Assembly (NCBI GenBank): GCA_041639695.1
Contig: JBEQBQ010000005.1
Span: 1-63,413 of the forward strand
Length of the DNA stretch: 63,413 nt
Origin: Candidatus Nanohaloarchaea archaeon
Lineage (GTDB): Archaea > Nanohalarchaeota > Nanosalinia > Nanosalinales > Nanosalinaceae
Direction: 5' to 3'
In this document: piece after piece, positions 1 to 63,413 of the stretch
Layout: each line of letters starts with the position of its first letter
Position numbering within the stretch: position 1 is the stretch's first letter
The notes under the pieces: model-generated
Databases searched by the model: none
What the model saw: the letters and a program-made list of their open reading frames with translations, nothing else
Told to the model about the DNA's origin: nothing
Program-made: the position numbers and the translations under genes

Positions 1-426
1 CTGGGTTTCTATCCATCTTTTTTCGTTCCATTCGGGGAAATAAGTGTCTCCTTCATGTTCTTCATGTACTAGGGTCAGTTCCATTCGATCTGCTTCCTCT
101 AAAGTCTGGCTGTAGATACTGGAACCGCCTATAATGAATACTTTTTCGGCTTTGCCGGCTTCATCCCATGCATCTTCAAGGTTTTCCGCTAAGGCTACGT
201 CTTGAGGCAGATCGGGATTTGAACGAGAAAGCACAATATTTTTTCTTCCGGGTAAAGGCCTGTACTCTGCTGGGAGCGAGAAAAAAGTCTTTCTACCCAT
301 TATTACAGGCGAACCCATCGTCAGTTGTTTAAAACGTTTCAAATCCTCTGGATGGTGCCATGGAATATCTCCATCCTTTCCTATAACCCTTTCCTCGGTC
401 ATGGCCGCTACAATAATCTTCTTCAT
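1..426 (-). CDS. folA: Dihydrofolate reductase (3' end runs off the window)
   Basis: Not in the ORF track. Hand translation from ATG at 426 gives MKKIIVAAMTEERVIGKDGDIPWHHPEDLKRFKQLTMGSPVIMGRKTF...RPLPGRKNIVLSR, with classic DHFR motifs. Directly downstream of thyA. Confidence 0.95.
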   Translation of the reverse strand, partial: MKKIIVAAMTEERVIGKDGDIPWHHPEDLKRFKQLTMGSPVIMGRKTFFSLPAEYRPLPGRKNIVLSRSNPDLPQDVALAENLEDAWDEAGKAEKVFIIGGSSIYSQTLEEADRMELTLVHEEHEGDTYFPEWNEKRWIETQ

Positions 427-484
427 TCTTCTAGTGGCCTGAAAATATATTCTTGGTTTTCTGGCTCCTTTAACTTGGTCATTT

Positions 485-1495
485 TTACTCCGCTATACCG
501 AATTTTATGCCGGGGTGAGGGTTGTAGTCTTCTAGTTTGAAGTCTTCGTACTCCATCTCATCTATAGGTTTGTCTGGAACTTTCATTTCAGGTCTTTCCC
601 GTGGCTCTCTTGAGAGCTGCTCTAGCATGCCGGGAACGTGGTCTTTTCTGTCTTCTGTCTGTTCTGGAGCATTTTTCTCTATCCAATCCTTTATTTCTAG
701 GTAGTCCTGTTTTTTCTCGGCTTCGCCTATTTTTTCCCTTAGTTTTTCTATGTTTTTTCCGTACCATTCGCCTCTTTCTCCCTTTCCGCAGTAGATGTGA
801 GAGTCAACTATGGTGTGAGCGAACTCTCCTAGTTCGAGATCAGTCTGTTTTGCGATAATACGCATTATCAGCGAGTACGCCGCGATATTGAACGGTATTC
901 CAAGGGCTATGTCGCCTGAGCGCTGTGTTAGGTGGAGGTTCAGCTTTCCGTTCTGTACGTTGAAGGCAAAGCTGTAGTGGCAAGGCGGTAGCTTGGAGTT
1001 TGCTGCGTTTGCAGGGTGCCAGGCATTTACAACGATTCTACGGGACTTAGGATTATCGTTCAGCTGGTCTATAACATATTTTATCTGGTCGAAAGTCAGT
1101 CGGCCGTCTTGCTCTTCGTTCACCCATTTATTGTCTTTCTTGGGCCATGCCTCGCCTTCCAACTGATCCTGTTCTGATGGAATTGGGAAACGTCTCCAGA
1201 AACGTCCATAGGCTGTTTCCAGAAGTCCTTCCTCGTCAGCCCAGGCGTCCCAGATCTTTGTCTCCTCTCTAAGGTTTTTGATATGTTCCTCGCCGGAAAA
1301 GTACCATAGAAGCTCGTGGATTAGAGAGTTCCATCTGTAGCCAGACATGTCTTTTGTTGTGAGAAGAGGGAAACCTTCCTGCTGGTCTATACGGTAAAAG
1401 TAGCTAAAATGAGATATGGTATCGACAGCAGTTCTGTTAGGTTTGTAGTTTCCGTTTTCAAGTACGTGTTGAACAAGATCTAGGTACTGTTCCAT
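485..1495 (-). CDS. thyA: Thymidylate synthase ThyA
   Basis: IWDAWAD, LPPCH (catalytic Cys), QRSGDIALGIPFN and DSHIY motifs. Likely start is ATG 1495 (MEQYL); ORF track starts at 1507. Confidence 0.97.
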   Translation of the reverse strand: MEQYLDLVQHVLENGNYKPNRTAVDTISHFSYFYRIDQQEGFPLLTTKDMSGYRWNSLIHELLWYFSGEEHIKNLREETKIWDAWADEEGLLETAYGRFWRRFPIPSEQDQLEGEAWPKKDNKWVNEEQDGRLTFDQIKYVIDQLNDNPKSRRIVVNAWHPANAANSKLPPCHYSFAFNVQNGKLNLHLTQRSGDIALGIPFNIAAYSLIMRIIAKQTDLELGEFAHTIVDSHIYCGKGERGEWYGKNIEKLREKIGEAEKKQDYLEIKDWIEKNAPEQTEDRKDHVPGMLEQLSREPRERPEMKVPDKPIDEMEYEDFKLEDYNPHPGIKFGIAE

Positions 1496-1565
1496 TAAAT
1501 CGCCCACTCCCCTACAACAATATGGTTACAAAGTAGTTTAATATTTTGACATCTGAACTAGATAA

Positions 1566-1793
1566 GTGACGGAAGAAATACTATCGGCTAACGAAGATGT
1601 CTGGGGGGAACCAACACTAGACCAGTCGATCGAACTAGGAGAAAATACAGAAATTTATATGTCAAGACCTTACTCCTCTGTTTTCAGCGTTGAAAGCGGG
1701 GTAGCAACGCTGGCTCTATGTGAAAAGGATGGTTTCTATGGAATAGAAAATTTAGATCCGGAAGATCCGAATTACGGTGAGATATACCGCTAG
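1566..1793 (+). CDS. Small acidic hypothetical protein
   Basis: 75-aa acidic ORF filling the gap, with a TATA-like TTTAATAT upstream. Confidence 0.55.
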
Positions 1794-3052
1794 AGCTCTA
1801 CCTCCGAATTCTTATAGAGAGGGAACTCTTCTAGAAGCTCAGAAACCCGGCCGCTGGTTTTCCTACGTACTTCGCTACTCTTCGGGTTTTTCACGATACG
1901 GCCTACCATTCTTCCGATCTCCTCAAGTTCTTCCTCCTCCATGCCTCTTGTTGTAAGTGCTGGAGTTCCTATTCTTATCCCTGAGGTTACCATCGGAGGC
2001 TCCGGGTCGTAAGGCACAGCATTCTTGTTAACTACGATATTGGCTTCTTCAAGAGCATCTTCAGCCTCCTTGCCTGTACATTCCTCATCTCTCAAGTCCA
2101 CAAGTACTAGATGCGTGTCAGTTCCATCCGAAACCAGTTCCAGTCCCTTTTCACGTAGACCTTTGGCCAAGGCCTTGGTATTGTCCTTAATCTGTGCGGC
2201 ATATTCTTTGAATTCGGGTTTCATGGCCTCGTTAAAGCAGACAGCCTTTCCTGCTATCTGATGCATCAAAGGTCCGCCTTGAGAGTAAGGGAAAACAGCT
2301 GAATCAACGTCATCGGCATATTCTTCTTTGCAGAGGATCATACCGCCTCGCGCACCTCTAATCGATTTATGAGTGGTGGTTGTAACTATATCGCACTCTG
2401 GGAAAGGATTTGAGTGCTCTCCTGCTGCCACAAGCCCCGATATATGAGCTATATCGCACATAAGCAGTGCGTCGACTTCGTCCGCCACTTCCCTAAACAT
2501 CTCGAAATCTATCTCTCTTGGATAAGCGGAATAGCCGCATACAATCAGGTCAGGCTTATGTTCCTTGGCAGCTTCCATCACGTCCTCTTTCTCAAACCGC
2601 TCGGTTTCCTCATTAATACCGTACGTTTCGAAGTCGAACAGATCGCCTGAAAAGTTTACGCCGTGACCATGAGTTAAGTGTCCGCCGTGAGAAAGTACCG
2701 GTCCAAGAATCTTGTCTCCTGCTTCTAGCTGGGAGAAGTAGGCTGCGAAGTTGGCTTGTGAACCTGAATTTGGCTGGACGTTAGCGTGGTCGGCATCAAA
2801 TATCTTACAGGCACGCTCACGTGCCAGGTTTTCAACTTTATCGTGATACTCGCATCCGGCATAGTATCTTTTTCCTGGATAGCCTTCCGCATACTTGTTT
2901 GTTAGAACGGAGCCTTGTGCCTGTAGAACCTGTCTCGGCACGAAGTTTTCGGAAGCGATCATCTCAAGGGACTCGCTTTCCTGCCTCTCGATTTCGTTCT
3001 TCAAAGCTTTGTAGACCTCTGGATCGGCCTCAGAAAGATCTCTGTGTTTCAT
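1790..3052 (-). CDS. glyA: Serine hydroxymethyltransferase
   Basis: [29 protein letters not shown] and TTTTHKS (PLP lysine) motifs. Confidence 0.97.
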
Positions 3053-3131
3053 AGTGTAGAAACGGGTTTTCAGAATGAAGTTAGTTTCGAAAGAAAAAAC
3101 TGATTTATTGTTTACGGATTCTAAGACTTTT

Positions 3132-4031
3132 ATGTCGGAAAATGACGAGTCTGATAGGCTTGACTCCAGATTGCAAGAACAGTCTGGACACAGATTCGTC
3201 AGTCATGATCTAGATGAAGATGTCAATCATCTCTCTTCAAACATCTTCAATCTGGTAAAAGAACAGAAAGGTGTTGAAGCAGCCGCCAAAGTTCAAACTG
3301 GTTTTGTAGAAGCTTATCAGTTTCTTGAAGGTAGAAAAGACAGCTTTAATCCTTCTGTAGGTCCTGATTCGGCAATCGAGTATCTGGAGGAAATTCGTCA
3401 AGACTACGATGTTTCAAGGCTTTCGGCAGAAGATATGTGTGCTGAAAAGGTTCTAGATAAGGCAATTCATCTCGGAAAAGTGGGTAGGGCGCTTGAAAGA
3501 TTGAAAGACGACTATAAAAATGAGAGAGACCGGTATGTGTCGGCAGATATTCTTCTCCCCCCGTCTGATAATGTCGAGTATGAATGGGACGGTTCTGAAG
3601 AGTTAGAGGAGGCAATTTCAGATATGAAGATACCTGGAAATGAGCTTTGGGGTCTTAGTCATACACTCGACAAAAATGACCGTGATCATGCCAAAGGTTC
3701 TGGAAACTTTACAATACGGGCCGGTACTTACGGTCTTGAAGAGTTTGAGGAACAGTTTGAATGTGCGGACGATCCTGATGGCTACTTATGGATGGAGTTC
3801 GTCAGTGAGGGCGGCTCATATCCCAGAGGGAAAAAGATGACCGACCTAACTAGTTTTGATCCTTTAGATAGCTCCGGTCTAGGACTTTATGCGTGGGATG
3901 CAACCGTTAAGGAGTTTGGTGGCGGCCATTTCATATATGAGAGAGACGGAAACTTCGTTGATGGAATTATTCTACCTTACAGGGAAGAACAAAACGAAGA
4001 CGAAAAGAAAAAATTGGCTTCGCCTGTTTGA
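3132..4031 (+). CDS. Hypothetical acidic protein (orphan)
   Basis: Long ORF (track 3075..4031). ATG at 3132 is preferred from promoter spacing. No recognised family. Confidence 0.75.
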
Positions 4032-4685
4032 TTACTCGTCTGCAAGCATTTGAACTACTAGCTGCAGTATTTCTACGAAGACTCCCATGAAAGCTGTGTA
4101 AAGACCTATAGCGTTAAGGAAAGGTGTTCCTGGCCTTGTCTTCGTAACATAGATCTGATGAATCAGGTAAACTATGAAGCCTAGAAGGGCGAGCACGAAA
4201 GCAATCATTACTGCGGTCCCGCTAAAGCTTCCTAGGAACGAGATGCCTAAAACACCAAGGAATAGGTAGTTTGCGTACTTACCCCAGCTGGAGAAGTCGT
4301 GGCCGGTTCCGTAAACTAATAGTCCTGAAAGCAAGGCTATAACCGAAGAAACAACAGCTGTTATTCCAAGCGCTGCTGCCTGCAAACCAGGGGAAACGAG
4401 CATCGTCAGTATACCGGCTCCAAAGATGCCGTAACCTAGCTGTACTAGTCCGGTTCCTGCTACAGCTTTCTTGATGTTTCCTGCCTTTATACCGGATCTT
4501 GAGATCCAGAGCCCTCCGCTCAAGAGCGCTCCGTAGACAAGTACGCCTACGAAGAAGTTGAATCCGAATACCATGTCATTAATGCCGGAAAGGGGTGTGA
4601 ATACAAACATCCACATTATTCCGATGTTTAGAAGTATTAGGCCTGTAGCTATACCCAGACTTTTCAGTTGATCTTGATTAAACAT
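4032..4685 (-). CDS. Bax inhibitor-1/YccA-like multi-pass membrane protein
   Basis: About 7 hydrophobic helices, DFSSWG motif and C-terminal AIGLYTAFMGVFVEILQL. Start placed at ATG 4685. Confidence 0.7.
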   Translation of the reverse strand: MFNQDQLKSLGIATGLILLNIGIMWMFVFTPLSGINDMVFGFNFFVGVLVYGALLSGGLWISRSGIKAGNIKKAVAGTGLVQLGYGIFGAGILTMLVSPGLQAAALGITAVVSSVIALLSGLLVYGTGHDFSSWGKYANYLFLGVLGISFLGSFSGTAVMIAFVLALLGFIVYLIHQIYVTKTRPGTPFLNAIGLYTAFMGVFVEILQLVVQMLADE

Positions 4686-4754
4686 GTTAGAACAATTTTC
4701 TGGAATTGTTTTAATTCCGACGGATTCAAAACCTTCCGTTCCCAAGATCCGGTT

Positions 4755-5354
4755 ATGGAGGAAAGAGAACTTCCCGGAAAGTTTATTGTTGTCGAGGGCG
4801 CTGACGGCGCAGGAACGACAACCATGTCGAAGAAGCTAGCTGACAAGATTGATGCTTACTGGACCCGGGAGCCCGCGGAAAACAAGATTGGGGAAAAAGT
4901 CGATGAGATGATCTCGGGGGACGAACACTCTCCTGAAGCTATCGCACTAGGATTTGCAGCTGACAGAATGATCCATCTAGAAGAAGAGGTAATACCGAGA
5001 TTAGAAAAGGGAGAAACCGTTGTTTCAGATAGATATTATCATTCATCGCTTGTCTACCAGCATGCGATGGGTATCGATATGGAGTGGCTGAAAAAGATCA
5101 ATCGCAGAACGCTCAAACCAGATCTTACATTTATACTTGATGTGGAGGCGGAAACAGGTATGTCCAGAGTTGAGGAAAGAGGACACGATGGAAATATATT
5201 TGAAGAGCTTGATTTCCAGCAAAAAGTCGTCTTAGGGTACAGAAGACTGGAAAACGAGATTGATGAAGATATCAGTTATGTTGATGCTTCTCAGTCGAAA
5301 AAGCAAGTCTTCAAATCGGTAAGGAAAGGTCTTGAATCAAGAGATTTTGCTTAA
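4755..5354 (+). CDS. tmk: Thymidylate (dTMP) kinase
   Basis: FIVVEGADGAGTTT P-loop variant, TREP, AADR, SDRYYHSSLVYQ and PDLT motifs. Confidence 0.93.
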   Translation: MEERELPGKFIVVEGADGAGTTTMSKKLADKIDAYWTREPAENKIGEKVDEMISGDEHSPEAIALGFAADRMIHLEEEVIPRLEKGETVVSDRYYHSSLVYQHAMGIDMEWLKKINRRTLKPDLTFILDVEAETGMSRVEERGHDGNIFEELDFQQKVVLGYRRLENEIDEDISYVDASQSKKQVFKSVRKGLESRDFA

Positions 5355-5399
5355 CGTTTTTTATTCGGTCTTAACCCGTTCTAGAATATAGGTAACGAC

Positions 5400-5981
5400 A
5401 TGAAAGATGCGGAGTCCGATGAAGAAGTTGAAGAAACCAATTCTGGTGTCAAGAAGAAAGGTGACTGGAAGCAGATCGCAAAGTTCGGTGAGGAGGTCGT
5501 TGAAGCGGTAGAAAGCTCTGTAAGCGATGAGTCTGTCAAACGGTTTGAGGAATGGCGACCCAAAGTCGAAGAATCAGAGAAAGACGTCAAGAGAAAGACT
5601 GTTGAGGAAGCAACACTGAAGGAACGCGAACTTGAAAAGGAAAGCGAAGGCGCTCCGAACGACTTTAGAAATGCTTCGGGGAAGATGGCAGAAGCAGGTA
5701 AAAAAGCAGCAAAAGGCGAAAACCCTGAGAAAGAAGTAATAGAAGCCTCTAACGATGCGGCTAAGCCTTTCTATTCAGGTATTGCAGGTTTAATTAGAAA
5801 GATTGAGTCTAAGGTTTACTCTTGGTTCGCTCTCAGATTCAATCCTTACTATCTAGATACTGAAGACTTCTCTGTCGATGTAAAACATAAGAAACAGGGA
5901 CGGTTCGAGATGGATGTTGCGGTTCCCGAGGAGGAAAAAAGGAGTGAACTGAAGGAGAACTTCGGGAAGGAGGAAGAATGA
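5400..5981 (+). CDS. Conserved haloarchaeal-type hypothetical protein (DUF5828-like)
   Basis: GVKKKGDW..I..FGE, FEEWRPK and NPYY motifs recalled from a haloarchaeal family found next to PiT transporters. Confidence 0.6.
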   Translation: MKDAESDEEVEETNSGVKKKGDWKQIAKFGEEVVEAVESSVSDESVKRFEEWRPKVEESEKDVKRKTVEEATLKERELEKESEGAPNDFRNASGKMAEAGKKAAKGENPEKEVIEASNDAAKPFYSGIAGLIRKIESKVYSWFALRFNPYYLDTEDFSVDVKHKKQGRFEMDVAVPEEEKRSELKENFGKEEE

Positions 5982-6910
5982 ACGACATAGTTACTGTAAT
6001 TGCGTTGATGGCCTCAGTTTTCATGGGTGTCTCTATAGGTGCATCAACTGTCGCATCAGCTTTTGGGCCGGTTAACAGCGCAAGATCTGCAAACGTCCTT
6101 AGATCAGCTTTTCTAGCTGGCATCTTCGCGCTTATTGGAGCAGTTCTCCAGGGCGGTAATGTTGCAAGAACGGTAGGTTCAGGGATATTTGTGGGGGAAA
6201 TACAGGTTCTTCAGGCAGGTTCAATACTTCTGATAGCCGCTCTACTTCTGATTATAAGCGTTCTGGGCAACTACCCGATGCCGACCGCCTTCACGGTTAT
6301 AGGGGCTGTGCTTGGCAGCGGTCTGGCATTTGGCAACGGTATCCTATGGGGTTCTGTTCTAAGAATTATCGGGTACTGGCTGCTGATACCTTTCCTTGCG
6401 GCAGCCCTAGGTTATGGTCTAGCAAAACTTCTCAGAGGCTTTATTTCGAAGGAGAATTCTGAAAGAAAAATAAAGGCAGGTCTGCTTGTAACAGGGTGCT
6501 ATGTTTCGTACTCGGCCGGAGCCTCAGCAGTAGGGCTTGCGGTAGGACCTCTAGGAAGTTTCATCGACTCAACTAACGCCTTGCTTCTTATGGGCGGTCT
6601 CTCAATTTTAGTCGGTGCCTGGGTTTACTCGCCAAGAATTATACGCGCTATATCGTTTGACTACTCGAATATAGGTCCGAGAAGATCGATCGCGGCTTTA
6701 GCGACTGCAGGAATTCTCGCCCAGATCGGGATATTCTTCGGTATCCCAATATCCTTTAATGAGGCTGTTATTGCATCAGTTATAGGCTCGGGAATGGTTG
6801 AAGGCAGATCAAATATTGATGGTCGGAAGATAGGTAAAACGGTATTAGCTTGGGTGGGGGCTTTTCTGCTTGCTATGGTTCTCGCGTTTGCTGCAGGGGT
6901 TCTCCTCTAG
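5978..6910 (+). CDS. Inorganic phosphate transporter (PiT family)
   Basis: SIGASTVASAFG and SAGASAVG repeats (GAND-like), GIPIS, many TM helices. Confidence 0.85.
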   Translation: MNDIVTVIALMASVFMGVSIGASTVASAFGPVNSARSANVLRSAFLAGIFALIGAVLQGGNVARTVGSGIFVGEIQVLQAGSILLIAALLLIISVLGNYPMPTAFTVIGAVLGSGLAFGNGILWGSVLRIIGYWLLIPFLAAALGYGLAKLLRGFISKENSERKIKAGLLVTGCYVSYSAGASAVGLAVGPLGSFIDSTNALLLMGGLSILVGAWVYSPRIIRAISFDYSNIGPRRSIAALATAGILAQIGIFFGIPISFNEAVIASVIGSGMVEGRSNIDGRKIGKTVLAWVGAFLLAMVLAFAAGVLL

Positions 6911-6952
6911 AGTCCGGTAGGTTAAAATTTGAGTGTTGATAGAAAGTTCTCT

Positions 6953-7561
6953 ATGTCTCGACAAACTGTGTTCATTAACGGAGGAATGACTTTCGAGACT
7001 AGGAAGGACTACCTCGAATATCTGGAGAATATGGATATAGATCTACAAAGTGAAGAGACATGGGATGAAGGTAATTATCTTGAGAAAAGCCTGAAATCAG
7101 ATCTTGTAAGGGTAGATATGCCCTGTAGCACAAACGCAGAGTACGAGGAATGGAAGATAACATTCGAGAATTATCTGTCCAAACTTTCCGGCCGGCTTGT
7201 TCTTATTGGGTTTTCTTTAGGCGCCACATTCCTCGCAAAGTATCTATCGCAAAATAATCTATCGCAGAAAGCGATCTCTGTGTATCTGGTGGCGCCACCC
7301 TTTGACGATGATCTAACTGGAGAGGACTTGGCAGGAGGATTCCCATTAAACCCGGATCTTAGTCTTCTTGAGGAAAATTGTGAGAAACTCGTACTATTAT
7401 TCTCTGAAAACGATGATGTGGTTCCGGTAAATCACGCTAAGAAGTTTGAGCAAAGTCTCTCTGAAGCGGACATTTTAGTCTTTGAGGATAAGGTAGGTCA
7501 TTTCCAGGTTCCTGAGTTCCCCGAGCTCTTGGAGAAAGTAAATGAGGATCTAGGTTCGTAA
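6953..7561 (+). CDS. Alpha/beta hydrolase, RBBP9/YdeN-like
   Basis: GFSLG nucleophile elbow, SENDDVVP acid and GHF histidine. Confidence 0.85.
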   Translation: MSRQTVFINGGMTFETRKDYLEYLENMDIDLQSEETWDEGNYLEKSLKSDLVRVDMPCSTNAEYEEWKITFENYLSKLSGRLVLIGFSLGATFLAKYLSQNNLSQKAISVYLVAPPFDDDLTGEDLAGGFPLNPDLSLLEENCEKLVLLFSENDDVVPVNHAKKFEQSLSEADILVFEDKVGHFQVPEFPELLEKVNEDLGS

Positions 7562-7576
7562 AAATGATTATTAAGT

Positions 7577-7649
7577 TGGCAGGGGGAGGATTTGAACCCC
7601 CGTCCGTACAGCCCCACTGTACGATTATAGTCCGCTAAACCACCCCGCC
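7577..7649 (-). tRNA. tRNA-Pro (GGG)
   Basis: Cloverleaf: acceptor GGCGGGG/CCCTGCC+A, anticodon stem GTACA/TGTAC with loop GT-GGG-GC, T arm GGGGG-TTCAAAT-CCTCC. CCA is not encoded. Confidence 0.88.
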
Positions 7650-7782
7650 GTCCGAAGCTTTCTGTATTCGTTTTCTCGAGTTCAAGGTTTTAAACCTGAC
7701 TTTGGACAGGGTTGTCCGGTTCTGGATGAAACCACTTCAAGGAAGGCATCGCAGAGTTCGCAGGTGGAGGGGAAAAACTTGA

Positions 7783-8700
7783 ATGGTTACTCCTGAAGAG
7801 GTTGGCGAATGCCCTGTATGCGGCTCCGAGGAGTTTGAGGAGGATAAAACTCTGGGTGAGACTGTCTGCCGGAACTGCGGTGCTATAATAGAGGAGGATA
7901 TGGTCGAAGAGGAAGGCGGTCCAAGAGCTTTCACACAGGAAGAGAAAAACAAGATAGAGCGCACAGGAGCACCTCTGACATTCACGAAGCACGACAGGGG
8001 GATATCAACCCAAATGGGTTCAGGTGGAGCGCTTAGAAACGTATCACCATCCAAAAGAGGCCAGTACTACCGTATAAGAAAATGGAACCGCAGACTATCA
8101 GGTTCCAAGCCTAGAAACCTACGTTATGCGCTCTCCGAGATACAGACGCTCGTAGATCTGTTGAACCTGCCTAGATCGGTTCACGAAGAATCCGCAAGAC
8201 TTTACGAAAAATCTTGGGAGGACGAAGCGCTTAAAGGAAGAAAGATCGAGAAAATAGTGGCGGGAATAGTTTTCCTTGTCTCAAGGATGCAAGGTGTTCC
8301 GAGAACTTTGAAAGAGGTAGCTGAAGCATCAGGAGTGGATAAACGTGAGGTAGGGAAGAACTATCGTTATATTGCGAGAAAACTGGATAAACAGGTGATG
8401 CCTGCTAGACCGGAAGAGTTTGTCTCCAGGTTCGCTGAAGAACTTGATCTGCCTGGAGAGGTGCAGGCATATGCTAAAAACATAATCGAAGAAGTAAGAG
8501 AGAAAGAAATACTGTCGGGTAGGAGCCCTGAAGGCGTTGTCGCATCAGCACTTTACATCGCTTCTAAACTTGAAGGGGAAGATAGACCCCAGAAGGATAT
8601 CGCTGAGACGGTAGGAGTAACTGAGGTCACGATAAGGAAAGGTTACAAGGACTTCGTTGAGGCTCTAGAGTTAGAGAAAGAGATGGAAGGTGCCCGCTAG
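7783..8700 (+). CDS. tfb: Transcription initiation factor IIB
   Basis: CPVC..CRNC zinc ribbon, ERTGAP B-reader, two cyclin repeats and VGVTEVTIRK HTH. Confidence 0.97.
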   Translation: MVTPEEVGECPVCGSEEFEEDKTLGETVCRNCGAIIEEDMVEEEGGPRAFTQEEKNKIERTGAPLTFTKHDRGISTQMGSGGALRNVSPSKRGQYYRIRKWNRRLSGSKPRNLRYALSEIQTLVDLLNLPRSVHEESARLYEKSWEDEALKGRKIEKIVAGIVFLVSRMQGVPRTLKEVAEASGVDKREVGKNYRYIARKLDKQVMPARPEEFVSRFAEELDLPGEVQAYAKNIIEEVREKEILSGRSPEGVVASALYIASKLEGEDRPQKDIAETVGVTEVTIRKGYKDFVEALELEKEMEGAR

Positions 8701-9548
8701 TTCTGTTTTGCAGCATAGTCAAGCACTTTTCCCTCAAATTCTCGGTAACGTTGCTTAAGCCTTCTTTCTATCTCGTCTCTATTTTTCCAGTTGAACTTTT
8801 CACAAGCCAGATAAGATCTAGTTCTGGTTTGACTGCATCTAGAGTCCGAGACCGTAAAGTTCTGGCTGGGAAGGATGTTGTTTTGGTTAGACGTAACATA
8901 ACGTTTCTTTTCTGCAAAGCTCTCGCACTGGTTTTTTGCAAGGGTTTTCTCAACGTTGTAGGGGGTGTTTGAAGACCATTTAACGCCTTCCGTAGAGTTT
9001 ATCTTCATCTCGCAGTCGCACATCTGGCTTTGCTTATATTCGCCTGTGATCTCTACCTTGGGTTCGGGTATTCTGCCAGAATCGGAGAAGAAAGCTCCTA
9101 TCCCGGTTGCACCCTGCATAACTCCTATTATTGTATCAGATTTCTCTTGGCATGATTTAAAGCTTAATGTGTTGCCAGAGCTTGAGACGGCATTAGAAGA
9201 GCTTAAAATACCTGAAACCTTTACTGTCTGATTCACATAGTCCCCGCTGTTAGAAAGCTGCTTAATTGAAACATTTTCAGGTCCTGAAAGCGCAAAGGCG
9301 GTTCCTAGAACGGCTAGAATAATTATCGCAGATACTCCTCCGGCTTTTACCCAAAATCTTTTGTTTGAACGATTTTTTGGTGTTTTATCACTTTTTGAAC
9401 TCGTATCGTCTTCCCTAGCTGACTCGATTGCTCTCTCAATCTGTTCTTCTGGAATGTTTTCTTCAGCAAGAACATCTCTTATATCGTCAAAACTATATCC
9501 TTCCTGTCTTTGCTCGTTTATCCAGTCCTTTAGCTCTTTAGGGTCCAC
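8697..9548 (-). CDS. Single-pass membrane protein with Cys-rich extracellular domain
   Basis: Acidic N-terminal helical domain, one TM helix, then an OB-fold-like region (TVKVSG, VEITGEY) with six Cys. Confidence 0.7.
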   Translation of the reverse strand: MDPKELKDWINEQRQEGYSFDDIRDVLAEENIPEEQIERAIESAREDDTSSKSDKTPKNRSNKRFWVKAGGVSAIIILAVLGTAFALSGPENVSIKQLSNSGDYVNQTVKVSGILSSSNAVSSSGNTLSFKSCQEKSDTIIGVMQGATGIGAFFSDSGRIPEPKVEITGEYKQSQMCDCEMKINSTEGVKWSSNTPYNVEKTLAKNQCESFAEKKRYVTSNQNNILPSQNFTVSDSRCSQTRTRSYLACEKFNWKNRDEIERRLKQRYREFEGKVLDYAAKQN

Positions 9549-9581
9549 GGATAACCGTTTAAAGAAGCTTTCTTTTCAAGC

Positions 9582-11486
9582 TTACTTTAGATCTGACTTG
9601 CCTGGGGGCATGGCCCTCATAATGTAGTCTAGATCGAGATCATTATCGAATCTTTTCTGGACTTTCTTCGCGATATCCGACTTCTTTTCGTGTCCGGGTA
9701 TAATCTCTACTGCTTTCCCGCAGTGCTCTTCTACAGCTTCCTTCGGACCGCACATAGGAACAAAAATATCTTCATCTATCTCGTACGCGCCTATAGCTGC
9801 TTCTACAGAGACATTACGGATGTACTCTCTTTCACCTCTTATTACGAATGCTCCTTTCGCCAGGTACTCGCCGGACTCCGCCTCTTGCGTAACCTGATCT
9901 GGTTCGACGTAGTAAACGTCATCAGCACCGATACCGGCTTTCCAGGTCTTTGTGAACGTAACTGCGGCCTTAGCAGCCTCTCTTCTGGTCTTTTCACCTG
10001 CTTCTTGTCCGTCCTTCACTACTACGGAAGGCGCTCCATCAAAGTTGGCGTGGAAGTAAAGATCGTTTTTCTCCATGTGTTTCTTCACAAGCATCTCGTT
10101 GGTCTGTACGTCTCTACCCATTAAGACCAGGTAATCCTCCGAGGATCTGAACCAGCGGTACTTCTCGAACCATTCCTTTTCCCGTTTCTGGGACTTGTCT
10201 TCCATAACTTCATCGAGGTCTATATCCTGTTCGCCAAGCTCTTCCAGCTGTTTCTCCACGTTTTCAAGTGCCTCTTTCGCACTTTCGATCTTGCTTTCTG
10301 ACTCCTTGGCCTTGTCATATAGCTCGGAAGCGGTTGCCTCAAGGTCCTGGAAAAGACTGATCTTCAAAGTTTTGTCTCCTACATCTATTGAAATGAATTC
10401 TTCCTGCTCGTTCATCCCTTTTATTTTCTCAATATCTCCGTGATCCTCGTCGCTTTCCTTGGCCTCCTCAATCTTCTCCCTTGTTTCAGGCCAGGAATGT
10501 TCCTTTACTGCGTTTTCAAACTCGGTCTTCAGTTTTTCCAGTAGCTGGTAGTTCTCGTATATGGATTCCGCGTCCTCCCGCTTCTGTTCGGCGGACTTCT
10601 TCAGACCCTCAATCTTCCTTTCCATCTGCTGTTTCTGACGTTCCAAACCATCTTTCTCTTCTTTGTAGACCTTCCTTCTCTTCCTTTCCTCTTTCCGCTT
10701 CTCCCGGCGGTAGAAAAACTCGTCCAAGGCCGTACTAAACAAGTCGAACTCCTCTACTTCAAGACCGGAATACTCCTCAAGCGGGAAAGGCGAAGCCCGC
10801 TTAAGCTCCCTATCATCACTATAAACCCGGGGAGAGCGTTCACCCGTAATAATATCTTCAATCTCCTGGTTAATCCTCTCTACTTCCTCTTGCTCAAGAT
10901 CTCCAACTTCGGTATGTTTGTCAATATCTGCACGCGAACACACTTCCTCAGCATAAGTACCTCCCAGACTCAAGTCTGAAGCAATACTTCTAACCACTTC
11001 TCCCTCACTCAAGTTTTCAACATAGTCATCCATCTCTCTTGGATCGGGGGCAGGATCCGGGTAGACATATTCTTCTCCGACCTCGATTATCCTGTCGGCC
11101 CACTGTTCCTGCCTTAAAGCGCCGATTATCTTCCCGTCCTTTACTAGGATAAAGTTGCCTTTTCCAAAGATCTCACAGATCAGTTTGGTGTCTCCAGACT
11201 TCAGTTCAAGTATTCTGTCAAAACCTCTCTGTTTAACTTCATCGAGTTTTCCTAAATGTTTTCTAAGTTCCATCGCGAAGCCTGGCGGCTTTGTGGGATT
11301 GTCTCGCTTATACTTAGACAGGAAAGCGTAGCTAGTACCGATTAAAAGCCTCTTTTTTCCCTCTCCGCCGATGTAGACCTCGACCGTTAACTCCTTGTCT
11401 CTCTGATAAACTTTCTGGACGTGACCTCTCTCCAACTGCTTGAAGTCGTCCATCAGTAGTGAAAGATCGAGGCTTGTAAGTTCCAT
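9582..11486 (-). CDS. rqcH: Ribosome quality control protein RqcH/NEMF (NFACT family)
   Basis: FDRIL, EIFGKGNFIL, WFEKYRWF, GRD..TNE and GEYLAKGAFVIRG motifs. Confidence 0.93.
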   Translation of the reverse strand: MELTSLDLSLLMDDFKQLERGHVQKVYQRDKELTVEVYIGGEGKKRLLIGTSYAFLSKYKRDNPTKPPGFAMELRKHLGKLDEVKQRGFDRILELKSGDTKLICEIFGKGNFILVKDGKIIGALRQEQWADRIIEVGEEYVYPDPAPDPREMDDYVENLSEGEVVRSIASDLSLGGTYAEEVCSRADIDKHTEVGDLEQEEVERINQEIEDIITGERSPRVYSDDRELKRASPFPLEEYSGLEVEEFDLFSTALDEFFYRREKRKEERKRRKVYKEEKDGLERQKQQMERKIEGLKKSAEQKREDAESIYENYQLLEKLKTEFENAVKEHSWPETREKIEEAKESDEDHGDIEKIKGMNEQEEFISIDVGDKTLKISLFQDLEATASELYDKAKESESKIESAKEALENVEKQLEELGEQDIDLDEVMEDKSQKREKEWFEKYRWFRSSEDYLVLMGRDVQTNEMLVKKHMEKNDLYFHANFDGAPSVVVKDGQEAGEKTRREAAKAAVTFTKTWKAGIGADDVYYVEPDQVTQEAESGEYLAKGAFVIRGEREYIRNVSVEAAIGAYEIDEDIFVPMCGPKEAVEEHCGKAVEIIPGHEKKSDIAKKVQKRFDNDLDLDYIMRAMPPGKSDLK

Positions 11487-11529
11487 AACTAAGGTTAGAA
11501 AGGTGAGTTACAAAAAGCTGGATGCTTGT

Positions 11530-12792
11530 TTAATCCGCTGTAACCGGTTTTGAGCTTGAGACTTCGATTTCGGTTTCGGAACTTTCGTGTTCCAATTGGG
11601 GTTCTATATTTTCTGCCAGGGTCTCTCCGGTCAATTCTGATTCGTATTTGTCCTTGAAAGCTCCAGGTATTGAGTAAGCTATAGTTGCAGACTTGTACGC
11701 AGGCAAGGCCATTATACCAAGACTATCGGTGGCCAGTTCTTTTGCTTTTCCTTTGGGGTTCTCCGATTCTAAAGCTTCCCCTCTGGCTGCTGCGTTTACA
11801 TATGCCCCTGCGGTAAGTAAAGTGGCTGTTCCGTACGCGGTAGCTGCAGCCTCTACTTCTCCTGTGGCTGCGACTTCTGCTGCTTTCTCGTAAAGCATCG
11901 GTGAAAGCAGCGTTCCTCCTATGTCTGCTGTAAGAACTGCACCGTATCTACTTGGGCTTAGTGCTGATTTGATATGACTCCAAGGCTTCTCGGAGACTGC
12001 ATTAATCTGGCCTTTAGCCCAGGTTCTTCTCTGTTTTAGGTGTTCTTTAGGTTTTTCCGGAGCTATTGTGTTTATCTGCAGAGCTGGAAGATATTCGATA
12101 TTTTCGCCCATCTCCATCTGGAGTATGTTGGTTAGTTCTCTGTCGTCTCCGGCGTAGTTGCCGCTGTGTTCTTCCATGGCGTCCTTTATTTTCTCAGTTT
12201 TGCCTAGTGTTGCTGTTCCTGAAGCAGTTACAATTCTAGAGTTCTCACCGTTTGAAGTGATTCGATCCACTCCACGTCTCATCGTATATTCGAGCTCCTG
12301 CATCTTCTCGTAAAAGTTTGCTACAACTCCGTCGCCGGCAGTTTCAGGTATCATTCTAGTCATAGCTGCTGCCGAGTCCGTAGAGTCGAACTCCAAAACG
12401 GCTTGATCTATGCTTTTCGGGTTCTGGATATAGGAGTCGGCATCTATTGAAAGCCAGTAATCTTCTTCCATCTGGTCGGTGCAGTGTTTCTGGGCTCCGA
12501 ACTTCCCTGTGTTCTCATCCATCTCTATGAATTCCAGTTTTTCGGACTCTGAAGCGAATTCTTCTATTATTTTGGCCGTAGAGTCTTCGGATCCATCGTC
12601 TACCGCGTAAGCTGTCTCGTAGAGATCGGAATTTTCGACTGCTTCATCGAGATTTGTCAGTGTCTTTTCTACTATGTCTTCTTCGTTGTAGAAACAAGTT
12701 ACTGAGCCTAGAGAAGGCAAGTCTTCGTAAGGGTCTTCTCCGACTTGTTGTATTCCCTCGGCCTGTAGGTGAGAGTTCCGAAACGAATCCAT
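11530..12792 (-). CDS. Processive GT2 glycosyltransferase (hyaluronan synthase/NodC-like motifs)
   Basis: DDGSED, IDADS, GDDRELTN and QRRTW, i.e. the D,D,D,QxxRW set with one substitution. Confidence 0.85.
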   Translation of the reverse strand: MDSFRNSHLQAEGIQQVGEDPYEDLPSLGSVTCFYNEEDIVEKTLTNLDEAVENSDLYETAYAVDDGSEDSTAKIIEEFASESEKLEFIEMDENTGKFGAQKHCTDQMEEDYWLSIDADSYIQNPKSIDQAVLEFDSTDSAAAMTRMIPETAGDGVVANFYEKMQELEYTMRRGVDRITSNGENSRIVTASGTATLGKTEKIKDAMEEHSGNYAGDDRELTNILQMEMGENIEYLPALQINTIAPEKPKEHLKQRRTWAKGQINAVSEKPWSHIKSALSPSRYGAVLTADIGGTLLSPMLYEKAAEVAATGEVEAAATAYGTATLLTAGAYVNAAARGEALESENPKGKAKELATDSLGIMALPAYKSATIAYSIPGAFKDKYESELTGETLAENIEPQLEHESSETEIEVSSSKPVTAD

Positions 12793-12797
12793 TTATA

Positions 12798-12817
12798 TTG
12801 TTACTTTGCCATAACAA
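12798..12817 (-). promoter_or_regulatory. Perfect palindrome TTGTTA-N8-TAACAA between the TATA box and start of the GT2 gene
   Basis: ttgtta-ctttgcca-taacaa. On the minus strand TTTTTATG lies immediately upstream and the ATG 5 nt downstream. Confidence 0.6.
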
Positions 12818-12944
12818 CATAAAAATGTTGTGGTTCTGTCCGAGCCAAAAAAGATCCGGGCTTGTAAGATCCAAATGGGAGGACAGAGTTTGAATGTCCA
12901 GGAACTTAGGTAGATTTATCTTAATTTCAAGGAATATTATTTCT

Positions 12945-13436
12945 ATGAAATCTGAAGAGGCAGAAGTAGTTTTTCACTTTGACAAGGATTATCGTGAGGG
13001 GGTTATGGACGGTAATTTAGATAGTTGGATTGAATTATCCGTGCGGGCAGACGATACCTATATCTATGGTAAGGATAAGAGCGGAGTGACTGGATATGCT
13101 GACAATATTCTTATTCAGCTACTTGAGTCAGTAGAAGCTATTGAGAAAGGACGTAAGTATATAGTGGAGTTTGAATTTGGACCGACATGGCTGTCGATCG
13201 AACCTAAAGAGGGAAATAAAGTGAGAATTGTCGGAGCTACCACTTTAAATGGTGCTAAAAATCCTGAAGAGCGGTTAGATATTGACATAAGCAGAGAGGT
13301 ATCACAAGAATCGTGGAAGGCTGCAGTACGCCGGTCTTCTGGTGTGTTCATTAATGAAGTTCTAAAGTTAAATCCAGAGCTAAGAAGCCAAGATTTTGTC
13401 CAAAAAGTTCAAACAAAAAGGGATAAACTGTTTTAG
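12945..13436 (+). CDS. Hypothetical protein (AT-rich)
   Basis: ORF track 12894..13436; ATG 12945 is preferred. No family recognised. Confidence 0.65.
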   Translation: MKSEEAEVVFHFDKDYREGVMDGNLDSWIELSVRADDTYIYGKDKSGVTGYADNILIQLLESVEAIEKGRKYIVEFEFGPTWLSIEPKEGNKVRIVGATTLNGAKNPEERLDIDISREVSQESWKAAVRRSSGVFINEVLKLNPELRSQDFVQKVQTKRDKLF

Positions 13437-13455
13437 TTTAGGTAAGGCGGTTTTT

Positions 13456-13989
13456 TTAGAACATGTCGACGCCTTCCTGTTCTCCATCCCGTCCGGCCTG
13501 CTCGTTCTCGAACTGGTGCTTGAATTCATCGACATCTGAGAGATCAAAGTAGTCCAAGAAGTGGTCTGTAACATCTAGGATTGCGGTTCGGCCATCTTTC
13601 TCCTTAGAAATGAATCCCCGGGACACAAGCTCTTTCACGTGCTGGTACGCCCTGTTACCTCTTATTTCAACGATATCGGTCTGTTCGACAGGTGCATTAT
13701 AGGCTATGAGGGAAAGTGTTCTCAACTGGCCTTCGTTAAGGTCTTGGTGTGGTGCAAGGTGAGATACATGGTCTAAATGGTCTTTCTTAACCTTCAATTC
13801 GTAGCCTTCAGGGTTCTTGACAAGTTCAAGGCCTCTATGATCTTCCTCTAAATCATCTCTGAACTCTTCAATTAACATGTCTACATAACCCATAGAACCT
13901 AGGTCGAGTATATCTGCTATCTCGTCCGAGTCTACAGGTTCCTCTGCTAGGAAAAGCGCGGCCTCAAGTCTTGATTTCTTGTCTTCCAT
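13456..13989 (-). CDS. scpB: SMC-Scp complex subunit ScpB
   Basis: LEAALFLAEEP, LRTLSLIAYNAP, IRG and FLDYF motifs; downstream of scpA. Confidence 0.95.
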   Translation of the reverse strand: MEDKKSRLEAALFLAEEPVDSDEIADILDLGSMGYVDMLIEEFRDDLEEDHRGLELVKNPEGYELKVKKDHLDHVSHLAPHQDLNEGQLRTLSLIAYNAPVEQTDIVEIRGNRAYQHVKELVSRGFISKEKDGRTAILDVTDHFLDYFDLSDVDEFKHQFENEQAGRDGEQEGVDMF

Positions 13990-14020
13990 ACTGAGAGTTT
14001 AGTGCCTCCATTAAAAATAC

Positions 14021-14758
14021 TTAGTTCGCGACCTTTTCCTCTTCGTCTCTAGGTTTCACTTCTAGGTCTCCAAGCCATTCGTCTTGTATGCAGTCGACTT
14101 TTCTGTCGTTCTCTAGATGTAGAACGTGGAGGAACTTCTCTATCTGTTCCTCTTGGTCTCCGGATTCAAGCAATTGGTTGAACTTGACTTTTTCCTTGCT
14201 TGAACCGACTAAACCGTTTAACCTCGAGAAAAGCGAGTTAATCTTCTCGTTCAAGGACTGCTCATCAATATCAACAGGGTCATCCATTTGCTCTCTCATC
14301 TCCTGTCTTTCTTCCCTCTTCTCTTTTACTTCCATCGCATCATCTAGCGCATCTTTCAACTCGTTCAGGCTCATACGTCTTTTCGGCTTGGCTTTGACAG
14401 GTACTTCTAGGTCGGGGCCGACCTCGAGATCGGGGCTCTCATCTTCCTGCATCTCCTCTTCTTCGATAAACTCTTCTTCCTCAAAGTCCATAGGGTTTTT
14501 AGGTTCCTGCTCCTCTTCTTCCTGATAGTCTCCAGCCAGAGCAAGGGTTTTCATCCTGAGAAGTGCTGCGGAGATCCTTACTGCTTTGGCAGGTACTTCC
14601 AGATCGAAATCTTCGAGCTCAGAGATATATTCTCTGTAACGTTCTGTTAGAAGGCAGATATCGATGTTCTGGGGGTTCATGTCCGCAGTTAGTACTTCTA
14701 AAGTTTCTTCCCACGGCTGCTCTGCAAGGGTTTCAGTATCTATATCGAGTTTTTCCAT
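14021..14758 (-). CDS. scpA: Kleisin ScpA
   Basis: MNPQNIDI, AALLRMKT and C-terminal FLHVLHL..Q..LGDL; between smc and scpB. Confidence 0.92.
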   Translation of the reverse strand: MEKLDIDTETLAEQPWEETLEVLTADMNPQNIDICLLTERYREYISELEDFDLEVPAKAVRISAALLRMKTLALAGDYQEEEEQEPKNPMDFEEEEFIEEEEMQEDESPDLEVGPDLEVPVKAKPKRRMSLNELKDALDDAMEVKEKREERQEMREQMDDPVDIDEQSLNEKINSLFSRLNGLVGSSKEKVKFNQLLESGDQEEQIEKFLHVLHLENDRKVDCIQDEWLGDLEVKPRDEEEKVAN

Positions 14759-14830
14759 TATTAACCATCCTTTTCTCCCTCGCTCCCCATTTCCTTGTTA
14801 GAAGCCCTTTCTTTTAACTTTTCAGGTGGT

Positions 14831-17428
14831 CTAGGCATCTAGCTCGATGCTTCTCATCTTCGAGACGCCCTCCTGCATTGAGACACCGTAGGCTCTCTCG
14901 GCGTGTCTCACAGTTATCTCGTTGTGAGAAATCACGATGAACTGGTTGCCGTCCGCGTAGTCTTTCAAGAGTTCGGACAGCTTCTTCGAGTTTGATTTGT
15001 CTAAGGCGGCATCGATCTCGTCCATGATGTAGAAAGGCGACTCCTCGTATTCTAGAATTGCGAAAACAAAGGCGATAGCGGTCAAAGTTTTTTCTCCGCC
15101 GGATAAAGCCTGGATGATGTGAGGTTCTTTCTTTGGAGGTGCGGCACGGATTTTCAACCCTTTTTCTATATCATCGTCCTCTAACTCGAGCTCGGCGTTA
15201 CCGCCATCAAATAATTGGGTAAAGATTCTGGAGAAGCTTTCCTGCAGCTTTTCCAGGGTTTCCATGAAGCATTCGCGTTTCTTCTTGTCGATCTCGTTGA
15301 TCAAATCCTCTATTTCAAGCTTCTCCTGTCTTATCTCAGAAACTCTTTCCTTGAAGTCGTCGAACTCTTCTTTCTTCGTCTTGTATTCGTCTATCGCCCG
15401 CATGTTGACCGGGCCCATCGAGTTCTGCTTTCTGAGTACTTTCTTCTTTTTCTTCTTCAGATCCTCGGGACTGGAGTCCAGGCCGATTAGTTCGTCCTCA
15501 TCGAAGTCGTACTCCTGCTCGTCCTCCTCGATATTGTCAAGTTCGGCCTTCAACCGGGCTTTCTTCGACCCTACATCATCAATTTTTGTTTCAAGCCTTT
15601 GCTGCTCGCTGTACTTCTCCTGTCTCTCCTCTCTTAACTCTCTCAGGTCTTCTCTTATCTGTTTTTTCTCCTCTGTAAGATCTCCGTCGGTCTCTTCTTC
15701 ATCCTCTTTGTTTCTCTTCATCTCCTTGAGCTCGGCAACATCCTTCTGAAGTTTCTCAATCTCCTTCTCAACTTCTTTCTTCTCTTTCTTTTTCTTGTCC
15801 GGGTCTAGAGATTTCGAAAGTTTCTTCGTGTCCTTGCTTCGCTTTTTCTTCTTTTTACCTCCGGACATCGCACCTCCTCGAGACATAACGTCTCCGTCCA
15901 AGGTTACGACACGGACGCCATCAATATTCTTTACAGAGTCTAAGTCTTCAGCTATTAAGGTATCGGAGAATACGTGGTTGATCGCTTTCTCGTACTCGTC
16001 GTTGTAGTTGACAAGGTTTGATGCGTAGTCGATAACACCTTTCTTCTTTTTCGCCATCTTCGATTTGGCGCTCTTTGAACGGTCTTTAATCTTGTCAAGA
16101 GGAAGCATTCTGGCCCGTCCAATATTCTCTCTTTTCAGGTAGTTGATTGCGTCGACCGCGGTATTTCTATCTTCAACCACAACGTCCTTCATGTGGCCTC
16201 CTGCCGCTGTATCGATCGCGACTGAGAACTGGTCGTCCGCCGAAATCAAGTCTTGGAACGCACCTATAACCTTATTGTTGTCCATAGAAAGAACGGCGTC
16301 TACAGCCCTTGAACCTGTGTTTTGCCGTTTCTGCATCTTCTGAAGATCGTCTATCTGTTCTTCGAGATCTTCTAATTTGTCTTTCTTGTTCTCGATCTTC
16401 CCTCTCTTTTTCTCTATCCTGTTCTCAAGGTGTTGAACGTCAGAAGTTCCCTGTGACTGGTTTTCCTCAATCTCGTCGATACGATCCTGTTTCTCCTCTA
16501 TCTCTTCATCAATTCTTTCAAGCTCTTCCTCTAATTCATCGATTCTCTCTTTTTTCTCTGAAGTATCGGTATTAATGTTTGCTAGCTGGTTAGATAGTGC
16601 GCGTTTCCTGACCTCGAGGATTGAGGCTTCAAGTTTTTCTTTCCGTTCTTCAAGCTCTCTGTACTGTAGTGCCAGCTCCTTGTCTTCCTTTAACTGTTCT
16701 AGCTGTTCTTTCTTTTCTTCTAGTAGTATTTCCTGTTCCTGTAACTTCGACTCAACCTCCTCAAGCTCTTCCTCAGCTTCATCCTTTTTCTCATCGAACA
16801 CCGCCACTCCCGAGAGTTCGTCGACAACTTTTCTTCTCTCTATCTCGCTCTGTTCGACGATCTCGGTGACTTTTCCCTGTCGGACGAAGTGGTAGCCTTC
16901 AGGATCGATATTGGCTTTCTGAGCTATCTCATCGATCTTTGATTTCTTGCAGTTGGAGCCCTGGAACTTGTAGATCGAGCTTCCGGCTTGCGTAACCTTT
17001 CTCGCGACCTTTATCTCCTCTGCTTCATCCTCTTCTTCCAGAAACTCGTCGAAAATCCCTGAAGAGTTGTCGAGGTAGATCGAAACCTTGGCGTAGTCGG
17101 CTTCTTTCCTGTTCTCTCCGCCGTTAAATATTAGCTGTGTAAGCTTCTCGGCTCTCAAGTTAGAACTTCTTCTTCCGAAAACAAAGCTTATGCCGTCAAT
17201 AATGTTTGATTTACCGTTCCCGTTCTCTCCTACGATAGCTGTGAGACCTTCGTAGAACGGTACTGCGGTCTTCTGCTGGAATGACTTGAATCCTTTCGAT
17301 GTTACCTTGTTTATCTTTGTCGAGCCGTTTACTTTCTCCTCTTCTATCTGTTCTTCCATCTGCTCGAGCTCCTGTTTCTCCTCCTCGAGGTCGATATCTT
17401 CGGATTCCTGCGCCACAGCCTCTGTCAT
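14831..17428 (-). CDS. smc: Chromosome segregation protein Smc (unusually short, 865 aa)
   Basis: GFKSF, GENGNGKSN Walker A, hinge with GRARMLPLD and TLDGD..SRGGAMSGG, LSGGEK signature, DEIDAALD, ISH. Confidence 0.95.
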   Translation of the reverse strand: MTEAVAQESEDIDLEEEKQELEQMEEQIEEEKVNGSTKINKVTSKGFKSFQQKTAVPFYEGLTAIVGENGNGKSNIIDGISFVFGRRSSNLRAEKLTQLIFNGGENRKEADYAKVSIYLDNSSGIFDEFLEEEDEAEEIKVARKVTQAGSSIYKFQGSNCKKSKIDEIAQKANIDPEGYHFVRQGKVTEIVEQSEIERRKVVDELSGVAVFDEKKDEAEEELEEVESKLQEQEILLEEKKEQLEQLKEDKELALQYRELEERKEKLEASILEVRKRALSNQLANINTDTSEKKERIDELEEELERIDEEIEEKQDRIDEIEENQSQGTSDVQHLENRIEKKRGKIENKKDKLEDLEEQIDDLQKMQKRQNTGSRAVDAVLSMDNNKVIGAFQDLISADDQFSVAIDTAAGGHMKDVVVEDRNTAVDAINYLKRENIGRARMLPLDKIKDRSKSAKSKMAKKKKGVIDYASNLVNYNDEYEKAINHVFSDTLIAEDLDSVKNIDGVRVVTLDGDVMSRGGAMSGGKKKKKRSKDTKKLSKSLDPDKKKKEKKEVEKEIEKLQKDVAELKEMKRNKEDEEETDGDLTEEKKQIREDLRELREERQEKYSEQQRLETKIDDVGSKKARLKAELDNIEEDEQEYDFDEDELIGLDSSPEDLKKKKKKVLRKQNSMGPVNMRAIDEYKTKKEEFDDFKERVSEIRQEKLEIEDLINEIDKKKRECFMETLEKLQESFSRIFTQLFDGGNAELELEDDDIEKGLKIRAAPPKKEPHIIQALSGGEKTLTAIAFVFAILEYEESPFYIMDEIDAALDKSNSKKLSELLKDYADGNQFIVISHNEITVRHAERAYGVSMQEGVSKMRSIELDA

Positions 17429-17536
17429 CGCTGAAAAAGGTTTGAACTGGCAGGAATAAAAAGGCTGTTGAACCGTCGTCTCAGGGTAGAAAAAGGTAAG
17501 AAAAAGAGGTTTTGGTGGCAGCTAGAAAAACGCTCT

Positions 17537-18661
17537 CTAAGTTGGTGTGGTGTTCTCGGTCTGGTTCATCTCTTCAGGGGTCTCTGTCATGTTCTCGGTC
17601 ATATTTTCTTCTGTCTCATTTCCAGGAGTTTCTGTAGGTGTCTCTGTCTGGTTTTCAAGTGTTTCTGTCTGGTTCTGTGGCGTAGCGGTCTCTTCTATTT
17701 CAAGATCGTCTCCGGGTAGCTGGCCCCATTCTTCCTGTTTCCTTAGAACCAGTTCGGAAGCGATCTCTGAAGCCGGTCCTGTGAAAGGTTCTGCCTCCAT
17801 CCCGGTTGCTTGTGAAACTGTTTCGGCGAAGTTTTCAGGTCCTACTGCCCAAATCTCTTCAGCCTCTACATCTTGAAGAGACTGGTTGACGTTTTCCGGA
17901 TCTACCGAAATTACTGCGGCGTTTGGAACGTAAGATGCCGGTATCGAGTAGGTAAAGTTCTCTCTTGACGTCACTACGAGTGTGTCAACTCCGGAGGTTT
18001 CGGGTCGTGCCTCCTCGAGAATCTGGTCTACTGAACCTGTGTACTCCTGAGTCTCTATTCCTGTGATGTTGCCGACTTCTCCGGTCGTGAAGATGTTGGC
18101 GGTTTCGGGTTGAAGCGTACTAATTGCTTCGTTTGTTGTGTTGGAAGCGTTCTCTGAGACGAGTAGTGTAGGTGCATCGTTCGAGTGGACTGCACCAGCC
18201 ATTAGGTTGAAGTCGTCTTCAACTAGGTTGACTTCCTGGCTTCCTTCCTGCCAGAATCTCTGTGCGACTGTACTTGCTGTCTCTTCTGCTGTCTCTCCTG
18301 AAACTCTTTCAACGCTGTAGTCTTGGGAGAGCTGCATCTCGATCTCTGGTGATACTACTGCGGGCCCTCCGACAATAACTACGTTTGATGGCTGTAGCTG
18401 TTCGAGTGTTCCGGAGGTTTCTTCAGGTATTTCCTCTGGATCTGTCAGAAGTACTGGTGCTGCATACTTCTCCGAGACCTGTCCTGCGAGTAGCGAGTCG
18501 TAGTAGGTCTCTGTTGTGGTCATGATTACTGTGTCGACCTGCGGCTGCTGTGCTTGGCTTTCTCCTTCAACGGTTGTATTGTTGCCCTGTGCGGCTGCTG
18601 TTCCGGACAGGACTAGCGTAGCTGCCACCGCTAGCGCTATAGTTGTAGTTAGCCTTTTCAT
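17537..18661 (-). CDS. Secreted protein with cell-wall-binding repeat 2-like domain and T/E-rich tail
   Basis: Sec signal (MKRLTTT...AAAQ), PVLLT, VVIVGGPAVVS and RVSG..AEETA motifs, low-complexity ETP/ENMT tail. Confidence 0.75.
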   Translation of the reverse strand: MKRLTTTIALAVAATLVLSGTAAAQGNNTTVEGESQAQQPQVDTVIMTTTETYYDSLLAGQVSEKYAAPVLLTDPEEIPEETSGTLEQLQPSNVVIVGGPAVVSPEIEMQLSQDYSVERVSGETAEETASTVAQRFWQEGSQEVNLVEDDFNLMAGAVHSNDAPTLLVSENASNTTNEAISTLQPETANIFTTGEVGNITGIETQEYTGSVDQILEEARPETSGVDTLVVTSRENFTYSIPASYVPNAAVISVDPENVNQSLQDVEAEEIWAVGPENFAETVSQATGMEAEPFTGPASEIASELVLRKQEEWGQLPGDDLEIEETATPQNQTETLENQTETPTETPGNETEENMTENMTETPEEMNQTENTTPT

Positions 18662-18824
18662 GGCTACAGGCTGAACATCAACCATGTTGCTTAAAATCCT
18701 AACGGTTTAAGACCTGCTAGAAACCTTATTAGATACATCTACTGTTTGTTTCTGTGTAAAAGTGTATTTGAGACCAACCTGGCTTTCTACATATTTTATA
18801 CATATTCGTAAAGAAGACTGGTTT

Positions 18825-19337
18825 ATGATTCTCAACAAGCAAGGTCTTAGAAACGCTATAGAAGACGGTCTCGTACAGGAATATGTCCATTTAGAAACGC
18901 AGCTACAGCCAAACGGTTTCGACATGACGGCCGGAGAAATACACAGGTACAAAGGAAAAGGCAAGCTCGACTTCTCAAACTCAGAAAGAGAAATACCTGA
19001 GACAGAGAAGGTCGAACCTGTCAAAAAGAACGAGGACGATGACTACGGCTGGTGGGACCTAGAACCGGGAGTTTACAAAGTTGTTATGAATGAAAAAGTC
19101 GACATACCGAACCACATAACGGCTTTAGCATTTCCAAGAAGCTCTCTGCTGAGAATGGGCTGTACTATAGAAAATGCGGTATGGGACTCTGGATATACAG
19201 GTACTGGCAGCTTTATGCTAGAAGTTCATAACTCTGAAGGCGTTGAGATCAAAGAGAATGCACGGGTGAATCAGTTAGTCTTTTTCGAGATGGATGAAAC
19301 CGAGGAGGGCTACTCGGGGATCTATAACGAGGACTAG
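18825..19337 (+). CDS. dUTPase / dCTP deaminase family
   Basis: QPNGFD, PRSSLLRMG, AVWDSGYTG and RVNQLVF motifs of the archaeal trimeric dUTPase type. Confidence 0.9.
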   Translation: MILNKQGLRNAIEDGLVQEYVHLETQLQPNGFDMTAGEIHRYKGKGKLDFSNSEREIPETEKVEPVKKNEDDDYGWWDLEPGVYKVVMNEKVDIPNHITALAFPRSSLLRMGCTIENAVWDSGYTGTGSFMLEVHNSEGVEIKENARVNQLVFFEMDETEEGYSGIYNED

Positions 19338-19338
19338 T

Positions 19339-20028
19339 TTATCTGAGTCGAGGATCCTCTTTCTCTATCCTTTTTGCCCATTTGCCTATCGTTGGGACCG
19401 AAACATCGGCTGCATTTGAGATCTGTTCCTGCGTCAAGCCCAGGTTTTCTGTCTGGCTTCCGAGATAGACCGATGCTGCTGACAAAGATTTAGGGTTGGT
19501 CTTTCCGTGAAACTCTGAGTAATCAAAAATATCATCCAGTTCTGATGCCTGTTTATGAGCGGCCTTCGATAGGTGGTGCCTTGTGTCTGCTATGGTGCTT
19601 AGGGGGGCCGTGTAATCACCTAAACCTTCCGGAGTGTAATCAGTTGCTATGACTGTGCTTCCGGGGTCTCCATCAATCATAAATGGAATCGAGTGCTCTA
19701 CGGACGGAACCTTGGACTGGAAGTGGTATACGGCATCTATGCTAAGAAGATCGGTTTCATTTTCGAGAAGTTCTTGATCTGTAATATCTTCTGGATTTCT
19801 GCCGTCTAGAAGCTGGTACGGGGTAATCGGCTCTCCTTCGTCCACGGAGGTGCTGTATATTATTCCTTTAGCAATATTCTCTGAGTCTAGTTCAAGGGCA
19901 TCCTCATATCCCAGAGACAGGATGTAATCTGCCCTATCTTGGTAGGTTTCTCTGGATTTTTCTTCGATACCTTCTGGTATATCAAGTTCTTGGGTGGCTT
20001 GATCCCAGTTTTTTGACGACATGGACAA
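19339..20028 (-). CDS. Divergent TFB-like cyclin-repeat protein lacking the zinc ribbon
   Basis: C-terminus GKTNPKSLSAASVYL...LTQEQISNAADVSVPTIGK parallels TFB GRSPEGVVASALYI...PQKDIAETVGVTEVTIRK. Confidence 0.7.
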   Translation of the reverse strand: MSMSSKNWDQATQELDIPEGIEEKSRETYQDRADYILSLGYEDALELDSENIAKGIIYSTSVDEGEPITPYQLLDGRNPEDITDQELLENETDLLSIDAVYHFQSKVPSVEHSIPFMIDGDPGSTVIATDYTPEGLGDYTAPLSTIADTRHHLSKAAHKQASELDDIFDYSEFHGKTNPKSLSAASVYLGSQTENLGLTQEQISNAADVSVPTIGKWAKRIEKEDPRLR

Positions 20029-20108
20029 ACATTAATCACAAAATTTTATAACTGCGATGTAATAAATAAGTACATTTACTTAGTTTCAAATTAATTCGTT
20101 TAACTTAT

Positions 20109-20197
20109 TTGATTGTTCGATGATGAGGTACTGACATCGTCTGATTCCCGACCTAAAGGGAGTATGATGACACATGAACACCTCTGAGAGCGATCAA
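20109..20197 (+). ncRNA. Box C/D methylation-guide sRNA (dual guide)
   Basis: C box ATGATGA 20120-26, D' CTGA 20141-44, hairpin TTCCC/GGGAG, C' ATGATGA 20164-70, D CTGA 20184-87, terminal stem TTGATTGTTC/GAGCGATCAA. Intergenic. Confidence 0.9.
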
Positions 20198-20205
20198 CTA
20201 CTTCT

Positions 20206-21669
20206 TTACGGAAGAATTCTGGATAAGGCAGACCTTAGATACTGTGTTAGCTCGTAGGCTTTCTCCACTACAAAGCCGTGTCCAGAATCATCTACAACGT
20301 TCTGTTTCCAAGTTCCCTTCCTGAACCAGAGGAAAGCGATCGCTCCTCCAATAACATTTGAAATTGCGAACGCCATCCAAACTCCTCTAGGACCGAATAT
20401 ACCTGAGCCGAAGAATGCAAGTGGGACTCTGGTAAGTCCTAGGAATGAGATTGAGATCACAGCGGCAATCATAGTCTTACCCGAACCCCTGAAACCACCT
20501 GAAAACGCTCTAATAACTCCTATAAATCCGAATGATAGTGAGACAAACTGGAGGAATTCTGTTCCGACCTTAAGAACTTCTGGTGTATCGGCGAATATAG
20601 CTGCTATTGGTTCTGCGAATATGAAGGTCAGGATACCTACGGCTGTCAAAAGAAGGAACATGAACTTTGCTGCTACGTAATTGGTTTTTTCTGCTCTATC
20701 GTATTTTTCAGCGCCAACGTTCTGACCTGTCATGGTTTCAACGCCTTTACCTATGGCGATAGCAGGCAGGAATATCATCGAGAAAATTCTAACGGAAATT
20801 CCGAAGCCTGCGACGACCGCAGTTGAGAATGTTCCAACTATGGCAAGCACTAGATTGACGGAAACCGATCTCCCTACGCCGTCAATTGAAGCAGGTATCC
20901 CTATTCCAAGCATCTTCTTCAAAAAGCTTCGATCGGGAACCATGTTCTTCCAAGATATTCTTACGCCTCTTCTACCCGAGAAAAGTATGGCTATGCCTGC
21001 GAAGAACGCAAGACCTCTACAGAAGATTGTTGCGTAGGCGGCGCCTTCAATACCCATTTTAGGGAAGATCCACCAGCCAAAGATCAGGAACGGATCAAGT
21101 ATTATATTCAAAACTACTGATCCAAGCATCAGCAGCATAGGGGTTATAGTATCCCCATAACCTCTCATTAAGGCTATAAACATCGAAAAGCCGAAAAGGA
21201 AAATCAATCCAAGTGTTATAACCTGCATGTAACCTGTTGCCAAGGGTACAACATCTGGTTTTGCTCCTAGAAGCTTTACTATTTCTTCAACTAGGAAGAA
21301 ACCTATGGTTCCCAGGGTTAAAGCTGCTATAGACCCAAATGTAATTGTCTGGGATGCTGCCTTGTCCACCATTTCCCTATTTTTTCTTCCCTCGTATTGC
21401 GCCACCAGTACGCTTCCTGCAACTGCCAAACCTAGTCCTAGGGATATGAAGAAGAATATGAGAGGGAAACCGAAGGTTATGGCTGCCAGCGAGTTTTTGC
21501 CTACTTCTCCGGCGATCTGTGCAACCCAGAAAGTGTCCGCGATATTGTAGGCGGTTCTCAAAAGATTGATTATGACTATCGGCAGTGAAAGATAGAACAG
21601 ATCTTTCCAGATCGTGCCTGTCGTAAGTTCTAGGTCCTCTTTGTCTTTGAACAGCTTTTGAAGTACCAC
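20206..21669 (-). CDS. MATE family efflux transporter
   Basis: YNIADTFWV, RGYGDT..P and NIILDPFLIFG motifs, about 12 TM helices. Confidence 0.93.
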   Translation of the reverse strand: MVLQKLFKDKEDLELTTGTIWKDLFYLSLPIVIINLLRTAYNIADTFWVAQIAGEVGKNSLAAITFGFPLIFFFISLGLGLAVAGSVLVAQYEGRKNREMVDKAASQTITFGSIAALTLGTIGFFLVEEIVKLLGAKPDVVPLATGYMQVITLGLIFLFGFSMFIALMRGYGDTITPMLLMLGSVVLNIILDPFLIFGWWIFPKMGIEGAAYATIFCRGLAFFAGIAILFSGRRGVRISWKNMVPDRSFLKKMLGIGIPASIDGVGRSVSVNLVLAIVGTFSTAVVAGFGISVRIFSMIFLPAIAIGKGVETMTGQNVGAEKYDRAEKTNYVAAKFMFLLLTAVGILTFIFAEPIAAIFADTPEVLKVGTEFLQFVSLSFGFIGVIRAFSGGFRGSGKTMIAAVISISFLGLTRVPLAFFGSGIFGPRGVWMAFAISNVIGGAIAFLWFRKGTWKQNVVDDSGHGFVVEKAYELTQYLRSALSRILP

Positions 21670-21760
21670 GAAAACAGTCTTGACAGCAGTTTTTTAAGAC
21701 GGGAAGTTTCGGGCCTGAAAGTTATCTTTAATAACCGGCCCGGGAAAGTTTGGAACAGAG

Positions 21761-22111
21761 ATGTCGAACGAACGAGAAGAGCTTTACGTAAGGGTCGACG
21801 GATACCGGGTATTATTACAGGACTTGGAAGCAGTTAACCAGATAATCGAGAACATCCATGAAGCCTCAGAAGTTCTTTCCCAGGTAAGAGATGTCAAGGA
21901 GAAATCAATCGACACAATCTACGAGAACATCGACAGATTGAACGAGAAACTCGAGGATATTGAGATGGAGATGCCTGAGGTTGATGGTGCTCCGACAGTC
22001 GAATACGCGCCTGAAGAACACGAGCAACCGGAAAGGATCGATGACTCGGTTCAGGAGCTTCACTCTGAGCTTGAGAACCTGCAGAGCGAGTTAAGCGATC
22101 TTGGTAAGTAA
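21761..22111 (+). CDS. Small acidic coiled-coil hypothetical protein
   Basis: 116-aa ORF with heptad pattern and native codon usage. Confidence 0.75.
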   Translation: MSNEREELYVRVDGYRVLLQDLEAVNQIIENIHEASEVLSQVRDVKEKSIDTIYENIDRLNEKLEDIEMEMPEVDGAPTVEYAPEEHEQPERIDDSVQELHSELENLQSELSDLGK

Positions 22112-22176
22112 GGGATTTATGGAAACTTTTTGTAGAGGTACTGGATAGTTGAAGGACTTAACCGATAACTATTTAT

Positions 22177-22196
22177 TTGTTACCGTATAGTAATAA
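22177..22196 (+). promoter_or_regulatory. TTGTTA-N8-TAATAA palindromic site
   Basis: 11/12 match to the 12798 palindrome; follows TATTTAT and ends 3 nt before the ATG. Confidence 0.55.
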
Positions 22197-22199
22197 GAC

Positions 22200-23204
22200 A
22201 TGTATCCTGGTTTCGAAACCGAAAAACCCGATAATTATGATGAACTGAAACAAGCCTTCGAGTCCAGAGTTACGACAGAAAAACCTAGTGGTCTTCTAAA
22301 AGGCCCTGAAAAGAATGAATTCTATGACGATGCCTCGGAAGAGTTCGGCATATATCTCTTCGAAAACGTTCACGATGGCGAAAATTCTATAGAAGACTGC
22401 CTCTATGTCCTAGCGGATTCAGACAAATATTCGTTCACAAAAGATATGAGGACTATTGCTTCCCGAGCCCTTAATGAGGTAATAAAAAGAGCTACAGAAA
22501 GCTACTCGCCTACACTTGAGAAGACAACAAACATCGGAGGGGAAACAGAATTTGCCGAGAAAGCTATAGAACATTTTCAGGAGGCAAATCCGGATTTAAA
22601 AGCAGATGAGATGAACAGACTTATTGATAAGACTGTTGAAGTTGAAGGAGATTCATATCAGGAATTTATGACCGAGTATGGCGAAGCAGAAGTACTAAAT
22701 GAGTTTGAATCCTTTAGCCAAGAAATTCTAAGAGAAACCTTTGGGAGCGGCGTAAAGTTTCCTCTCGTAAAAGGGATAGGTTATCGTAAAATCGCCCAAA
22801 CTGATCCTGACGGCCCTATAAGCCAATTTGATTCAGAGGAAGTAACTAGAGAGGAATTTGCCGAGATAATGGCTAACCATGTTCGAAGTAACGGGCTGAA
22901 AATAGGAAGACCTCAGCTGGATTCCTGGACCACAGATCCTGAAACAGCAAATTTCTTCGCAGACAGTATTTCTGATCGCCATAAAGGCGTTTATATCGAA
23001 CAATCGGTTGATATAGAGAATATAGCGTTTTCCTGTATCACTACACCCTCGCTCCTTGGAGAATCTGAGTTTAGGTTAAGCGATGGGACTGAGCAATTCA
23101 ACTCGGATCAATATCATATTAGGGCTGGAAACGAGGAAGACAACCTTTTCGAGCATGAAGCTCTCAGACTTTATAATGGCCTTGAGAGTCAAGGATTTTT
23201 CTAA
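22200..23204 (+). CDS. Orphan protein with putative C-terminal ADP-ribosyltransferase-like domain
   Basis: LVKG...DSWTTDPETANFFA...GESEF order resembles R-S-E ART motifs, with K in place of R. Confidence 0.5.
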   Translation: MYPGFETEKPDNYDELKQAFESRVTTEKPSGLLKGPEKNEFYDDASEEFGIYLFENVHDGENSIEDCLYVLADSDKYSFTKDMRTIASRALNEVIKRATESYSPTLEKTTNIGGETEFAEKAIEHFQEANPDLKADEMNRLIDKTVEVEGDSYQEFMTEYGEAEVLNEFESFSQEILRETFGSGVKFPLVKGIGYRKIAQTDPDGPISQFDSEEVTREEFAEIMANHVRSNGLKIGRPQLDSWTTDPETANFFADSISDRHKGVYIEQSVDIENIAFSCITTPSLLGESEFRLSDGTEQFNSDQYHIRAGNEEDNLFEHEALRLYNGLESQGFF

Positions 23205-23239
23205 AATGGAAGTATTACCTTAACTAGAAATGGTAATTG

Positions 23240-23360
23240 TGCCGGGGACAAGATTTGAACTTGCGAACCCCTAAGGGAGCAGATCTTGAGTCTGCCGCTT
23301 CTAACCCTTCCAGAGTTCTCCGAAGAGACTCGTGGAGATTGGCCACTTAGCTACCCCGGC
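23240..23360 (-). tRNA. tRNA-Leu (CAA) with a 38-nt D-loop intron (23301-23338)
   Basis: Acceptor GCCGGGG/CCCCGGC+A, anticodon arm GCAGA-CTCAAGA-TCTGC, long variable arm, TTCAAAT. Intron flanked by a BHB (helix GGCC/GGTT, bulges AAT and AGA). Confidence 0.92.
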
Positions 23361-23510
23361 CTACAGAAATAACTCTTTAAACAAATTCTTTTGAATTCCA
23401 CTACTCGACACTTTCCAGAACTTCCTCAATCGAATCAATAAGATGGGTTATAATCTGGGGCGATATAGAAATCCATCTTAAATCAAATTAGAAAGGGGAT
23501 GAAGAAAAGT

Positions 23511-24065
23511 TTATTTGAGAAGCTCGGTCTTCCTGACTTCGAGCTCTCTGAACGGGTAGACCTTGTTGATCTCTTCCCTCAGCTCGTCCTGAAGGTTGTC
23601 AAGGAAGATGTTCTCCATCAGTTCGTTGTAGCTCTGCTCGGAGGCTCTGTCCTCGATGATTTCCTTGATCTTGTTTCTTGCGTCGCTGAGTGTCTGTGAG
23701 GAGGTCTTCTTGACTGTTGCTCCGACAAGCTTGATTCTTACCTTTCTGTCGTCAGCTGTCTCGAAGTCCTCGACCATGTCCATGCGGTCGCTTCTCTTCC
23801 TGATCATTCTGGAAACGAATTCTGAGCTGCATTCCATTCCGTTGATCTCGGAGAATGCCTTGTTTCCTTCGACTTCTGTGACTTTGAACTCAACGTCTAC
23901 GTAGTATTTGTCTGAATCTTCTAGTAGTTCTGTTAGAGATTCTTTAACCGTTCTGCCCACGACCTGGGACTGTTTCTCCGCCGGTGTCTCCGTTACGGAG
24001 TCTTCGGTGAAGATGTCCGGGGTCTGGATTTCGTACCAGTTTTTCTGGATAACTGCCTTAGCCAT
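23511..24065 (-). CDS. rps3ae: 30S ribosomal protein eS1 (S3ae)
   Basis: KNWYEIQTP.IF, VGRTV and KVYPFRELEVRK motifs. Confidence 0.95.
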   Translation of the reverse strand: MAKAVIQKNWYEIQTPDIFTEDSVTETPAEKQSQVVGRTVKESLTELLEDSDKYYVDVEFKVTEVEGNKAFSEINGMECSSEFVSRMIRKRSDRMDMVEDFETADDRKVRIKLVGATVKKTSSQTLSDARNKIKEIIEDRASEQSYNELMENIFLDNLQDELREEINKVYPFRELEVRKTELLK

Positions 24066-24126
24066 ACCCCGAATCTCGAATCAAAACTTTATAAACGGTA
24101 GGCCGAGTGTTCAACTCCAACTCTTT

Positions 24127-25041
24127 CTAACTCTTCGACATCTGTTCAAGCATCTTCCTCTGCCGCTCAACGTAGCTTCTGTACCTCTCAACTTCATCTT
24201 CATCGCCGGATCTAGAGATCCTCTTCAAACACCAGACGATGTTGAATACATGCCTGATTCTCTTCGCATTATCCAGCTCTTCGTTAAAATTTTCTGATTT
24301 GGACAGTTTCTTCCTGTAACTTCTTCTGATCCTGTTCTTCTGCTTCTCACTAGGTTGGCTATGAGCAAGCACTATACCAAGATCGGAGAACCGGTTCAGG
24401 TTGAAGCCTGCGAACTCCCAGTCAATCAAGTAGAAATCTTGCTCAGTTCTTCTCGTGCTGTTGGAAAGATCCGAATGCGTAAGAAACGCTTCCGAACCAT
24501 CTCCGGAACCAAGTTTTTCCTCAAGATCCCCAATAATTCTCTCCAACAAATTATCTAGCTCTGTCTCTGCGGAAACCGAATTAAGATCTTCACGGAGACT
24601 TTCCAGCTTTTGGAGAGGATGCTCCGGTTCTTTGTATTCGAAGTTCCGCTCTTCACAGTAGGTCCTGTAATCATCAAATTTCAGGCTGTTTATCTCCAGA
24701 AGCTTTTCTGTCCACAGATCTATTTCCTGCTCGTTCAGTTGCCCGAGCCTTACATCTTCCTCGCCGACGAAGGTAATGACGTGTAGCTCTTTTCCAGGAT
24801 CGTAGAAAACTGAGCGAGGAACGTTAACTACATCTTTGAACTCCAGAAACTCTAGAATGTTTCTCTCATTTCTGAGGCTTTGATCTTCGGAAACCTGTTT
24901 CTTCTTACGCAGAACATACTTCTGATCTCTAGACCTGAAAATGAAGTTGTAATTGTTGTCTCCGTCCTCTCTTCCAAGAATTTCGAAGCTCTCGAACTCT
25001 TTGACTTGTTTCAAGTGTTCTTTTGCAGAAGAGATATCCAT
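24127..25041 (-). CDS. APH/choline kinase family phosphotransferase
   Basis: YVLRK, HSDLSNST (Brenner-like) and LIDWEFAG..DLG motifs. Confidence 0.85.
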   Translation of the reverse strand: MDISSAKEHLKQVKEFESFEILGREDGDNNYNFIFRSRDQKYVLRKKKQVSEDQSLRNERNILEFLEFKDVVNVPRSVFYDPGKELHVITFVGEEDVRLGQLNEQEIDLWTEKLLEINSLKFDDYRTYCEERNFEYKEPEHPLQKLESLREDLNSVSAETELDNLLERIIGDLEEKLGSGDGSEAFLTHSDLSNSTRRTEQDFYLIDWEFAGFNLNRFSDLGIVLAHSQPSEKQKNRIRRSYRKKLSKSENFNEELDNAKRIRHVFNIVWCLKRISRSGDEDEVERYRSYVERQRKMLEQMSKS

Positions 25042-25073
25042 GGTTTGAAAATAATTCTTCTATTAACTGATTT

Positions 25074-26441
25074 TCAGCTCTCTACCTCTTCCAGCACTCC
25101 TTCCCGCACCTTCTCTATAAACTCTTCTTTCTTGTCTCTGGGGAACTTGGCTCCTGCCGCAACGTTGTGACCTCCGCCCTCTCCGTCAAGTTCTTCACAG
25201 ATCTCCTCTATAATCTCTCCAAGGTTCAAACCGTTCTCAACCGCATCCTTGTCAGCTCTCGAAGAAGCCTTTATCTTGTCCTTTTCTGACTCTGCAACCC
25301 CTAGAATAACGGGTACATCGGAGAAGAAGCCGTTGCTCATCGTAATGGTTGTAACTGTTCCGATGAAGTCGTCCTCGACCTCGTCCTTTCCATCTATAAT
25401 TCCGATCCCGTCCTCGTAAATTACATCAGTATCATCTTTGTTCTCTTCAACGTATCCTAGTGCGGAACTTATCTCCCTGCTGTATTTTCTGGAAATCTTT
25501 CCGGCAAGCTCCAAATCCTGTTCAAGAAGTATTTTCACACCGGTCTTTGGCTCTCCAAGTCTTCCGGACGCGTTGATTATTGTGGAGAACTCGTCGATCC
25601 CGTGGCCGTTGTCTAGGACGTAGATATTCTGCATCAGTTCCTGTGCGGGATAGCCGTGCTTAATCATGCCGCTGATCAACTTCTTCTCTTCTTCCTCTGA
25701 AAGATCTTCTAGTGTGCGGAAGCCCCCGTTCTCCCTTATTTCGACGCCGCAGCTCTTCACGAACTGGATCGCACCTGACTCGTTGTTCGTGATTCCCTCT
25801 AGATGAGGGTCGCTAGTATACATTAACGACTTGTGAAGCGGCTTGGTGCTTCTTCCGTAGAGATCTAGGCCCTGCCGTTTCTCTATCAGGTCTCGTTCCT
25901 CCGCTCTTTCCAAAAGATGTTTGTTGAGTCCCATGAACTCGCCGTCCTGTTTTTGGACGTCGCCGGTCGCACCTATCAAAGCGTATTCGACTAGTTCGTG
26001 GTTTTCTTCCGAGGCTTTCTCTGCCAGTAAGTAAGTCATTCCGGCGGCAGAGATCGCTTCTCCTCCGTCGTGACCTAAAAAGTGCGGGTTCAAGTGAATG
26101 AAGTCGCCTTCTATCTGGGGTTCGTGGTGGTCGCTGACAATAACTTCTTTCCCCGCATCTTCAACTATGTGTTCCTGTACGAATTCCGATTGCCCGGAAC
26201 CGATGTCAACAAATAGAATAAGTTCTTCGTCTTCCTCAGCTATCCGTTTAACGTCCTCTTCGTAGAGCTGTTTCAGTATTTCGTATTCGAAGTCTTTTCC
26301 CATGCGTTCAAGCATTTCGTGTGCGATGGCTGTCGCAGATATGCCGTCAGCGTCATACTGACCTACCAACCTGATCTTTCCTTCAAAGTTTTCGAGTTTC
26401 TCAACTGCGGGATCACATTCTTCGAGAATATCTTCAACCAT
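25074..26441 (-). CDS. RecJ/GAN-like DHH family phosphoesterase
   Basis: DADG, DIGSG, DHH, GATGD and GGGHNVAAGA motifs; conserved position between uS15 and eS1. Confidence 0.92.
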   Translation of the reverse strand: MVEDILEECDPAVEKLENFEGKIRLVGQYDADGISATAIAHEMLERMGKDFEYEILKQLYEEDVKRIAEEDEELILFVDIGSGQSEFVQEHIVEDAGKEVIVSDHHEPQIEGDFIHLNPHFLGHDGGEAISAAGMTYLLAEKASEENHELVEYALIGATGDVQKQDGEFMGLNKHLLERAEERDLIEKRQGLDLYGRSTKPLHKSLMYTSDPHLEGITNNESGAIQFVKSCGVEIRENGGFRTLEDLSEEEEKKLISGMIKHGYPAQELMQNIYVLDNGHGIDEFSTIINASGRLGEPKTGVKILLEQDLELAGKISRKYSREISSALGYVEENKDDTDVIYEDGIGIIDGKDEVEDDFIGTVTTITMSNGFFSDVPVILGVAESEKDKIKASSRADKDAVENGLNLGEIIEEICEELDGEGGGHNVAAGAKFPRDKKEEFIEKVREGVLEEVES

Positions 26442-26512
26442 CGCTGGAAAAATGTAAGATCAGAGCCTATTAAATGGGTTTTGATCGTTCTGCATTTTGA
26501 TACTTAGTATGT

Positions 26513-27118
26513 CTAGTTGGATGCTAGAGTCACTACTGTGCCGTTTGCTGCCTCTGCTATGAGGTTCCCGTTCTTCACGTATAGTGACCAGCCTTCGCTC
26601 GGAAGGGTTCCTGGGTCGCTGCCTGCAACATTAGTGGCTTGGTGGAGCTTTATCCTCTTTGGATTTGTCTGATTGAAGGAGAGCAGTGTTGAGCCACCAT
26701 TTGTGTCTTCGAAAACGAGTCTTCGGTTTCCAGAACCTGAGGAATCGTATCTTATGTAGTGGTCTCCAAGATCGGAGAATTTTATTTCGGTTTGGAAACC
26801 GTCAAGTTCAAGAGAGCCTGAAGTCGTACTGCCAACATTAAGATTCTGTATACTATTCAGATTACTTGAATTAAGGCTTATGTCTGATCCTGAGCTGGAT
26901 AAGCCGCTTTTAGTCAGTTTTAATCCGGATGCTGAAGCTATTCCCATGGCCCCGATTCCGGCAGCGCCTGCTCCCAGCTTCTTGATAAACTTGCGCCGAG
27001 AAATCTCTTGATCTTCCTGTTTCTCATCGTTTTTCAGCTTGGATTTAAGCTTCCGGTTTTCTTTTTCGAGTTCGCCAACCCTCTCCGCAAGCTTCTCAAC
27101 TTTTTCTTCTAAGTCCAT
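26513..27118 (-). CDS. Coiled-coil + twin-arginine signal + tail-fibre-like tip protein (paralog A)
   Basis: N-terminal heptads, SRRKFIKK plus Gly/Ala h-region and ASA; C-terminus LYVKNGNLIAEAANGTVVTL resembles phage tail-fibre ends. Confidence 0.7.
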   Translation of the reverse strand: MDLEEKVEKLAERVGELEKENRKLKSKLKNDEKQEDQEISRRKFIKKLGAGAAGIGAMGIASASGLKLTKSGLSSSGSDISLNSSNLNSIQNLNVGSTTSGSLELDGFQTEIKFSDLGDHYIRYDSSGSGNRRLVFEDTNGGSTLLSFNQTNPKRIKLHQATNVAGSDPGTLPSEGWSLYVKNGNLIAEAANGTVVTLASN

Positions 27119-27191
27119 GTTCTAGAACTACTCAACGTGGTTAAAATGTATGGCGGTAATTAGAATTGAAGAAGAAATGATAGGAGAGAAC

Positions 27192-27629
27192 TTATTCGTC
27201 TCTCTCGTACTTCCAGTCCTCAGGAATGTTTCCTTCTTCCCTGTGGTAGTCTGCGATTCTGCGGATCTTTGCCTCGGTTAATTCGAGGTTTCTCTGCGCA
27301 TCTTCGTCCTTAGGATTCTCTTCAACGTGATCCTGGATCGATTCAGCTTTCTCAAGAAGGTTCTTCAAGTCCTCTGGGACTTCAAGCTCTAGGCCTTCGT
27401 CCTCAAGAATCTCTGTAACCTTCATGTCTGTAACCTGTTTGACTGAAGGGATTCCGTACTGGTCTCTTAGCTTCATGCCGATCTGTGAAGGGTCGTCTCC
27501 GTTCCTTCTCAGCTTGACGACAAGGTCTTTGACCTCTTCCTCGTCGTACTCGACCCAGCGCGGGTTTTTCTTGTTAACGGGTTTATCAGAACCTGAAGAT
27601 CCTCTTCCTTTAGAGTGCATTCGTGACAT
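27192..27629 (-). CDS. rps15: 30S ribosomal protein uS15
   Basis: MSRMHSKGRGSSGS, IGMKLRDQYGIP, PEDL and EAKIRR motifs; SD GGTGA upstream. Confidence 0.97.
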   Translation of the reverse strand: MSRMHSKGRGSSGSDKPVNKKNPRWVEYDEEEVKDLVVKLRRNGDDPSQIGMKLRDQYGIPSVKQVTDMKVTEILEDEGLELEVPEDLKNLLEKAESIQDHVEENPKDEDAQRNLELTEAKIRRIADYHREEGNIPEDWKYERDE

Positions 27630-27757
27630 TATTAGTTTCACCTGATCCGGCTAAGCTCTCACCTCACCGGTCTTAAGTCTGAGTTCTCGGTAAAACTTTT
27701 TAACTGTGGAACGAAATGCGCCGAACCTTTTAATCTTGGACGTCCTATGAAGAAAAC

Positions 27758-28216
27758 ATGAACAAACTCGAAAAACAAATTCTCAGGGTCTGGGTTCTTG
27801 GTTCGCTGCTTTTCGCTGTTTTTCTCGGCTTCATAACTGAGATAGCGGCCAGAATAGGTCTTGAAATGCCGTGGCTTGGAGTTGCCGTGTTCGCATTCTC
27901 CGGCGTGACTGGAACTGTCTACAGTCTTTACAGGTACAAGAACTGGGGGTACGAGAAAAAAGAAGGTTATCTGTATCTGGAACACGGTGTTCTGCGGAAG
28001 GTGAAGTCCATGGTTCCCCACGTCAGGATACAGCACGTTGACTCCCAAAGAAGCGTGGTGGACAGGATTTTCGGTCTCTCAAGTGTTGTGGTTTATACTG
28101 CCGGAAGTAGAGGTGCCGATGTAACTATCCCTGGTTTGATGCCTAAAGATGCGGAAGAGCTACAATCTTATCTCAGAAAGGTTGCTATAGATTCTGAGGA
28201 CGAGGACGCAGTATGA
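27758..28216 (+). CDS. bPH_2 domain membrane protein (YdbS-like)
   Basis: Two TM helices followed by VPHVRIQHVD...FGL...YTAGS. Confidence 0.85.
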   Translation: MNKLEKQILRVWVLGSLLFAVFLGFITEIAARIGLEMPWLGVAVFAFSGVTGTVYSLYRYKNWGYEKKEGYLYLEHGVLRKVKSMVPHVRIQHVDSQRSVVDRIFGLSSVVVYTAGSRGADVTIPGLMPKDAEELQSYLRKVAIDSEDEDAV

Positions 28217-29625
28217 AACTAAGCAAAATTTCAATACCTTACAAGGCAGCGCAGAAAGCTGGTACGCTTGTCTTAATACTTGCTTTTGGGGGTTCTGGCG
28301 GGCTTCAAAGCCTCGTGATTGCATCGGCTCTCTTTGTAGTTTTAGGGTTATTGATTTTAGGTTACGAGTATCTTTACTGGAGAAATTACAGGTACGAAAT
28401 TACTGAGGACACTTTTGACATACGTTCAGGGGTTTTCCAGAAAAGGAAAAGGGAGATACCTATCCACAGAATCCAAAACGTCGATATCACCAGAAATATA
28501 GTTATCAGGCTTCTAGGACTGGCAAAAGTCAATCTCGAGACAGCGGGAGGTGGTTCTACAGAGGCATCTATCAAGTTCGTAGGACTCCAGGAAGCAAGAC
28601 GGATCCAGAAAAAAGTGAGACAACTCAAAAAGGAAGAGGCTGAAGTAGATGAGGGGGAAGATGAGAAACTTCTTTTCGAAATGGATATGCGTGAACTTTT
28701 GATAATGAGTGTTTTTTCAGTAAAAGCCCGTTCGGTAGTGCTTCTAGGGCTGCTTTTCTCGGTTGCAGGAGGCTTTATCGGCTCAGCTATAGAGAGCACA
28801 GGTTTAGGTATCACTTTAGGACTTCTGATTACTGGAGCTTTGTCAATCTTCGCGGTATGGTTCTTTAGCGCTGCGTCCAGCTTTATTCAGTATTTTGACT
28901 TCAAGCTTCACCGAAGGGATGATGCAATAGAGTATGAGAGAGGTTTGTTCAGTCGTTCAAGCGGCAGCATACCTTTCAAAAAGATCCAGACGGTTTCTTT
29001 CGAGGAAAATCCTTTGAAACGTGTTTTCGGATACTCCACGGTAAAGATCGAAACAGCAGGTTATTCGGCTGACACCGCAGCGGAGAAAGGAGCCGAGGCA
29101 GCCATTCCATTCGCAAAAAGGGATAGAGCTGTCCAACTTGCCAGAAAGATTAGAGGGTACGAGAAACTGGAGCTAGACTTGGATCAAATTCCAAAGAGAG
29201 CTATGCACCGTTACATCGGAAGATATGCTATTATCTGGTCGTCAATTATGGTTCTTGGACTATTAGTTGGTCGTTCGGTTCCGAATGTTAACTTGGTTCT
29301 GCCAGGCATGCTAGTCCTGGTTATTCCCCTAGCCGCATACTTTAAATGGAAGAATCGAGGCTTTGGAACAGATGAAGAGTTCTTCTACAGCAGGAACGGA
29401 TTCTGGAATAGAAAAACCATGGTAACTCCGTACTTCAGAGTTCAGAACTTGATGGAGTCCCAGAATGTTCTACAGAAACGTTTCAGGCTTGCAAACCTGA
29501 CACTTGATACGGCAGGCTCTGGAATTCTAGGTAATAATCCTAAAGCTATTGACTTAGATGAGGAAAAAGCCTCGGAACTGAGAAAGATAGTCTTCGAGAG
29601 ATTTGAGAGATCTCTTTATTTGTAA
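28213..29625 (+). CDS. Multi-bPH_2 domain membrane protein (YdbT-like)
   Basis: Three repeats of P..(R/K)(I/V)Q...(E/D)TAG; overlaps the YdbS-like gene by ATGA. Confidence 0.85.
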   Translation: MKLSKISIPYKAAQKAGTLVLILAFGGSGGLQSLVIASALFVVLGLLILGYEYLYWRNYRYEITEDTFDIRSGVFQKRKREIPIHRIQNVDITRNIVIRLLGLAKVNLETAGGGSTEASIKFVGLQEARRIQKKVRQLKKEEAEVDEGEDEKLLFEMDMRELLIMSVFSVKARSVVLLGLLFSVAGGFIGSAIESTGLGITLGLLITGALSIFAVWFFSAASSFIQYFDFKLHRRDDAIEYERGLFSRSSGSIPFKKIQTVSFEENPLKRVFGYSTVKIETAGYSADTAAEKGAEAAIPFAKRDRAVQLARKIRGYEKLELDLDQIPKRAMHRYIGRYAIIWSSIMVLGLLVGRSVPNVNLVLPGMLVLVIPLAAYFKWKNRGFGTDEEFFYSRNGFWNRKTMVTPYFRVQNLMESQNVLQKRFRLANLTLDTAGSGILGNNPKAIDLDEEKASELRKIVFERFERSLYL

Positions 29626-30191
29626 CGTCCTCTTTTCTCGACTTTCTCCAGTCTTCTCATAACGTCCTCTGAATTTTCATAGTTGCTGTAGCCTTCAAGG
29701 AAGCTTTGCCATGCATCGTCTGTGGCTTCCGGGTGTGAGGAGTTGAGAACTTGTTTCAGTAGGTGTATGTCAACCGCACGATCCTCGTTCCGCTCCGATC
29801 TGAAAGCCAGCCCGAAATCAATCAAAGTAACGGAGTTTTCCTGGATAATTACGTTGCTAGTGGTCAGGTCGCCGTGAATTATACCTGTGGAGTGCAGAAG
29901 CCCGATATTTTCTCCAAGATCCTTGAAGAACGCAGTATTTTTTACTTTCTCTTTCAGCATTTTCCCATCGACTTTCTCCATCTCCAGCTCGAAATCAGAT
30001 GTTTTTCCGATACCAGGAACTGAAACGTTGTGGTTTCCAGCCTCTTTAATGAGCCTTGCTTCAGTCTTTGTTCTTTCGGTTCTTAGGCGTTTGTCGAGTT
30101 CAGGGTGCCTGTAATCCTTATTCTCTCTTTTCTTGACTACTTTCTCTTCTCCTATCTCTACAGTAGCTTCGGCACCTTTCCGCTTATTCAT
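29616..30191 (-). CDS. bud32: KEOPS kinase Bud32 (standalone)
   Basis: KGAEA, YRHPELD, HGDLTTSN, IDFGL, AVD and RGRY motifs. Confidence 0.95.
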   Translation of the reverse strand: MNKRKGAEATVEIGEEKVVKKRENKDYRHPELDKRLRTERTKTEARLIKEAGNHNVSVPGIGKTSDFELEMEKVDGKMLKEKVKNTAFFKDLGENIGLLHSTGIIHGDLTTSNVIIQENSVTLIDFGLAFRSERNEDRAVDIHLLKQVLNSSHPEATDDAWQSFLEGYSNYENSEDVMRRLEKVEKRGRYK

Positions 30192-31833
30192 GTTCCTGAA
30201 GGTAACGCCTTATCTCTAAAAGGTTTCTCCTCCTGAGCTCCTCTCTATAGTTTCTGTCTTCGATCACGCCGTTAACATGTTCAACAAGCTCTTCTGACGA
30301 AAGAATGTCGGGCACATTTACGTATAGAGCTCCTTCCTCAAGAAGGCTCTTTGCTTCTAAAGAGTTGTTCGCTCTCAGTATTTTTTCGGCATCCGTCTCT
30401 AGTCCGAGTATTTTTTTCGATATCTGTTTGAACGGGATTGTTGATACTATAAGCTTTGCATCTTCCGGATTGGCTTTTTCCCAAGTTTCATCGTCCATCA
30501 CATCGCCGAAGATGTAGTTATTGTGTTTCTTCGAGAATTCCTCAATCTTTTCAGGATCGTTTTCAACCAGTATAAACTTCTGGCCTTCCTCTCTCAAGGC
30601 TTCAGCAATCTCCTTACCTTGGGTATCGTAGCCAAGAAGAATTACGTGATTTTTGAGTTCTTCAGGCAGTGAAGTTTTCTCGTTGATCTTTCTTGAATTA
30701 ACCTCTACTAGCTCGAGGCTTGAAACGTAGTTGTAGAGTTCTTCCTCGTACCGTGAGGTGTAGGAGGAAACGATCATCGTTATAGTTGCTGAAAGGATTA
30801 TCGACTGGAATATCACTGGGTTGATCGTTCCGGCGATGTGGGCCTGGATGGCAATTATTAACGCGAACTCGCTGATCTGGTCCAGACTTAAACCTGTTAG
30901 ATAGGCTGTTCTTCTGTCGTAACCGTTTATGAGGAGGCCTACGCCTGTCATTATAGGTTTTAGCAGTAGGGTTGTTGAGGTAAGAACTGCAGTAAGCAGC
31001 AGTGTTTCGAAGGTTGGAACCGCGATCAAAGCTCCCAGAGTAACGAAGAATATTGAGGAGAAGAAGTCCTTCATAGAGCCCATCGTGTCGAGTATTTCCA
31101 TGTTGTGTGGGAACTTCGAGACAGCGATTCCTGCGGCGAACGAACCAACGACAAGCGAAGAGTTGATGTACTGCGAAGTACTTATAAATAGGATGAGTAT
31201 AGATAGTGAGAAAAGGGTGATGAGTTCTCTTGAGCCTTCTGCCAGTCTCGCTATATGATCCATGAGGAACTGTCTGATCAGAAGCGCACCAACCATGGTA
31301 ACAGCAAGATAGGAGAGGTTAAGTGCTATACTCTCTGCTGTAAATCCTGAAAGTATAACTGTAATTGCAATTACTGCTACTAAGTCCTGGAAAAGCTGAA
31401 TTGCTTCAGCAAGTCTACCGTGAAGTATGTCGACACGTACCTCGCTCTTAACTAGCTCTAAGCCTACCAGTGATGAACTGAGCGCTCCTGCCAGGCTGAA
31501 ATAAAGGGAGTCGGACAGACTGAAACCTATTCCTTGAGCTACGAGGAAGAGCATAGTTCCAACAACAACAATCTGGACTAAAGCGGTCGATACTGCTTCC
31601 TCGCCCACGGTCCTGATTCTACCGAGATCGGACTTGATTCCAAAGACGAAGACGAGGAAAGCAATTCCTAGCTGAGAGAGCCCAAGTATCTCTGATTGGT
31701 TTATCCAGGTCCCTACTAGGATCCCTGCGAAGATGTAGGCCGGTATACGTGGATGAGATAGTTTTTCCAATAGGAAAATCATTATGGAGGATGCTACGAA
31801 CACGGCTGTCAGTATGGTTATTAGTTCAGACAT
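30184..31833 (-). CDS. Kef-type CPA2 cation:proton antiporter with RCK/TrkA_N domain
   Basis: LSSS, QD, FFVTLG and QISEF motifs with a C-terminal Rossmann-like RCK domain. Confidence 0.9.
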   Translation of the reverse strand: MSELITILTAVFVASSIMIFLLEKLSHPRIPAYIFAGILVGTWINQSEILGLSQLGIAFLVFVFGIKSDLGRIRTVGEEAVSTALVQIVVVGTMLFLVAQGIGFSLSDSLYFSLAGALSSSLVGLELVKSEVRVDILHGRLAEAIQLFQDLVAVIAITVILSGFTAESIALNLSYLAVTMVGALLIRQFLMDHIARLAEGSRELITLFSLSILILFISTSQYINSSLVVGSFAAGIAVSKFPHNMEILDTMGSMKDFFSSIFFVTLGALIAVPTFETLLLTAVLTSTTLLLKPIMTGVGLLINGYDRRTAYLTGLSLDQISEFALIIAIQAHIAGTINPVIFQSIILSATITMIVSSYTSRYEEELYNYVSSLELVEVNSRKINEKTSLPEELKNHVILLGYDTQGKEIAEALREEGQKFILVENDPEKIEEFSKKHNNYIFGDVMDDETWEKANPEDAKLIVSTIPFKQISKKILGLETDAEKILRANNSLEAKSLLEEGALYVNVPDILSSEELVEHVNGVIEDRNYREELRRRNLLEIRRYLQEHE

Positions 31834-33499
31834 TTTCTCGGCCTCCGTACATTATGTTTTCCACGTCTTTCTCTACCTCTTTCTTGAATAGATCTTGGTC
31901 TTCTAAAAACAGTTTAATGTAATCGCTCATCTTCTCGCCGGTTAAAATATTCCTGACGATAACGTAATGTGCGCCCATATCATAGAGGTCGGCTGCTTCA
32001 TCTATCTCGTCGGCTTTCACGAAAACAGTGGTGTCTGGGTTTACGTGTTCCAGTATTTCCCTGTTTACCTCGAATTCTGGTGCAACGCTTACAAGCATGT
32101 CTGCATTCTTCATTCCTGCCGCTCTTCTTATCTCGCTGTGCCTGAAGTCGCCGTAGATGAACTCGAAATCTGACTCGGCCAGTTCATCGACCTTTCTCGA
32201 GCTCCGGTCGACAATAACAACGTTTTCGTAATGTCTTTTCAGGTCATCTAACAGCTTTTCTGTGATTGCGTCGTAGCCTACGACGATTGCGTGGCCTTCT
32301 AGTTTCTGGATTTCTACGTCTCGTTTATCCTCTGACTTGAAACGCTCAAATAAGTGTTCAACTGTGTTGAAAAGTTCTTGGTTGTAGTTAAGCAGGTAGG
32401 ATGAGACGCCCATAGTAATAACCGCCACCAAACTAATGAAGCCGACTAATTCGTTTCCTATAAGGCCTTCTGAAAGCGCTAAGGCCCCGAGTATAAGTGA
32501 GAACTCGCTTATCTGGGTCATGTTTACCGCAGCCTTGAATGAGGTCTGTGGTGTGAACTTCATTCGATCAGTTAGCAGGAAGATTATCGCGAACTTTCCG
32601 ATTATTAGGACTGCTGAAGCAATTAATGCTTCGGTCATGTAGGCTGTTAGCTGTCCTGGAACGATTTTAAGCCCGAAATTGATGAAGAATACTGCCATGA
32701 AAATGTCTGTCAGCGGTCTTACTCGTTCCTGCAGTTCGCTGCTGTAAGGTAACTGTGCTAGGCTTAAACCTGCGAAGAAGGCGCCTATCTCCATCGAAAG
32801 ATTCAATTTTTGCGCTATGAATATTAGAGTGAAAGCCCACGCTATGCCGTGTATAAAGAAGGAATGAAGGTCTTTTGAAAGCCGTTTGAACGCTTTAGGT
32901 AAAAGATATTGGGAAGAGAGGTAGGAAAGAGCTCCTATTACGCCTATCATGGCGAAGACTTCTGCCAGCCTTACTGCGGCCTGTGTTGGAGAAGTGAGTT
33001 GGGTCGAGATAAGTGCAAGTATTATTACAACGGCAACGTCCTGTATCAATAGTATTCCGACATCGAGACGTCCTGGTAAAGATGATGATTCGTCCTTGTC
33101 TGTAAGCAGTTTTACTACTAGTGCTGTGGAGCTGAACATGGATGCGGCTCCGATAAAGACTGATTCGACTAATGTAAATCCTAGCAAGAAACCGGTTCCG
33201 GCACCTAGAGCAAAAGTTGTTACCATCTGGAAGATTCCTATTATTACTGTTGGTTTGAGAACTTCCTTGACCTTCTTGACATCAATTTCGAGACCGATTA
33301 GAAATAGTAGGAAGACCAGGCCAAGTTCAGAAAGTATCTTGGTGAGTTCAGTCTGTGCCAGCATGCCAAGGCCTACTGGTCCGAGAACCAATCCTGCAGC
33401 TATATAGCCGATTATAGTAGGCTGACGGGTCTTCCGCGCTATGAACGCAAATAATGTCGCGACCGCGATTGCAAGTCCAAAGGTTTCAAAACCAGTCAT
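31826..33499 (-). CDS. Kef-type CPA2 cation:proton antiporter with RCK/TrkA_N domain
   Basis: FLLFLIGLE, FSSTA, LLIQD, GAFFAG and QISEF motifs. Confidence 0.92.
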   Translation of the reverse strand: MTGFETFGLAIAVATLFAFIARKTRQPTIIGYIAAGLVLGPVGLGMLAQTELTKILSELGLVFLLFLIGLEIDVKKVKEVLKPTVIIGIFQMVTTFALGAGTGFLLGFTLVESVFIGAASMFSSTALVVKLLTDKDESSSLPGRLDVGILLIQDVAVVIILALISTQLTSPTQAAVRLAEVFAMIGVIGALSYLSSQYLLPKAFKRLSKDLHSFFIHGIAWAFTLIFIAQKLNLSMEIGAFFAGLSLAQLPYSSELQERVRPLTDIFMAVFFINFGLKIVPGQLTAYMTEALIASAVLIIGKFAIIFLLTDRMKFTPQTSFKAAVNMTQISEFSLILGALALSEGLIGNELVGFISLVAVITMGVSSYLLNYNQELFNTVEHLFERFKSEDKRDVEIQKLEGHAIVVGYDAITEKLLDDLKRHYENVVIVDRSSRKVDELAESDFEFIYGDFRHSEIRRAAGMKNADMLVSVAPEFEVNREILEHVNPDTTVFVKADEIDEAADLYDMGAHYVIVRNILTGEKMSDYIKLFLEDQDLFKKEVEKDVENIMYGGRENV

Positions 33500-34068
33500 T
33501 CAACTACTTTTTCGATCTCTTTCTTCTTAATAGGTCCCTCTCTATGGATCACGACCTCGTCGTCCACGATCTCAACGATGGTTGAAGTAGGGCCTTCCTC
33601 CAGCTCTCCTGCATCAAGTACAAAATCAACTTTCTCAAGCAGTTCGTTTGAAATATCTTCAACCGAGTAAGAAGTTTCTTCGCCTGAAATGTTGGCGCTT
33701 GTCGCAGTGATTGGAACATTTTCAGCCAACTTTCTCGCTGTTTCAGAGGAGGAAATTCTGAAGACAAACTTTTCATTCATGCTGTTTGGGATGCTGTCTT
33801 TTTTGTCCGCTACTAAAGTTATTGGTCCGGGCATCAATTCTTTAACGATCTTTCTCTCCTTCTCTGAAAGCTCCGCATAAGTTTCCACCTGCTTGAGAGA
33901 AGAGACTATTGCTGTCAAACCTTTTTCTCGGGGTCTCTGCTTCGCATTATAGACTTTGTCTACTGCTTCAGGGTTTGTTGAGTCAGTGGCTATGCCGTAA
34001 GCAGTCTCAGTCGGGAAGATAACGATGCCGCCTTCTTCAATAATTTTTTTGGCTTCTTGTATTTCCAT
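33496..34068 (-). CDS. tsaC: Threonylcarbamoyl-AMP synthase (YrdC domain only)
   Basis: FPTETAYG, KQRP, PGPIT, TSANISG, STIV and REG motifs. Confidence 0.93.
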   Translation of the reverse strand: MEIQEAKKIIEEGGIVIFPTETAYGIATDSTNPEAVDKVYNAKQRPREKGLTAIVSSLKQVETYAELSEKERKIVKELMPGPITLVADKKDSIPNSMNEKFVFRISSSETARKLAENVPITATSANISGEETSYSVEDISNELLEKVDFVLDAGELEEGPTSTIVEIVDDEVVIHREGPIKKKEIEKVVE

Positions 34069-34074
34069 AATTCT

Positions 34075-34866
34075 TCACCTGTCGTCCTCAAATTTAATAT
34101 CGCCTAATGACTTGCTTAACGGTACAGATCTATAGATATCGTAGAGTGCCTGCGCATCGCGGTCAAGATCATCGTAATTCTCTCTTCCATTTACTCTGCT
34201 GTAATCGGCAGGGCTGAGTACGTCTTTCAGTCCTAGGTTCTCGTTATGGAACTGAATTCTTACTTTCTTTCCGTCGCTCCAGGCATCAAAATGACTGCCT
34301 GTGTAATGACTATCGCCGAATGCTGTCTCGGTAGATAAACTGGGTTGGTTATCAAGGCCATGGATCTGAACCACTTTCTTACCGTCAATAACGTATTTTT
34401 CGACAGGATGTATTTTTTCCCTATCAAACTCTTGTGCTTCCTCTAGGCTAAATTCTTCTTCAAGTTGTTGAAGCTGAGAGTCCATCTGGCGAAGTTCGTC
34501 CTCTTCCAGTCTTACTTCTGAACCTGACGTGTAAGGGTTCAGGAGCTTGTATAAAGGGTTATCCATGTCCAAGGATTCAAGGCTCTCGTATGGTATCTGT
34601 GAGAATCTGTCCGGGGTTTCTCCACCATTAAAGATTGTTTCCATCTCTTCCGCTATCTGTGAGGGTGGAGGTCCGTCTTCGGGGTAGATGGCTGCCTCGA
34701 TGATTCCTTCTTCTTGTTTCAAGTTGATCTCCCAGCCTCCACCCATTCTTTCTTCCAAAGGCGAGCCTCTTGACAGGGTATCTATTTCAGGCCCAACTGC
34801 TGCAGCGCCTAGAAGGCTCCCGAGAAAGCTTCTACGGCTCTGCTCAAAACTGTCTTCGTCACTCAT
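34075..34866 (-). CDS. Orphan protein with twin-arginine-like N-terminus
   Basis: From the internal ATG: MSDEDSFEQSRRSFLGSLLGAAAV. ORF track 34075..34926. Confidence 0.65.
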   Translation of the reverse strand: MSDEDSFEQSRRSFLGSLLGAAAVGPEIDTLSRGSPLEERMGGGWEINLKQEEGIIEAAIYPEDGPPPSQIAEEMETIFNGGETPDRFSQIPYESLESLDMDNPLYKLLNPYTSGSEVRLEEDELRQMDSQLQQLEEEFSLEEAQEFDREKIHPVEKYVIDGKKVVQIHGLDNQPSLSTETAFGDSHYTGSHFDAWSDGKKVRIQFHNENLGLKDVLSPADYSRVNGRENYDDLDRDAQALYDIYRSVPLSKSLGDIKFEDDR

Positions 34867-34888
34867 TTCTTTAACAGGCCTTTTATTC

Positions 34889-35401
34889 TCAATAATTGTT
34901 CTCTGATATTCTTTCGAAGGTTTCAAGAGTGTCTTTCAGTTCTGATTCGTCTAGATCGTGCAGAGTTTTCCTTCCCTCCACAACATCTCGTGCGTAACCG
35001 TCCAGATTCCCCACACTTTCGTGAGGGATGTTGTAGTTACGTTCTTCTGAACCAATTCTAACTCCGATCCGTGTTCGATCTTCTCTTCGCACCCAGGAAA
35101 AACCATGTACACACCTTTGGTAAGGCTCTAATATTCTGTCCTTAGCCTCGAAAAGTGTCTCTCCTTCCTCCAAGCTGCCTTCAGAAAGCTGTTCCAGCTC
35201 CTGTGATACATCTTGCCATTCTTCCTCGGTATAGGAAGTAGGGTCATCCAGTAGTGTATGAACTCTGTCCCTATGTTCGCTTGGGATCAAGTAGCTGAAT
35301 TCTCCGTTCTGTGTCGTCACTTCTACAGCTGATACAACGGAATCAAATGTGTGGCTGTACCGGAATGCAAATGATTTCGAATTTTCTTCACGGTCTGACA
35401 T
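34889..35401 (-). CDS. Orphan acidic hypothetical protein
   Basis: 170-aa ORF with its own TATA box and palindromic site. Confidence 0.7.
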   Translation of the reverse strand: MSDREENSKSFAFRYSHTFDSVVSAVEVTTQNGEFSYLIPSEHRDRVHTLLDDPTSYTEEEWQDVSQELEQLSEGSLEEGETLFEAKDRILEPYQRCVHGFSWVRREDRTRIGVRIGSEERNYNIPHESVGNLDGYARDVVEGRKTLHDLDESELKDTLETFERISENNY

Positions 35402-35404
35402 GCC

Positions 35405-35424
35405 TTGCTATTACTGAGTAACAC
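35405..35424 (-). promoter_or_regulatory. GTGTTA-N8-TAGCAA palindromic site
   Basis: 10/12 match; follows TTTTAA and ends 3 nt before the ATG at 35401. Confidence 0.5.
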
Positions 35425-35449
35425 TTAAAATTCTCGGGTATAGGGAGGA

Positions 35450-35986
35450 CTAGTCTTTGACTTCGTACTTCCATCCGGGCTGCCATTCGCCTACCTCTCT
35501 CCAGTCCTCGGCGATAGCCTGCTCCCAACTTTTGCCCTCGGTCAAAACTTCAAGCGAGAGCTGGGGTGCCTGATGAGCGACCAGTGCGACCTTCTCGCCT
35601 TGATGCTTTTCCAAAAGGCAGTCCAGAAAATCCCTGATCCTTTTCTCGACAGCCCTGTAGCTTTCTCCGTCCGGGTAGGATTCGTCCACGTAGTCCTCTA
35701 TATCCCAGGTAAACTTGTCCTGCGTCATATCGCCGTAATCGCACTCCCTAAGCCTTTCGTCCTTGATTATATCATATTCGTCGCCGAAAGCTAGGTTCGC
35801 GGATCTTACAGCTCGATGCAAGTCTGAGCAGTAGACCGCATCGAACTCCTCGTCGACCTTTTCGCCCAGATCTTTAGCCTGTTGAACCCCAAGTTCTGAG
35901 AGGTTTCCGGGTGCATGACCGGTAGCTCTATTATTTTCATTATCGGTCGTTGTTCCGTGAACAAAATAAGTGATCTCTACAACCAT
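35450..35986 (-). CDS. Histidine phosphatase family protein
   Basis: FVHG.T (RHG variant), SDLHRA, LRECDYG, GES and VAH motifs. Confidence 0.88.
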   Translation of the reverse strand: MVVEITYFVHGTTTDNENNRATGHAPGNLSELGVQQAKDLGEKVDEEFDAVYCSDLHRAVRSANLAFGDEYDIIKDERLRECDYGDMTQDKFTWDIEDYVDESYPDGESYRAVEKRIRDFLDCLLEKHQGEKVALVAHQAPQLSLEVLTEGKSWEQAIAEDWREVGEWQPGWKYEVKD

Positions 35987-36951
35987 TCTACTTCCACCTC
36001 GTCAGGTCTCCAGTTCGGTCTTTTTTTCGAATCTTCGATGCTTGTCTCTCTGCCTGCTTTCAGCTCGATCATTCCCTGGTGGGCGATCATCGCACCGTTA
36101 TCCATACAGAACTCTGGAGGCGGAACGTAAGCTTTTGCGCCTCGTTGCTCGCACATCTTCTCAACCATCTCTCTAAGCCTTGAGTTCATCGCCACTCCGC
36201 CAGTCAGGAGTGCTTCATCGCTTCCCTCCTGCGCCATCGCCCTTTCCAAGGCTTCAACTGCGACAGCGTAAGCGTGTTCCTGGAAGGAGTTAGCTAGGAG
36301 TTCGTCGTCTACATCGCCGACCTGTCTCTGCACCTCTGTAACAAGACCGGAGTAAGATAGGTCCATTCCTTTGATAGGATAACTTAGTTCGATTATATCT
36401 TCTGTTTTTTCCGCCAGATTCTCTATCTCCGGTCCTCCAGGATGAGGATAGCCTAGTGTACGTGCTAGTTTGTCTAAGGCGTTTCCTAATGCGACGTCCT
36501 GTGTCTCTCCGACTATCCGGTAATGGCCTTTCCTGAAATCTAGTATCTGTGTGTTGCCGCCTGAAACATAGAGCGTGGTCGGATCTTCGGCCTCAGTAGT
36601 TCTTGTACCGATCGAAATATGTGCTAGGCAGTGGTTTACACCGATCATAGGAATATCGTGCTTTATTGAAAGTGATCTTGCGATTACCGCGCCGATATCA
36701 AGACACTGAGGTATTCCAGGTCCCTGAGAGTATGCAATTCCATCAATTTCTTCGATTTCAATATCTGCTTCCTGCTCCGCGTTATGTAAAAGCTCAAGTG
36801 CGTGCTGATAGTGATGTTCCGCGGCCTTCCTCGGATGTATGCCGCCCTCTTCTGGTTCGAACATGTCCTTCTGGTTCGCCAAGACTTCTTCCTCATCGAC
36901 AATTCCTATGCCGAGTGTATGGGCGGTTGACTCTATTCCAAGGACTTTCAT
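35977..36951 (-). CDS. kae1: KEOPS t6A synthase Kae1
   Basis: GIESTAHT, GPG, NHCLAH, VSGGNT, DNGAMIA and WRPDEV motifs. Confidence 0.97.
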   Translation of the reverse strand: MKVLGIESTAHTLGIGIVDEEEVLANQKDMFEPEEGGIHPRKAAEHHYQHALELLHNAEQEADIEIEEIDGIAYSQGPGIPQCLDIGAVIARSLSIKHDIPMIGVNHCLAHISIGTRTTEAEDPTTLYVSGGNTQILDFRKGHYRIVGETQDVALGNALDKLARTLGYPHPGGPEIENLAEKTEDIIELSYPIKGMDLSYSGLVTEVQRQVGDVDDELLANSFQEHAYAVAVEALERAMAQEGSDEALLTGGVAMNSRLREMVEKMCEQRGAKAYVPPPEFCMDNGAMIAHQGMIELKAGRETSIEDSKKRPNWRPDEVEVEWL

Positions 36952-36996
36952 GTTTATGAGGTTGGTTCCAAGAAATTAAGTAACAACTGATTTGTC

Positions 36997-37788
36997 CTAA
37001 GACTTGTCGTATTGTGTCTCTTCTGATCCTCCTTCAATACATTCCACGGTCAATATCTCACCGGATTGTTCCGAGTGCCCTAGTATGTGATGTTCGAAAT
37101 TCGGGATATCATAACTGGAACTGACCTGTGTAAGCACATCGTAAAACTCGTCGGGATTGTCATTTACGTGGTTGTATATGGTAGAAATTGTCTCTTCGTC
37201 TGATATTACCTGAACGGATGGCCGTGTAAGAAAATTCTCGAACATGGGTTTCCCGAAGGGGTTAGTCTCAGTTTCGTATGGCATGTTTAAGCCGAATAAT
37301 GCGTAATGGGCTTTTCCTCGGGATTTAGATTCATCGAGAGCGTCTTTGAGCTTTGCACGAGGTCCAAGAAATCCTTCCAGCCATTCATCAACAACAGGTA
37401 AAGCTGGTTCTTCAAGAGTGAGTTTGGATAGTTTGCCTCTGGCAAGTAGTTCTCCGAGAAGAGCTGTTTCGTCTCCGGGGGTATAATTATCTATTCTGTC
37501 AGGATCAACGATCTCAGTTATATCGTTATTTGCGTTCTCTATGTAGGGCGAATTAAACAGGTGCATCCTGTTTCCGTCGGCACGGTTTTGGGAGAGGTTG
37601 TCGGTAAAGCGCCTGAAACCTAGCCCTTTATGCGCCATCCTTGGTCCGGGGTCCTGGTCATAGGCATTATACCAGTCGTCGTTCAGCTTCGAATGTTTTC
37701 CGACACCATGAATGTAAATTTCCATTCCAAAATCGGGGTCTTCAGCGAAAGTTTCTGATTCAAGGTCGAGATTTTCGAGATCGGTCAT
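36997..37788 (-). CDS. Orphan hypothetical protein
   Basis: 263-aa acidic ORF inserted between eS31 and kae1. Confidence 0.7.
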   Translation of the reverse strand: MTDLENLDLESETFAEDPDFGMEIYIHGVGKHSKLNDDWYNAYDQDPGPRMAHKGLGFRRFTDNLSQNRADGNRMHLFNSPYIENANNDITEIVDPDRIDNYTPGDETALLGELLARGKLSKLTLEEPALPVVDEWLEGFLGPRAKLKDALDESKSRGKAHYALFGLNMPYETETNPFGKPMFENFLTRPSVQVISDEETISTIYNHVNDNPDEFYDVLTQVSSSYDIPNFEHHILGHSEQSGEILTVECIEGGSEETQYDKS

Positions 37789-37899
37789 AGGTAGGTTATT
37801 GACCGCAAAAACATTAATTCGTTTGGACTTTTTAGAGAAGGTTTAACCGAAAACTGGGTTTTTAGAGGAATTAACTAAATGAGAAGAGAATGGAGGGGA

Positions 37900-38049
37900 C
37901 TACTCGTGCTTCGTGTAACCACATTTGCCGCAGCTCTTGCGGTCGCCGTGGTCTGCTAGGAAGCTTGAGCATCGAGGACACTTCTCCGTGTCTGTGGTTC
38001 CGTCCTCGTCGTACTTCTCCCATCGCTCAACTTTCTCGTGTTTTGCCAT
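37900..38049 (-). CDS. rps27ae: 30S ribosomal protein eS31 (S27ae)
   Basis: [19 protein letters not shown]; follows eS24. Confidence 0.95.
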
Positions 38050-38056
38050 TAGTGAA

Positions 38057-38497
38057 TCACTTCTGGCTTTCAAGCCAGTCAACTAGGGTTGTACGGTTTT
38101 TGTTGTCTTTCTCTGCCTGTACGGCTGCGTCCCAGTCAACGGAGTCCATCGAGTTGAACGCGTCTTTTGCGTCGGTGATGGTTCCTGCGACTGCTTCCTC
38201 GTAGTCAGCGGAAACTTCTACTTCTTCTCCCTGATCTTCACTAGGATCTCTTTCGAGTTCTTCGTCGTAGTCAAAGTCGTCGTAGACCTTGAGTGTTGCC
38301 TTAGAAGTGTTTGAACCGAATCCGGTGTGGACTGATTCAATCTCGACTTTTTCGACATCTAGGTCGTTTTCTGCTGCTACACGGTTTTTAACGTCTTCGT
38401 TTGAAGGAGTAGCTTCTCCTTCATGGTCGATCTCGACCTCTACCTCTCTTCTTTCGAGGAGAGGATTTTCTTTTACAGATACAAGTGTTGAATCCAT
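38057..38497 (-). CDS. rps24e: 30S ribosomal protein eS24 with C-terminal extension
   Basis: [17 protein letters not shown] and TGFG motifs, plus about 50 extra C-terminal residues. Confidence 0.92.
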
Positions 38498-38507
38498 AGT
38501 ATTGTTT

Positions 38508-38696
38508 TTACCTCGTTCGAATTGCGTATCTTCCTGGTGTCTGGATTTCAAGCTGTTCAGCGATCTCTGAACCTTCCGGATCGTAGATCACGACAAGCCC
38601 GCTCCAGTTCTCGGATAGATCGTTGTTTTTACATACAGGGCATTCGTCGGAGTCCTCGACGATCCTGTTACATTCTTTACATGCGCGTTCTGCCAT
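38508..38696 (-). CDS. spt4: Transcription elongation factor Spt4 (RpoE2)
   Basis: ACKEC..CPVC, WSG..I.DPE.SEIA and PGRYA motifs. Confidence 0.95.
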   Translation of the reverse strand: MAERACKECNRIVEDSDECPVCKNNDLSENWSGLVVIYDPEGSEIAEQLEIQTPGRYAIRTR

Positions 38697-38711
38697 CTTC
38701 TTTCTACCTCT

Positions 38712-39290
38712 TTACTCTGCCTCGGCTTCCTCAGCCTCTTCCTCGGCTTTTTCCTCTTCGTACTGCTCGATCCATTCGTCTTTACCGAGTCCTGGCTGTC
38801 TCATCGTCAGGTTGATCTTGTTTGTGTCCTGCTTCTCCATAGAGACTGCGATGATTCTCGCTGTAACCGTATCGTTAACCTGTAGGTTGTGCTGCTCTTC
38901 CTCGGAGACGAGCATCGAGTTCTCTTCGTCCATGTTGACGTACTCGTCCATCACTTGGCTGACGTGGCATAGTCCGTCGAAAGGTCCGATTCTGATGAAA
39001 GCACCGAACTCTGTTATGTCGACGACTTCGCCGTTGATTACTTCGTGTAGTTCCGGTTCGAAGACTATTGCGGTGTACTCTACTTCATAGTGGACCCCTG
39101 CGTCCTCTGGTTTGATATCGCCACCTTCAATATTCTTTACTTCCTCGATTCCGATTACTACACCGATTTCTTCGTAGATGTTGCCCTCTACCTCGGACTC
39201 GAGTCCTGCTTTGACGCTTTCGTCGACGTCCTCACCGAAGTGTTGTGGAGGAACTCTTACCGAGTCCTCAACTGTCAGCCTTTTGTACAT
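38712..39290 (-). CDS. rpoE1: RNA polymerase subunit Rpo7 (E')
   Basis: VRVPP, FGAFIRIGPFDGLCHVSQ and TMRQPGLGK motifs. Confidence 0.97.
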   Translation of the reverse strand: MYKRLTVEDSVRVPPQHFGEDVDESVKAGLESEVEGNIYEEIGVVIGIEEVKNIEGGDIKPEDAGVHYEVEYTAIVFEPELHEVINGEVVDITEFGAFIRIGPFDGLCHVSQVMDEYVNMDEENSMLVSEEEQHNLQVNDTVTARIIAVSMEKQDTNKINLTMRQPGLGKDEWIEQYEEEKAEEEAEEAEAE

Positions 39291-39366
39291 CTTTTTTACC
39301 TCTAAAACAAGTACAGTCTCGTTCGCAAGCTTTAAATTGGGTTTGTCTTCCCTGTTTCGAGAAGGT

Positions 39367-39750
39367 TCACAGGTTCTGTGAACGCCTGTTCACAACCTCG
39401 AGATGGTTGCTCTGCCGGATAATGATGACGGGATTGCCCTTCTCGAGGATCCTCTGTTTCAGTTCCCTGTCGTTTGTGGCGATGACATACTCGTCCGAGA
39501 GCTCCACTAGCAGGTCATCTACGGTTCCTTCTCCCTCGGTCTCCAAAATTTCAATGGACTGCTCCTCCAGGAACTTTTCCACGAGCTGTCCGTACTTGCC
39601 TTTCTCGATGCTCTTCGCCTCCTGCACCGCATCGTCGATAGTGTAGAGCTCGTGGAAAGGGTAGAGTCTCTCGATCTCGTCGAACAGAGAGAACGAGAGC
39701 TGGAACGGCGCCACGAGAAAGTTCGTGTCGAGTATGATTTTGGGGTCCAT
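39367..39750 (-). CDS. PIN domain protein (Fcf1/Utp24-like)
   Basis: ILDTNFL, VDD and ATNDRELK motifs; conserved position upstream of rpoE1. Confidence 0.9.
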   Translation of the reverse strand: MDPKIILDTNFLVAPFQLSFSLFDEIERLYPFHELYTIDDAVQEAKSIEKGKYGQLVEKFLEEQSIEILETEGEGTVDDLLVELSDEYVIATNDRELKQRILEKGNPVIIIRQSNHLEVVNRRSQNL

Positions 39751-39753
39751 TTT

Positions 39754-40845
39754 TTACGTTCTCCATTCTTTCGAGGTGCTGTTGATGGTTTTGTTTCCTT
39801 CTTCCGTTATGACTACTGTGTTCTCGACTTTTACTCCGAAATCTTCTCTCAGGTAAATTCCTGGTTCAATCGTTAACACCATGCCTGGCTTTAATTCTTG
39901 TTCGTTTCCTCTTACTACTGAAGGTCTTTCGTGTGTTGATCGGCCAAGGCCATGCCCTGTCGAAGTAATGTAGTTGTCGCCGTAACCTTTTTCTTCTATA
40001 AAACTTCTGGCGGCATCCCCAACGGATCCTGCTGTATTTCCTGGCTTAGCTTTATCAAGCGCTTTTTCGTAACCCTTATTAACTGTTTTAAATAAATCTT
40101 TGAACTTTTTGGAAGGTTCTCCGCTAAAGACCAAGGTTCTGGCGCAATCGCTGCAATAATTTTCGTATGTTGTACCTATATCGAGCACTACAGGCTCACC
40201 TTCTTCTATAACTTTGTCTCCTGGCTTATGAAATACTTCGGAGCCGTTCTCTCCAGCCGCTACTATAGGTCTGAACGCGGGCTCTTCACCTCCTTTCTCT
40301 CGAAACTTTGATAATATGAGATCTGCGACTTCCTTCTCGGTCATTCCAATCACGTCTTCAGATCTGAGATCCTCTATAACAAGGTCGGTTATCTCCGCCG
40401 CCTTTTCAAGTACTTCAATTTCTTCGGGCAACTTTTCCTGTTTAAGCTCCTGTAGAAGGTTTTCACCGCTTTCTGTGCATCTATCTAGTTTTTCCTCGAT
40501 CTTTCTGCCATGTGCATGGTACATGAAGTCGTCTAGAAGCACTTTTCCTTCGGTCTGACCAAAGTATGATTTTATAGTATCGTATGCTTTTTTAGGGCTC
40601 TGCCAGACCTCTATACTGTCTATGTATGAGTGGTTCTCCAGCTGTTCCTCCATTAGTTTGGGGGCCACGAACATTGGTTCCTTCGCTGGTGAGAGCAACA
40701 GGAAGACTTCGAAAGCCTTCTTCTCGTACTCAAAGCCAGATAGGTATCCCATGTCGGGACCTACGGAAATCACCATTCCCGCAGCTTCTTGCTGGTTTAT
40801 TTTCTTTTTGAGTTTCTTCTGTCTCTTCAGGACAGTCTTTTTCAT
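39754..40845 (-). CDS. M24 family Xaa-Pro peptidase
   Basis: LDIG, SDCART, GHGLG..THE, IEPG and VEN metal ligands. Start at ATG 40845 is preferred. Confidence 0.92.
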   Translation of the reverse strand: MKKTVLKRQKKLKKKINQQEAAGMVISVGPDMGYLSGFEYEKKAFEVFLLLSPAKEPMFVAPKLMEEQLENHSYIDSIEVWQSPKKAYDTIKSYFGQTEGKVLLDDFMYHAHGRKIEEKLDRCTESGENLLQELKQEKLPEEIEVLEKAAEITDLVIEDLRSEDVIGMTEKEVADLILSKFREKGGEEPAFRPIVAAGENGSEVFHKPGDKVIEEGEPVVLDIGTTYENYCSDCARTLVFSGEPSKKFKDLFKTVNKGYEKALDKAKPGNTAGSVGDAARSFIEEKGYGDNYITSTGHGLGRSTHERPSVVRGNEQELKPGMVLTIEPGIYLREDFGVKVENTVVITEEGNKTINSTSKEWRT

Positions 40846-40932
40846 AAACAAGGCTTTCTTTCCGAAGAGATATAATCTTTTATTAGGTAAACTTCCCGAA
40901 CTAAAAGTTGGGGTCATGCCAAAAACTTAAAT

Positions 40933-40952
40933 TTGTTATCTGGCAATAGTTA
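40933..40952 (+). promoter_or_regulatory. TTGTTA-N8-TAGTTA site
   Basis: Perfect left half (9/12 overall); follows CTTAAAT and ends 3 nt before the ATG at 40956. Confidence 0.45.
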
Positions 40953-40955
40953 ATT

Positions 40956-41660
40956 ATGAGCGATGAAAACTTCATGATCGGGTACGGCAGCCTCATCAAC
41001 CCGGAGTCGCTGATCGCGAGGTTTGAAGGTGTTGAAGCAGGCGACATCGGCGAGATATACGACGAGGCGCCGGAGTACCCGAGCGGCGATCTGCTGAGGG
41101 ACGAAGTCCTCGAGCAGTGGGACGAGATGGTCGGCGACATTCACGTAGTGCCTGTAAAACTTGAGGGCGGTTTCGAGAGGCGTTATTCACATGAAAGTGA
41201 CAGGAGCGGCGGGATGCTCGACGCCGTCTACGATGATGAAGGCGATGGCTGGATCAACGGCGTCCTGGTGACCGGTCTCGATGACAGCCAGTTCAAGGAT
41301 GTGGCGGACACCGAGACGGGCTACGACACCGTTTCTATCGCGGGGGAGAACATCGATCCGTACATAAGCGACGAGTTAATGGCGGATATGGGCGTAGAAA
41401 TCCCTGGAGAGGTCGAGATATTCGTTCCGGAAAAGGGCTCCGAGTTCGCCAACATGGAGACCGACAGGGAAAAGAACCAGGTGTACCACGACAGGATCTT
41501 GAAGGGTATCGACCTTCTCGGCGAGATGTACGGAGAAACCGTCGCCAACGAGTTCAGGGAGGACTACCTGAGAACCACGGAGGAGAAGAACCAGAACCCT
41601 CTCGAGAGAGGCGGTTACAGCGACGCGATGGTTGGACAGACGGTGCAGTACTGGTTCTAG
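40956..41660 (+). CDS. Gamma-glutamylcyclotransferase-like (GGCT/ChaC/AIG2 fold) protein
   Basis: IGYGSLIN, GFERR, INGVL and ETGY motifs. G/C-ending codons dominate. Confidence 0.7.
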   Translation: MSDENFMIGYGSLINPESLIARFEGVEAGDIGEIYDEAPEYPSGDLLRDEVLEQWDEMVGDIHVVPVKLEGGFERRYSHESDRSGGMLDAVYDDEGDGWINGVLVTGLDDSQFKDVADTETGYDTVSIAGENIDPYISDELMADMGVEIPGEVEIFVPEKGSEFANMETDREKNQVYHDRILKGIDLLGEMYGETVANEFREDYLRTTEEKNQNPLERGGYSDAMVGQTVQYWF

Positions 41661-41703
41661 CCCGGGCTGAACACTAATAAATCCGGTCGACTGAGTAATT
41701 TCT

Positions 41704-42639
41704 ATGTTCAATCTGGCCTCGCTGTGGGACGACGCGGTAAGCGACTGGGAGCTAGAAGAACCGTTCTCGAAGCAACAATACAACAAAGATTACGAGCACT
41801 ACTCTAAACTGGCAGAGCAAAAAGACGCGAAACTGTTCCTCGCACATTATACTTGGTATAAGGACGGCGAGATGCAGAAAGCCTTCACCTATGAAAATGG
41901 AAAATGGAGGAAAGTCCACAATATCGAGGTTGATGGCGTCTGGGATGCATTCAAGATTAACGAGGAGACTATGAGAATAAAGAAGGAAATGAAGCAAAGG
42001 CACGTGATGATTAATCGGCCGGACGTAGATAAACTGTGTAAAGACAAGCTTGAGACTTATGAGAAGTTCAGCGAACTTGTTCCCGAAACCAAGAAGGCTT
42101 CAGAAACGAATGTGGAAGAAATAATCGAAAGATACGGCAGAGCTGTCGTGAAACCGAGAGATGACTGGGGCGGCGAAGGCGTACAGCTAGTAGAAAATAC
42201 CTCAGAGTTCGAAGGAGAACCTGAAGAATGGCTGGTACAGGAGTTCGTTGATGCTTCGGAAGGAATCTCCCAACTCGGAGTAGAGGGAATACATGACCTC
42301 AGGGCTTTAGTCGTGAACGGCGATGTTATAACCGGTTTCCTGAGGCAGCCGGATGAAGGCTTCGTCAGTAACGTCCACCAGGGAGGAAGCATTGAAGTAG
42401 TTAAAGTTGAGGAGTTTCCTGAAGAAGCTCTGGAGAAAGTTGAAAAGGTGAAGGAAGAGATGTCGGATCTTGAACCGTATCTCATGACGGTAGATATGAT
42501 CTACGATTCGAAGACAGAGAAGTTCAGGGTGCTGGAGCTCAACTCCAAGCCGGGCATGAGCTTCTACGGTAGAGAGGATATGAAGAAAGCAAAGTCGGCG
42601 ATAGCCGAAACTTTATACGAGGCTTTCAAAAGAGGCTAA
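41704..42639 (+). CDS. ATP-grasp ligase (RimK/GshB-like)
   Basis: CKDK, VVKPRDDWGGEGV, LVQEFV, DLR, SNVHQGG and ELNSKPG motifs. Confidence 0.9.
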   Translation: MFNLASLWDDAVSDWELEEPFSKQQYNKDYEHYSKLAEQKDAKLFLAHYTWYKDGEMQKAFTYENGKWRKVHNIEVDGVWDAFKINEETMRIKKEMKQRHVMINRPDVDKLCKDKLETYEKFSELVPETKKASETNVEEIIERYGRAVVKPRDDWGGEGVQLVENTSEFEGEPEEWLVQEFVDASEGISQLGVEGIHDLRALVVNGDVITGFLRQPDEGFVSNVHQGGSIEVVKVEEFPEEALEKVEKVKEEMSDLEPYLMTVDMIYDSKTEKFRVLELNSKPGMSFYGREDMKKAKSAIAETLYEAFKRG

Positions 42640-42642
42640 ACT

Positions 42643-43560
42643 ATGGACAATATAGGCTTTCTCTTCTCGAACTACGAGATAAACGAGGAAGAAAAACCTT
42701 TCGGCGATCAGTATCTCAACGAGACATACAGCGACTTCAGCAAACTAGGTTCTGAAAGAGGTCTCAAAATAATTCTGGCCCGGTTTGAATGGTACGAAGG
42801 AGAAAAACTTGAGAAGGGCTGGATCCAAGATGAGGGGTGGAGGAAGGTCGAAAACCCAGAGATCGAAGGTGTCTTCGACAAGTTCAAGTTCGGCGAAGAT
42901 ACGCGGAAACTGACGCAGAGAATAAAGCGACAGGTCGGTATAATCAACGATCCCGAGCTTGAGGAGATTTGCAAGGACAAGCTTTTGACCTATGAGGAGT
43001 TCTCGGATGCTGTTCCGGAGACAAGAGAAGCAACTGAGGAGAATCTCTCGGAGTTCCTGCAAAGGGATGGAAAAGCGGTCCTGAAGCCTCGTTACGGCTT
43101 TGGAGGTGATGGAGTCAGTGTTGTGGAGAGTGTAGATCAACTCGAGGATGAAGATCTTGTCCAGAGATTTGTCGAGCCCGGAGAAAGCGAAGTGCTGGAT
43201 TTAGAAGGTTATCACGACTTGAGGCTTATCTTTGTGAATGAAGAGCTTGTCCTGAGCTATGTCCGTACGCCTGACGAAGGATTTGTAAGCAATATCGCTC
43301 AGGGAGGAGAGATGAGATATCTGGAGCTGAATCAGGTTCCCGAAGAGGCACTGAACGTCGCTGAGCCTGTGAGAAAGAAGTTCTCTCAATTTAAGCCCAA
43401 CCTATACTCGGTTGATTTGATGCTCGACAGCTCCGGAGAGTTTAGGGTTATAGAACTGAACTCGAAGCCGGGCATAGGATTCAGGCATCCTGAGGAGGTC
43501 AAGAAGTTCGAACTACCGGCGATGAAGTCCTTGGTCGATGCGATGGAGGATCTAGTCTGA
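42643..43560 (+). CDS. ATP-grasp ligase (RimK/GshB-like), tandem paralog
   Basis: CKDK, VLKPRYGFGGDGV, LVQRFV, DLR, SNIAQGG and ELNSKPG motifs. Confidence 0.9.
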   Translation: MDNIGFLFSNYEINEEEKPFGDQYLNETYSDFSKLGSERGLKIILARFEWYEGEKLEKGWIQDEGWRKVENPEIEGVFDKFKFGEDTRKLTQRIKRQVGIINDPELEEICKDKLLTYEEFSDAVPETREATEENLSEFLQRDGKAVLKPRYGFGGDGVSVVESVDQLEDEDLVQRFVEPGESEVLDLEGYHDLRLIFVNEELVLSYVRTPDEGFVSNIAQGGEMRYLELNQVPEEALNVAEPVRKKFSQFKPNLYSVDLMLDSSGEFRVIELNSKPGIGFRHPEEVKKFELPAMKSLVDAMEDLV

Positions 43561-44439
43561 GTTTCTCTGGCGTTCCATAGCTCTTTCATGAAGCCGCTCA
43601 ACCATCTTGAGAATAACATCTGTGCCTATAATCTCGTTCATTTCTTCGTTTATTCCGTATGAGCCGTTAACTTCCAGAACATACGCTTCGTCCTCGGTCT
43701 CGATTACATCGCATCCGCATATATCGAAGCCGGTGGCCCGTGCTGCTCTGATTGCGGCGGTTTTCATTTCCTCTGTTAGTTCGGCTTTTTTGCGTTCTCC
43801 GCCGCCGGAAATGTTTGAACGCCATTCATCGCCGCTACTTGAACGGCTGTAAGCCATAACTTCATCGCCTATAACGATTACACGGTTGTCGGTCCCTGCA
43901 TGTTCCTTGAAGTCCTGGAGGCAGATCTCCTGTTCGAACGACTTCATCGTGTCCATAACAGGTTTCAGTTCGTTTTCCGAGCTTGCCCTCATAACCCCTT
44001 CGCCTCCACCACCCTTGATAGTCTTCATGATGATCGGGTATCCAAGGGTTTTTGCGGCCTCTACCGCCACGTCCGGAGAAAGGGTATAGACACTGTCAGG
44101 TACGTTTATACCGGTCTCGGCTAGTACTTTCATCGAGTAGAACTTGTTTGACTCGTAGCTGTAGGTGTCGTTGGCGGCCTGTGTCACAACGCCTTCCTCG
44201 TTCAGTATTTCAACGAGGTGTTCGGAGAAAAGCATGTCTCTGTCGGAGGTCCTTATGTATATGGCGTCGAATTCTGTCAGGTCGACGTCTTTGTACAGAA
44301 CTTTCTGGTCCTCGTCGCTGTGTACTAGCTTCAGTCCGTCTACAGGTGCGGCTAGCACGGAGTCAAAAATGTCTTCTGCCCGCTCCATAAGCAGCTGGTG
44401 CTGGGTAGAAACTTCTCCATAGATAATTCCAAGCTTCAT
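43552..44439 (-). CDS. RimK-family alpha-L-glutamate ligase
   Basis: SNK, GYPIIMK..GGGGEGV, D.RV, WRSNISGGG, GCDVI and LEVN motifs. Confidence 0.9.
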   Translation of the reverse strand: MKLGIIYGEVSTQHQLLMERAEDIFDSVLAAPVDGLKLVHSDEDQKVLYKDVDLTEFDAIYIRTSDRDMLFSEHLVEILNEEGVVTQAANDTYSYESNKFYSMKVLAETGINVPDSVYTLSPDVAVEAAKTLGYPIIMKTIKGGGGEGVMRASSENELKPVMDTMKSFEQEICLQDFKEHAGTDNRVIVIGDEVMAYSRSSSGDEWRSNISGGGERKKAELTEEMKTAAIRAARATGFDICGCDVIETEDEAYVLEVNGSYGINEEMNEIIGTDVILKMVERLHERAMERQRNSD

Positions 44440-45245
44440 TTTTCACCCTCCTTCAGCAACTTCGCGATCGTTTCGTGGACGTTTTTTCCGCCAGCGTCCG
44501 AGAAAAGTTCTAGATTGGGATTAGGATTAATATCGAATAATTGCTCTCCCCGCAGCTTTACCTCTGCTACGGAGGTGCCTAGAGAGTTCATACAGTCCCG
44601 TATCTTTTTCTCCTTCGAATCTGAAATGTTCGAGTACTTGGGGCTCTCATCTTTGAACTTCCATGAGTCCGAGTTATCCTTAAGCGATATTATTTCGTCT
44701 CCAATAACTAGACAACGGTATTTCTCTCCTTTATCGTAGTTCTGGAATAGCAGCACATCGTCCTCGTATTCAGTTCCTTCGGCAAAGCTTTGAATGTCTT
44801 CGACAGTATCCAGTTTTCTTCTTTCCGTCTCTTCAAGGTTTTCCAGCTTTCTTCCTACTAAAGGAGGTTCAACCTGTTTGTGGACGTTTCTAGCTGCTTT
44901 CTCGGTCGGTACTACAACGGTGTTAGGTGAATTGATGCCTCGTTTTTTCAATACGTAGTAGAGATAATTTTTCTTTGAAAGAGCGAAGAAGCAAGTTGAG
45001 GAAATACTGGTCTTGACTCCTTTTTCTTCAGCCATTTCAAGAAGTACTCTTCCGAAGACGGCGTTCCTTGGATTTATCCTTACGAAAACAGCGTCATATT
45101 TGTCAATACTGTTTCCGTTCACTCTGACGTCTTTCTCTCCCTTGATTACTTCGGGTGCGATTCGATCCAGTTTCTTGTGGTCTACCTCGTCGAAGAAAGG
45201 TTCGAATTCCTCTATTGGTTCTTCAGCTATTGTCAGAAGTTTGAT
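44436..45245 (-). CDS. Degenerate RimK-like ATP-grasp protein (probable ATC start)
   Basis: The frame stays open 41 codons upstream of the track's GTG. IKLLTI...FFDEV...YDAVFVR aligns with neighbour MKLGII...IFDSV...FDAIYIR. Gly loop is lost and DINPNP replaces EVN. Confidence 0.75.
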   Translation of the reverse strand: MKLLTIAEEPIEEFEPFFDEVDHKKLDRIAPEVIKGEKDVRVNGNSIDKYDAVFVRINPRNAVFGRVLLEMAEEKGVKTSISSTCFFALSKKNYLYYVLKKRGINSPNTVVVPTEKAARNVHKQVEPPLVGRKLENLEETERRKLDTVEDIQSFAEGTEYEDDVLLFQNYDKGEKYRCLVIGDEIISLKDNSDSWKFKDESPKYSNISDSKEKKIRDCMNSLGTSVAEVKLRGEQLFDINPNPNLELFSDAGGKNVHETIAKLLKEGEK

Positions 45246-45251
45246 TGTGGA

Positions 45252-46748
45252 TCAATCCTCGTTGGGAGACCATAGATGTGTCACATCTCCGTTTTTCCGC
45301 CATTTCTCCATGTAGCTTGAAACGGATTCGGGCATGCTCTCCTGCATAAGTCTTCCCTGTCTCATAATCTTTGTAAGCCTCGACTCGAGGGTCTTCGAAA
45401 GCTCATCGTAATAGTTTCTATCGGAGTAGATCAGGTCATTCTTGATTCTCCAGAAAGCTGTTGTGCCCTGAGGTGCTAAGACGTAGTAACCTGAATCTTC
45501 AGCGATCGCTTTACGTAGTTTTTCTCTTTCAACATAGTATACTCCGGCATCTTTCACAGGATCTACAACCAGAATCTCTCTGTTTTCAACTCCGACACAA
45601 AGCACGAACTGCTCGCCATCTGACTCAGGGAAGATCTTACTTTTCTCGATAGTCATAGATACTAGGCCGCCATCGTTGAACCATGTTTTGAGTTCGGCAG
45701 CAAGATCCGTTATTTTGTCTTTCTCAACAAATGCTGTCTTCACTTCTGACTCTGTGGCTTGAGAAACCGCTTCCTCGATCTCTTCAGGGCTTGAACTTTC
45801 TATCTTCTGGCTTATTTGTTTCTGGGTAGCCCTGTAGCCGAAGATTTCGAGAGCCATAACTATAGAGGCCGGACCCGAGGTCTCCGTGCCTTCAGCAACA
45901 AAGTACTCCTTAATATCTTCAAGAGTTTCAAGGTCGCTCTGCGTTCTCTTGAACGCCATCTTCGAATCCATCATTCTCTGGTTAGGTACAACTATTGTTC
46001 TTCCTTCCATAGTGTCAAGGCTTGTGCTAAACAGTGAGACTTTCTGGACTTCTGCTATTTCTCCATCAATCTCTGCTTCCTCCCCAGGCCTAACATTTCT
46101 AGTGTTTTTCAAGTAGATGCCTGCAGCATAGTTTTCAAACAGGTCCTTGAATCCGTAGAAGACAAGTCCTGCGATTAGGAATGCTGCGGCCCAAGAAGAC
46201 GCGGTTACAAGCTCATCAACGAAAGTGCTTCCTATGTTAAGCTCTGTCAGAGCAAGCTGCATCAACAATAGGTATAGGAATCCTTTGAGGAGGCCTCCAA
46301 GAAGATCGATCGAGCCGCCGGAAAGCCCTAGCTCGTTCATGTAGCTTTCAGTTCCAAGGTTTCTCAACATTTCTCTACTTAGTCTAGTCGCCAAGTTAAT
46401 GGCTATAAAGCCCAGTACCGCCACTAGCACAGCTGATAGCACTCTCGGCACGTAGCCGGAGAGGCTGGAAAGCACCTGTGTGGATAAACCAGTATTAATA
46501 TAGAGAAGTGCAAGTAGAAGGACTCCTGCATCAAGAATGTATGAGAGGTATTCAAGTACTTCGTAACGGTTCTCAACATCTTTCTTTGTCAGGTCCTGGC
46601 TCCGGTTAGCCCAGTACTTTCTTCCTAGAATGTTTACGAGTTTCACGCCGAGATGCCCCATCACAAGTATCAGGAGTGCGACACCGGTACGTACCAACGG
46701 GTTTTGCCCCATTCCAAAGTCTAGGAGAGAAGCTAGTAACTGGGCCAT
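45252..46748 (-). CDS. MscS-family mechanosensitive channel fused to an inactive C39 peptidase-like domain
   Basis: TM helices, FKDLFENYAAGIYL and VVPNQ (MscS), then SGPASIVMALEIFG...QFVLCVG...VVDP (C39-like, lacking catalytic Cys and His). Confidence 0.8.
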   Translation of the reverse strand: MAQLLASLLDFGMGQNPLVRTGVALLILVMGHLGVKLVNILGRKYWANRSQDLTKKDVENRYEVLEYLSYILDAGVLLLALLYINTGLSTQVLSSLSGYVPRVLSAVLVAVLGFIAINLATRLSREMLRNLGTESYMNELGLSGGSIDLLGGLLKGFLYLLLMQLALTELNIGSTFVDELVTASSWAAAFLIAGLVFYGFKDLFENYAAGIYLKNTRNVRPGEEAEIDGEIAEVQKVSLFSTSLDTMEGRTIVVPNQRMMDSKMAFKRTQSDLETLEDIKEYFVAEGTETSGPASIVMALEIFGYRATQKQISQKIESSSPEEIEEAVSQATESEVKTAFVEKDKITDLAAELKTWFNDGGLVSMTIEKSKIFPESDGEQFVLCVGVENREILVVDPVKDAGVYYVEREKLRKAIAEDSGYYVLAPQGTTAFWRIKNDLIYSDRNYYDELSKTLESRLTKIMRQGRLMQESMPESVSSYMEKWRKNGDVTHLWSPNED

Positions 46749-46789
46749 ATAATTAGTTCATCCTCCTTCAGCCTATAAAAAACCGTGTG

Positions 46790-47980
46790 TCATTCTTTCG
46801 ACACGATCTCTCCATGGCCGATAAGACGCCATCTAGAGCCTATCTGGCGTGAAATCGCGACCCTGTCACCTTCTTCTGCGCATACAGGCACTTTCAAGTC
46901 GACTTTAATCCTGTCGCCGGCTTGAGTTACGTAACCTGCTGACTTGCCTGTGCCAACGTTAAGCATCAAAGGTTCTTTCTCCTTTATGTTCTCGATCTCT
47001 TGCTCGTTCTCAGAACCGACCAAACGGTCCATCAGCTCTACGTCCACAGTTATATTGTAAGTGACTTCTGGAAGTTCGCCTTCACGTCCCATAACGTTTC
47101 CTGAAAGCCCGTCCGATTTACCAAGTGAAGGATCTAATTTTGTTTCGACTGCTAGAAGCCCTCCAGGCTTGCCTTTCTCCACAGGGTTTCCTCCATGGAA
47201 AATGTTGGATACTTCTGTCTTTACAGGCTCCCATTCGTCTTCGCCGACTTTTACTCCAGGTCGGATCTCCACCTTTTCGCCTTTCTCAAGCTCGCCTTTT
47301 GTCAGCGAACCGCCTACTACTCCGCCTTTTATGTCGGATATATCACTGCCAGGCTTGTTGATGTCAAAAGACCTTGCGAGAAGCATTTTTGGATCTGCTC
47401 CGTTATCTCTTTCCGGAGTGGGAATCTCTTCATCTACTGCTTCAAGTAATGCGTCAATATTAACCTGTTGCTGTGCAGAAACAGGGATGATAGGTGCGTC
47501 CTCTGCTACAGAGCCTTCCAAGAACTCTTGAATTTGCTCGTAGTTCTCTCGAGCTTCCTCTTTTGATACTTTATCGATCTTGTTCTGAACAACCACGATG
47601 TTTTCTACTCCCGCAATATCTAGAGCGGCAAGGTGCTCACGTGTCTGTGGCTGAGGACATTCCTCATCGGCAGCAACTAGAAGGATTGCACCGTCCATTA
47701 TTGCTGCGCCGGATAGTACGTTTGCCATCAGTGTCTCGTGTCCTGGTGCATCGACAAGAGAAACTGTTCTCTCTACATCTCCGTCTCCGTCGACGTTCAG
47801 CTCTCCGTCATCATTATAGTATGTGATGTCGGCGTATCCGAGCTTGATAGTGATACCTCTCTTCAGCTCTTCTGAGTGTTCGTCAGTCCATTTGCCTGAG
47901 AGAGCGTTTGTCAGGGTTGTCTTTCCGTGGTCTACGTGGCCTACAAGCCCGATGTTTACCTCGGGTATTTTGTCAGTCAT
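46790..47980 (-). CDS. eif2g: Translation initiation factor aIF2 gamma
   Basis: [27 protein letters not shown] and RWRLIG motifs. Confidence 0.97.
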
Positions 47981-48243
47981 AGTATAATTTCATCCTCCGG
48001 AACCTTGATAGTCTTTTCTTCGTTTGAAAGTCTGTACTTCTTGGAGGGGGAGAACGTAAAACTCTCCTCCACCTTGTACAGATTGTCTTCGTGAGTTACT
48101 CTGTCGCCTTCCTTGAACTGGAAGCCTCGTAATATTTCTATGTAGGACTCCACTTCCTGTGCGTAAGGTAGGGAGCCTACCTGTCTTTCCAGTTTGTTTG
48201 TCTTTCTATGGAGGCTTCGGTACCAGGATTCGTTCCTCGTCAT
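47977..48243 (-). CDS. Small hypothetical protein (SH3/KOW-like C-terminus)
   Basis: 88-aa ORF coupled to both neighbours by ATGA overlaps; contains FKEGDRV. Confidence 0.7.
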
Positions 48244-48614
48244 TCCTCTTCTTCGTCTGAGAGTAGTTCTTCGATCGTTTCAGATCCTTCTTCAACAACT
48301 GTGGTGTTGAGTTGTTCGATTGCGTCCGATACCGTGTTTCCTCTTACGGACTTTCTTCTTCTCTCTCCTTTCTCTTTTGAGTCGATTCCTGCGCCTTCTT
48401 CTAGGAGGATTCTACGTCTTCCAGTTCCTTCGATTGATTCTCTCATCGGGAAGCCTTGCTTGTCGCTCCCGCCAGTGATCTCCAGTTTGTAACCTTCTAG
48501 GCCGATAATTCCGCCGTCAAAGCTTTCTCCTATCTTTTTTCCTGCAAGTTTTGAGGATTCTTCGGTTTCGATCTGATGTGTATTTCCGTCGTTGTCTCCG
48601 ACTGTAACCTTCAT
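48240..48614 (-). CDS. rps6e: 30S ribosomal protein eS6
   Basis: GKKIG, ITGGSDKQGFPMR and GERRRKSVRGN motifs. Confidence 0.97.
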   Translation of the reverse strand: MKVTVGDNDGNTHQIETEESSKLAGKKIGESFDGGIIGLEGYKLEITGGSDKQGFPMRESIEGTGRRRILLEEGAGIDSKEKGERRRKSVRGNTVSDAIEQLNTTVVEEGSETIEELLSDEEEE

Positions 48615-48719
48615 TATTTGTTCACCTTTGCTCAGTTCTGTTAGTTCCGAGCATCAAAGACCGGACTTCTAAGCTTTAAATATGAACACTTTTTATTCAG
48701 GCCCTTGGAAATACCGGTT

Positions 48720-50144
48720 ATGAGGAGTTCAGTGATTGATGATGTTATTGGAAGCTTCCTGAAGATATATTCGCTGGTGCTTCTCGTACCGTTTTTCGTC
48801 GGTATTTACTTCATGGATTCTGTTCTTACCGTGGCCGGTTTTGGACTTGCTTCAGTGGTTTCTCTAGGTCTTGGTTTAGGGCTTTCCGGTTCTGAAGAAA
48901 AACCGACTGTTTCAGAGGCGATGTTCGCAACTGTGCTAGGATGGGTACTCGCTATTATTCTCGGGGCTATACCTTTCATGAACCACGTTCCTATGATTGA
49001 CGCGATCTTTGAATCGAGCGCCGGGCTGACAACAACAGGTATTTCGCTGGTTCTCGAGCCTTCAAATCTTCCACAGTCTCTACTGTTTTGGAGAGGTTTC
49101 TCCCAGTGGATCGGCGGCCTAGGAATACTAACGTTCTTCATAGCAGTTGTCAGGGAATCCGGTGGTGTAACAAGGAGACTTTACTCCGCTGAGTCACACA
49201 AGACGGATTCGGGTTCAATAAGGCCTTCACTCAAAAAATCAATAGTTGATCTGTGGAAAGTTTACGGAGTAATGACGGTCTTGTTCGGTTTGATTTATCT
49301 CGGGCTTGGTATGTCAATCTTCGACTCCATCATGCATGTGTTCTCTGGTATATCGACTGGAGGATTCTCCACACAGGCAGCAAGTATCGGAGGCTTCTCT
49401 CTAGGCGTGCAGCTTGCTACAATACCGTTGATGCTTCTTGGCGGTGTCAACTTCGTGCTGCTGTTTAAACTTTTGAAGGCTGATATTAGGCCTTTGCTTG
49501 GCAGCTCCGAGTTCAAGTTGTATATGATGATCTTCGCAGCGGTAGCCTTAATGACCTCTACAGAACTATTTGTTGCATCAGGAAGTGCTCTAAGCTCTCT
49601 TCTACAGGGCAGCTTCAAGTCGGCAGCAGTGCTTTCCTCAACCGGTTACTCCACATTCTCCATCACCTCTCTTTCAGTAGCGTTACAAGTTGTTTTCTTA
49701 GCAGTCATGTTTGTTGGTGGTTCTCTAGGATCTACATCTGGAGGTTGGAAGGTCTTCAGGTTGAAAACTATGTATGAATCGTTAAAGGTTCGGCTGAGAG
49801 GCTACAAACTTCCGGAATCGGCAATCAACAAGGTAAAGATCGATGGGGAGATTGTCAACAACTCGACGGTTAGAACGATCTCAGTACTCTTCTTTACGTG
49901 GATCTCGATGATCTTCATATCCTCGCTTCTGGTTTTAGTGGCTGACGGTACAAGTTTCATGGCAGCGCTATCAGGTTCAATTTCAGCCGCGGGCAACATG
50001 GGCCCGGTCTACATGTCAGGAAATGAAATGCTGGCGCTTTCCGGGTTCACAAAACTTGTCTGGAGTTTCTTGATGCTTGCCGGCCGTCTGGAGATGCTTC
50101 CTTTACTCGCTATATTCAATACTGAGATGCTTAGCGGCGAGTGA
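48720..50144 (+). CDS. trkH: Trk potassium uptake membrane protein
   Basis: TTTG, QWIGGLG, STGGFS, GGSLGSTSGG.K, NMGP and MLAGRLE motifs. Confidence 0.95.
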   Translation: MRSSVIDDVIGSFLKIYSLVLLVPFFVGIYFMDSVLTVAGFGLASVVSLGLGLGLSGSEEKPTVSEAMFATVLGWVLAIILGAIPFMNHVPMIDAIFESSAGLTTTGISLVLEPSNLPQSLLFWRGFSQWIGGLGILTFFIAVVRESGGVTRRLYSAESHKTDSGSIRPSLKKSIVDLWKVYGVMTVLFGLIYLGLGMSIFDSIMHVFSGISTGGFSTQAASIGGFSLGVQLATIPLMLLGGVNFVLLFKLLKADIRPLLGSSEFKLYMMIFAAVALMTSTELFVASGSALSSLLQGSFKSAAVLSSTGYSTFSITSLSVALQVVFLAVMFVGGSLGSTSGGWKVFRLKTMYESLKVRLRGYKLPESAINKVKIDGEIVNNSTVRTISVLFFTWISMIFISSLLVLVADGTSFMAALSGSISAAGNMGPVYMSGNEMLALSGFTKLVWSFLMLAGRLEMLPLLAIFNTEMLSGE

Positions 50145-50177
50145 ATTTTTAAACTCAGACTATAATCTATACCTTTT

Positions 50178-50945
50178 ATGGAAGATAAAATAGAGAAATT
50201 GATCGAGGAAAAGGTCGAAGAAAGAGTCAGTGAGAGAGAGGAAGAGATCGAGAAACGTGTTGCGGAAAGAGTCAGGAAGAACCTTTCTCAAAACGGAAAA
50301 ACCTCTTTAAACCAGGAAATTTCCCGTAGAGGTTTTTTGAAGAAGGCTGGTTTGGGTGCTGCTGGTCTTGGTGTTCTTGGTATTTCTTCTGCTTCCGGTT
50401 TGAAGTTGACGGAGAGTGGTGTTTTTACTTCTGGTTCTAGAACCGGTGTTTTGACGAACTCGGGGACCGACACGGACGGTGGTGACGACTACCAGTTCCC
50501 CAACGCTGCGGACAACATCGACCTTCAAAATGACGGTTCGCTTAGGAATGTTGAGTCGGTCGATACTGACCACTTAGCTGGCAATGGTCGGCCTTATGCA
50601 ATTAACAACGACCTGTCAGACAGGACACGCACTTTGGTTGAGAGTGGAGAATCGACTCGCACGACCAAGACTTTGGTTGATTTGACCGATGGCCCTGGAG
50701 TTGTTTTAACGGCCTCTATTAGCGGCTACCAAATCCGCTCTCCCTCAACCGGCGAATATCACGGAGCGGACATTACTGTCGACGGAGTCACGACAGTGGT
50801 TTCCGGGGCACGGTCGCAAGACTCTGATGGCTCGGCACGCTCAACTTGGCAAATTGGCCCCGTCAAGTACGATAATAGTTGTAAAATAGAGTATGATCAC
50901 TCCGGAAGTGGTAATATCATCGTCGCTATTGCTGAGTCAATCTGA
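50178..50945 (+). CDS. Coiled-coil + twin-arginine signal + variable beta-rich tip protein (paralog B)
   Basis: SRRGFLKK plus h-region and SASGLKLT; 30/42 identical to 26513..27118 over that block, unrelated afterwards. Confidence 0.75.
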   Translation: MEDKIEKLIEEKVEERVSEREEEIEKRVAERVRKNLSQNGKTSLNQEISRRGFLKKAGLGAAGLGVLGISSASGLKLTESGVFTSGSRTGVLTNSGTDTDGGDDYQFPNAADNIDLQNDGSLRNVESVDTDHLAGNGRPYAINNDLSDRTRTLVESGESTRTTKTLVDLTDGPGVVLTASISGYQIRSPSTGEYHGADITVDGVTTVVSGARSQDSDGSARSTWQIGPVKYDNSCKIEYDHSGSGNIIVAIAESI

Positions 50946-51200
50946 TCCCTTCGCGGACCTACTGGGTGATACGACGCTTTAGAACCAGCACGATCTGATA
51001 CATCATGGTAGACACATCTGACGACTGGCTACGGCTGACCAGCCTGGGCGACGGGTCTACACGAGAGATCGCTCCGTTCGTCGACAAGGATCTCGCGCGT
51101 TGAGGGCGCCGGTGACTTCCGGAACAAGTATTTATTCCAGTATTCTTGGCCTAGTTCTGGAAGCGAACTTTAATATTCGGAGTTTTTCAACCACTTAGAT

Positions 51201-51860
51201 ATGTATGTAGTAATTGCCGGGATTACAACCCTTGGAAGAAAACTGGTCGAGAGCCTTGAGGATGACCATGATATCGTTGTTATTGACGAGGACCAGGATA
51301 AATGCGAGAGACTCTACTCTTCCTCGGGTGCAACCGTGATTAACAAGTCTCCTTCAAATATTACGGCTTTGGAGGATGCAGGTATCACGAAGGCCGATGT
51401 GTTGATCTCGGCGATGGACGATGATAACGAGAACATGGTTGTGTGTTCTCTGGCGAAGAAGTATGGGGTTCCTAAGGTTGTTTCTCGGGTTGAAAACGAT
51501 GAATATTTGGAAGCTTTCGAGATTGTCGGTGCAGAAGCAATTGCACATACAGATATTTTGCTTTCGGAGTTTCTTTCTTACGTTGAGCATCCTTATCTAC
51601 TGAAGTTAGCGAATCTTTCCAACAATCGTGAAATATTGAAGGCTTCGATTAAGGAAGGTTCAAGTCTTGAAGGAAGAACACCAAAAGAGATGCAGGACGA
51701 TGATAGGTTTCCGGATCGATTCAAAGTTGTTTCGGTTTTACAGGATGATAAAACCATTTCAGACGATCTCAACATCCAGTTGAACCAGGAAGATAAGATG
51801 ATTATGATAGGTCCTTCCGATCTCACTGATAAGCTGGATCGATATTTCCAGAAACAGTGA
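51201..51860 (+). CDS. trkA: TrkA-family potassium uptake regulatory subunit
   Basis: MYVVIAG, LEDAGI.KAD and D.EN..C.LAK motifs with an RCK C-lobe. Confidence 0.9.
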   Translation: MYVVIAGITTLGRKLVESLEDDHDIVVIDEDQDKCERLYSSSGATVINKSPSNITALEDAGITKADVLISAMDDDNENMVVCSLAKKYGVPKVVSRVENDEYLEAFEIVGAEAIAHTDILLSEFLSYVEHPYLLKLANLSNNREILKASIKEGSSLEGRTPKEMQDDDRFPDRFKVVSVLQDDKTISDDLNIQLNQEDKMIMIGPSDLTDKLDRYFQKQ

Positions 51861-51894
51861 AAGAATTGTTAATCTTATTCCATAATTAGTTTTT

Positions 51895-53322
51895 GTGACT
51901 GCTATAGTCTGGATCAGGAGAAGTCTCAGGGAGTATGATAATACTGCCTTAGTGGAGGCTTCGAAGGAGCACGATGAAGTTTTACCTCTCTATATTGTCG
52001 ATGAAACCTATTTTTCTGAGTCTGAACTCGGTTATCCAAGAGTAAGGTTCTGGCGCAGATCGCTTGAAAGGCTTAAAGCAGGTTTAGTGGAAGACGGAAA
52101 AGATCTAATTATAAGGGAAGGCAAGCCGGTCGAACAACTGAAGAATATAGTTGAGGAGACGGGTGCGGAAGTTGTTTACCACAATAGGGATTATTCGCCT
52201 TACTCGAAGAGAAGAGACTCTGAAGTAGAGGAAGAGCCTGATGTTCCGGTGAAAAGTTTCAAAGATATCGTGATGTTCGAGAAGGAGGAAATTCTTACTA
52301 ACTCAGGAACCCCGTATAAGGTTTACAGTTATTATGCTAAGAAATGGTTTAACAAGGATAAGAGAAGACCTGAGAAACCGGAAGAATACACTGTACCTGA
52401 AGTTGAATCTGATGAGGTACCTTCTCTGGAGGAACTGGGGTACGAAAAGCCAGATGAACTCGACTGGTATTGGGATCCGGGTAGAAAAGGAGGAAAAAAG
52501 AGACTGGAAGAGTTCAAGGACAAGGTCTGGAACTACGATGAGAACCGGGATTACGCATGGAAAGATTCGACTTCCAAACTTTCGCCACATCTAAAGTTCG
52601 GAACCGTTTCTATTAGAGAGGTTTTCTGGGAGGCGGAAAGAGTAAAGGCCCGAAAACCGGATATGGATGCTGAAGGGATCAAAACCTGGCAGGAGGAGTT
52701 GGCGTGGCGTGACTTCTACTTTCAGGTAATGTGGAACTTTCCTTACTGCGTCGAAAAGCCTTTCCTCGAGCAGTACGAAGATCTTGAATGGAGATCAAAA
52801 GAAGAAGCTGGAAAAGAGTGGGAACGTTTTATCGAAGGCAGAACAGGTTATCCGTTTGTCGATGCAGGGATGCGTCAACTAAAAAAGGAGGGCTGGATGC
52901 ATAACCGTTTGAGAATGGTCGTAACCAGCTTTGCCTGTAAAGACTTATGGATTGACTGGAAGGACTTGCATAGTTACTTCAAGAGGATGTTCGTTGACGC
53001 TGAACTCTCGGCGATGGTAGGCGGGATCCAGTGGGCCTACTCTATTGGTACTGATGCACAGCCCTACTTCAGGGTTTTCAATCCAAGAACGCAGGGAGAA
53101 GACTACGACCCTGAAGGCAAATATGTCAAGAAATACGTTCCCGAGCTTGAAGATGTGCCGGATCAGTACATCCACCGACCGCATGAAATGCCAAAGACTG
53201 TTCAGCATGACTCTGACTGTGTTATAGGAGAAGACTATCCTGAACCGATTGTTGATCACGATGAAAAGAGGAAGAAGTCGGTCTCAAGGTTCGAAGAGGT
53301 TAGGGACGATGAAGATAATTGA
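51895..53322 (+). CDS. phr: Class I CPD DNA photolyase
   Basis: WIRRSLR..DN, TSKLSPHLKFG, WRDFY, GRTGYPFVDAGMR, WMHNRLRM and YFRVFNP motifs. Confidence 0.95.
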   Translation: MTAIVWIRRSLREYDNTALVEASKEHDEVLPLYIVDETYFSESELGYPRVRFWRRSLERLKAGLVEDGKDLIIREGKPVEQLKNIVEETGAEVVYHNRDYSPYSKRRDSEVEEEPDVPVKSFKDIVMFEKEEILTNSGTPYKVYSYYAKKWFNKDKRRPEKPEEYTVPEVESDEVPSLEELGYEKPDELDWYWDPGRKGGKKRLEEFKDKVWNYDENRDYAWKDSTSKLSPHLKFGTVSIREVFWEAERVKARKPDMDAEGIKTWQEELAWRDFYFQVMWNFPYCVEKPFLEQYEDLEWRSKEEAGKEWERFIEGRTGYPFVDAGMRQLKKEGWMHNRLRMVVTSFACKDLWIDWKDLHSYFKRMFVDAELSAMVGGIQWAYSIGTDAQPYFRVFNPRTQGEDYDPEGKYVKKYVPELEDVPDQYIHRPHEMPKTVQHDSDCVIGEDYPEPIVDHDEKRKKSVSRFEEVRDDEDN

Positions 53323-53677
53323 ATGGTTTAGATCAAGGTTTTCAAGGCTTTCTACAGCGCTTTTGCTTGTTTTCTTGGGCTTTGCCACTTCTTTCGGTGT
53401 TGACGGTTACCTGAACATGATTCCGGGTTTTTCCATGGCTTCCGCAGCTATTTTACTTGTCTCAAGCCCCAGGGATGACAGTCTCAGTAATGCGGTTGCC
53501 GGATTTCTCTTCGGTTCGTGGTTCATGTTGGTGTTTGCGGAGATCACAGCTCCTGTGCTCGCAGCACTTTTTGTCTGCTTCTTTTACTTCATGTTTGAGG
53601 CCGATCACAAGATTACGGTTGAGCTATGGAATGAGTCCGACCTGGCTTCTGATTCCGGGCAAAAACCGGAGAAATAA
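53309..53677 (+). CDS. Small membrane protein
   Basis: About 4 hydrophobic segments from ATG 53309. Confidence 0.65.
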   Translation: MKIIEWFRSRFSRLSTALLLVFLGFATSFGVDGYLNMIPGFSMASAAILLVSSPRDDSLSNAVAGFLFGSWFMLVFAEITAPVLAALFVCFFYFMFEADHKITVELWNESDLASDSGQKPEK

Positions 53678-53735
53678 CTGGAGGCCGAAAAATTTACTTA
53701 AACATTCAAATCGAACCCATGTTTAGTGATACATT

Positions 53736-55883
53736 ATCAGTCGCGGCAAGCTTAAAGCCGGAGCACTCGCAATCTTTGCAACCCTTTTCATAGTACATGC
53801 AGCCGCAGTGGAATGGAACGACCCTTCCTCGGACGGAGACTTTGACTCGGATGTCTTTCTCCAGGTCGATACATCCAGCATAAACTACGACTTCAGTGGA
53901 GGCAATCTCACACTGTACGCAGAGTATCCCGGGGACAGTTCCTTTACTCAGGTAACAGGCTTTAACAGACAGAGCAGTTCCAACTATACTACTGAACTCA
54001 CTTTAGGTAATATCGGTTCTTCTGGGGAATATGTTCTCAAGGCAACCGCTTTCAACTCCTCAGGCGATAATATAGGTTCGACACCGGAACTAGCTTTGAC
54101 CCTTGATAACAAGGCACCTTCCATCACATTAGCGGATGATGACTATGTTGGAGAAGATCCAACTATTTCAGTAGAAGTCTCCGATGAAAATACAGGTGTA
54201 GACAGCTTTTCTGTAGATGCTACGGATGATGCTTCGATCGAGGATGATGGAGACTTTGATTCATGCGATGCGGATGAAACATGTACGGTTGATGTTCAGG
54301 TCGATACTTCGGATTTAGATTCTGGGGGTTCCTTCGACCTTGACGTAGATGCTACCGATGATGTTGGAAACCAGGCATCAAGCTCTGAGACCTTTGAATT
54401 TGATACAGAGTATAATGGAGATACTTCACCGTCCTTCGATCCGGAAGAAGGAAATATTCTGTTGACCGACGATGATGACCAGACTTTGGAGATTACATTA
54501 GAAGGTCAAGGAGATGACGCCGAGCAGACTGATATAACGGTAAAATGCTTTGACGAAGACGATGACGAGTTTGACTCGGACACCCAGGATGTAGACGAAG
54601 AGGACTCAACAACTTTCGACTGTGATGTGGAAGGAGATGAATACGCCGGTACAACTCAGGATGTCTATGTTGAAATGTGCGACCAGGCAGGAAACTGTGA
54701 AGAATCCGATACAAGAACTTACAGCTTTGACGCAAGTCCTCCGGTTTTAACGGATGTTGAGACGGCGTCAGAAGTCACCTCGTTTAACTCTGACTTCGAC
54801 GTCAACTTTGAAGCCGCAGATGATGCCTCCGGAGTCGACGAGCTAGAATATTACTTCTCGAGCTCGACGGATGAAGGAGATGGAACTGCTATTGACTATT
54901 CAAGCGACTCAGCAAGCTTCAACGCCGATACTTCAGGTCTATCAAAAGGAGAACAAACAATTTACGTGAGAGCGAAGGACAACGCAGGAAGATGGAGCGA
55001 ACCAGAACAGATAGGTTTCAATTTTTACCCCAACGCCAATCCTCAGGTCAGCCTGAGCTCTGACTCAAGTATTGAGGTAAATGCGGGAAGCTCGAAAACC
55101 TTGACAGCAACGATCGAAAACACAGGCAAATTCTACATAGGTTCTTTGGAATTCTCGGCTTCTTCGCCAATCTTCAGCGACTCCCAAACGATTTCTGACC
55201 TAGGTATAGGTGACACGGTAAATGTAAATCTTGAGATAAGTCCTGCTGAACAGGATATTGGAAGCTATGATCTCCAGCTATCCACCTCAAGCCCTTCAAG
55301 CTCCAAGACCGTTGATCTCAGGATAAAAGCTAATCAGGAACAAAGATCCAGTATTGAATCAGACTTTCAGTCACGGCTCTCGAAATTCAACAAACTCAAA
55401 TCCAATATAACCGAATTGAGGACAAAAGTAGGGAAGGAAATGTCGAAGGGCCTTGAAGCTAACTTCTCCGAACTCAACCAGTCTATGAACAACGCACAAA
55501 AGGCGATGGAAAATGGTAACTACTACAAAGTCGAGTCCGAGCTTTCGAATCTTGATGGAGAGTACTCGAAAGCATCACAGACATATAATGCTGTGAAAGA
55601 GGATTACCAGAGTTCTCGGACCGCGATGATTTTCATGATCCTATTCGGGGTTGTGCTTGTAGGTGGTGTTGGAGCAGGAGCCTTCCTGATCTACTCCGAT
55701 GAGTTTGATGTAGGGATTGAACCTGAGGACCTGAAGGAGATTGGATCCGACGTTGACATGAGTTCGGTTGGAGAGATTAAGGAATCTGTAGAGTCAAAGA
55801 TCGAGGAAATTACTGACTCTGACGGATCAGAAGCCTCTTCTGAAGAAGGGGGATTCGAGTGGGACGGTTTCAAGGATAGTTAA
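53736..55883 (+). CDS. Cell-surface glycoprotein: signal peptide, Ig-like/CARDB repeats, coiled coil, TM anchor, acidic tail
   Basis: In-frame signal peptide ISRGKLKAGALAIFATLFIVHAAA upstream of the track's GTG; D.AGN/D.VGN Ig-like motifs, IENTG and a C-terminal TM. Confidence 0.8.
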   Translation: MSRGKLKAGALAIFATLFIVHAAAVEWNDPSSDGDFDSDVFLQVDTSSINYDFSGGNLTLYAEYPGDSSFTQVTGFNRQSSSNYTTELTLGNIGSSGEYVLKATAFNSSGDNIGSTPELALTLDNKAPSITLADDDYVGEDPTISVEVSDENTGVDSFSVDATDDASIEDDGDFDSCDADETCTVDVQVDTSDLDSGGSFDLDVDATDDVGNQASSSETFEFDTEYNGDTSPSFDPEEGNILLTDDDDQTLEITLEGQGDDAEQTDITVKCFDEDDDEFDSDTQDVDEEDSTTFDCDVEGDEYAGTTQDVYVEMCDQAGNCEESDTRTYSFDASPPVLTDVETASEVTSFNSDFDVNFEAADDASGVDELEYYFSSSTDEGDGTAIDYSSDSASFNADTSGLSKGEQTIYVRAKDNAGRWSEPEQIGFNFYPNANPQVSLSSDSSIEVNAGSSKTLTATIENTGKFYIGSLEFSASSPIFSDSQTISDLGIGDTVNVNLEISPAEQDIGSYDLQLSTSSPSSSKTVDLRIKANQEQRSSIESDFQSRLSKFNKLKSNITELRTKVGKEMSKGLEANFSELNQSMNNAQKAMENGNYYKVESELSNLDGEYSKASQTYNAVKEDYQSSRTAMIFMILFGVVLVGGVGAGAFLIYSDEFDVGIEPEDLKEIGSDVDMSSVGEIKESVESKIEEITDSDGSEASSEEGGFEWDGFKDS

Positions 55884-56224
55884 AGCGCCCTCTCGGCATT
55901 CTTAAACTTCTCTTTAAACAACCCCTTGTCTCTTGAGGTCGTTATTATTTCTCTAATATCGGAGGAGAACTTCTTGTTCTGTGCTGCGTTCGAAACTGTA
56001 TCATCTAGAAGAATGTCTATCTGTGGGTCTGATTTGAGTTTTTCGACAACATTCGAGTCTGAGCGCTTGCCTTTCAGGTACTGTGATACTGCGGGCTGTG
56101 TTACATCCAGTTTGGCTGCTATTTCTTCCTGGGTGTAGCCGTAGTCTGACTGGAGCCTGTCGGCTATTATCTTTCTGATCGCAGGCAGTATATCTTCGGC
56201 CACTATCTCCGACTCGAACCTCAT
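55880..56224 (-). CDS. HTH transcriptional regulator
   Basis: LPAIR...YTQEEIAAKLDVTQPAVSQYL.GKR. Confidence 0.9.
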   Translation of the reverse strand: MRFESEIVAEDILPAIRKIIADRLQSDYGYTQEEIAAKLDVTQPAVSQYLKGKRSDSNVVEKLKSDPQIDILLDDTVSNAAQNKKFSSDIREIITTSRDKGLFKEKFKNAERAL

Positions 56225-56283
56225 ACAAAAAAATATAACGGCGTGATAATCTAATAAGCTTTGGAGTCCTAACAGTTCAAGTA

Positions 56284-57018
56284 ATGCAGTTATCGTCGCC
56301 TCGTATAGACGAGGTCTATGTTTGGAACAGATCGGCGAGAAGGAAGTTTGGTGAACGCTCGTTAGGCAACACTGATCTTGAGCTTGAGCTAGCGATTCTT
56401 TTCCATGGAAACAGGCTTGGAACAGAAAGAGTTGAAGATTTCATAGATATTTCTGCTTCTGATATGGGGATGCACGGTATCTTTCTCAATAACCCGGTTT
56501 CGTATCAGGATATAAATGAGAAAGCTTACAGACAAGTTAATGCCAAATATGCAGCTGGCGAAACCACTTATCTTGAATACTTGGAACAGATGGGCTCGCT
56601 CAGAACAGGATCTTCTGAAGATGTCATCGTAAACTCGAGGGGTCCTGAGATAAACGGTTTTGATGAAGAATTGGACCAAACGAGAGAGGCTGTGGAAATT
56701 CTGAAGCAGAGAGATGATGCCTCATTTCAAACAGCGGAGCTGTTAAGTAATGCGGAAGGCGAAGACTTTAATGAAGTATATGATCGGCTGTCACACTGTC
56801 TAGGTTTCAAGATAGACTTTCTGTACCGAGCCGATCAGGAAAAGGTTGATGAGTTCTGGCACGAATACGGTCAAACAGATTACTCTGACGGGGAGAGGAG
56901 TGGGGTGCCGGGACAGGTACTTCTCGGTGAGACCCCTCAGGTATACATAGAAGCCGGAGATCTTCTGGAAATTAGCGCTGAGAGAATTGAAGACGATCTA
57001 AACGCTATAGAAAAATAA
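56284..57018 (+). CDS. Orphan hypothetical protein
   Basis: 244-aa acidic ORF; no family recognised. Confidence 0.65.
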   Translation: MQLSSPRIDEVYVWNRSARRKFGERSLGNTDLELELAILFHGNRLGTERVEDFIDISASDMGMHGIFLNNPVSYQDINEKAYRQVNAKYAAGETTYLEYLEQMGSLRTGSSEDVIVNSRGPEINGFDEELDQTREAVEILKQRDDASFQTAELLSNAEGEDFNEVYDRLSHCLGFKIDFLYRADQEKVDEFWHEYGQTDYSDGERSGVPGQVLLGETPQVYIEAGDLLEISAERIEDDLNAIEK

Positions 57019-57046
57019 GAGGTAAATTAAAGAAGTGGAGAGGTTT

Positions 57047-57388
57047 TTACTCGTCGGCCTGGTTGACTTCACGTGAGAGGTGCTCGATGTCGGAAGCCAG
57101 AGCGTCAAGCTTTCTGGAGACTCTCTCCTTTTCCTTCATAATGTTCTCGACCTTCTCGTACTTTCTTGCAGCACGATCAAGATCATACTTTTCTACGTAT
57201 GCTGCGTTTGTATCCATCATCTTCTCGATGATCTCGTCAGCAATTTCGCCTAGAAGAAGGTTCAGTCCGTAGTATACTTCGCTTCTTACGTACTGGCCGT
57301 CCTCAGCTTTTTCTCTTACCATTCTTTTGATCCTTGCGTGGGTGAAAGGAAGATCCGCAACTTCAACGTCTTCAGGTACGTTTACCAT
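57047..57388 (-). CDS. Histone-fold protein with C-terminal coiled coil
   Basis: LPFTHARIKRMVR (alpha1), YVRSEV (L1), long alpha2, VEKYDL (alpha3), then heptads. Confidence 0.75.
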   Translation of the reverse strand: MVNVPEDVEVADLPFTHARIKRMVREKAEDGQYVRSEVYYGLNLLLGEIADEIIEKMMDTNAAYVEKYDLDRAARKYEKVENIMKEKERVSRKLDALASDIEHLSREVNQADE

Positions 57389-57469
57389 GTTATCACACCT
57401 GAAAATTCGGCCTAGAGGCTTTTAAGGGTTTCCGAAACCGGTTTATTATTGGCTTCCGCATACGTCTGT

Positions 57470-58066
57470 ATGAGGTTCGAATGTACTGAAAACGATTTCA
57501 GGGTGTTCGAGCAGCTTGTAGAGCAGGACTTCCTTGGCTCTTTCCCATATTTTCTCGAACTGGTACTGCTGGGTGAGAAACCTGCTACTATACCTTCGGC
57601 CTACGGCGAGCTTGAATTCGCCGAAGAAAAGATTCGTGATATGGGTCTCGAAATAAAACAGGTTGAGCTTGAGTTTGTTGAACTTGAAGACGTCCCGGAT
57701 CATGCAAGAAAACCTGGAAAAATGTTTTTCGTTGGCAGGGAGGGAGATATTCAAGGTCTTAATGAGTCCTACACTGATCGTGAGAGTTACAGGCGCGATT
57801 TTGGTCTCGTAATGGGTTATCCGAAAAAAGACGTTGAATGGTTCTTGACTCAGGAAGAGGAGGCCTACGATAATTTCAGCTCGGAGATAGAGGGCTTCGA
57901 TGATCTAATCGGGTTAATAGCTTACGTCCCGAAACCGGAAGAAGAAAATCTGGAAAAAGCCCGTGAAACTGCTGAACGCTACAAGAATGCTTTGAAAACC
58001 GCGGATGAAAAGTTTGATTCGGACGTAGGCAAAAAGCTGTTACTGGTTCTCAAAGAAAACCAATAA
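57470..58066 (+). CDS. Hypothetical protein
   Basis: ORF with GEKPA and FGLVMGYP..DVEWF motifs; function not recognised. Confidence 0.65.
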   Translation: MRFECTENDFRVFEQLVEQDFLGSFPYFLELVLLGEKPATIPSAYGELEFAEEKIRDMGLEIKQVELEFVELEDVPDHARKPGKMFFVGREGDIQGLNESYTDRESYRRDFGLVMGYPKKDVEWFLTQEEEAYDNFSSEIEGFDDLIGLIAYVPKPEEENLEKARETAERYKNALKTADEKFDSDVGKKLLLVLKENQ

Positions 58067-58097
58067 CTATAAACATTCGAAGCCCGAACCAATCGAC

Positions 58098-58316
58098 ATG
58101 GTAGAACTTGCAACCATCGACCTAAGCTTAAGCATCATACTGAAGTCCGTCGCCATCGCTTTACTTGTGATGTTCCTCGTGCTACTCAAGAACCTGGACG
58201 AGGCGGTTCAGTCACTTGAACGTTCAATTGAGTCGATGGAGCGCTCGGCAGAAACCGTGGAAGATATAATCGCAATCGCGAGACATATCCCTTTCGTAGG
58301 TGGTAGACGTGACTAA
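58098..58316 (+). CDS. Small membrane-anchored coiled-coil protein
   Basis: One TM helix followed by heptads. Confidence 0.7.
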   Translation: MVELATIDLSLSIILKSVAIALLVMFLVLLKNLDEAVQSLERSIESMERSAETVEDIIAIARHIPFVGGRRD

Positions 58317-58551
58317 TGATTTTCTTGAAGCCGCGAAGAACTCAAGCAACGAATCCTCCGAAGAGCGTTATGAAAAGGCCAAGAAGAAGGAAGCAGGAAC
58401 GGATAGAAACATGGCCGAAAAACGCTACGAAGAGCTGAAGGAGGAAGCCAAGGAGGAAATGATGGAACAGGAATACTCCGAGGAGAAAGAGGAAGAGATT
58501 GAAGAACATGATGAGGAAGATGATGAAGACGAAAGCTTCGTAACTTACTAA
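58309..58551 (+). CDS. Small highly acidic protein
   Basis: E/D-rich ORF; GTG at 58309 preceded by GGTGG. Confidence 0.65.
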   Translation: MTNDFLEAAKNSSNESSEERYEKAKKKEAGTDRNMAEKRYEELKEEAKEEMMEQEYSEEKEEEIEEHDEEDDEDESFVTY

Positions 58552-58583
58552 GCTTTTAATTCGACTTCACAAATCCATTTTTC

Positions 58584-59756
58584 ATGGAGCTGGACAGGAT
58601 ACCGGAAGTAGCTAAATATTTGTCCTTAGTGTTCCTGTTTGGCTGGATAGGAAGGAGTACCGTATGGAACTTTCTGCCCGTATTTTTCAAGACACATATC
58701 GAAAGCGTCTTTCTAATAGGCATTATAACCTCAATACCTCCAATAATAACGGTTTTATTCGATATACCTGCAGGTAACCTAGTTCAGAGAGCTGGCGAGA
58801 AAATAGTGGTTTTAATGGGTTTGATAGCTGCAATTTTCCCTGCATTCCTCTATATTACCGCTGCACCAATACTTCTCCTGCTTGGAAAGGTGTTTGAAGG
58901 ATTTACGAAAGTGCTGGTTTGGAACGGCAGCTGGAGCCTAACATTAAAACAGTCAGACGATGATGTGGAGTCAGAAACTGTCTCTGTAGTACTTCTCGGA
59001 GCTAATTTGGGCGCGGTGTTGGGGCCTATAGTTGGAGGTTTTCTTATCGCCTCTGAAGGATTTGGAATTACGTTCTACCTCTGGGCTTTCACCTCGGCAG
59101 TTGCAGTTCTCGTGTTCTACAGCTACATAGGGGCTACAACAGAGAATCTCAAGTCTTCGTTCGAGAAGCTCGCGCACAGGAAAACCTATGTTGATGACTG
59201 GCATCACCTGAAGAACAACTGGAAAAAGCTAAGATTTGCCTTCGGTTTAACTTTTCTCTACTCCATAATTTTCTCGTTCTACTGGTTGGCAGTACCGCTT
59301 CTCCTAGATAAAATGGGGGCTGGTTTCGAACAGATGGGTATTATATTCGGTATAGCGGCGCTACCTAAAGTTTTCCAGTTCGTCTTTGGAGGTATAGCCG
59401 ATCGCTACGGAAAACTGTTAACTCTGACAACTCTTTCAGTAGTGCTTTCAATTACCTTGGTTGGTGTATTCCTTGCTCAGACCTTACTGGCGATCGGAGT
59501 ATTATTCTTTATAGCTAGAACATTTTCCTCAGGTATGTCTCCTCCGGTACACGCATTCTATGATTCAAAGGTTCCTGATGAGATAGAAGGGGAGATGACA
59601 GGGTTTTTCGAGATGTTTAAACATCTTGGACAGATGCTGGGACCTTTCCTTGCTGGAACGATTGCATCAATCTGGAGTGTTAACGCATCATTCCTCGCAG
59701 CCGCTTTCATCTCCTTGTTGATTGGAGGACTTTCTCTCGTGGCCAGAAGATTCTAG
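58584..59756 (+). CDS. MFS transporter
   Basis: About 12 TM helices, GGIADRYG motif A and GP.xGG. Confidence 0.92.
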   Translation: MELDRIPEVAKYLSLVFLFGWIGRSTVWNFLPVFFKTHIESVFLIGIITSIPPIITVLFDIPAGNLVQRAGEKIVVLMGLIAAIFPAFLYITAAPILLLLGKVFEGFTKVLVWNGSWSLTLKQSDDDVESETVSVVLLGANLGAVLGPIVGGFLIASEGFGITFYLWAFTSAVAVLVFYSYIGATTENLKSSFEKLAHRKTYVDDWHHLKNNWKKLRFAFGLTFLYSIIFSFYWLAVPLLLDKMGAGFEQMGIIFGIAALPKVFQFVFGGIADRYGKLLTLTTLSVVLSITLVGVFLAQTLLAIGVLFFIARTFSSGMSPPVHAFYDSKVPDEIEGEMTGFFEMFKHLGQMLGPFLAGTIASIWSVNASFLAAAFISLLIGGLSLVARRF

Positions 59757-60484
59757 ATCTTTCTTAGTTCGGGGAACTCGAATATTCCGGCCTCTCGGGA
59801 AACTGCTACGGCTTTCAAACTGCCTTTGTCAACATTATTCTTCATTATGGGGGATAGGAGCTGGGATTGAGGTGTTTCGTTAACGTTTGTGCCGTTGGAG
59901 ATGCTTGAGAAAGCAGGCATCACAACTATTCTCTTATCGTCCATATCTCCGTAGAGGAAACAAGCTACTTTCTCTCTTATACCTATCTCATCTTCCAAGG
60001 CGAGTGCAGGATGTTCATGTCCTATAACTACTGTCTCAAATTCCTCGATCCCCAGTTCCTCTAGCTCTAAATGCCCGTGGGTGAAGAGAACGCCATTTTC
60101 CAAGTAGTACTTCTGTAGTTCTAGGCCGTAATCCTCCACAGTATCTTCAAGGAATGTGTCGTGGTTTCCTTCGATAAGTATTATTTCTTCAAATTCGCGG
60201 TCAAGGAAGCCTAGAAAGTTTTCTATCTCGTTAGTTTCGGAGTAACGTGTTTTAAACTCGTTCTTCAGGTCTCCGTTCACAAGGATTCTTGAGGCCCCTG
60301 TTTCCTTCTTCATTTTTTCTATGTCTTTCAAGAGTTTCTCCAACTGGTGTTTCGGAACGTAGTTGCCGTCAAAAGTCATCGAACCTTCAAGACCTAGATG
60401 CAGGTCCGAAATCACAAGAAGATCCTGTTCAGGACGGTATAAACCGGGAATGCTGTCTACGGTTTTGAAGCCTTCAATATCCAT
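59753..60484 (-). CDS. Calcineurin-like metallophosphoesterase
   Basis: SDLHLG, NGD, GNHD, HGH, GHEHP and MPAFS motifs. Confidence 0.92.
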   Translation of the reverse strand: MDIEGFKTVDSIPGLYRPEQDLLVISDLHLGLEGSMTFDGNYVPKHQLEKLLKDIEKMKKETGASRILVNGDLKNEFKTRYSETNEIENFLGFLDREFEEIILIEGNHDTFLEDTVEDYGLELQKYYLENGVLFTHGHLELEELGIEEFETVVIGHEHPALALEDEIGIREKVACFLYGDMDDKRIVVMPAFSSISNGTNVNETPQSQLLSPIMKNNVDKGSLKAVAVSREAGIFEFPELRKI

Positions 60485-60510
60485 GTTTTGTTGTTCGGTA
60501 AGTCAGCTTT

Positions 60511-61368
60511 TTACCGGTTGACAGCTCTCCAGAGATCCAGGAAAGATTCGAAGAAATCATCCTCTGTCGATTTTAACAGGTAGCTAGCGCCGTAACGATC
60601 TGAAAGCTCTTCTATATCATCTGTATGTTGTTTCAACTGGTTCTTGTACTTCTTCTTTGTTCTCTTCGAGAGAAAAGTTCTGAGCTTTGATGAGGATTCA
60701 GGATCTTTCAATATCTTGTCGCCTTTCATCTCGGGGTCCATCTCCTCCTCGTCCAAAACGTTCACGAGTATTGTCTCGGAGCCTTTCAAACGTTTAAGCG
60801 CTGATTCAATTTCTCCTGTATCGGTTAGAAAGTCTGAGATTATGATAACGATGGACTTATTCTCGATTCTATTGCTGTATTCTGTTATACATCGTTCTAC
60901 TTTAGATTCCGGTGTTTTCCTCAGTTCGTTGAGGGTGTCCACGAGGTCTCCAAGGTTGGCGTTTCTTCTCGCACTTGAGATATCTGTTATGGTTTCTGAG
61001 AATACTGAGAGACGGAAACGATCGTTCGTATTCGATACCATGTATGCCATCGCCAGACCGAGTTTTGAGGCGTAGTCGTACTTGTTTTCCTCGCCGTAAT
61101 CCATCGAGCTAGAACGGTCAACAAGGATGTGAACTGTTACGCTCTTCTCTTCCTCGAAGCGTTTGATGAAGAGCTCGTCTGTACGTGCGTAGGCTTTCCA
61201 GTCAACTTTTCTTATATCGTCTCCTGGAACGTATTTCTTGTGATCTTCGAAGATCATTCCGTGTCCTGTGCTCGAGGAACTTTGTTCTCCTTCCTGTATC
61301 TCCGTTGAATTCTTCTTCAACGCAAGATTGAACCTGTCAAGCTCCTCTATAAAGTCGGCTTCTATCAT
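60511..61368 (-). CDS. DUF58 (vWA-like) protein
   Basis: Y.PGDDIRKVDWKAYAR, DRSSSM and ISDF motifs; downstream of MoxR. Confidence 0.92.
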   Translation of the reverse strand: MIEADFIEELDRFNLALKKNSTEIQEGEQSSSSTGHGMIFEDHKKYVPGDDIRKVDWKAYARTDELFIKRFEEEKSVTVHILVDRSSSMDYGEENKYDYASKLGLAMAYMVSNTNDRFRLSVFSETITDISSARRNANLGDLVDTLNELRKTPESKVERCITEYSNRIENKSIVIIISDFLTDTGEIESALKRLKGSETILVNVLDEEEMDPEMKGDKILKDPESSSKLRTFLSKRTKKKYKNQLKQHTDDIEELSDRYGASYLLKSTEDDFFESFLDLWRAVNR

Positions 61369-61373
61369 ACCGT

Positions 61374-62342
61374 TTAGACTTCCTCTATTATCTCCTCTAT
61401 GACGTCGTCAGCGTTTTTGCCTTCCTTCTCGGCCTTAAAGTTCAGGCCTATTCTATGCCGTAGGATCGGGTTTGCCATGGAGTTGATGTCCTCGGCTGAG
61501 ACATAGCTTCTTCCTTCAAGAAGTGCTCTTCCTTTGCCGGCAAGCACAAGATTGATCGAAGCCCTTGGTGAGGCACCGTAGTTAAGGTCTTCATGTGCAC
61601 GGGTCGCTGAGATGAGTTCCACAGCCCTCTCACGTATGTCATCTGCTATTGGTACCTGCCTGACGAATTCCTGGAGCTTGATTAACGAGGGCTGAGAAAG
61701 TACCTGTTCAAGCTCCGGATCGAAGTCAAGTTCGGATGAGAACCTCTTCACGATCTTTTCCTCGTTCTGCTCCTCCGGATAGTCAAGAGAAAGCTTCATC
61801 ATGAAACGATCCTTTTGAGCTTCCGGAAGCGGGTAAGTTCCTTCCTGGTCAATAGGGTTCTGCGTGGCGATGAGGAAGAAAGGCTTCTCTAGGTCGTAGC
61901 TCTTGTTGCCCGAGGTAACCTGTTTCTCTTCCATCGCCTCGAGTAATGCTGACTGCGTCTTAGGGGTGGCACGGTTTATCTCGTCCGCAAGTATCATGTT
62001 CGCAAATATTGGACCTTTCTGGAAGACAAACTCCTTTTCACCTTTCTCATTCTCATTAATGATATCCGTACCTGTGATATCGGAAGGCATCAGGTCAGGA
62101 GTGTTCTGTATTCTCGAGAAGCTTAATCCAAGTACTTCGGAAAGTGTTGAAACCATCTTTGTCTTTCCCAGTCCCGGGTTTGATTCGAGCAGGACGTTCC
62201 CATCGCAGACTATAGATATCAAAACGTTCTCAATTATCTCTTCCTGTCCTACCATTACTTTGCCGGTTTCGTTCATTACTTCTTGGAGCTTTTCGCTTGC
62301 TTTCTCGTACTTAGTGGCTTCGTCCTGCGACTTGAGCTTCAT
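61374..62342 (-). CDS. MoxR family AAA+ ATPase
   Basis: PGLGKT, TPDLMPSDITG, DEINRA, ATQNP and GTYPLPEAQKDRF motifs. Confidence 0.95.
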   Translation of the reverse strand: MKLKSQDEATKYEKASEKLQEVMNETGKVMVGQEEIIENVLISIVCDGNVLLESNPGLGKTKMVSTLSEVLGLSFSRIQNTPDLMPSDITGTDIINENEKGEKEFVFQKGPIFANMILADEINRATPKTQSALLEAMEEKQVTSGNKSYDLEKPFFLIATQNPIDQEGTYPLPEAQKDRFMMKLSLDYPEEQNEEKIVKRFSSELDFDPELEQVLSQPSLIKLQEFVRQVPIADDIRERAVELISATRAHEDLNYGASPRASINLVLAGKGRALLEGRSYVSAEDINSMANPILRHRIGLNFKAEKEGKNADDVIEEIIEEV

Positions 62343-62381
62343 GGTATATCGTTTGAAACGGTATCGTTTAAATCGATTGAT

Positions 62382-63140
62382 TTAGTTAAGCGACTTGATC
62401 TCAAGGCTGTACTGCTTAGCCAGCTCAAGATCATCAGATAGTTCGGGCCCTGTTGAATCAAGCGTGGCGGGTGTTGAAACAGGTTTAGCCGACAGATCTG
62501 AGCTCTCAGGGCTTCCTGTCCCTTCTATGGAGTAATTCACCAGCCTACCGGAAAGCTTGATTTCCCTATCTCCCTCTATATTTGAGGCGTTCTGGACTTG
62601 GAACCTCTGCTTTTTCTCTTCCTCTTGATTTAATACGTTGTCTATAGGTCCTAGATCGTTAACTAGCTCGCCTCCGCCCTCTAAAACTTGGAAGTTGGCT
62701 ATGCCCGAAACCACAGTAAGGAAACTGAGAGCGCCAACGGCAAGAATCTTCTGGATAATTTTCTTGCTGGGCACAATACTTTCCGAAGTAACTGAACGAG
62801 ATCTATCCATTAGCTCGTCGAAAAGCGCCTGTGAAACTATGTTCCTGTTGTTTAAGTTGTCTCTTGCCGTTCTTAATATCTCCCTTAATTCAGGGTTTTT
62901 CTGTTCGTATATCTCGAGAGTGTAGTTTCTTGAACGGTAATAGAAATCTGCCCCGAAGAAGAAAATTGAAACGAAAGCAACAGCGGCAGTGTTATCTATA
63001 TTTCCGACCAAGCTAAAATCAAGGAGAAAAAGCACTATGTTTGCAGATAGGAAGAAAAGGATAGAGTCTAGACAGGCCTGCATCAGGTTTACTTTAAGAA
63101 ATTCTCGTCTCAATCGTTTGAGGAGTTTTTCAACTCTCAT
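62382..63140 (-). CDS. Membrane protein of the MoxR operon
   Basis: Three TM helices and the E..NPELRE.LRTARD motif. ATG 63140 is preferred. Confidence 0.75.
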   Translation of the reverse strand: MRVEKLLKRLRREFLKVNLMQACLDSILFFLSANIVLFLLDFSLVGNIDNTAAVAFVSIFFFGADFYYRSRNYTLEIYEQKNPELREILRTARDNLNNRNIVSQALFDELMDRSRSVTSESIVPSKKIIQKILAVGALSFLTVVSGIANFQVLEGGGELVNDLGPIDNVLNQEEEKKQRFQVQNASNIEGDREIKLSGRLVNYSIEGTGSPESSDLSAKPVSTPATLDSTGPELSDDLELAKQYSLEIKSLN

Positions 63141-63142
63141 AT

Positions 63143-63412
63143 TCAGTACACTTCGTGTCCCCAGTTCTCGCACTCACTTATGGAGGAGTCCGTAAGGTTT
63201 TCCTCGGGGGCATCTTCACAAACTTCTCCAAGGCTTTCATTTATAGAAGATACAGTGATCTCCAGATCGGTAAGATTTCCTTCTAGGTTTGATACTTCGG
63301 TATCCAACCGGGAGTTCTCTGATTCGAGATCGGAGACTTCAGATTCGAGACTCTCTACCCGGGAACGTAGATTCTTCGTTTCTGAGACATACGTGTTTAC
63401 GTCCTCCCGTTT
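63143..63412 (-). CDS. Partial coiled-coil protein (5' end outside the window)
   Basis: Hand translation ...RVESLESEVSDLESENSRLDTEVSNLEGNL...NWGHEVY*; stop lies 2 nt before the next ATG. Confidence 0.7.
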   Translation of the reverse strand, partial: KREDVNTYVSETKNLRSRVESLESEVSDLESENSRLDTEVSNLEGNLTDLEITVSSINESLGEVCEDAPEENLTDSSISECENWGHEVY

Positions 63413-63413
63413 T

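Follow-up and report, generated by a model that had tools for sequence, protein, structure and literature searches.

Palindrome between the TATA box and the start codon

The palindrome TTGTTA-N8-TAACAA recurs between the TATA box and the start codon of a few scattered, poorly conserved genes in the window, i.e. the whole stretch of 63,413 nucleotides that was analysed, which is nanohaloarchaeal. L001, the closest of the 32 related loci compared (L002-L032 being 31 more distant ones), has an independent copy in the corresponding position of a promoter. From its sequence, we regard the refined element TTGTTAY-N6-RTAACAA, with modest confidence, as the operator of a dimeric repressor that would block polymerase loading in the genome of the window and in the L001 lineage; protein binding, repression and co-regulation at this element are what we infer from it. 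The recurrence had been proposed in an initial annotation of the window and is borne out at a few promoters.

When the window was scanned again, the coordinates and match counts annotated for five sites were all re-derived correctly, and reading of each promoter confirmed that a TATA-like run adjoins every site and that the gap to the start codon (ATG or CAT) is short (5, 3, 3, 3 and 4 nt for the sites at 12798, 22177, 35405, 40933 and 3108, respectively). Relative to the ATG, the first base of a site is at -25 or -23 and the last between -6 and -3. The site at 12798..12817, with no strand assigned, is perfect (TTGTTAC-N6-ATAACAA, 12/12, and 14/14 on the refined pattern). The plus-strand site at 22177..22196 (TTGTTACCGTATAGTAATAA, 11/12) directly follows TATTTAT and ends before ATG 22200; that at 35405..35424 on the minus strand (10/12) reads GTGTTACTCAGTAATAGCAA in the orientation of its gene, is preceded by AATTTTAA, ends before the start codon 35401 and contains a 5-1-5 palindrome of its own, TTACT-C-AGTAA. 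Two plus-strand sites matching at 9/12, 40933..40952 (after CTTAAAT) and 3108..3127 (9/14 on the refined pattern, before ATG 3132), are doubtful members. The match proposed for orphan 37788 (36997-37788), counted by eye as about 7/12 at -23 to -4, is noise.

TTGTTA or a near variant stands immediately 3' of the TATA box at all sites, and the spacer sequence varies from one site to another with the half-sites kept (12/12, 11/12, 11/12 in L001 and 10/12 matches). Since the seventh base of the half-site is mostly Y (10 of 12 half-sites, by eye), an inner core GTTAY-N6-RTAAC can be delimited, whose two halves are centred 11 bp from each other, close to one turn of the helix; for the outer hexamers the centre-to-centre distance is 14 bp, an odd spacing for a simple HTH dimer. 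An RNA hairpin (terminator or leader structure) was rejected, the folds of the five sites being weak (-0.7 to -3.9 kcal/mol), three of them not using the proposed arms and only one having a z-score below -2.

Genes preceded by the palindrome

The perfect palindrome sits between two back-to-back TATA boxes. One of them (ATTTTTATG, 12818..12826, minus strand) belongs to the GT2 glycosyltransferase gene, abuts the palindrome and fits the -30 to -27 peak of the window promoters; the other (TTTATA, 12792..12797, plus strand) abuts the opposite side and overlaps the GT2 start codon (CAT, 12790-12792). The GT2 gene (11530..12792, minus strand) encodes 420 aa with a Pfam match (PF00535, E 8e-15) and weak PgaC/NodC-like NCBIfam matches, and it was not found in L001 or in any of the 32 related loci. 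Judging from the spacing, the plus-strand TATA box would drive a transcript from near ATG 12825 (a 22-codon ORF or leader) towards the divergent orphan p180 (12894..13436, plus strand, 180 aa), ahead of which GGAGG is found at 12878-12882; the leader from this promoter would be about 69 nt. The p180 protein has no family match in Pfam, NCBIfam or PADLOC, was not found in the 32 loci and gave a poor single-sequence structure model (pLDDT 53).

The second target (22200..23204, plus strand) encodes a 334-aa orphan, called ART-like here, which has no orthologue in the related loci and no Pfam, NCBIfam or PDB sequence match. A word-indexed search returned only the protein itself; phmmer gave 11 remote relatives, and R237, D241, W243 and E290 are invariant across 11 sequences. 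Its structure model is confident (pLDDT 87), the best PDB fold match has an E of 0.12, with none at E<=0.001, and ADP-ribosyltransferase folds (ART toxins, PARPs) recur among these weak matches, which makes the label of this predicted fold a weak lead. The insertion carrying this gene adjoins a tRNA-like element.

The site at 35405 precedes a probable target, a 170-aa orphan (34889..35401, minus strand) whose single homologue (62% identity) is encoded on the L001 contig beyond the compared region; the homologue of a 299-aa gene likewise falls outside the DNA compared. A 283-aa protein with a weak TAT-signal match (34075-34926) comes next after it. The GGCT-like orphan (40956..41660, plus strand, 234 aa) has a foreign composition and no Pfam match at E<=1; an Atlas feature search ranks GGCT-family clusters first (0.92, 182-186 shared features), so that gamma-glutamylcyclotransferase is, on this language-model basis, a lead only. 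The left half of its site is a perfect TTGTTA, and the right half (TAGTTA, 3/6) overlaps the presumed TATA box of a divergent M24 peptidase gene, the site being common to both promoters. The start proposed at 3132 is upheld by the sole close homologue of that protein, whose annotated start corresponds to the residue encoded there. The targets had been called enzymes; this label is not borne out, as the five claimed targets other than GT2 match nothing in Pfam, NCBIfam or PADLOC.

Promoter background and positional enrichment

Haloarchaeal leaderless basal promoters have a TATA box near -27 and an A/T pair near -10. The window promoters are similar, with the TATA peak at -30 to -27 from the ATG, an A/T content maximum of 0.83-0.86 at -29 to -27 in the 36 ATG-start promoters and A/T-rich positions at -11/-10 and -8 to -4, and they look leaderless, the starts being deduced from this A/T profile. 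The right half of the palindrome falls within the A/T-rich stretch. In contrast to the basal promoter, the left half TTGTTA lies outside the general profile and the palindrome is found at only 5 of the 55 promoters at <=3 mismatches; with no TTGTTA consensus in the position profile, a basal element (TATA, BRE or proximal) was rejected.

The signal is positional, with a whole-window excess at <=1 mismatch only (2 matches vs 0.07 expected; 1 of 100 shuffles reached 2). At <=2 mismatches the window is not enriched (3 matches vs 2.55 expected; 47 of 100 shuffles reached 3), nor is it at <=3 mismatches (22 vs 27.6 expected), and 540 kb of related loci show no enrichment either (15 matches at <=2 mismatches vs about 22 predicted from the scaled window shuffle mean). 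When the start of the match was restricted to -27 to -22, 2, 3 and 5 of the 55 window promoters had <=1, <=2 and <=3 mismatches vs 0.003, 0.056 and 0.49 expected from column permutation, and none of 5000 permutations reached the observed counts. An unbiased word count at -28 to -1 returned ATTTGT, TTTGTT and TTGTTA as the top three enriched hexamers.

The palindrome was chosen post hoc and the good sites number only three or four. A family-wise test was based on every perfect 6-Nx-6 palindrome as a seed, with position equal within 2 nt; this test used start 3075 for the orphan at 3132, the column permutation having used start 3132. TTGTTA-N8 was alone among 10 seeds in having any second promoter, and the permuted maximum reached the observed 2, 3 and 4 promoters in 1.6%, 0.8% and 4.7% of 2500 permutations; 3 of 55 promoters carry the palindrome at <=2 mismatches with a family-wise P of about 0.01, and 4 of 55 carry sites starting at -25 or -23 with P between 0.008 and 0.047. 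Without the positional requirement, the corresponding values were 7.5%, 11% and 0.17% of 600 permutations.

The two weakest of the five sites fare less well. By chance, that position should yield about 0.43 promoters with exactly 3 mismatches (Poisson P for at least two, 0.07), and the sites at 40933 and 3108 are for this reason individually unproven, their claimed membership being near the chance level. The palindrome had also been described as not seen at housekeeping promoters, which holds at that offset and fails at others, where 3-mismatch matches precede DUF5828, S6e, photolyase and MFS genes. As for the enrichment and orphan bias that the initial annotation proposed to check, the best sites are positionally enriched in the window, and the bias is borderline (measured as lack of a Pfam match, 4 of 5 vs 20 of 55, P=0.053).

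Among the relatives, L001 carries an 11/12 copy at 7185-7204, after ATTTAAAT; this out-of-sample copy stops 2 nt short of the ATG of an unrelated 344-aa orphan. At <=2 mismatches, the arrangement is found at 3 of 72 promoters in the window and L001 vs 0 of 459 in L002-L032 (Fisher, 0.0024), in agreement with the earlier claim of lineage specificity; the count is conservative because a gap filter left out the L001 site.

These data bear on a chance resemblance in AT-rich and position-constrained promoters, where a perfect palindrome at one compact bidirectional promoter would have had its look-alikes picked afterwards. The whole-window counts at or below expectation for <=2 and <=3 mismatches speak for it, as do the position-free family-wise P of 0.075-0.11 (<=1 and <=2 mismatches), the generally A/T-rich stretch from -11 to -4 (0.58-0.81), the GT2 halves, each of which could simply come after one TATA box of the opposed pair, the 40933 site, whose right half is the TATA box of the neighbour, and the roughly 0.5 promoters expected at that position at <=3 mismatches, a level met empirically by 5 of 459 in L002-L032. 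We nevertheless consider chance unlikely, given the positional family-wise P of 0.008-0.016, the L001 copy, the lack of any <=2-mismatch promoter among the 459 more distant ones, and the presence of both halves at the ART-like and L001 sites, where no divergent promoter exists.

Palindrome-bearing genes as strain-specific insertions

GT2 with p180 and the ART-like gene have no counterpart at the matching places in L001, and the 344-aa gene of L001 occupies the slot that matches the TFB-like gene of the window (19339-20028). In a comparison of the two genomes, each of these genes is an insertion, located in a slot of its own within sequences that otherwise match, and each has its TATA box and palindrome at the 5' edge; for the three best sites, which lie inside the insertions, the distance to the alignment break is 14-78 nt. 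The GC3 is atypical for p180, the ART-like gene and a 299-aa gene (0.34-0.37) and for the GGCT-like gene (0.77), compared with a mean of 0.49 (sd 0.07). Moreover, 24 nt of the NFACT 5' end recur as a direct repeat (21/24) on both sides of the GT2 module.

Such features are what would be expected if the orphans had come from one donor pool (virus, plasmid or flexible gene pool) with promoters of this kind, so that a host regulator would be unneeded or would be the donor's own; the viral hypothetical clusters that resemble the ART-like protein in the Atlas are a weak lead in the same direction. Shared descent is in our opinion quite unlikely. The TATA boxes, spacers and flanks are dissimilar, which argues against the promoters being copies of each other, the cargo proteins are mutually unrelated, and integrase, transposase and virus gene families were not found in the window; furthermore, a conserved palindrome with free spacers would still imply a binding protein.

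The constant place of TTGTTA after the TATA box could also reflect a promoter-selectivity element, read just 3' of the TATA box by a TFB paralogue or some other alternative basal factor and activating or selecting rather than repressing; in its favour, the window has genes for a full TFB (7783-8700) and for the truncated TFB-like protein. This reading is very unlikely, since a basal factor reads DNA asymmetrically and the ART-like and L001 sites retain both inverted halves; in addition, the TFB-like gene has no match in L001, L003, L005, L006, L009 and L010, and its own promoter does not have the arrangement. Finally, a recombination site that would serve, like integron attC, to insert single-gene cassettes, and to which the closeness of the sites to the insertion edges and the tRNA-like element beside the ART-like insertion could point, is highly improbable, because no second copy or half-site exists at the far ends of the three insertions, no recombinase family was found in the window, the fixed distance to the TATA box and ATG suits transcription instead, and the gap that holds the 35405 site is an ordinary intergenic one.

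Proposed operator and known systems

For the operator of a dimeric repressor, which we favour, the sequence suggests the following mode of action. A dimeric sequence-specific DNA-binding protein would recognise TTGTTAY-N6-RTAACAA, which takes up the 20 bp separating the TATA box from where the putatively leaderless transcripts begin; the site would be of the repressor type because a dimer bound there would block the loading of RNA polymerase, and perhaps of TFB. At GT2/p180, a single site between the opposed TATA boxes could shut both promoters. GT2/p180, the ART-like orphan and the 344-aa orphan of L001 are credible members of this group and the 170-aa orphan is probably one; where this could be checked, the credible members are strain-specific genes, each with its own TATA-plus-operator at the 5' edge. 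No regulator could be tied to the palindrome. The data give no support to a common switch at host contact or to the two regulators suggested earlier: the TFB-like gene (19339) is a poor candidate for a shared factor because it is missing from the L001 slot, and the HTH protein (55880) has no link to the palindrome, which its own promoter lacks.

Operators placed over the core promoter 3' of the TATA box are known for the archaeal repressors MDR1 (Archaeoglobus), LrpA and Phr (Pyrococcus) and NrpR (Methanococcus). Like the palindrome of the window with respect to its presumed starts, these inverted repeats cover the TATA box and start site or are placed in between, with blocked polymerase recruitment as the expected mode; unlike them, the element described here has its own sequence and geometry (6-N8-6, or 5-N6-5), its regulator is only putative, and its targets are strain-specific orphans of an uncultivated DPANN symbiont rather than a metabolic or stress pathway. 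TrmBL1/Tgr binds the Thermococcales glycolytic motif TATCAC-N5-GTGATA, likewise a short palindrome over unlinked promoters, where it defines a regulon; when located 3' of the TATA box, this motif represses. It differs in its half-sites and spacer, and it serves one coherent pathway conserved across genera, whereas the palindrome here precedes unrelated orphans and is restricted to a single narrow lineage.

The words TTGTTA and TAACAA are also found in the crystallised promoter DNA of ST1710, a MarR-family protein of Sulfolobus tokodaii, whose palindrome ATTGTTAACAAT is bound by winged-helix domains (PMC2724296). The halves of the ST1710 operator are overlapping or adjacent (PMC2724296), vs 8 bp apart here. 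No MarR-family protein was detected in the window, and the common words may be a coincidence.

A broader proposal, which we hold to be distinctly unlikely as it stands, is that the lineage places part of its flexible genes under one dedicated repressor and that single genes, such as GT2, the ART-like gene and the 344-aa gene of L001, move between strains as TATA-operator-ORF modules. If this were true, a newly acquired gene would arrive already silenced and would be released only on a common signal; the genome-reduced DPANN symbiont would then possess a sequence-specific analogue of xenogeneic silencing.

Placement of the palindrome in the promoters of the window

The SMC protein of the window, used as query against genome contigs, retrieved 32 nanohaloarchaeal loci (L001-L032). 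The closest, L001, belongs to the MAG Candidatus Nanohaloarchaea archaeon MAG_AT22, with an SMC protein identity of 96% and a DNA identity of 76-81% in most aligned blocks. Contigs titled Colwellia polaris (L022) and Candidatus Acetothermia bacterium (L033), whose SMC proteins are respectively 73% and 43% identical to that of the window, are probably mis-binned. According to Pfam, the 71 called ORFs of the window are common archaeal housekeeping genes interspersed with 22 family-less ORFs, and the proteins are acidic (mean D+E of 0.18). Across 36 promoters with an ATG start, the A/T content is maximal (0.83-0.86) at -29 to -27 from the ATG, with weaker A/T-rich stretches at -11/-10 and -8 to -4. 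As read from the sequence, this profile is that of leaderless transcripts with presumed start points, so that the palindrome TTGTTA-N8-TAACAA would occupy the stretch from the TATA box to the presumed transcription start.

The initial annotation had proposed this palindrome as the operator of a regulon of orphan enzymes. Its coordinates and match counts (out of 12) were all correct on re-reading, as was the placement, every site lying directly after a TATA-like run and ending 3-5 nt before the start codon. The start at 3132 of the 299-aa gene is favoured over the first ATG (3075), as the sole close homologue (298 aa, 82% identity, in the L001 genome) has the amino acid encoded there as its first residue. 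The sites, named by their first position, are of unequal quality. Those at 12798 (12/12, between the GT2 and p180 genes), 22177 (11/12, ART-like gene) and 7185-7204 of L001 (11/12) are strong, and 35405 (10/12, 170-aa gene), which contains its own 5-1-5 palindrome TTACT-C-AGTAA, is moderate. At 40933, before the GGCT-like gene, the left half is perfect and the right half (3/6) overlaps the presumed TATA box of a divergent M24 peptidase gene whose start is 38 bp off, while 3108 reaches 9/12, or 9/14 on the refined pattern described below. The membership claimed for these two 9/12 sites is doubtful and near chance, with approximately 0.43 promoters with exactly 3 mismatches expected and a probability of 0.07 for at least two, and promoter 37788 (7/12) is noise. 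Matches with 3 mismatches at other offsets in the photolyase, MFS, DUF5828 and S6e promoters were taken as chance, and the one of the TFB-like promoter (-37 to -18) was set aside since it overlaps its own TATA box in a different arrangement.

Over the whole window, two matches with at most 1 mismatch were observed for 0.07 expected, and no enrichment was found at up to 2 (3 versus 2.55) or up to 3 mismatches (22 versus 27.6). The enrichment signal is positional, and window-wide only the two best sites exceed chance. When the motif start was confined to -27 to -22 in the 55 promoters preceded by a gap of 20 nt or more, 2, 3 and 5 promoters matched at up to 1, 2 and 3 mismatches, compared with 0.003, 0.056 and 0.49 expected from column permutation, which preserves the position-specific composition; none of 5000 permutations equalled these counts. 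Positional enrichment in the window promoters is borne out for the best sites. Because the motif had been picked after looking, a family-wise test was run with all perfect 6-Nx-6 palindromes (x = 0-12) of the promoters as seeds. Another promoter was counted when it matched a seed no more than 2 nt away from the seed's own position, and the initial choice of starts was left unused. TTGTTA-N8 was the sole one of 10 seeds with a second promoter, and the permuted maximum equalled or exceeded the observed 2, 3 and 4 promoters in 1.6%, 0.8% and 4.7% of 2500 permutations, these values being 7.5%, 11% and 0.17% without the positional requirement. In an unbiased word count at -28 to -1, the top three enriched hexamers were ATTTGT, TTTGTT and TTGTTA. 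A chance resemblance within constrained promoter sequence, to which the window-wide counts lend some weight and against which the positional counts speak, appears unlikely.

Occurrence of the motif in related loci

The 540,536 bases of the 32 loci contain 15 matches at up to 2 mismatches, and general enrichment is therefore absent. The single match with at most 1 mismatch (L001 7185-7204) precedes a 344-aa orphan and reads, in gene orientation, ATTTAAAT followed by TTTTTACTTGTTTATAACAA, AT and ATG, so that the TATA box, 11/12 motif and start codon are arranged as in the window. At the promoter offset, matches with up to 2 mismatches occur in 3/55 promoters of the window, 0/17 of L001 and 0/459 of L002-L032 (Fisher P 0.0024), the L001 site being missing from this count because the TTG start chosen by the ORF caller left an 18-nt gap. 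At up to 3 mismatches, the window and L001 together have 5/72 and L002-L032 5/459 (P 0.006). Two of these five distant matches form an orthologous pair (L006 17875-17894 and L008 17969-17988), with TTGTCAC-N6-GATACAA 3 nt before the ATG of 516- and 517-aa orphans adjoining NFACT. This element may be a version of the motif that has diverged in a remoter lineage.

Ten of 12 half-sites have Y as their seventh base (counted by eye), which leads to the refined motif TTGTTAY-N6-RTAACAA. With up to 3 mismatches allowed and the ATG of an ORF of 60 aa or longer required within 30 nt downstream, the window and loci yielded 23 matches, of which 7 end 2-5 nt before the ATG. The spacers are unrelated, which favours two recognised half-sites over copied promoters.

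Before the APH-like gene of L001 (1491), a perfect everted palindrome, AATAACAA-G-TTGTTATT (1462-1478), lies between TATA box and ATG and carries the two hexamers of the motif in reversed arrangement; it is not kept at the orthologous promoter of the window (gene 24127-25041). The idea that flexible genes of nanohaloarchaea generally carry palindromes between TATA box and ATG was not borne out in 257 promoters of the 32 loci, where the best arm match averaged 4.06 in 66 flexible genes against 3.95 in 155 conserved ones (Mann-Whitney P 0.17), with perfect arms in 1/66 and 2/155, respectively.

Flexible gene content and target products

Gene order is unbroken between the window and L001 save for small differences, and L001 lacks, or has other sequence in place of, three segments: 11518-13443 (GT2 and p180), 22099-23239 (ART-like gene) and 19336-20115 (TFB-like gene), the slot of the last holding the motif-bearing 344-aa orphan. 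No tblastn match to GT2, p180 or the ART-like protein was found in any of the 32 loci. A word-indexed search of 5.8 billion proteins, covering near lengths only, returned the ART-like protein itself alone, and phmmer gave 11 remote relatives (best identity 38%). The 170-aa gene, whose homologue H8Z69_00150 is 62% identical, and the 299-aa gene, whose homologue is H8Z69_06000, are both represented in the L001 genome (JACOQA01), so some of the claimed targets are not strain-specific; the view of the targets as accessory genes is borne out for GT2/p180 and the ART-like gene. Orphan bias, judged by absence of a Pfam match, is borderline (4/5 versus 20/55, P 0.053).

Relative to a window mean GC3 of 0.49 (sd 0.07), the p180, ART-like and 299-aa genes have values of 0.34-0.37 and the GGCT-like gene (40956-41660) 0.77, the latter composition suggesting recent acquisition from a GC-rich donor, e.g., a haloarchaeal host. 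A shared donor pool instead of shared control, a reading with which flexible targets of deviating composition would agree and which the unrelated spacers do not favour, seems rather improbable.

A 24-nt direct repeat (21/24; 11462-11485 and 12850-12873) brackets GT2 together with its palindromic promoter. One copy forms the opening codons of the NFACT gene, and a decayed one lies within the p180 leader; the repeat looks like the footprint of the GT2 module insertion. The ART-like insertion adjoins the 3' end of a 123-bp block (23240-23362, minus strand), the best conserved relative to L001 (92.7% versus approximately 80% elsewhere), with ends resembling those of an acceptor stem (GCCGGGG...CCCCGGC) and what may be a CAA anticodon loop. 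Its appearance is that of a tRNA carrying an insertion; ARAGORN did not call it, and the Rfam tRNA model gave 16.9 bits (threshold 29). In L010 (13944-14843), different small ORFs occupy the ScpB-NFACT gap, and L001 has an additional 285-aa orphan (7755-8612) between the CWB2-protein and dCTP-deaminase genes. Different genomes seem to put different cargo into the same intergenic slots. The family-less ORF run at 53808-58551, around a 114-aa HTH protein (55880-56224), may be another flexible island, and the motif is in none of its promoters.

The targets are mutually unrelated (blastp). Their description as enzymes is supported for GT2 (Pfam PF00535, with weak PgaC/NodC-like matches) but not for the others, which have no match in Pfam (E<=1), NCBIfam or PADLOC. 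The GGCT label of the gene at 40956 is a language-model match and a lead only. For the ART-like protein (gene at 22200), a confident model (pLDDT 87.4) was obtained from the 11-sequence alignment, in which R237, D241, W243 and E290 are invariant; no PDB fold matched at E<=0.001, and the weak matches repeatedly include ADP-ribosyltransferase toxins, PARPs and KptA. The ART label is a lead. The single-sequence model of p180, considered as a possible regulator, was too poor for use (pLDDT 53).

Possible mode of action and significance

The perfect palindrome at 12798 is flanked by opposed TATA boxes, TTTATA (12792-12797) facing the plus strand and overlapping the GT2 start codon, and ATTTTTATG (12818-12826) serving GT2 on the minus strand and overlapping the ATG at 12825. 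A single dimer bound there would cover both the GT2-side and p180-side promoters. A 22-codon ORF (12825-12896) begins 7 nt past the palindrome, and its TGA abuts the p180 ATG at 12894 (TGAATG); with GGAGG at 12878-12882, 11 nt upstream of that ATG, this stretch could be a leader equipped with a Shine-Dalgarno site, or else a small ORF preceding p180.

Archaeal regulators such as MDR1, LrpA, Phr and NrpR exemplify an operator-type block of polymerase loading. We propose, as a reading somewhat better than even, that the motif is the operator of a dimeric repressor, whose binding would prevent polymerase loading; protein binding, repression and co-regulation are all three what we infer. No link to the motif was found for either regulator suggested initially: the L001 slot lacks the TFB-like gene (19339), as do six loci (L001, L003, L005, L006, L009 and L010), and the HTH protein (55880) shows no tie to the motif. 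A role of the motif in promoter selection by an alternative basal factor, which the position directly after the TATA box would suit and the absence of the TFB-like gene from the L001 slot would not, is improbable. A recombination site, as the insertions might suggest, is very improbable, since no second motif copy lies at the opposite end of any of the three insertions and no recombinase family was seen in the window. The reading as an RNA hairpin was rejected, as was that as a methylation motif, the nanohaloarchaeal one reported in PMC11001535 (GDGCHC) being unrelated to the palindrome.

Among the papers listed on promoters and transcription factors of Nanohaloarchaeota, none describes such a cis-element, and in these literature searches the regulation of genes in DPANN archaea appears largely undescribed. 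For the half-site words together with operator, a paper on the MarR protein ST1710 was the sole archaeal one among the matches listed; TTGTTA and TAACAA also occur in the operator described there, but without the 8-bp spacer.

At three or four promoters of a narrow lineage, the cis-element is probably genuine, and it is tied to flexible orphan genes; a wider regulon, with its trigger and regulator, is conjectural. With three or four sites as its basis, the motif is a lead that, if confirmed genome-wide, would give a first handle on a nanohaloarchaeal regulon, mark which strain-specific orphans switch together and offer a practical route to candidates for host interaction or surface variation.

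Follow-up and report, generated by a model that had tools for sequence, protein, structure and literature searches.

The two genes described here, A and B, are rather likely to encode proteins that a nanohaloarchaeon exports via Tat and that are phage-tail-fibre-like. These would be oligomeric (probably trimeric) and either secreted or placed at the surface, with exchangeable tips and one cassette per gene. Both are located in the window, the whole stretch of 63,413 nucleotides from a Candidatus Nanohaloarchaea archaeon that was analysed. The proteins of the family to which they belong probably leave the cell as surface fibres and serve to recognise other cells.

Genes A and B share one architecture, composed of a coiled coil, a Tat block and differing tips (Table 1). 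The earlier note had described this layout, and both ORFs are as it described them. Gene A is flanked by genes for a DHH/DHHA1 protein (RecJ-like) and uS15, and gene B by those for TrkH and TrkA, the same pairs of neighbours as had been named before. In BLASTP, A and B show 41/92 identities (E 2e-17), and the alignment is confined to the N-terminal ~90 residues. Within it, a block of 42 residues includes the conserved strand GLKLTxSG. Its identity was recomputed as 30/42, in agreement with an earlier hand count. Past the block, the BLASTP alignment consists of a single 8/10 stretch (E 0.028). The resemblance between A and B far exceeds chance, because a search of all six frames recovered the same module in 30 ORFs of this genome (E 4.5e-23 to 2.7e-13), while the next match has E 0.037.

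Table 1. Features of genes A and B, their cassettes and the Tat translocase genes. Positions of A and B are counted from the first letter of the window.
Feature	Position	Strand	Description
Gene A	26513..27118	(-)	201 aa; ORF confirmed
A residues 1-36	27011..27118	(-)	Charged leucine-zipper-like prefix ahead of the signal; heptad core L3 V7 L10 V14 L17 N21 L24 L28
A residues 37-64	26927..27010	(-)	Tat signal: QEISRRKFIKK, then a 17-residue Gly/Ala-rich h-region ending small-x-small (ASAS)
A residues 65-78	26885..26926	(-)	Conserved start of the presumed mature protein, GLKLTKSGLSSSGS
A residues 79-201	26516..26884	(-)	Beta-rich tip, no detectable relatives; in the trimer model, in contact across the three chains
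Cassette A	26486..27171	(-)	686 bp; gene A with 47-53 nt upstream and about 25 nt downstream
Gene B	50178..50945	(+)	255 aa; ORF confirmed
B residues 1-45	50178..50312	(+)	Charged helical prefix, 'KVEER' type
B residues 46-73	50313..50396	(+)	Tat signal: QEISRRGFLKK, then an h-region ending SSAS
B residues 74-87	50397..50438	(+)	Conserved mature N-terminal strand, GLKLTESGVFTSGS
B residues 90-128	50445..50561	(+)	Shuffled module (SGTDTDGGDDYQxPNAADNIDLQ...)
B residues 129-255	50562..50942	(+)	Tip; no family assignment
Cassette B	50122..51198	(+)	1077 bp; gene B with 56 nt upstream (TATA-like ATTTTTAAA) and 253 nt downstream
tatA	C2:40515-40655		TatA, 44.1 bits, over cut-off
tatC	C2:40757-41374		TatC, 184.3 bits, over cut-off

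The 30 family genes make up 2.2% of the DNA in this 0.97-Mb genome (89% complete), and the module is also seen in 440 representative proteins in public data. Many copies with unrelated C-termini had been predicted, and the C-termini of the 30 copies are indeed diverse. The more specific claim that the proteins are unrelated after the block applies to A and B, which diverge, but not throughout the family, since mosaic similarity connects 19 of the 30 tips. Nucleotide identity in the block, 51% at the median and 75% at most, led to the rejection of recent duplication or gene conversion as its origin. The number of copies is 30 here versus 2 in a congener. A related-locus search with a single-protein query returned one nanohaloarchaeal MAG, together with a spurious Tat-signal match in a bacterial (Persicitalea) MAG. 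Among sequencing runs, the stretch is contained in a single one, a hypersaline-lake metagenome that may be its source, and no RNA data set is listed with it. The earlier note had also suggested a search of the tips against halovirus proteins; with the patterns used, the viral contigs of IMG/VR contained no relative of the N-terminal module, of B or of the module that B shares with other proteins. No published description of the family was found in the passages of the literature that were searched.

In 17/17 cases checked, among them A and B, a dispersed copy was missing from the corresponding site of a same-genus genome; therefore, the copies behave as compact single-gene cassettes. In cassette A, a TATA-like ATTTTAA precedes the ATG by about 30 nt. 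The same-genus genome G002 lacks this cassette and has 24 unrelated bases between recJ and uS15. Cassette B is likewise missing from the interval between trkH and trkA, which holds 25 unrelated bases in G002 and 83 bases in G001. Family copies are single genes amid housekeeping genes and are not in virion tail modules. One cassette lies 2 nt after a tRNA-Leu gene. Transposon-like ends were rejected, as 14 junction pairs revealed no shared terminal repeats or target duplications; one pair has a 4-bp overlap, AAAC. The cassette pattern suggests single-gene flux in very small genomes.

The prefix ahead of the 42-residue block has 36 residues in A and 45 in B, and 52–59% of them are charged. In the AlphaFold2 models, residues 3–55 of A form a confident helix (pLDDT 94–98 over the first 30), which spans the prefix and the RR motif without a break and enters the h-region. 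Residues 2–40 of B are also helical (pLDDT 78–88). The A prefix matches bZIP/ZapB profiles below threshold. Prefixes of at least 30 aa are present in 25/30 family members of this genome and in 127/131 outside representatives in which the RR motif was found. The prefix is translated, because TATA-like boxes are situated 25–35 nt upstream of its ATG. Its conservation at the protein level spans genera; in the neighbouring block, synonymous sites are saturated and identical residues use the same codon in 32%. A downstream start that would drop the prefix of A was rejected, as no ATG, GTG or TTG occurs after the first ATG and ahead of RR. In most paralogs, such starts are likewise lacking or limited to rare alternatives.

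Three copies of A were modelled together with an ipSAE of 0.72 (0.73, 0.71 and 0.72 in the individual runs), versus 0.00 for the best of three controls. The ipSAE mark was calibrated on two copies, not three, where it was reached by 20/30 proteins solved as pairs and by 1/23 solved as single chains. The model has a pLDDT of 62–64, and at least 77% of contacts are shared between runs. The interface consists of residues 3, 7, 10, 14, 17, 21, 24 and 28 (a/d positions of the zipper), residues 66–118 and the tip. Based on this model, in which three was the only copy number used, A is predicted to oligomerise, probably as a trimer. The pre-signal coiled coil had been proposed to oligomerise the chains before export. 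The model, which passes its controls with the a/d residues in contact, agrees with the oligomerisation, and the chains may join before export. As to the zipper itself, Asn at a core 'a' position is typical of dimeric GCN4-like zippers, and N21, which occupies such a position in A, counts against a trimeric reading.

Both genes contain a Tat signal of the SRRxFLK type, as the earlier note had recognised. The scores against TIGR01409 (TAT_signal_seq, NCBIfam) are 20.5 bits for A and 24.0 bits for B, both over the cut-off of 16.7. R-R-x-F is invariant in 28/28 aligned paralogs. The h-regions are Gly/Ala-rich, have 17–19 residues with a mean hydropathy of 1.0–1.7, and end in small-x-small (SAS, SVS, AAS, PTS, PAS or similar) in 27/30 members. 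What makes the family unusual among Tat substrates is the distance of RR from the N-terminus: residues 41–42 in A, residues 50–51 in B and 40–62 residues from the start in the family. The TatFind rule places RR in roughly the first 35 residues and would miss such proteins. If the family is exported as proposed, this distance would explain why the Tat substrates had been overlooked.

The tatA and tatC genes of this genome are flanked by family genes, inside a family-gene cluster. It had been considered that the Tat system of a host could read the signal; this is unnecessary, because the genome has its own tatA and tatC beside family genes. There are two archaeal signal peptidase I genes (C4:5001-5435 and C2:59216-59425), neither of which adjoins family genes. 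A crude regex scan found only about six other plausible Tat substrates in this genome. Among 69 other genomes of the phylum, the family is present in 16/19 tatC-positive versus 6/50 tatC-negative genomes. In 11 of the 16 tatC-positive carriers, a family gene is located within about 5 kb of tatC, and the link to the cellular tatAC operon is kept across genera. The six carriers in which no tatC was found include G010, with 8 copies and 90% completeness. The co-occurrence and the synteny are indirect evidence of Tat dependence, and export itself is putative.

The earlier note had likened the C-terminus of A to phage tail fibres, and fibre similarity of the tips was searched for. The likeness is not supported: for the A tip, nothing significant was matched in PHROGs (best E 0.0054), in phage genomes (tblastn), among PDB sequences or in a search of 5.8 billion proteins. 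The B tip has no significant match in PHROGs, phage genomes (tblastn) or PDB sequences. The similarity is seen instead in some paralogs, whose tips are homologous to tail-fibre, tail-collar and intramolecular-chaperone modules. The best of them, L025, matches tail fiber phrog_8469 in PHROGs (E 3.8e-29) and 418 phage records, of which the best is a tail protein of an archaeal Caudoviricetes (43%, E 8e-29). It also matches the solved tail fibres 9qgo, 6ov6 and 9nxk, each deposited as three chains. L004 matches tail fiber phrog_1980 (5.8e-9) and has a near-threshold Peptidase_S74 chaperone domain at its C-terminus, and for L024 the match is a tail fibre of an Acinetobacter phage. Laminin_G_3 occurs in two external members of the family.

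A likeness of the A tip to paralogs, seen by eye, was rejected by hhalign against an eight-paralog profile (probability 0.2%). The shuffled module of B is common to the paralog at C2:69027 and four metagenomic proteins that are otherwise different, and the B tip resembles only the metagenomic protein P0005 (39% over 153 residues). The tips are poorly modelled by AlphaFold2 as monomers: mean pLDDT is 62.7 for A, with about 50 in the tip, and 47.9 for B overall. The ESM Atlas places A and B with phage-derived 'hypothetical' clusters at 0.91 and 0.77, values within the range reached by shuffled proteins. A diversity-generating retroelement was rejected, as this 89%-complete genome contains no reverse transcriptase (PF00078).

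In the mechanism proposed here, each gene would have a promoter of its own and form a compact cassette. The charged coiled coil of 20–60 aa before the signal would zip the chains together in the cytoplasm and set their register. The canonical twin-arginine signal would be read by the TatA/TatC of the cell, and an already folded oligomer would be exported. Cleavage at the small-x-small signal-peptidase site might follow export and remove the zipper with the signal peptide. The conserved beta-strand after this site, GLKLTxNG, could be a common docking or shaft-nucleating element. The variable C-terminal tip would supply the binding specificity; the tips may recognise host haloarchaea or other cells and may act in host attachment.

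A wider version of this proposal is possible, though doubtful. The 'zipper-Tat' leader might represent a distinct nanohaloarchaeal class of export signal, in which a disposable leucine zipper before RR pre-assembles trimeric tail-fibre-like proteins in the cytoplasm and Tat exports the finished fibres. The N-terminal zipper would then parallel the cleaved S74 chaperone at the C-terminus of phage fibres. The Tat system of the lineage might serve mainly this family, and a library of promoter-equipped cassettes, gained and lost intergenically, might provide rapidly exchangeable host-recognition tips.

As to the means by which DPANN symbionts such as nanohaloarchaea locate their hosts and stay attached to them, work has so far looked at giant SPEARE-type proteins and LamG proteins, according to passages of PMC10266531. 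Passages of published genome surveys describe Tat in the phylum as patchy or 'likely inactive' (PMC10266531, PMC9765267). If the proposal is true, the family would give the Tat system of the phylum a clear job, and it would offer a concrete, testable set of candidates for recognition, built as modularly as viral proteins. The coiled coil before the signal would be a simple transplantable element for the Tat export of oligomers.

The Tat-fimbriae (tafi) of Haloarcula hispanica (TafA/TafC/TafE) are similar to the family in being a surface structure exported via Tat in a hypersaline archaeon, as described in passages of PMC11821415. Haloarchaeal proteins are reported there to share about 40 N-terminal residues with TafA while their C-termini are unrelated, and a conserved strand follows the cleavage site. 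By analogy, the family could encode Tat-exported subunits or tip adhesins of Tafi-like fimbriae, in which the cleaved GLKLTxNG donor strand would plug into the neighbouring subunit and the C-termini would be alternative tip domains. This is unlikely, although the same passages report Tat-dependent filament subunits and a laminin-G tip subunit, comparable to the Laminin_G_3 of the two external members, and the family strand L-K-L-T alternates hydrophobic residues directly after the predicted cleavage site. However, no TafA-like fold or family was found, with TafA compared by description. In the passages of PMC11821415, TafA is without a pre-signal coiled coil, linear donor-strand filaments are proposed, and a dedicated taf operon has its own signal peptidase. 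In contrast, A is modelled as an intertwined trimer, several family tips are homologous to trimeric tail-fibre modules, and signal peptidase genes are not beside family genes. The family genes are dispersed and partly tail-fibre-like.

Canonical haloarchaeal Tat substrates share with the family S-R-R-x-F-L-K, a weakly hydrophobic h-region, a small-x-small c-region and the presence of TatA/TatC. The family differs in that RR is 40–62 residues in, behind a conserved amphipathic zipper. It is also improbable that the signal stays uncleaved, as in Tat-inserted Rieske proteins, with the h-region as an N-in/C-out anchor and the cytoplasmic coiled coil as a handle for oligomerisation or docking. The continuous helix of A from the prefix into the h-region would fit such a membrane protein, and the cross-genus conservation of the prefix would be easier to explain if it persisted in the mature protein. 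Yet short, Gly/Ala-rich and weakly hydrophobic h-regions, as here, are usual for Tat signals that are cleaved and not for anchors, and nearly all of those in the family end in the peptidase motif. A 120-aa tip tethered at the membrane would hardly reach past the cell envelope.

The preferred reading, an exported and probably trimeric fibre, finds a parallel in phage tail fibres and receptor-binding proteins (T4 gp12/gp10-type collar, S74 chaperone), which likewise combine a conserved N-terminus with mosaic exchangeable C-terminal tips. Some paralogs are directly homologous to them, the model of A is trimeric, and one paralog has a C-terminal S74-like chaperone. The family differs in consisting of cellular genes scattered among housekeeping genes; its N-terminus is a coiled coil with a Tat signal, not a baseplate-attachment domain, and the tips of A and B are without homology. 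That the genes are virus-derived with a virus-related role, as provirus remnants, tailocin-like fibres, or decoys or exclusion proteins against viral attachment, is very unlikely: the tail-fibre, tail-collar and S74 homology of some paralogs, the cassette-like, lineage-specific distribution and the cassette next to tRNA-Leu would fit, but the copies are single and outside tail modules, the N-terminal module was not found in IMG/VR with the patterns used, and the link to the cellular tatAC operon is kept across genera.

Trimeric autotransporter adhesins and other coiled-coil adhesins follow the same logic of variable heads and a coiled coil that determines the register. Their export route differs from the Tat route of the family. 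Their coiled coil belongs to the stalk and is exported with it, whereas that of the family precedes the signal and would stay in the cytoplasm or be cut off.

The two ORFs described in the earlier note exist. A (201 aa) is flanked by the genes for a DHH/DHHA1 RecJ-like protein and uS15, and B (255 aa) by those for TrkH and TrkA. BLASTP aligns them in the N-terminal ~90 residues only, with 41 of 92 positions identical (E = 2e-17), and the 42-residue block reported earlier, which includes QEISRR and GLKLTxSG, is indeed identical at 30 positions. Ahead of the block are 36 (A) or 45 (B) highly charged residues. This prefix is a confident helix in the AlphaFold2 models of both proteins, and its leucine-zipper-like matches in Pfam are all sub-threshold. 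Both proteins exceed the cut-off (16.7 bits) of TAT_signal_seq in NCBIfam, with 20.5 bits for A and 24.0 bits for B.

Genomic features of the family. Contigs C2, C3, C12 and C13 belong to the genome of the window (G000).
Feature	Location	Strand
Gene A	window 26513..27118	-
Gene B	window 50178..50945	+
DNA downstream of B, inside the inserted segment	window 50946..51198	
Non-family ORF with Tat-like start	window 34078..34935	-
Tail-fibre-positive family gene upstream of tatA-tatC	C2:38115-39023	
Family gene immediately upstream of tatA-tatC	C2:39561-40103	
tatA	C2:40515-40655	
tatC	C2:40757-41374	
G000-specific segment directly after tatC	C2:41411-43878 (locus L031:5412-7879)	
Family gene downstream of tatC	C2:41531-41794	
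Family gene downstream of tatC	C2:42294-42572	
Cassette next to tRNA-Leu(TAA)	C12:18429-19501 (locus L056:1930-3002)	
Cassette with 1.1 kb of unrelated DNA at the G002 site	C3:49733	
Paralog L004	C13:29358-30449	-
Tat-adjacent family gene of G002, matching pieces of C2:38115 and C2:39561	G002 C1:85929-86437	

The genome of the window, G000 (971,360 bp in 38 contigs, 89% complete; the window is contig C5), contains many copies of the block, as the HMM search proposed in the earlier note had anticipated. A block profile against all six-frame ORFs detects 30 members (E = 4.5e-23 to 2.7e-13), and the best ORF beyond them has E = 0.037. Together they comprise 7,256 codons, or 2.2% of the genome. 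Their architecture is a charged coiled coil, a Tat signal, a conserved strand and a variable tip. The prefix is 30 residues or longer in 25 of the 30 members; it is a GCN4-like zipper with a core Asn in at least 11, and of the "KVEER" type in eight. R-R-x-F is invariant among 28 aligned members. The h-region is 17–19 residues long, and in 27 of 30 it ends with small-x-small directly before the conserved strand, [GSA]-L-K-L-T-x-N-G. The prefix is translated, as its ATG is preceded by TATA-like boxes at 25–35 nt and, in A, no other start codon lies between the first ATG and RR. Nucleotide identity of the block among members is low (median 51%), and identical residues use the same codon in only 32%. 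The block is maintained by protein-level selection rather than by recent duplication or conversion.

The family is not restricted to this genome. [quoted passage not shown] The RR motif is found in 131 of 134 external proteins (among 155 gathered), and the prefix is 30 aa or longer in 127 of these 131. Within the phylum, 22 of 69 other genomes contain the module (E <= 1e-6); none of them exceeds 10 copies, versus 30 in G000. One relative belongs to a MAG named "Candidatus Nanohaloarchaea archaeon". The locus is present in only one sequencing run, a hypersaline-lake metagenome. No description of the family was found in passages of the papers that literature searches returned.

The family is linked to Tat. 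Since G000 encodes its own tatA and tatC, with family genes on both sides, the earlier suggestion that a host Tat system may read the signal is unnecessary. The family occurs in 16 of 19 tatC-positive and 6 of 50 tatC-negative genomes among the 69 others, counts that are not a statistical test because the genomes are related. The three tatC-positive genomes lacking it are 71–79% complete. The six family-positive genomes without detected tatC include G007 (97% complete) and G010 (90% complete). G010, of the same taxonomic family as G000, has 8–10 family genes, which carry RR signals and "DADTVDG" motifs resembling those of tail fibres; the failure to find tatC there could reflect either an incomplete assembly at this point or another arrangement of the translocase. 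Of the 16 genomes that have both, 11 have tatC within about 5 kb of a family gene. The gene order in the genome G021 is tatA, tatC, a 145-aa ORF and a 390-aa family member. In passages of two genome papers, Tat is called patchy or probably inactive in this phylum (PMC10266531, PMC9765267). In a crude scan of G000, plausible Tat substrates outside the family number about six, including two lipoproteins, so most of the Tat cargo would belong to the family. One of the six is an ORF of the window whose Tat-like start is …SRRSFLGSLLGAAAVG…. The 2.5-kb segment directly after tatC contains two short, possibly truncated family members and further ORFs with fibre-like/Gly-rich sequence. G000 has two genes for archaeal signal peptidase I. 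The zipper might be removed along with the signal peptide; a rival explanation is an uncleaved signal anchor.

Family genes behave as compact single-gene cassettes. G002, of the same genus, is 78–90% identical to G000 in the flanks of the A and B sites. Here recJ and uS15 are separated by 24 bases, and trkH and trkA by 25 bases; G000 has a 686-bp segment with A and a 1077-bp segment with B at these sites. B is also absent from the genome G001. All 17 dispersed members checked, out of 30, are absent at the syntenic G002 site. They lie in 15 segments; apart from A and B, contig C9 has four of them, C2 three, and C12, C3, C6 and C8 two each. For 14 segments, G002 has at most 171 unrelated bases between the flanks, and for the fifteenth 1.1 kb of unrelated DNA. 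A partial, mosaic counterpart exists only for the tat-adjacent gene. This single tat-adjacent gene of G002 matches pieces of two G000 members, a mosaic consistent with module shuffling.

The segments are minimal: a promoter of 40–60 nt, the ORF and often a tail of 14–50 nt. No shared terminal repeats were seen at cassette ends, and no reverse transcriptase was found in G000. A clean 4-bp overlap (AAAC) occurs at a single junction, that of the cassette whose start is 2 nt beyond the 3' end of tRNA-Leu(TAA). Divergence among paralogs far exceeds that of the flanks, so the cassettes were more likely acquired from a broader gene pool than duplicated in place. Loss in G002, rather than gain in G000, could also explain the pattern. 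The tip of B and the 253 nt downstream have a G+C content of 0.51–0.57 versus about 0.455 for the genome, which hints at a foreign origin of this cassette.

A and B were earlier considered unrelated after the block. In BLAST among the 30 members, the tip of A stands alone and that of B clusters with two paralogs; a single mosaic network links 19 of the 30 C-terminal regions. Pfam gives near-threshold matches only: Peptidase_S74 (20.5 bits, cut-off 22), Collar (20.7 bits, cut-off 24), Gp10_C, BclA_C and Phage_depo_C. Some tips nevertheless have tail-fibre ancestry. In PHROGs, the tip of paralog L025 matches tail fiber (E = 3.8e-29) and tail collar fiber (E = 1e-21), and that of L004 tail fiber (E = 5.8e-9). 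L018 (1.8e-9), L020 (3e-7) and L024 (2.7e-10) match a common viral family of unknown function, and L003 and L029 other viral families. Among phage sequences, L025 has matches in 418 records, led by a tail protein of archaeal Caudoviricetes (43%, E = 8e-29); it also matches solved tail-fibre structures that were deposited with three chains. For L024 there is a match to a tail fibre of an Acinetobacter phage. Tail-fibre-like tips thus exist in some paralogs rather than in A or B. A virus-related role is a rival explanation for the family.

The resemblance of A's own C-terminus to phage tail fibres was not recovered in any search. By PHROGs, phage genome, PDB sequence, protein and paralog-profile searches, the tips of A and B have no significant match, save one module of B. 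This module of ~40 residues (…SGTDTDGGDDYQxPNAADNIDLQ…) is shared by four metagenomic proteins that differ elsewhere; three of them start with a short coil and RR signal. P0008, a metagenomic protein of 403 aa, contains it mid-protein without the N-terminal coil or Tat signal, so it also travels outside the family. Among 145 representatives, some of them G000 paralogs, matches to tail-fibre PHROGs, Laminin_G_3, S74, Collar or beta-propellers occur in handfuls of proteins, while the majority have nothing known. L004 has its near-threshold Peptidase_S74 intramolecular-chaperone domain at residues 253–298, with another coiled coil after it at the C-terminus (…ILRDLVARIEKLEEKVE).

Three copies of A, modelled with the paralog alignment, give an ipSAE of 0.72 (0.73/0.71/0.72); of three controls, the best scores 0.00. 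Among proteins solved as pairs, 20 of 30 attain this mark, as does 1 of 23 solved as single chains, in a calibration made with two copies and other alignments. The pLDDT is 62–64, and at least 77% of contacts are common to the runs. In each of the three chains, the confident interface includes exactly the heptad positions L3, V7, L10, V14, L17, N21, L24 and L28; an intertwined stretch (residues 66–118) and parts of the tip also contribute. The model is evidence for, not proof of, a three-stranded fibre, and the trimeric state of a family member is so far a modelled one.

The best-supported reading is that the family consists of Tat-exported, oligomeric, tail-fibre-like proteins in which the pre-signal zipper sets the register of the chains. 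The chains would be exported as an oligomer via Tat. The conserved strand may then serve docking, and the tips may be used in host recognition. Besides the uncleaved signal anchor and the virus-related role, a rival explanation is a tafi-like donor-strand fimbria (PMC11821415).

Follow-up and report, generated by a model that had tools for sequence, protein, structure and literature searches.

A conserved channel, RimK and pseudo-RimK gene module beside a variable ligase/peptidase slot in a nanohaloarchaeal genome

In the RimK-RimB system, RimK can also make free poly-α-glutamate, and its activity is opposed by a co-encoded peptidase, as described in PMC11957051. According to the same paper, the rloABC genes of Pseudomonas aeruginosa encode a polyE-cleaving peptidase, a RimK-like ligase and a membrane protein whose papain-superfamily domain is inactive, and they are needed under hypo-osmotic stress. 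On the side of the channels, export of glutamate by bacterial MscS and MscCG is reported in PMC6110860 and PMC12541555. The locus analysed here, in a Candidatus Nanohaloarchaea genome, brings related elements together in one place (the window is the whole stretch of 63,413 nucleotides). No paper describing this module was found in the literature. If the reading favoured below is true, a conserved gene set ties a pressure-release channel to enzymes that build and trim glutamate peptides.

A conserved core and a variable slot

An earlier note, made from the sequence, described seven genes as an island inside the aIF2γ-PIN-rpoE string. The existence and positions of all seven were confirmed by open reading frames and profile matches (Table 1). 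The insertion was borne out as well: the flanks are as expected, and an empty site, with aIF2γ followed directly by PIN, occurs in two relatives (G028 and G033). The locus, however, is not one island, and consists of two layers, a core and a variable slot. The suspicion that its two halves have different histories proved right, since the core is phylum-wide, the ATP-grasp paralogues occur only in part of the phylum, and the M24 and GGCT-like genes accompany the module in no genome but this one.

Table 1. Features of the locus and of its boundaries, in window positions.
Feature	Position	Strand	Remarks
rpoE, after PIN	38712-39290		NF006333 230.4 bits
PIN_9-domain gene, downstream boundary	39367..39750	-	PF18477 53.3 bits
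M24B prolidase / aminopeptidase-P-like metallopeptidase	39754..40845	-	ORF may extend to 40917
GGCT-fold protein (γ-glutamyl cyclotransferase / ChaC / AIG2-like)	40956..41660	+	234 aa
AG1, YheCD/ATP-grasp_3-type ligase	41704..42639	+	PF02655 53.5 bits
AG2, YheCD/ATP-grasp_3-type ligase	42643..43560	+	PF02655 47.0 bits, PF14398 42.9 bits
Intact RimK-family ATP-grasp ligase	43552..44439	-	PF08443 124.5 bits
Pseudo-RimK (dRimK)	44436..45245, ORF as called from GTG 45122	-	TIGR00768 36.7 bits
MscS/C39-like channel gene	45252..46748	-	PF00924, PF05552
Channel gene, conserved C-terminal extension, aa 431-498	45255..45458	-	
Channel gene, papain-like cytoplasmic domain (C39 / phytochelatin-synthase-like), aa ~271-430	45459..45938	-	
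Channel gene, MscS-like membrane part, aa 1-265 (TM helices, pore-lining TM3, β-domain)	45954..46748	-	
aIF2γ, upstream boundary of insertion	46790..47980	-	NF003077 576.5 bits

The core, made of the channel gene, dRimK and RimK, is an ancient, self-contained and tightly packed three-gene module. Of 70 genomes from the phylum, 64 carry the channel-domain gene, and the clustering exceeds chance: the three genes are contiguous and co-directional in all 20 loci fetched from relatives and in 52 of 56 public loci. In 15 of 20 loci examined for this, dRimK begins inside the end of the channel gene, with an overlap of 23-29 nt; RimK overlaps the dRimK stop by 4 nt, and the core genes are probably co-translated. 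The module usually follows aIF2γ directly, on the same strand (43/56 loci). The triad is kept in other genomic contexts in three loci from lineages labelled other archaea; aIF2γ is not nearby in L105 and L107, and it lies on the opposite strand in L101. Loss is also shared, the channel domain and RimK being absent together in G028 (93% complete), G033, G025 and G059.

The slot between RimK and PIN changes its content between lineages but draws it from ligase and peptidase classes. In 41 of the 56 loci it holds amide ligases (YheCD-like ATP-grasp, GCS2, extra RimK) or peptidases/amidases (MATCAP, AstE/AspA-like), while in this genome, where neither MATCAP nor GCS2 was found, it contains AG1, AG2, the GGCT-fold protein and the M24 peptidase. 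The two ligases are 42% identical; AG1 belongs to a family found in 27/56 loci and has a 79% identical orthologue in the same-genus genome G002, and AG2 converges on RimK with a 9-nt overlap. The GGCT-like protein has no Pfam or NCBIfam match, but all Foldseek matches of its AF2 model (pLDDT 73) at E <= 0.01 are GGCT-fold (best 2.7e-4), and a YGSLI motif (9-14) and Glu120 are invariant. As for the M24 peptidase (PF00557 206.6 bits, Creatinase_N 37.5 bits), the longest ORF spans 39754-40917; the start at 40845, likely the true one, gives 363 aa, which is the length of the database copy. Alignment to 4rgz presumably places the motifs of all five metal ligands within the aligned stretches. No close orthologue was found in relatives; among named homologues, haloarchaeal aminopeptidase P proteins come closest (34-38% identity).

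Is all of this slot relevant? One possibility is that only the core is functional, and that M24 and the GGCT-like gene, perhaps AG2 too, are unrelated arrivals in a recombination-prone gap, so that the 7-kb 'island' would be partly coincidence. The neighbourhood conservation that the earlier note proposed to check holds for the core and fails for M24 and the GGCT-like gene, which occur in 0 of 20 neighbouring loci and cannot be counted as conserved members. The latter gene is found in only 5 of 41 genomes, elsewhere not beside ligases but next to release-factor-like, GTPase, arginase and trehalase genes. In addition, this genome has four M24 paralogues, the GC content rises abruptly across the two genes, from 0.43 to 0.53, and G002 lacks both of them as well as AG2. 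Nevertheless, we regard a core-only function as unlikely, because the slot arrivals are non-random in the classes to which they belong, because M24 (3 nt upstream of PIN) takes exactly the position that MATCAP has in relatives (9-24 nt upstream of PIN), and because GGCT-fold enzymes act on γ-glutamyl compounds, matching the theme.

The proteins of the core

RimK passes the TIGR00768 cut-off (147.4 against 143.4 bits), its closest solved chains are the S6-glutamate ligases of E. coli and Pseudomonas (E 2e-25), and its catalytic residues are invariant in 20 orthologues. In the profile search it stays below the equivalog cut-offs of MptN, CofF, LysX and the S6 ligase, the last with 104.6 bits against 331. 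Unlinked genes that each group with a known function, such as CofF or MptN, would have spoken against the earlier note; the core genes are linked, and RimK does not group in that way.

The second RimK-like gene had been called degenerate. It is not a decaying gene, and it encodes a pseudoenzyme conserved across the order. The match to TIGR00768 has an E value of 3e-9, and PF08443 (16.2 bits) is below cut-off; the ATP-binding Lys, the Gly-rich loop, the R-S-N motif and the acidic Mg ligands, all invariant in RimK, are missing. Comparison of the frame upstream of GTG 45122 with that of G002 reveals 41 further conserved codons, which reach an ATC (45245-45243) that aligns with the Met start of dRimK in relatives. 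The frame stays open for two codons beyond this ATC, to the TGA of the channel gene (45254-45252), and the stretch upstream of the GTG contains no ATG, GTG or TTG.

The membrane part of the channel protein gives above-threshold matches to PF05552 at aa 91-133 (27.2 bits) and to PF00924 at aa 202-263 (33.7 bits), and residues invariant in an alignment of 20 orthologues occur throughout TM3 and the β-domain. The papain-like domain scores only 17.7 bits with C39_2 (cut-off 24); despite this, VIA-align Z values of 14-17 against PeiR, ComA, PCAT1 and Alr0975 confirm a C39-like fold. The same four proteins are Foldseek matches of its AF2 model (pLDDT 75), with Alr0975 at the top (2.8e-7), and among 20 orthologues Pfam detects C39_2 in 17, C39 in 13 and Phytochelatin in 8. 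The fold resembles that of papain-like peptidases acting on peptides or glutathione. The domain is strongly acidic (net -20), and the 42-aa stretch that follows is net positive in orthologues (mean +3.2). The C-terminal extension carries seven invariant residues (W433, R434, Y441, K452, R463, W483, W493), and its fold is not confidently predicted (pLDDT <50 at model residues 177-232).

In this genome the catalytic dyad is lost, with Ser291 in place of Cys and Gln380 in place of His, and the oxyanion Gln is, we assume, also replaced; judged from these residues, the domain is catalytically dead. All four outgroup channel proteins carry Cys/His, so that the intact dyad is the ancestral state. Scored over 56 channel proteins, the state of the dyad follows the slot partner: it is intact in 25/25 cases with a GCS2 or P-loop gene and lost in 16/16 with MATCAP, and neither opposite combination occurs (0 and 0). 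On the tree, GCS2/P-loop goes the same way in 3/3 independent contrasts and MATCAP the opposite way in 2-3 of 3; the pattern amounts to only 3-4 independent transitions (sign test p 0.25-0.5). Ten lost-dyad loci have no MATCAP in the slot, including that of the sister genome G002 (99% complete), whose slot is also without M24; therefore, a replacement peptidase is not obligatory, or it is located elsewhere.

What the module may do

The reading that we favour, and to which we give roughly an even chance, is a system, coupled to the channel, for making and breaking glutamyl peptides or polyglutamate. Such a synthesis and turnover role, already proposed in the earlier note, is consistent with the families that recur in the slot, namely MATCAP, AstE/AspA, GCS2 and extra RimK. 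In the cytoplasm, at the channel, RimK would ligate glutamate into short α-glutamyl peptides or polyglutamate, and its dead paralogue would help or regulate it. The papain-like domain would originally have hydrolysed the product; in this lineage, because Cys, His and presumably the oxyanion Gln are replaced, it may only bind it. Once the domain is dead, hydrolysis would pass to a stand-alone peptidase: relatives would use MATCAP for this, and the present genome possibly M24 together with the GGCT-like enzyme. Accessory ligases might extend or cap the peptide. Through the MscS-type pore, membrane tension and ionic state would be tied to how much free glutamate or glutamyl peptide is present; alternatively, the pore would let the product out.

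Some points count against this cycle. M24B enzymes are typically Xaa-Pro specific and consequently fit poorly with polyglutamate, a domain of net charge -20 is awkward for binding a polyanion, and we know of no need for organic osmolytes in salt-in halophiles. The M24 and GGCT-like genes being tied to the module here alone weighs on the same side.

Alternatively, the product could be a tag, with RimK adding glutamates to a protein C-terminus and peptidases trimming the tail, as RimK/RimB do on bacterial S6 and TTL/TTLL with MATCAP/CCP on tubulin. The best candidate target is the ribosomal protein S6e, whose gene lies on the same strand, three genes upstream. The kinship of RimK with S6-glutamate ligases fits, as do two enzyme classes that relatives carry in the slot, MATCAP and M14-clan AstE-like enzymes, which trim acidic protein tails (tubulin). 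Furthermore, S6e is the only one of 969 crude ORFs here that ends in EEEE, among 41 S6e proteins from relatives 29 have a C-terminal Glu (run lengths 1-6), and in G028, which has no module, S6e ends ...NSKST. However, the other 12 tails, from module-bearing genomes, do not end in Glu, and acidic tails are common in this proteome. The S6e-aIF2γ adjacency is present at empty sites too and is therefore ancestral and module-independent, in outgroup loci the triad lies a long way from S6e, and the substrates of GGCT, GCS2 and M24 dipeptidase-type enzymes are small molecules. Taken together, we think tagging improbable.

A glutathione-like γ-glutamyl thiol or peptide cycle is a good deal harder to defend. 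Here, a ligase pair would build a γ-Glu-X(-Glu) compound, and the phytochelatin-synthase-like domain, the GGCT-like enzyme and a dipeptidase would break it down. The channel domain has glutathione-cleaving Alr0975 as its top fold match and Phytochelatin hits among its orthologues. In 12 intact-dyad loci GCS2 (YbdK / glutamate-cysteine-ligase family) comes after RimK, RimK itself also hits the glutathione-synthetase ATP-grasp domain with 50.9 bits, and GGCT/ChaC-fold and dipeptidase-type enzymes are present here. Against this, the genome is without GCS2 and its phytochelatin-synthase-like domain is dead, C39 and PeiR are matched just as strongly in fold, GCS2 scores far below equivalog cut-offs, and RimK is well below those of glutathione synthase.

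Very improbable is an action of dRimK on translation initiation in the manner of CDC123, a eukaryotic ATP-grasp protein that binds eIF2γ (PMC4431377): it would explain the place directly after aIF2γ in most loci, but the family match of dRimK is RimK, not CDC123/R2K, the channel gene separates it from aIF2γ, and L105, L107 and L101 keep the triad without this arrangement.

Relation to known systems

How does the favoured glutamyl-peptide cycle compare with what has been described? RimK-RimB(-RimA) of Pseudomonas and E. coli shares the RimK ATP-grasp ligase and an opposing, co-encoded peptidase function; the nanohaloarchaeal module has, in addition, a fusion to a membrane channel and a dead paralogue that is obligatory. 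The retropepsin RimB was not found in the module's own genome (89% complete), and the bacterial target bS6 has, to our knowledge, no archaeal homologue.

The enzyme classes of the tubulin tail cycle (TTL/TTLL, MATCAP, M14 carboxypeptidases) co-occur in the slot of relatives, where one ATP-grasp ligase has a TTL Pfam match (6.8e-6), the MATCAP-family metallopeptidases carry HExxH, and AstE/AspA-like enzymes are present as well. We know of no tubulin-like target; this genome has no MATCAP, and the relation is one of enzyme classes, not of orthology.

PCAT1, ComA and HlyB likewise are membrane transport proteins with a C39-fold domain attached at their cytoplasmic face, in active (PCAT1, ComA) or dead, binding-only (HlyB CLD) form; the channel domain matches the active ones with VIA-align Z 14-15 and HlyB with 11.9. 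In these systems the carrier is an ABC exporter, whereas here it is an MscS-family channel with ATP-grasp ligases as partners, and no gene for a double-glycine leader peptide was seen. The glutamate exporters MscCG and MscS share the MscS-family pore and β-domain with what is, from its sequence, a predicted channel; its C-terminal cytoplasmic part differs, consisting of the papain-like domain and the conserved extension.

Finally, RloABC has a secreted retropepsin as peptidase, and its membrane protein combines 7TM with a periplasmic inactive transglutaminase domain, unlike the MscS-like part and cytoplasmic C39/phytochelatin-synthase-like domain found here. The resemblance is one of analogy, with homology shown for the ATP-grasp ligase only; the three-part logic is shared, and the role of RloABC under hypo-osmotic stress would suit the mechanosensitive-channel partner of the nanohaloarchaeal module.

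Gene content and conservation of the locus

All of the genes that the earlier note had named in this stretch are present, as seen in the ORF list and in the Pfam and NCBIfam scans (table below). They are closely packed: RimK overlaps by 4 nt with dRimK, its catalytically dead paralogue, and by 9 nt with the convergent AG2, and only 3 nt separate the two YheCD-like ATP-grasp genes, AG1 and AG2. AG2 is a divergent and old paralogue, not the product of a recent duplication. Among the sequencing runs listed for this stretch there is a single DNA run, probably the source of the assembled DNA, and no RNA run. The genome, 0.97 Mb in size, has three matches to PF08443, and all of them lie within this locus.

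Features of the locus and its flanks (positions in the window, in nt)
Feature	Position	Strand	Match or remark
263-aa acidic ORF	36997-37788		between Kae1 and S27ae
rpoE	38712-39290	-	NF006333, 230.4 bits
PIN_9	39367-39750	-	PF18477, 53.3 bits
M24 peptidase	39754-40917 (likely start 40845)	-	PF00557, 206.6 bits
234-aa protein (GGCT-like)	40956-41660	+	no family match
AG1	41704-42639	+	ATP-grasp, PF02655, 53.5 bits
AG2	42643-43560	+	ATP-grasp, PF02655, 47.0 bits
RimK	43552-44439	-	TIGR00768, above cut-off
dRimK (weak RimK paralogue)	44436-45122 (ORF call)	-	TIGR00768, E 3e-9
MscS-like protein with weak C39_2 match	45252-46748	-	PF00924 and PF05552, above cut-off
aIF2-gamma	46790-47980	-	NF003077, 576.5 bits
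88-aa ORF	47977-48243		between S6e and aIF2-gamma
S6e	48240-48614		
TrkH-type potassium transporter	48705-50144		divergently upstream of S6e

The flanks hold some features of their own. The 88-aa ORF, which overlaps by 4 nt on each side, was matched among the 20 fetched loci only in G002, a genome of the same genus, with 68% identity, and the 263-aa acidic ORF had no tblastn match in 20 related loci. The TrkH-type gene keeps this place beside S6e at 17 of the 20 fetched loci, which makes a K+ uptake gene a stable neighbor of the module.

The core of the module (channel, dRimK and RimK) is old and coherent. In its full length, the channel protein occurs in 37 of 41 relatives, and its C-terminal domain in 64 of the 70 genomes sampled from the phylum and in 27 of 28 of high quality. 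In every one of the 20 fetched regions (≤20 kb), aIF2-gamma, the channel gene, dRimK and RimK are direct neighbors on one strand. A scan of species-representative genomes returned 60 loci, nearly all with Nanohaloarchaeota names, of which 56 were analyzed, the genes of the relatives being called as crude ORFs: the triad is complete in 52, cut by contig ends in three others, and reduced to the channel gene alone in one (L103). The triad is kept in L101 with aIF2-gamma on the opposite strand, and two loci from MAGs labeled only “archaeon” (L105 and L107) carry channel, dRimK and RimK together with a second RimK, in unrelated surroundings and without aIF2-gamma. The losses are shared as well: the four genomes without the channel domain are also without RimK, and two of them, G028 (93% complete) and G033 (88%), have an empty site, where aIF2-gamma is directly followed by PIN.

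A profile of the C-terminal domain finds only 77 proteins among 1.84 billion representative proteins, most of them measuring 480-545 aa and carrying the domain at the C-terminal end, and a single archaeal cluster in the ESM Atlas, made up of 73 “hypothetical proteins”, has the same architecture. Since the module is retained so widely in genomes of only ∼1 Mb, it probably matters for life in saturating salt or for the symbiotic lifestyle. Within the genus of the window, the identity of the channel protein to the window's copy is 47% in G001 and 88% in G002, and this gap hints that the module may have passed from one lineage to another, or that the genus is broad.

A putative ligase, a dead paralogue and a channel protein

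RimK is a RimK-family ATP-grasp ligase by profile (TIGR00768, 147.4 bits vs a cut-off of 143.4; PF08443, 124.5 bits vs 21) and by its residues. All of the 20 orthologues share K139, G143/145/146/148, R207-S208-N209, D244, E256 and N258, and we take these residues to be the ATP-grasp catalytic set, made up of a Lys and a Gly-rich loop, an R-S-N motif and the Mg ligands (D/E/N). The protein falls under the equivalog cut-offs of MptN (126.9 vs 350), LysX (107.6 vs 275.6), the S6 ligase (104.6 vs 331) and CofF (74.5 vs 300). It is a putative alpha-L-glutamate ligase, whose products at the channel would be polyglutamate or alpha-glutamyl peptides.

The situation is reversed in dRimK. In the joint alignment with RimK, none of the 20 dRimK orthologues keeps the Gly-rich loop, the R-S-N motif or the acidic Mg ligands, and the only invariant columns are V67, K92, Y94, V98, P128, W195, Y204 and G223. 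The RimK-like fold is retained, as indicated by the TIGR00768 match and by a score of 0.97 to RimK-like clusters in the Atlas. Because the catalytic residues are gone and yet the whole length is conserved (28-86% identity among orthologues), dRimK is a pseudoenzyme under selection and no decaying gene. It had also been considered as an unusually basic binder of polyanions, an idea that was dropped: the window's copy is near neutral, but its orthologues average -21.

Where does dRimK start? At 15 of the 20 loci examined, the final 23-29 nt of the channel gene are shared with the start of dRimK. Neither the window nor G002 has an ATG, GTG or TTG in the first 43 codons past the channel stop; these codons are open and conserved right behind the channel TGA, in the frame of the channel (window 45243-45254), and the codon aligned with the dRimK Met of the relatives is ATC in the window and ATT in G002. 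The product is predicted to arise either from a near-cognate start or as a read-through fusion of channel and dRimK, and the ORF call of 228 aa is probably a mis-call, too short. A conserved “KLDEFT” tail of the channel protein in some families had been considered as a target of the ligase; by hand translation of the upstream sequences, it is probably due to the overlap with the dRimK start.

A less likely alternative for the ligase is that it glutamylates the C-termini of proteins. S6e is encoded in the same gene string as the module, and it is the only one of 969 crude ORFs (≥100 aa) of the genome to end in EEEE. Among the relatives, S6e ends in Glu in 29 of 41 genomes, with a terminal Glu run of 0 to 6; however, the other 12 tails are without a terminal Glu. 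In a bolder version of this idea, which we consider improbable, the module would write and erase a mark on the ribosome under the control of membrane tension: RimK, docked on the channel via dRimK, would extend the oligo-Glu tail of eS6 (S6e) and the peptidases would shorten it. Translation would in this way be tuned to the osmotic state, and archaea would have a convergent counterpart, on an unrelated protein, of the polyglutamylation of bacterial bS6.

The channel gene is a member of the MscS family (PF05552, 27.2 bits vs 22; PF00924, 33.7 bits vs 20.2), and its product is a putative tension-gated heptameric pore. The last 232 residues form a papain-like domain, modeled with 20 orthologues at pLDDT 75, and behind it a conserved extension for which the model is poor. 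Foldseek places this model next to glutathione-cleaving Alr0975 (the top match), the pseudomurein isopeptidase PeiR, PCAT1 and ComA, with E down to 2.8e-7; the E values to folds of the C39 peptidase type are 1e-5 to 1e-7, and VIA-align gives Z of 14-17 overall (ComA 15.2, PCAT1 15.0). The phytochelatin synthase model PF05023 matches 8 of the 20 orthologues (best E 1.2e-5), and the window's own copy is unmatched. A gamma-glutamyl thiol cycle is an unlikely alternative. In the window's domain the catalytic Cys and His are absent, with Ser291 and Gln380 in their places, and a Glu stands at what is presumably the oxyanion Gln position.

The variable slot and the state of the dyad

The stretch between RimK and PIN is variable but themed. 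At the 56 loci, this slot contains YheCD-like ATP-grasp paralogues of AG1 and AG2 (27 loci), MATCAP/DUF1704-type metallopeptidases (16 loci, with HExxH in all of the eight copies checked), a P-loop protein of ∼340 aa, PL344 (13 loci), GCS2/YbdK-type carboxylate-amine ligases (12 loci) and AstE/AspA-like amidohydrolases (nine loci), besides extra RimK copies. An invariant P-loop-like motif, “DAGKTT”, marks PL344, whose matches to MobB/ParA are weak (e.g., L020:12999-14033 and L023:6474-7514, plus 11 loci); PL344 lies beside channel modules with an intact dyad, the catalytic Cys and His of the papain-like domain, in 13 of 13 cases.

Both residues are intact in 30 of the 56 channel proteins, and the content of the slot differs with their state. 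A GCS2 or P-loop gene accompanies 25 of these 30, none has MATCAP, and five have neither; among the 26 proteins with a lost dyad, none is accompanied by a GCS2 or P-loop gene, 16 have MATCAP, and ten, the window and G002 among them, have neither partner. The outgroup proteins have an intact dyad, and a tree of 53 proteins requires at least four changes of the dyad. Three independent contrasts are available: GCS2 or the P-loop gene goes in the same direction as the dyad in three of three, and MATCAP in the opposite direction in two to three of three, contrasts that, being so few, fall short of significance (p 0.25-0.5).

A possible explanation is that the module needs a hydrolase, so that where a stand-alone enzyme is present the fused domain could have given up catalysis and retained some other role. 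In this genome the M24 peptidase may act as the stand-in. MATCAP lies 9-24 nt upstream of PIN in the relatives and M24 3 nt upstream in this genome, where the Pfam model finds no MATCAP; the MATCAP protein of a relative, used as query, likewise finds none in any of the three genomes of the genus. The stand-in step is weakened by G002, which has neither MATCAP nor M24 at this place.

The M24 protein itself looks active, as far as its motifs predict. It matches Creatinase_N (37.5 bits) in addition to PF00557, which places it in M24B (prolidase/aminopeptidase P), it is under the PepQ equivalog cut-off (196.4 vs 630), and in the alignment to 4rgz it conserves the D, D, H, E and E motifs, which we assume to be the five metal ligands. 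No close orthologue was found in the relatives, where the best match is 44% over part of the length; in genomes of the same genus the identity is 35% (G001) and a distant 34% (G002). Among 5.8 billion proteins the top match reaches 54%; those relatives that carry a name are haloarchaeal aminopeptidases P, at 34-38%.

The “GGCT-like” label that the earlier note had given to the neighboring gene is borne out at the level of the fold. Its product has no match in Pfam or, by sequence, in the PDB; a search of 5.8 billion proteins gave two matches, one of them its own copy, and it is present in 5 of 41 related genomes, its own included. When an AF2 model based on six sequences (pLDDT 73) is the query, all of the Foldseek matches with E ≤ 0.01 have the GGCT fold (AIG2-like, ChaC2, yeast ChaC and human GGCT; E 2.7e-4 to 2.6e-3, TM 0.35-0.62). 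The YGSLI motif and Glu120 are invariant in the six sequences, and we presume that they correspond to the N-terminal YGSL motif and the catalytic Glu of this fold.

A further, less likely alternative is that M24 and the GGCT-like gene are associated with the module by coincidence. Neither of these two genes of the window's slot was found at the 20 fetched neighboring loci, and homologues of the GGCT-like gene elsewhere adjoin unrelated genes. In L034 and L035 (from G020 and G019), they sit amid genes for an SSB-like OB-fold protein, a VLRF1/eRF1-like release factor and a Drg-type GTPase, a different conserved neighborhood. Inside 1 kb (window 40000-42000), GC steps from 0.43 in M24 to 0.53 in the GGCT-like gene, which is consistent with separate origins of the two. 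Last, a CDC123-like role is an alternative with low odds.

Significance and related systems

If the module makes and breaks glutamyl products at the channel, its parts can be given roles. The papain-like domain would cleave these products in its ancestral form and bind them here, the accessory enzymes would lengthen or trim them, and the MscS-type pore would tie the glutamyl pool to membrane tension, or let the product out. A comparison with the tubulin cycle may also be drawn. MscS and MscCG are known to export glutamate (PMC6110860, PMC12541555).

Among the literature searched, no paper describing the module was found, as judged mainly by title and the opening of the abstract, nor any that links RimK with Nanohaloarchaeota or brings together at least two of MATCAP, DUF1704 and ATP-grasp. 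This would be the first RimK-type glutamate ligase wired to a mechanosensitive channel. Modules with intact and lost dyads, each with its own accessory genes, are a natural experiment that could reveal RimK-like products outside bacteria.

RimK-RimB and the Pseudomonas rloABC operon come closest to the module as analogues. A search for the retropepsin-like polyE peptidase of the RloABC or RimBK type (PF05618) gave no match in the window's own genome (89% complete), with the control positive in 2 of 14 genomes. In rloABC, a polyE-cleaving peptidase and a RimK-like ligase are combined with a membrane protein whose papain-superfamily domain is inactive, and these components are required under hypo-osmotic stress (PMC11957051). 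The archaeal module may in turn help to explain rloABC in bacteria, together with the cassettes that join MATCAP and ATP-grasp genes.
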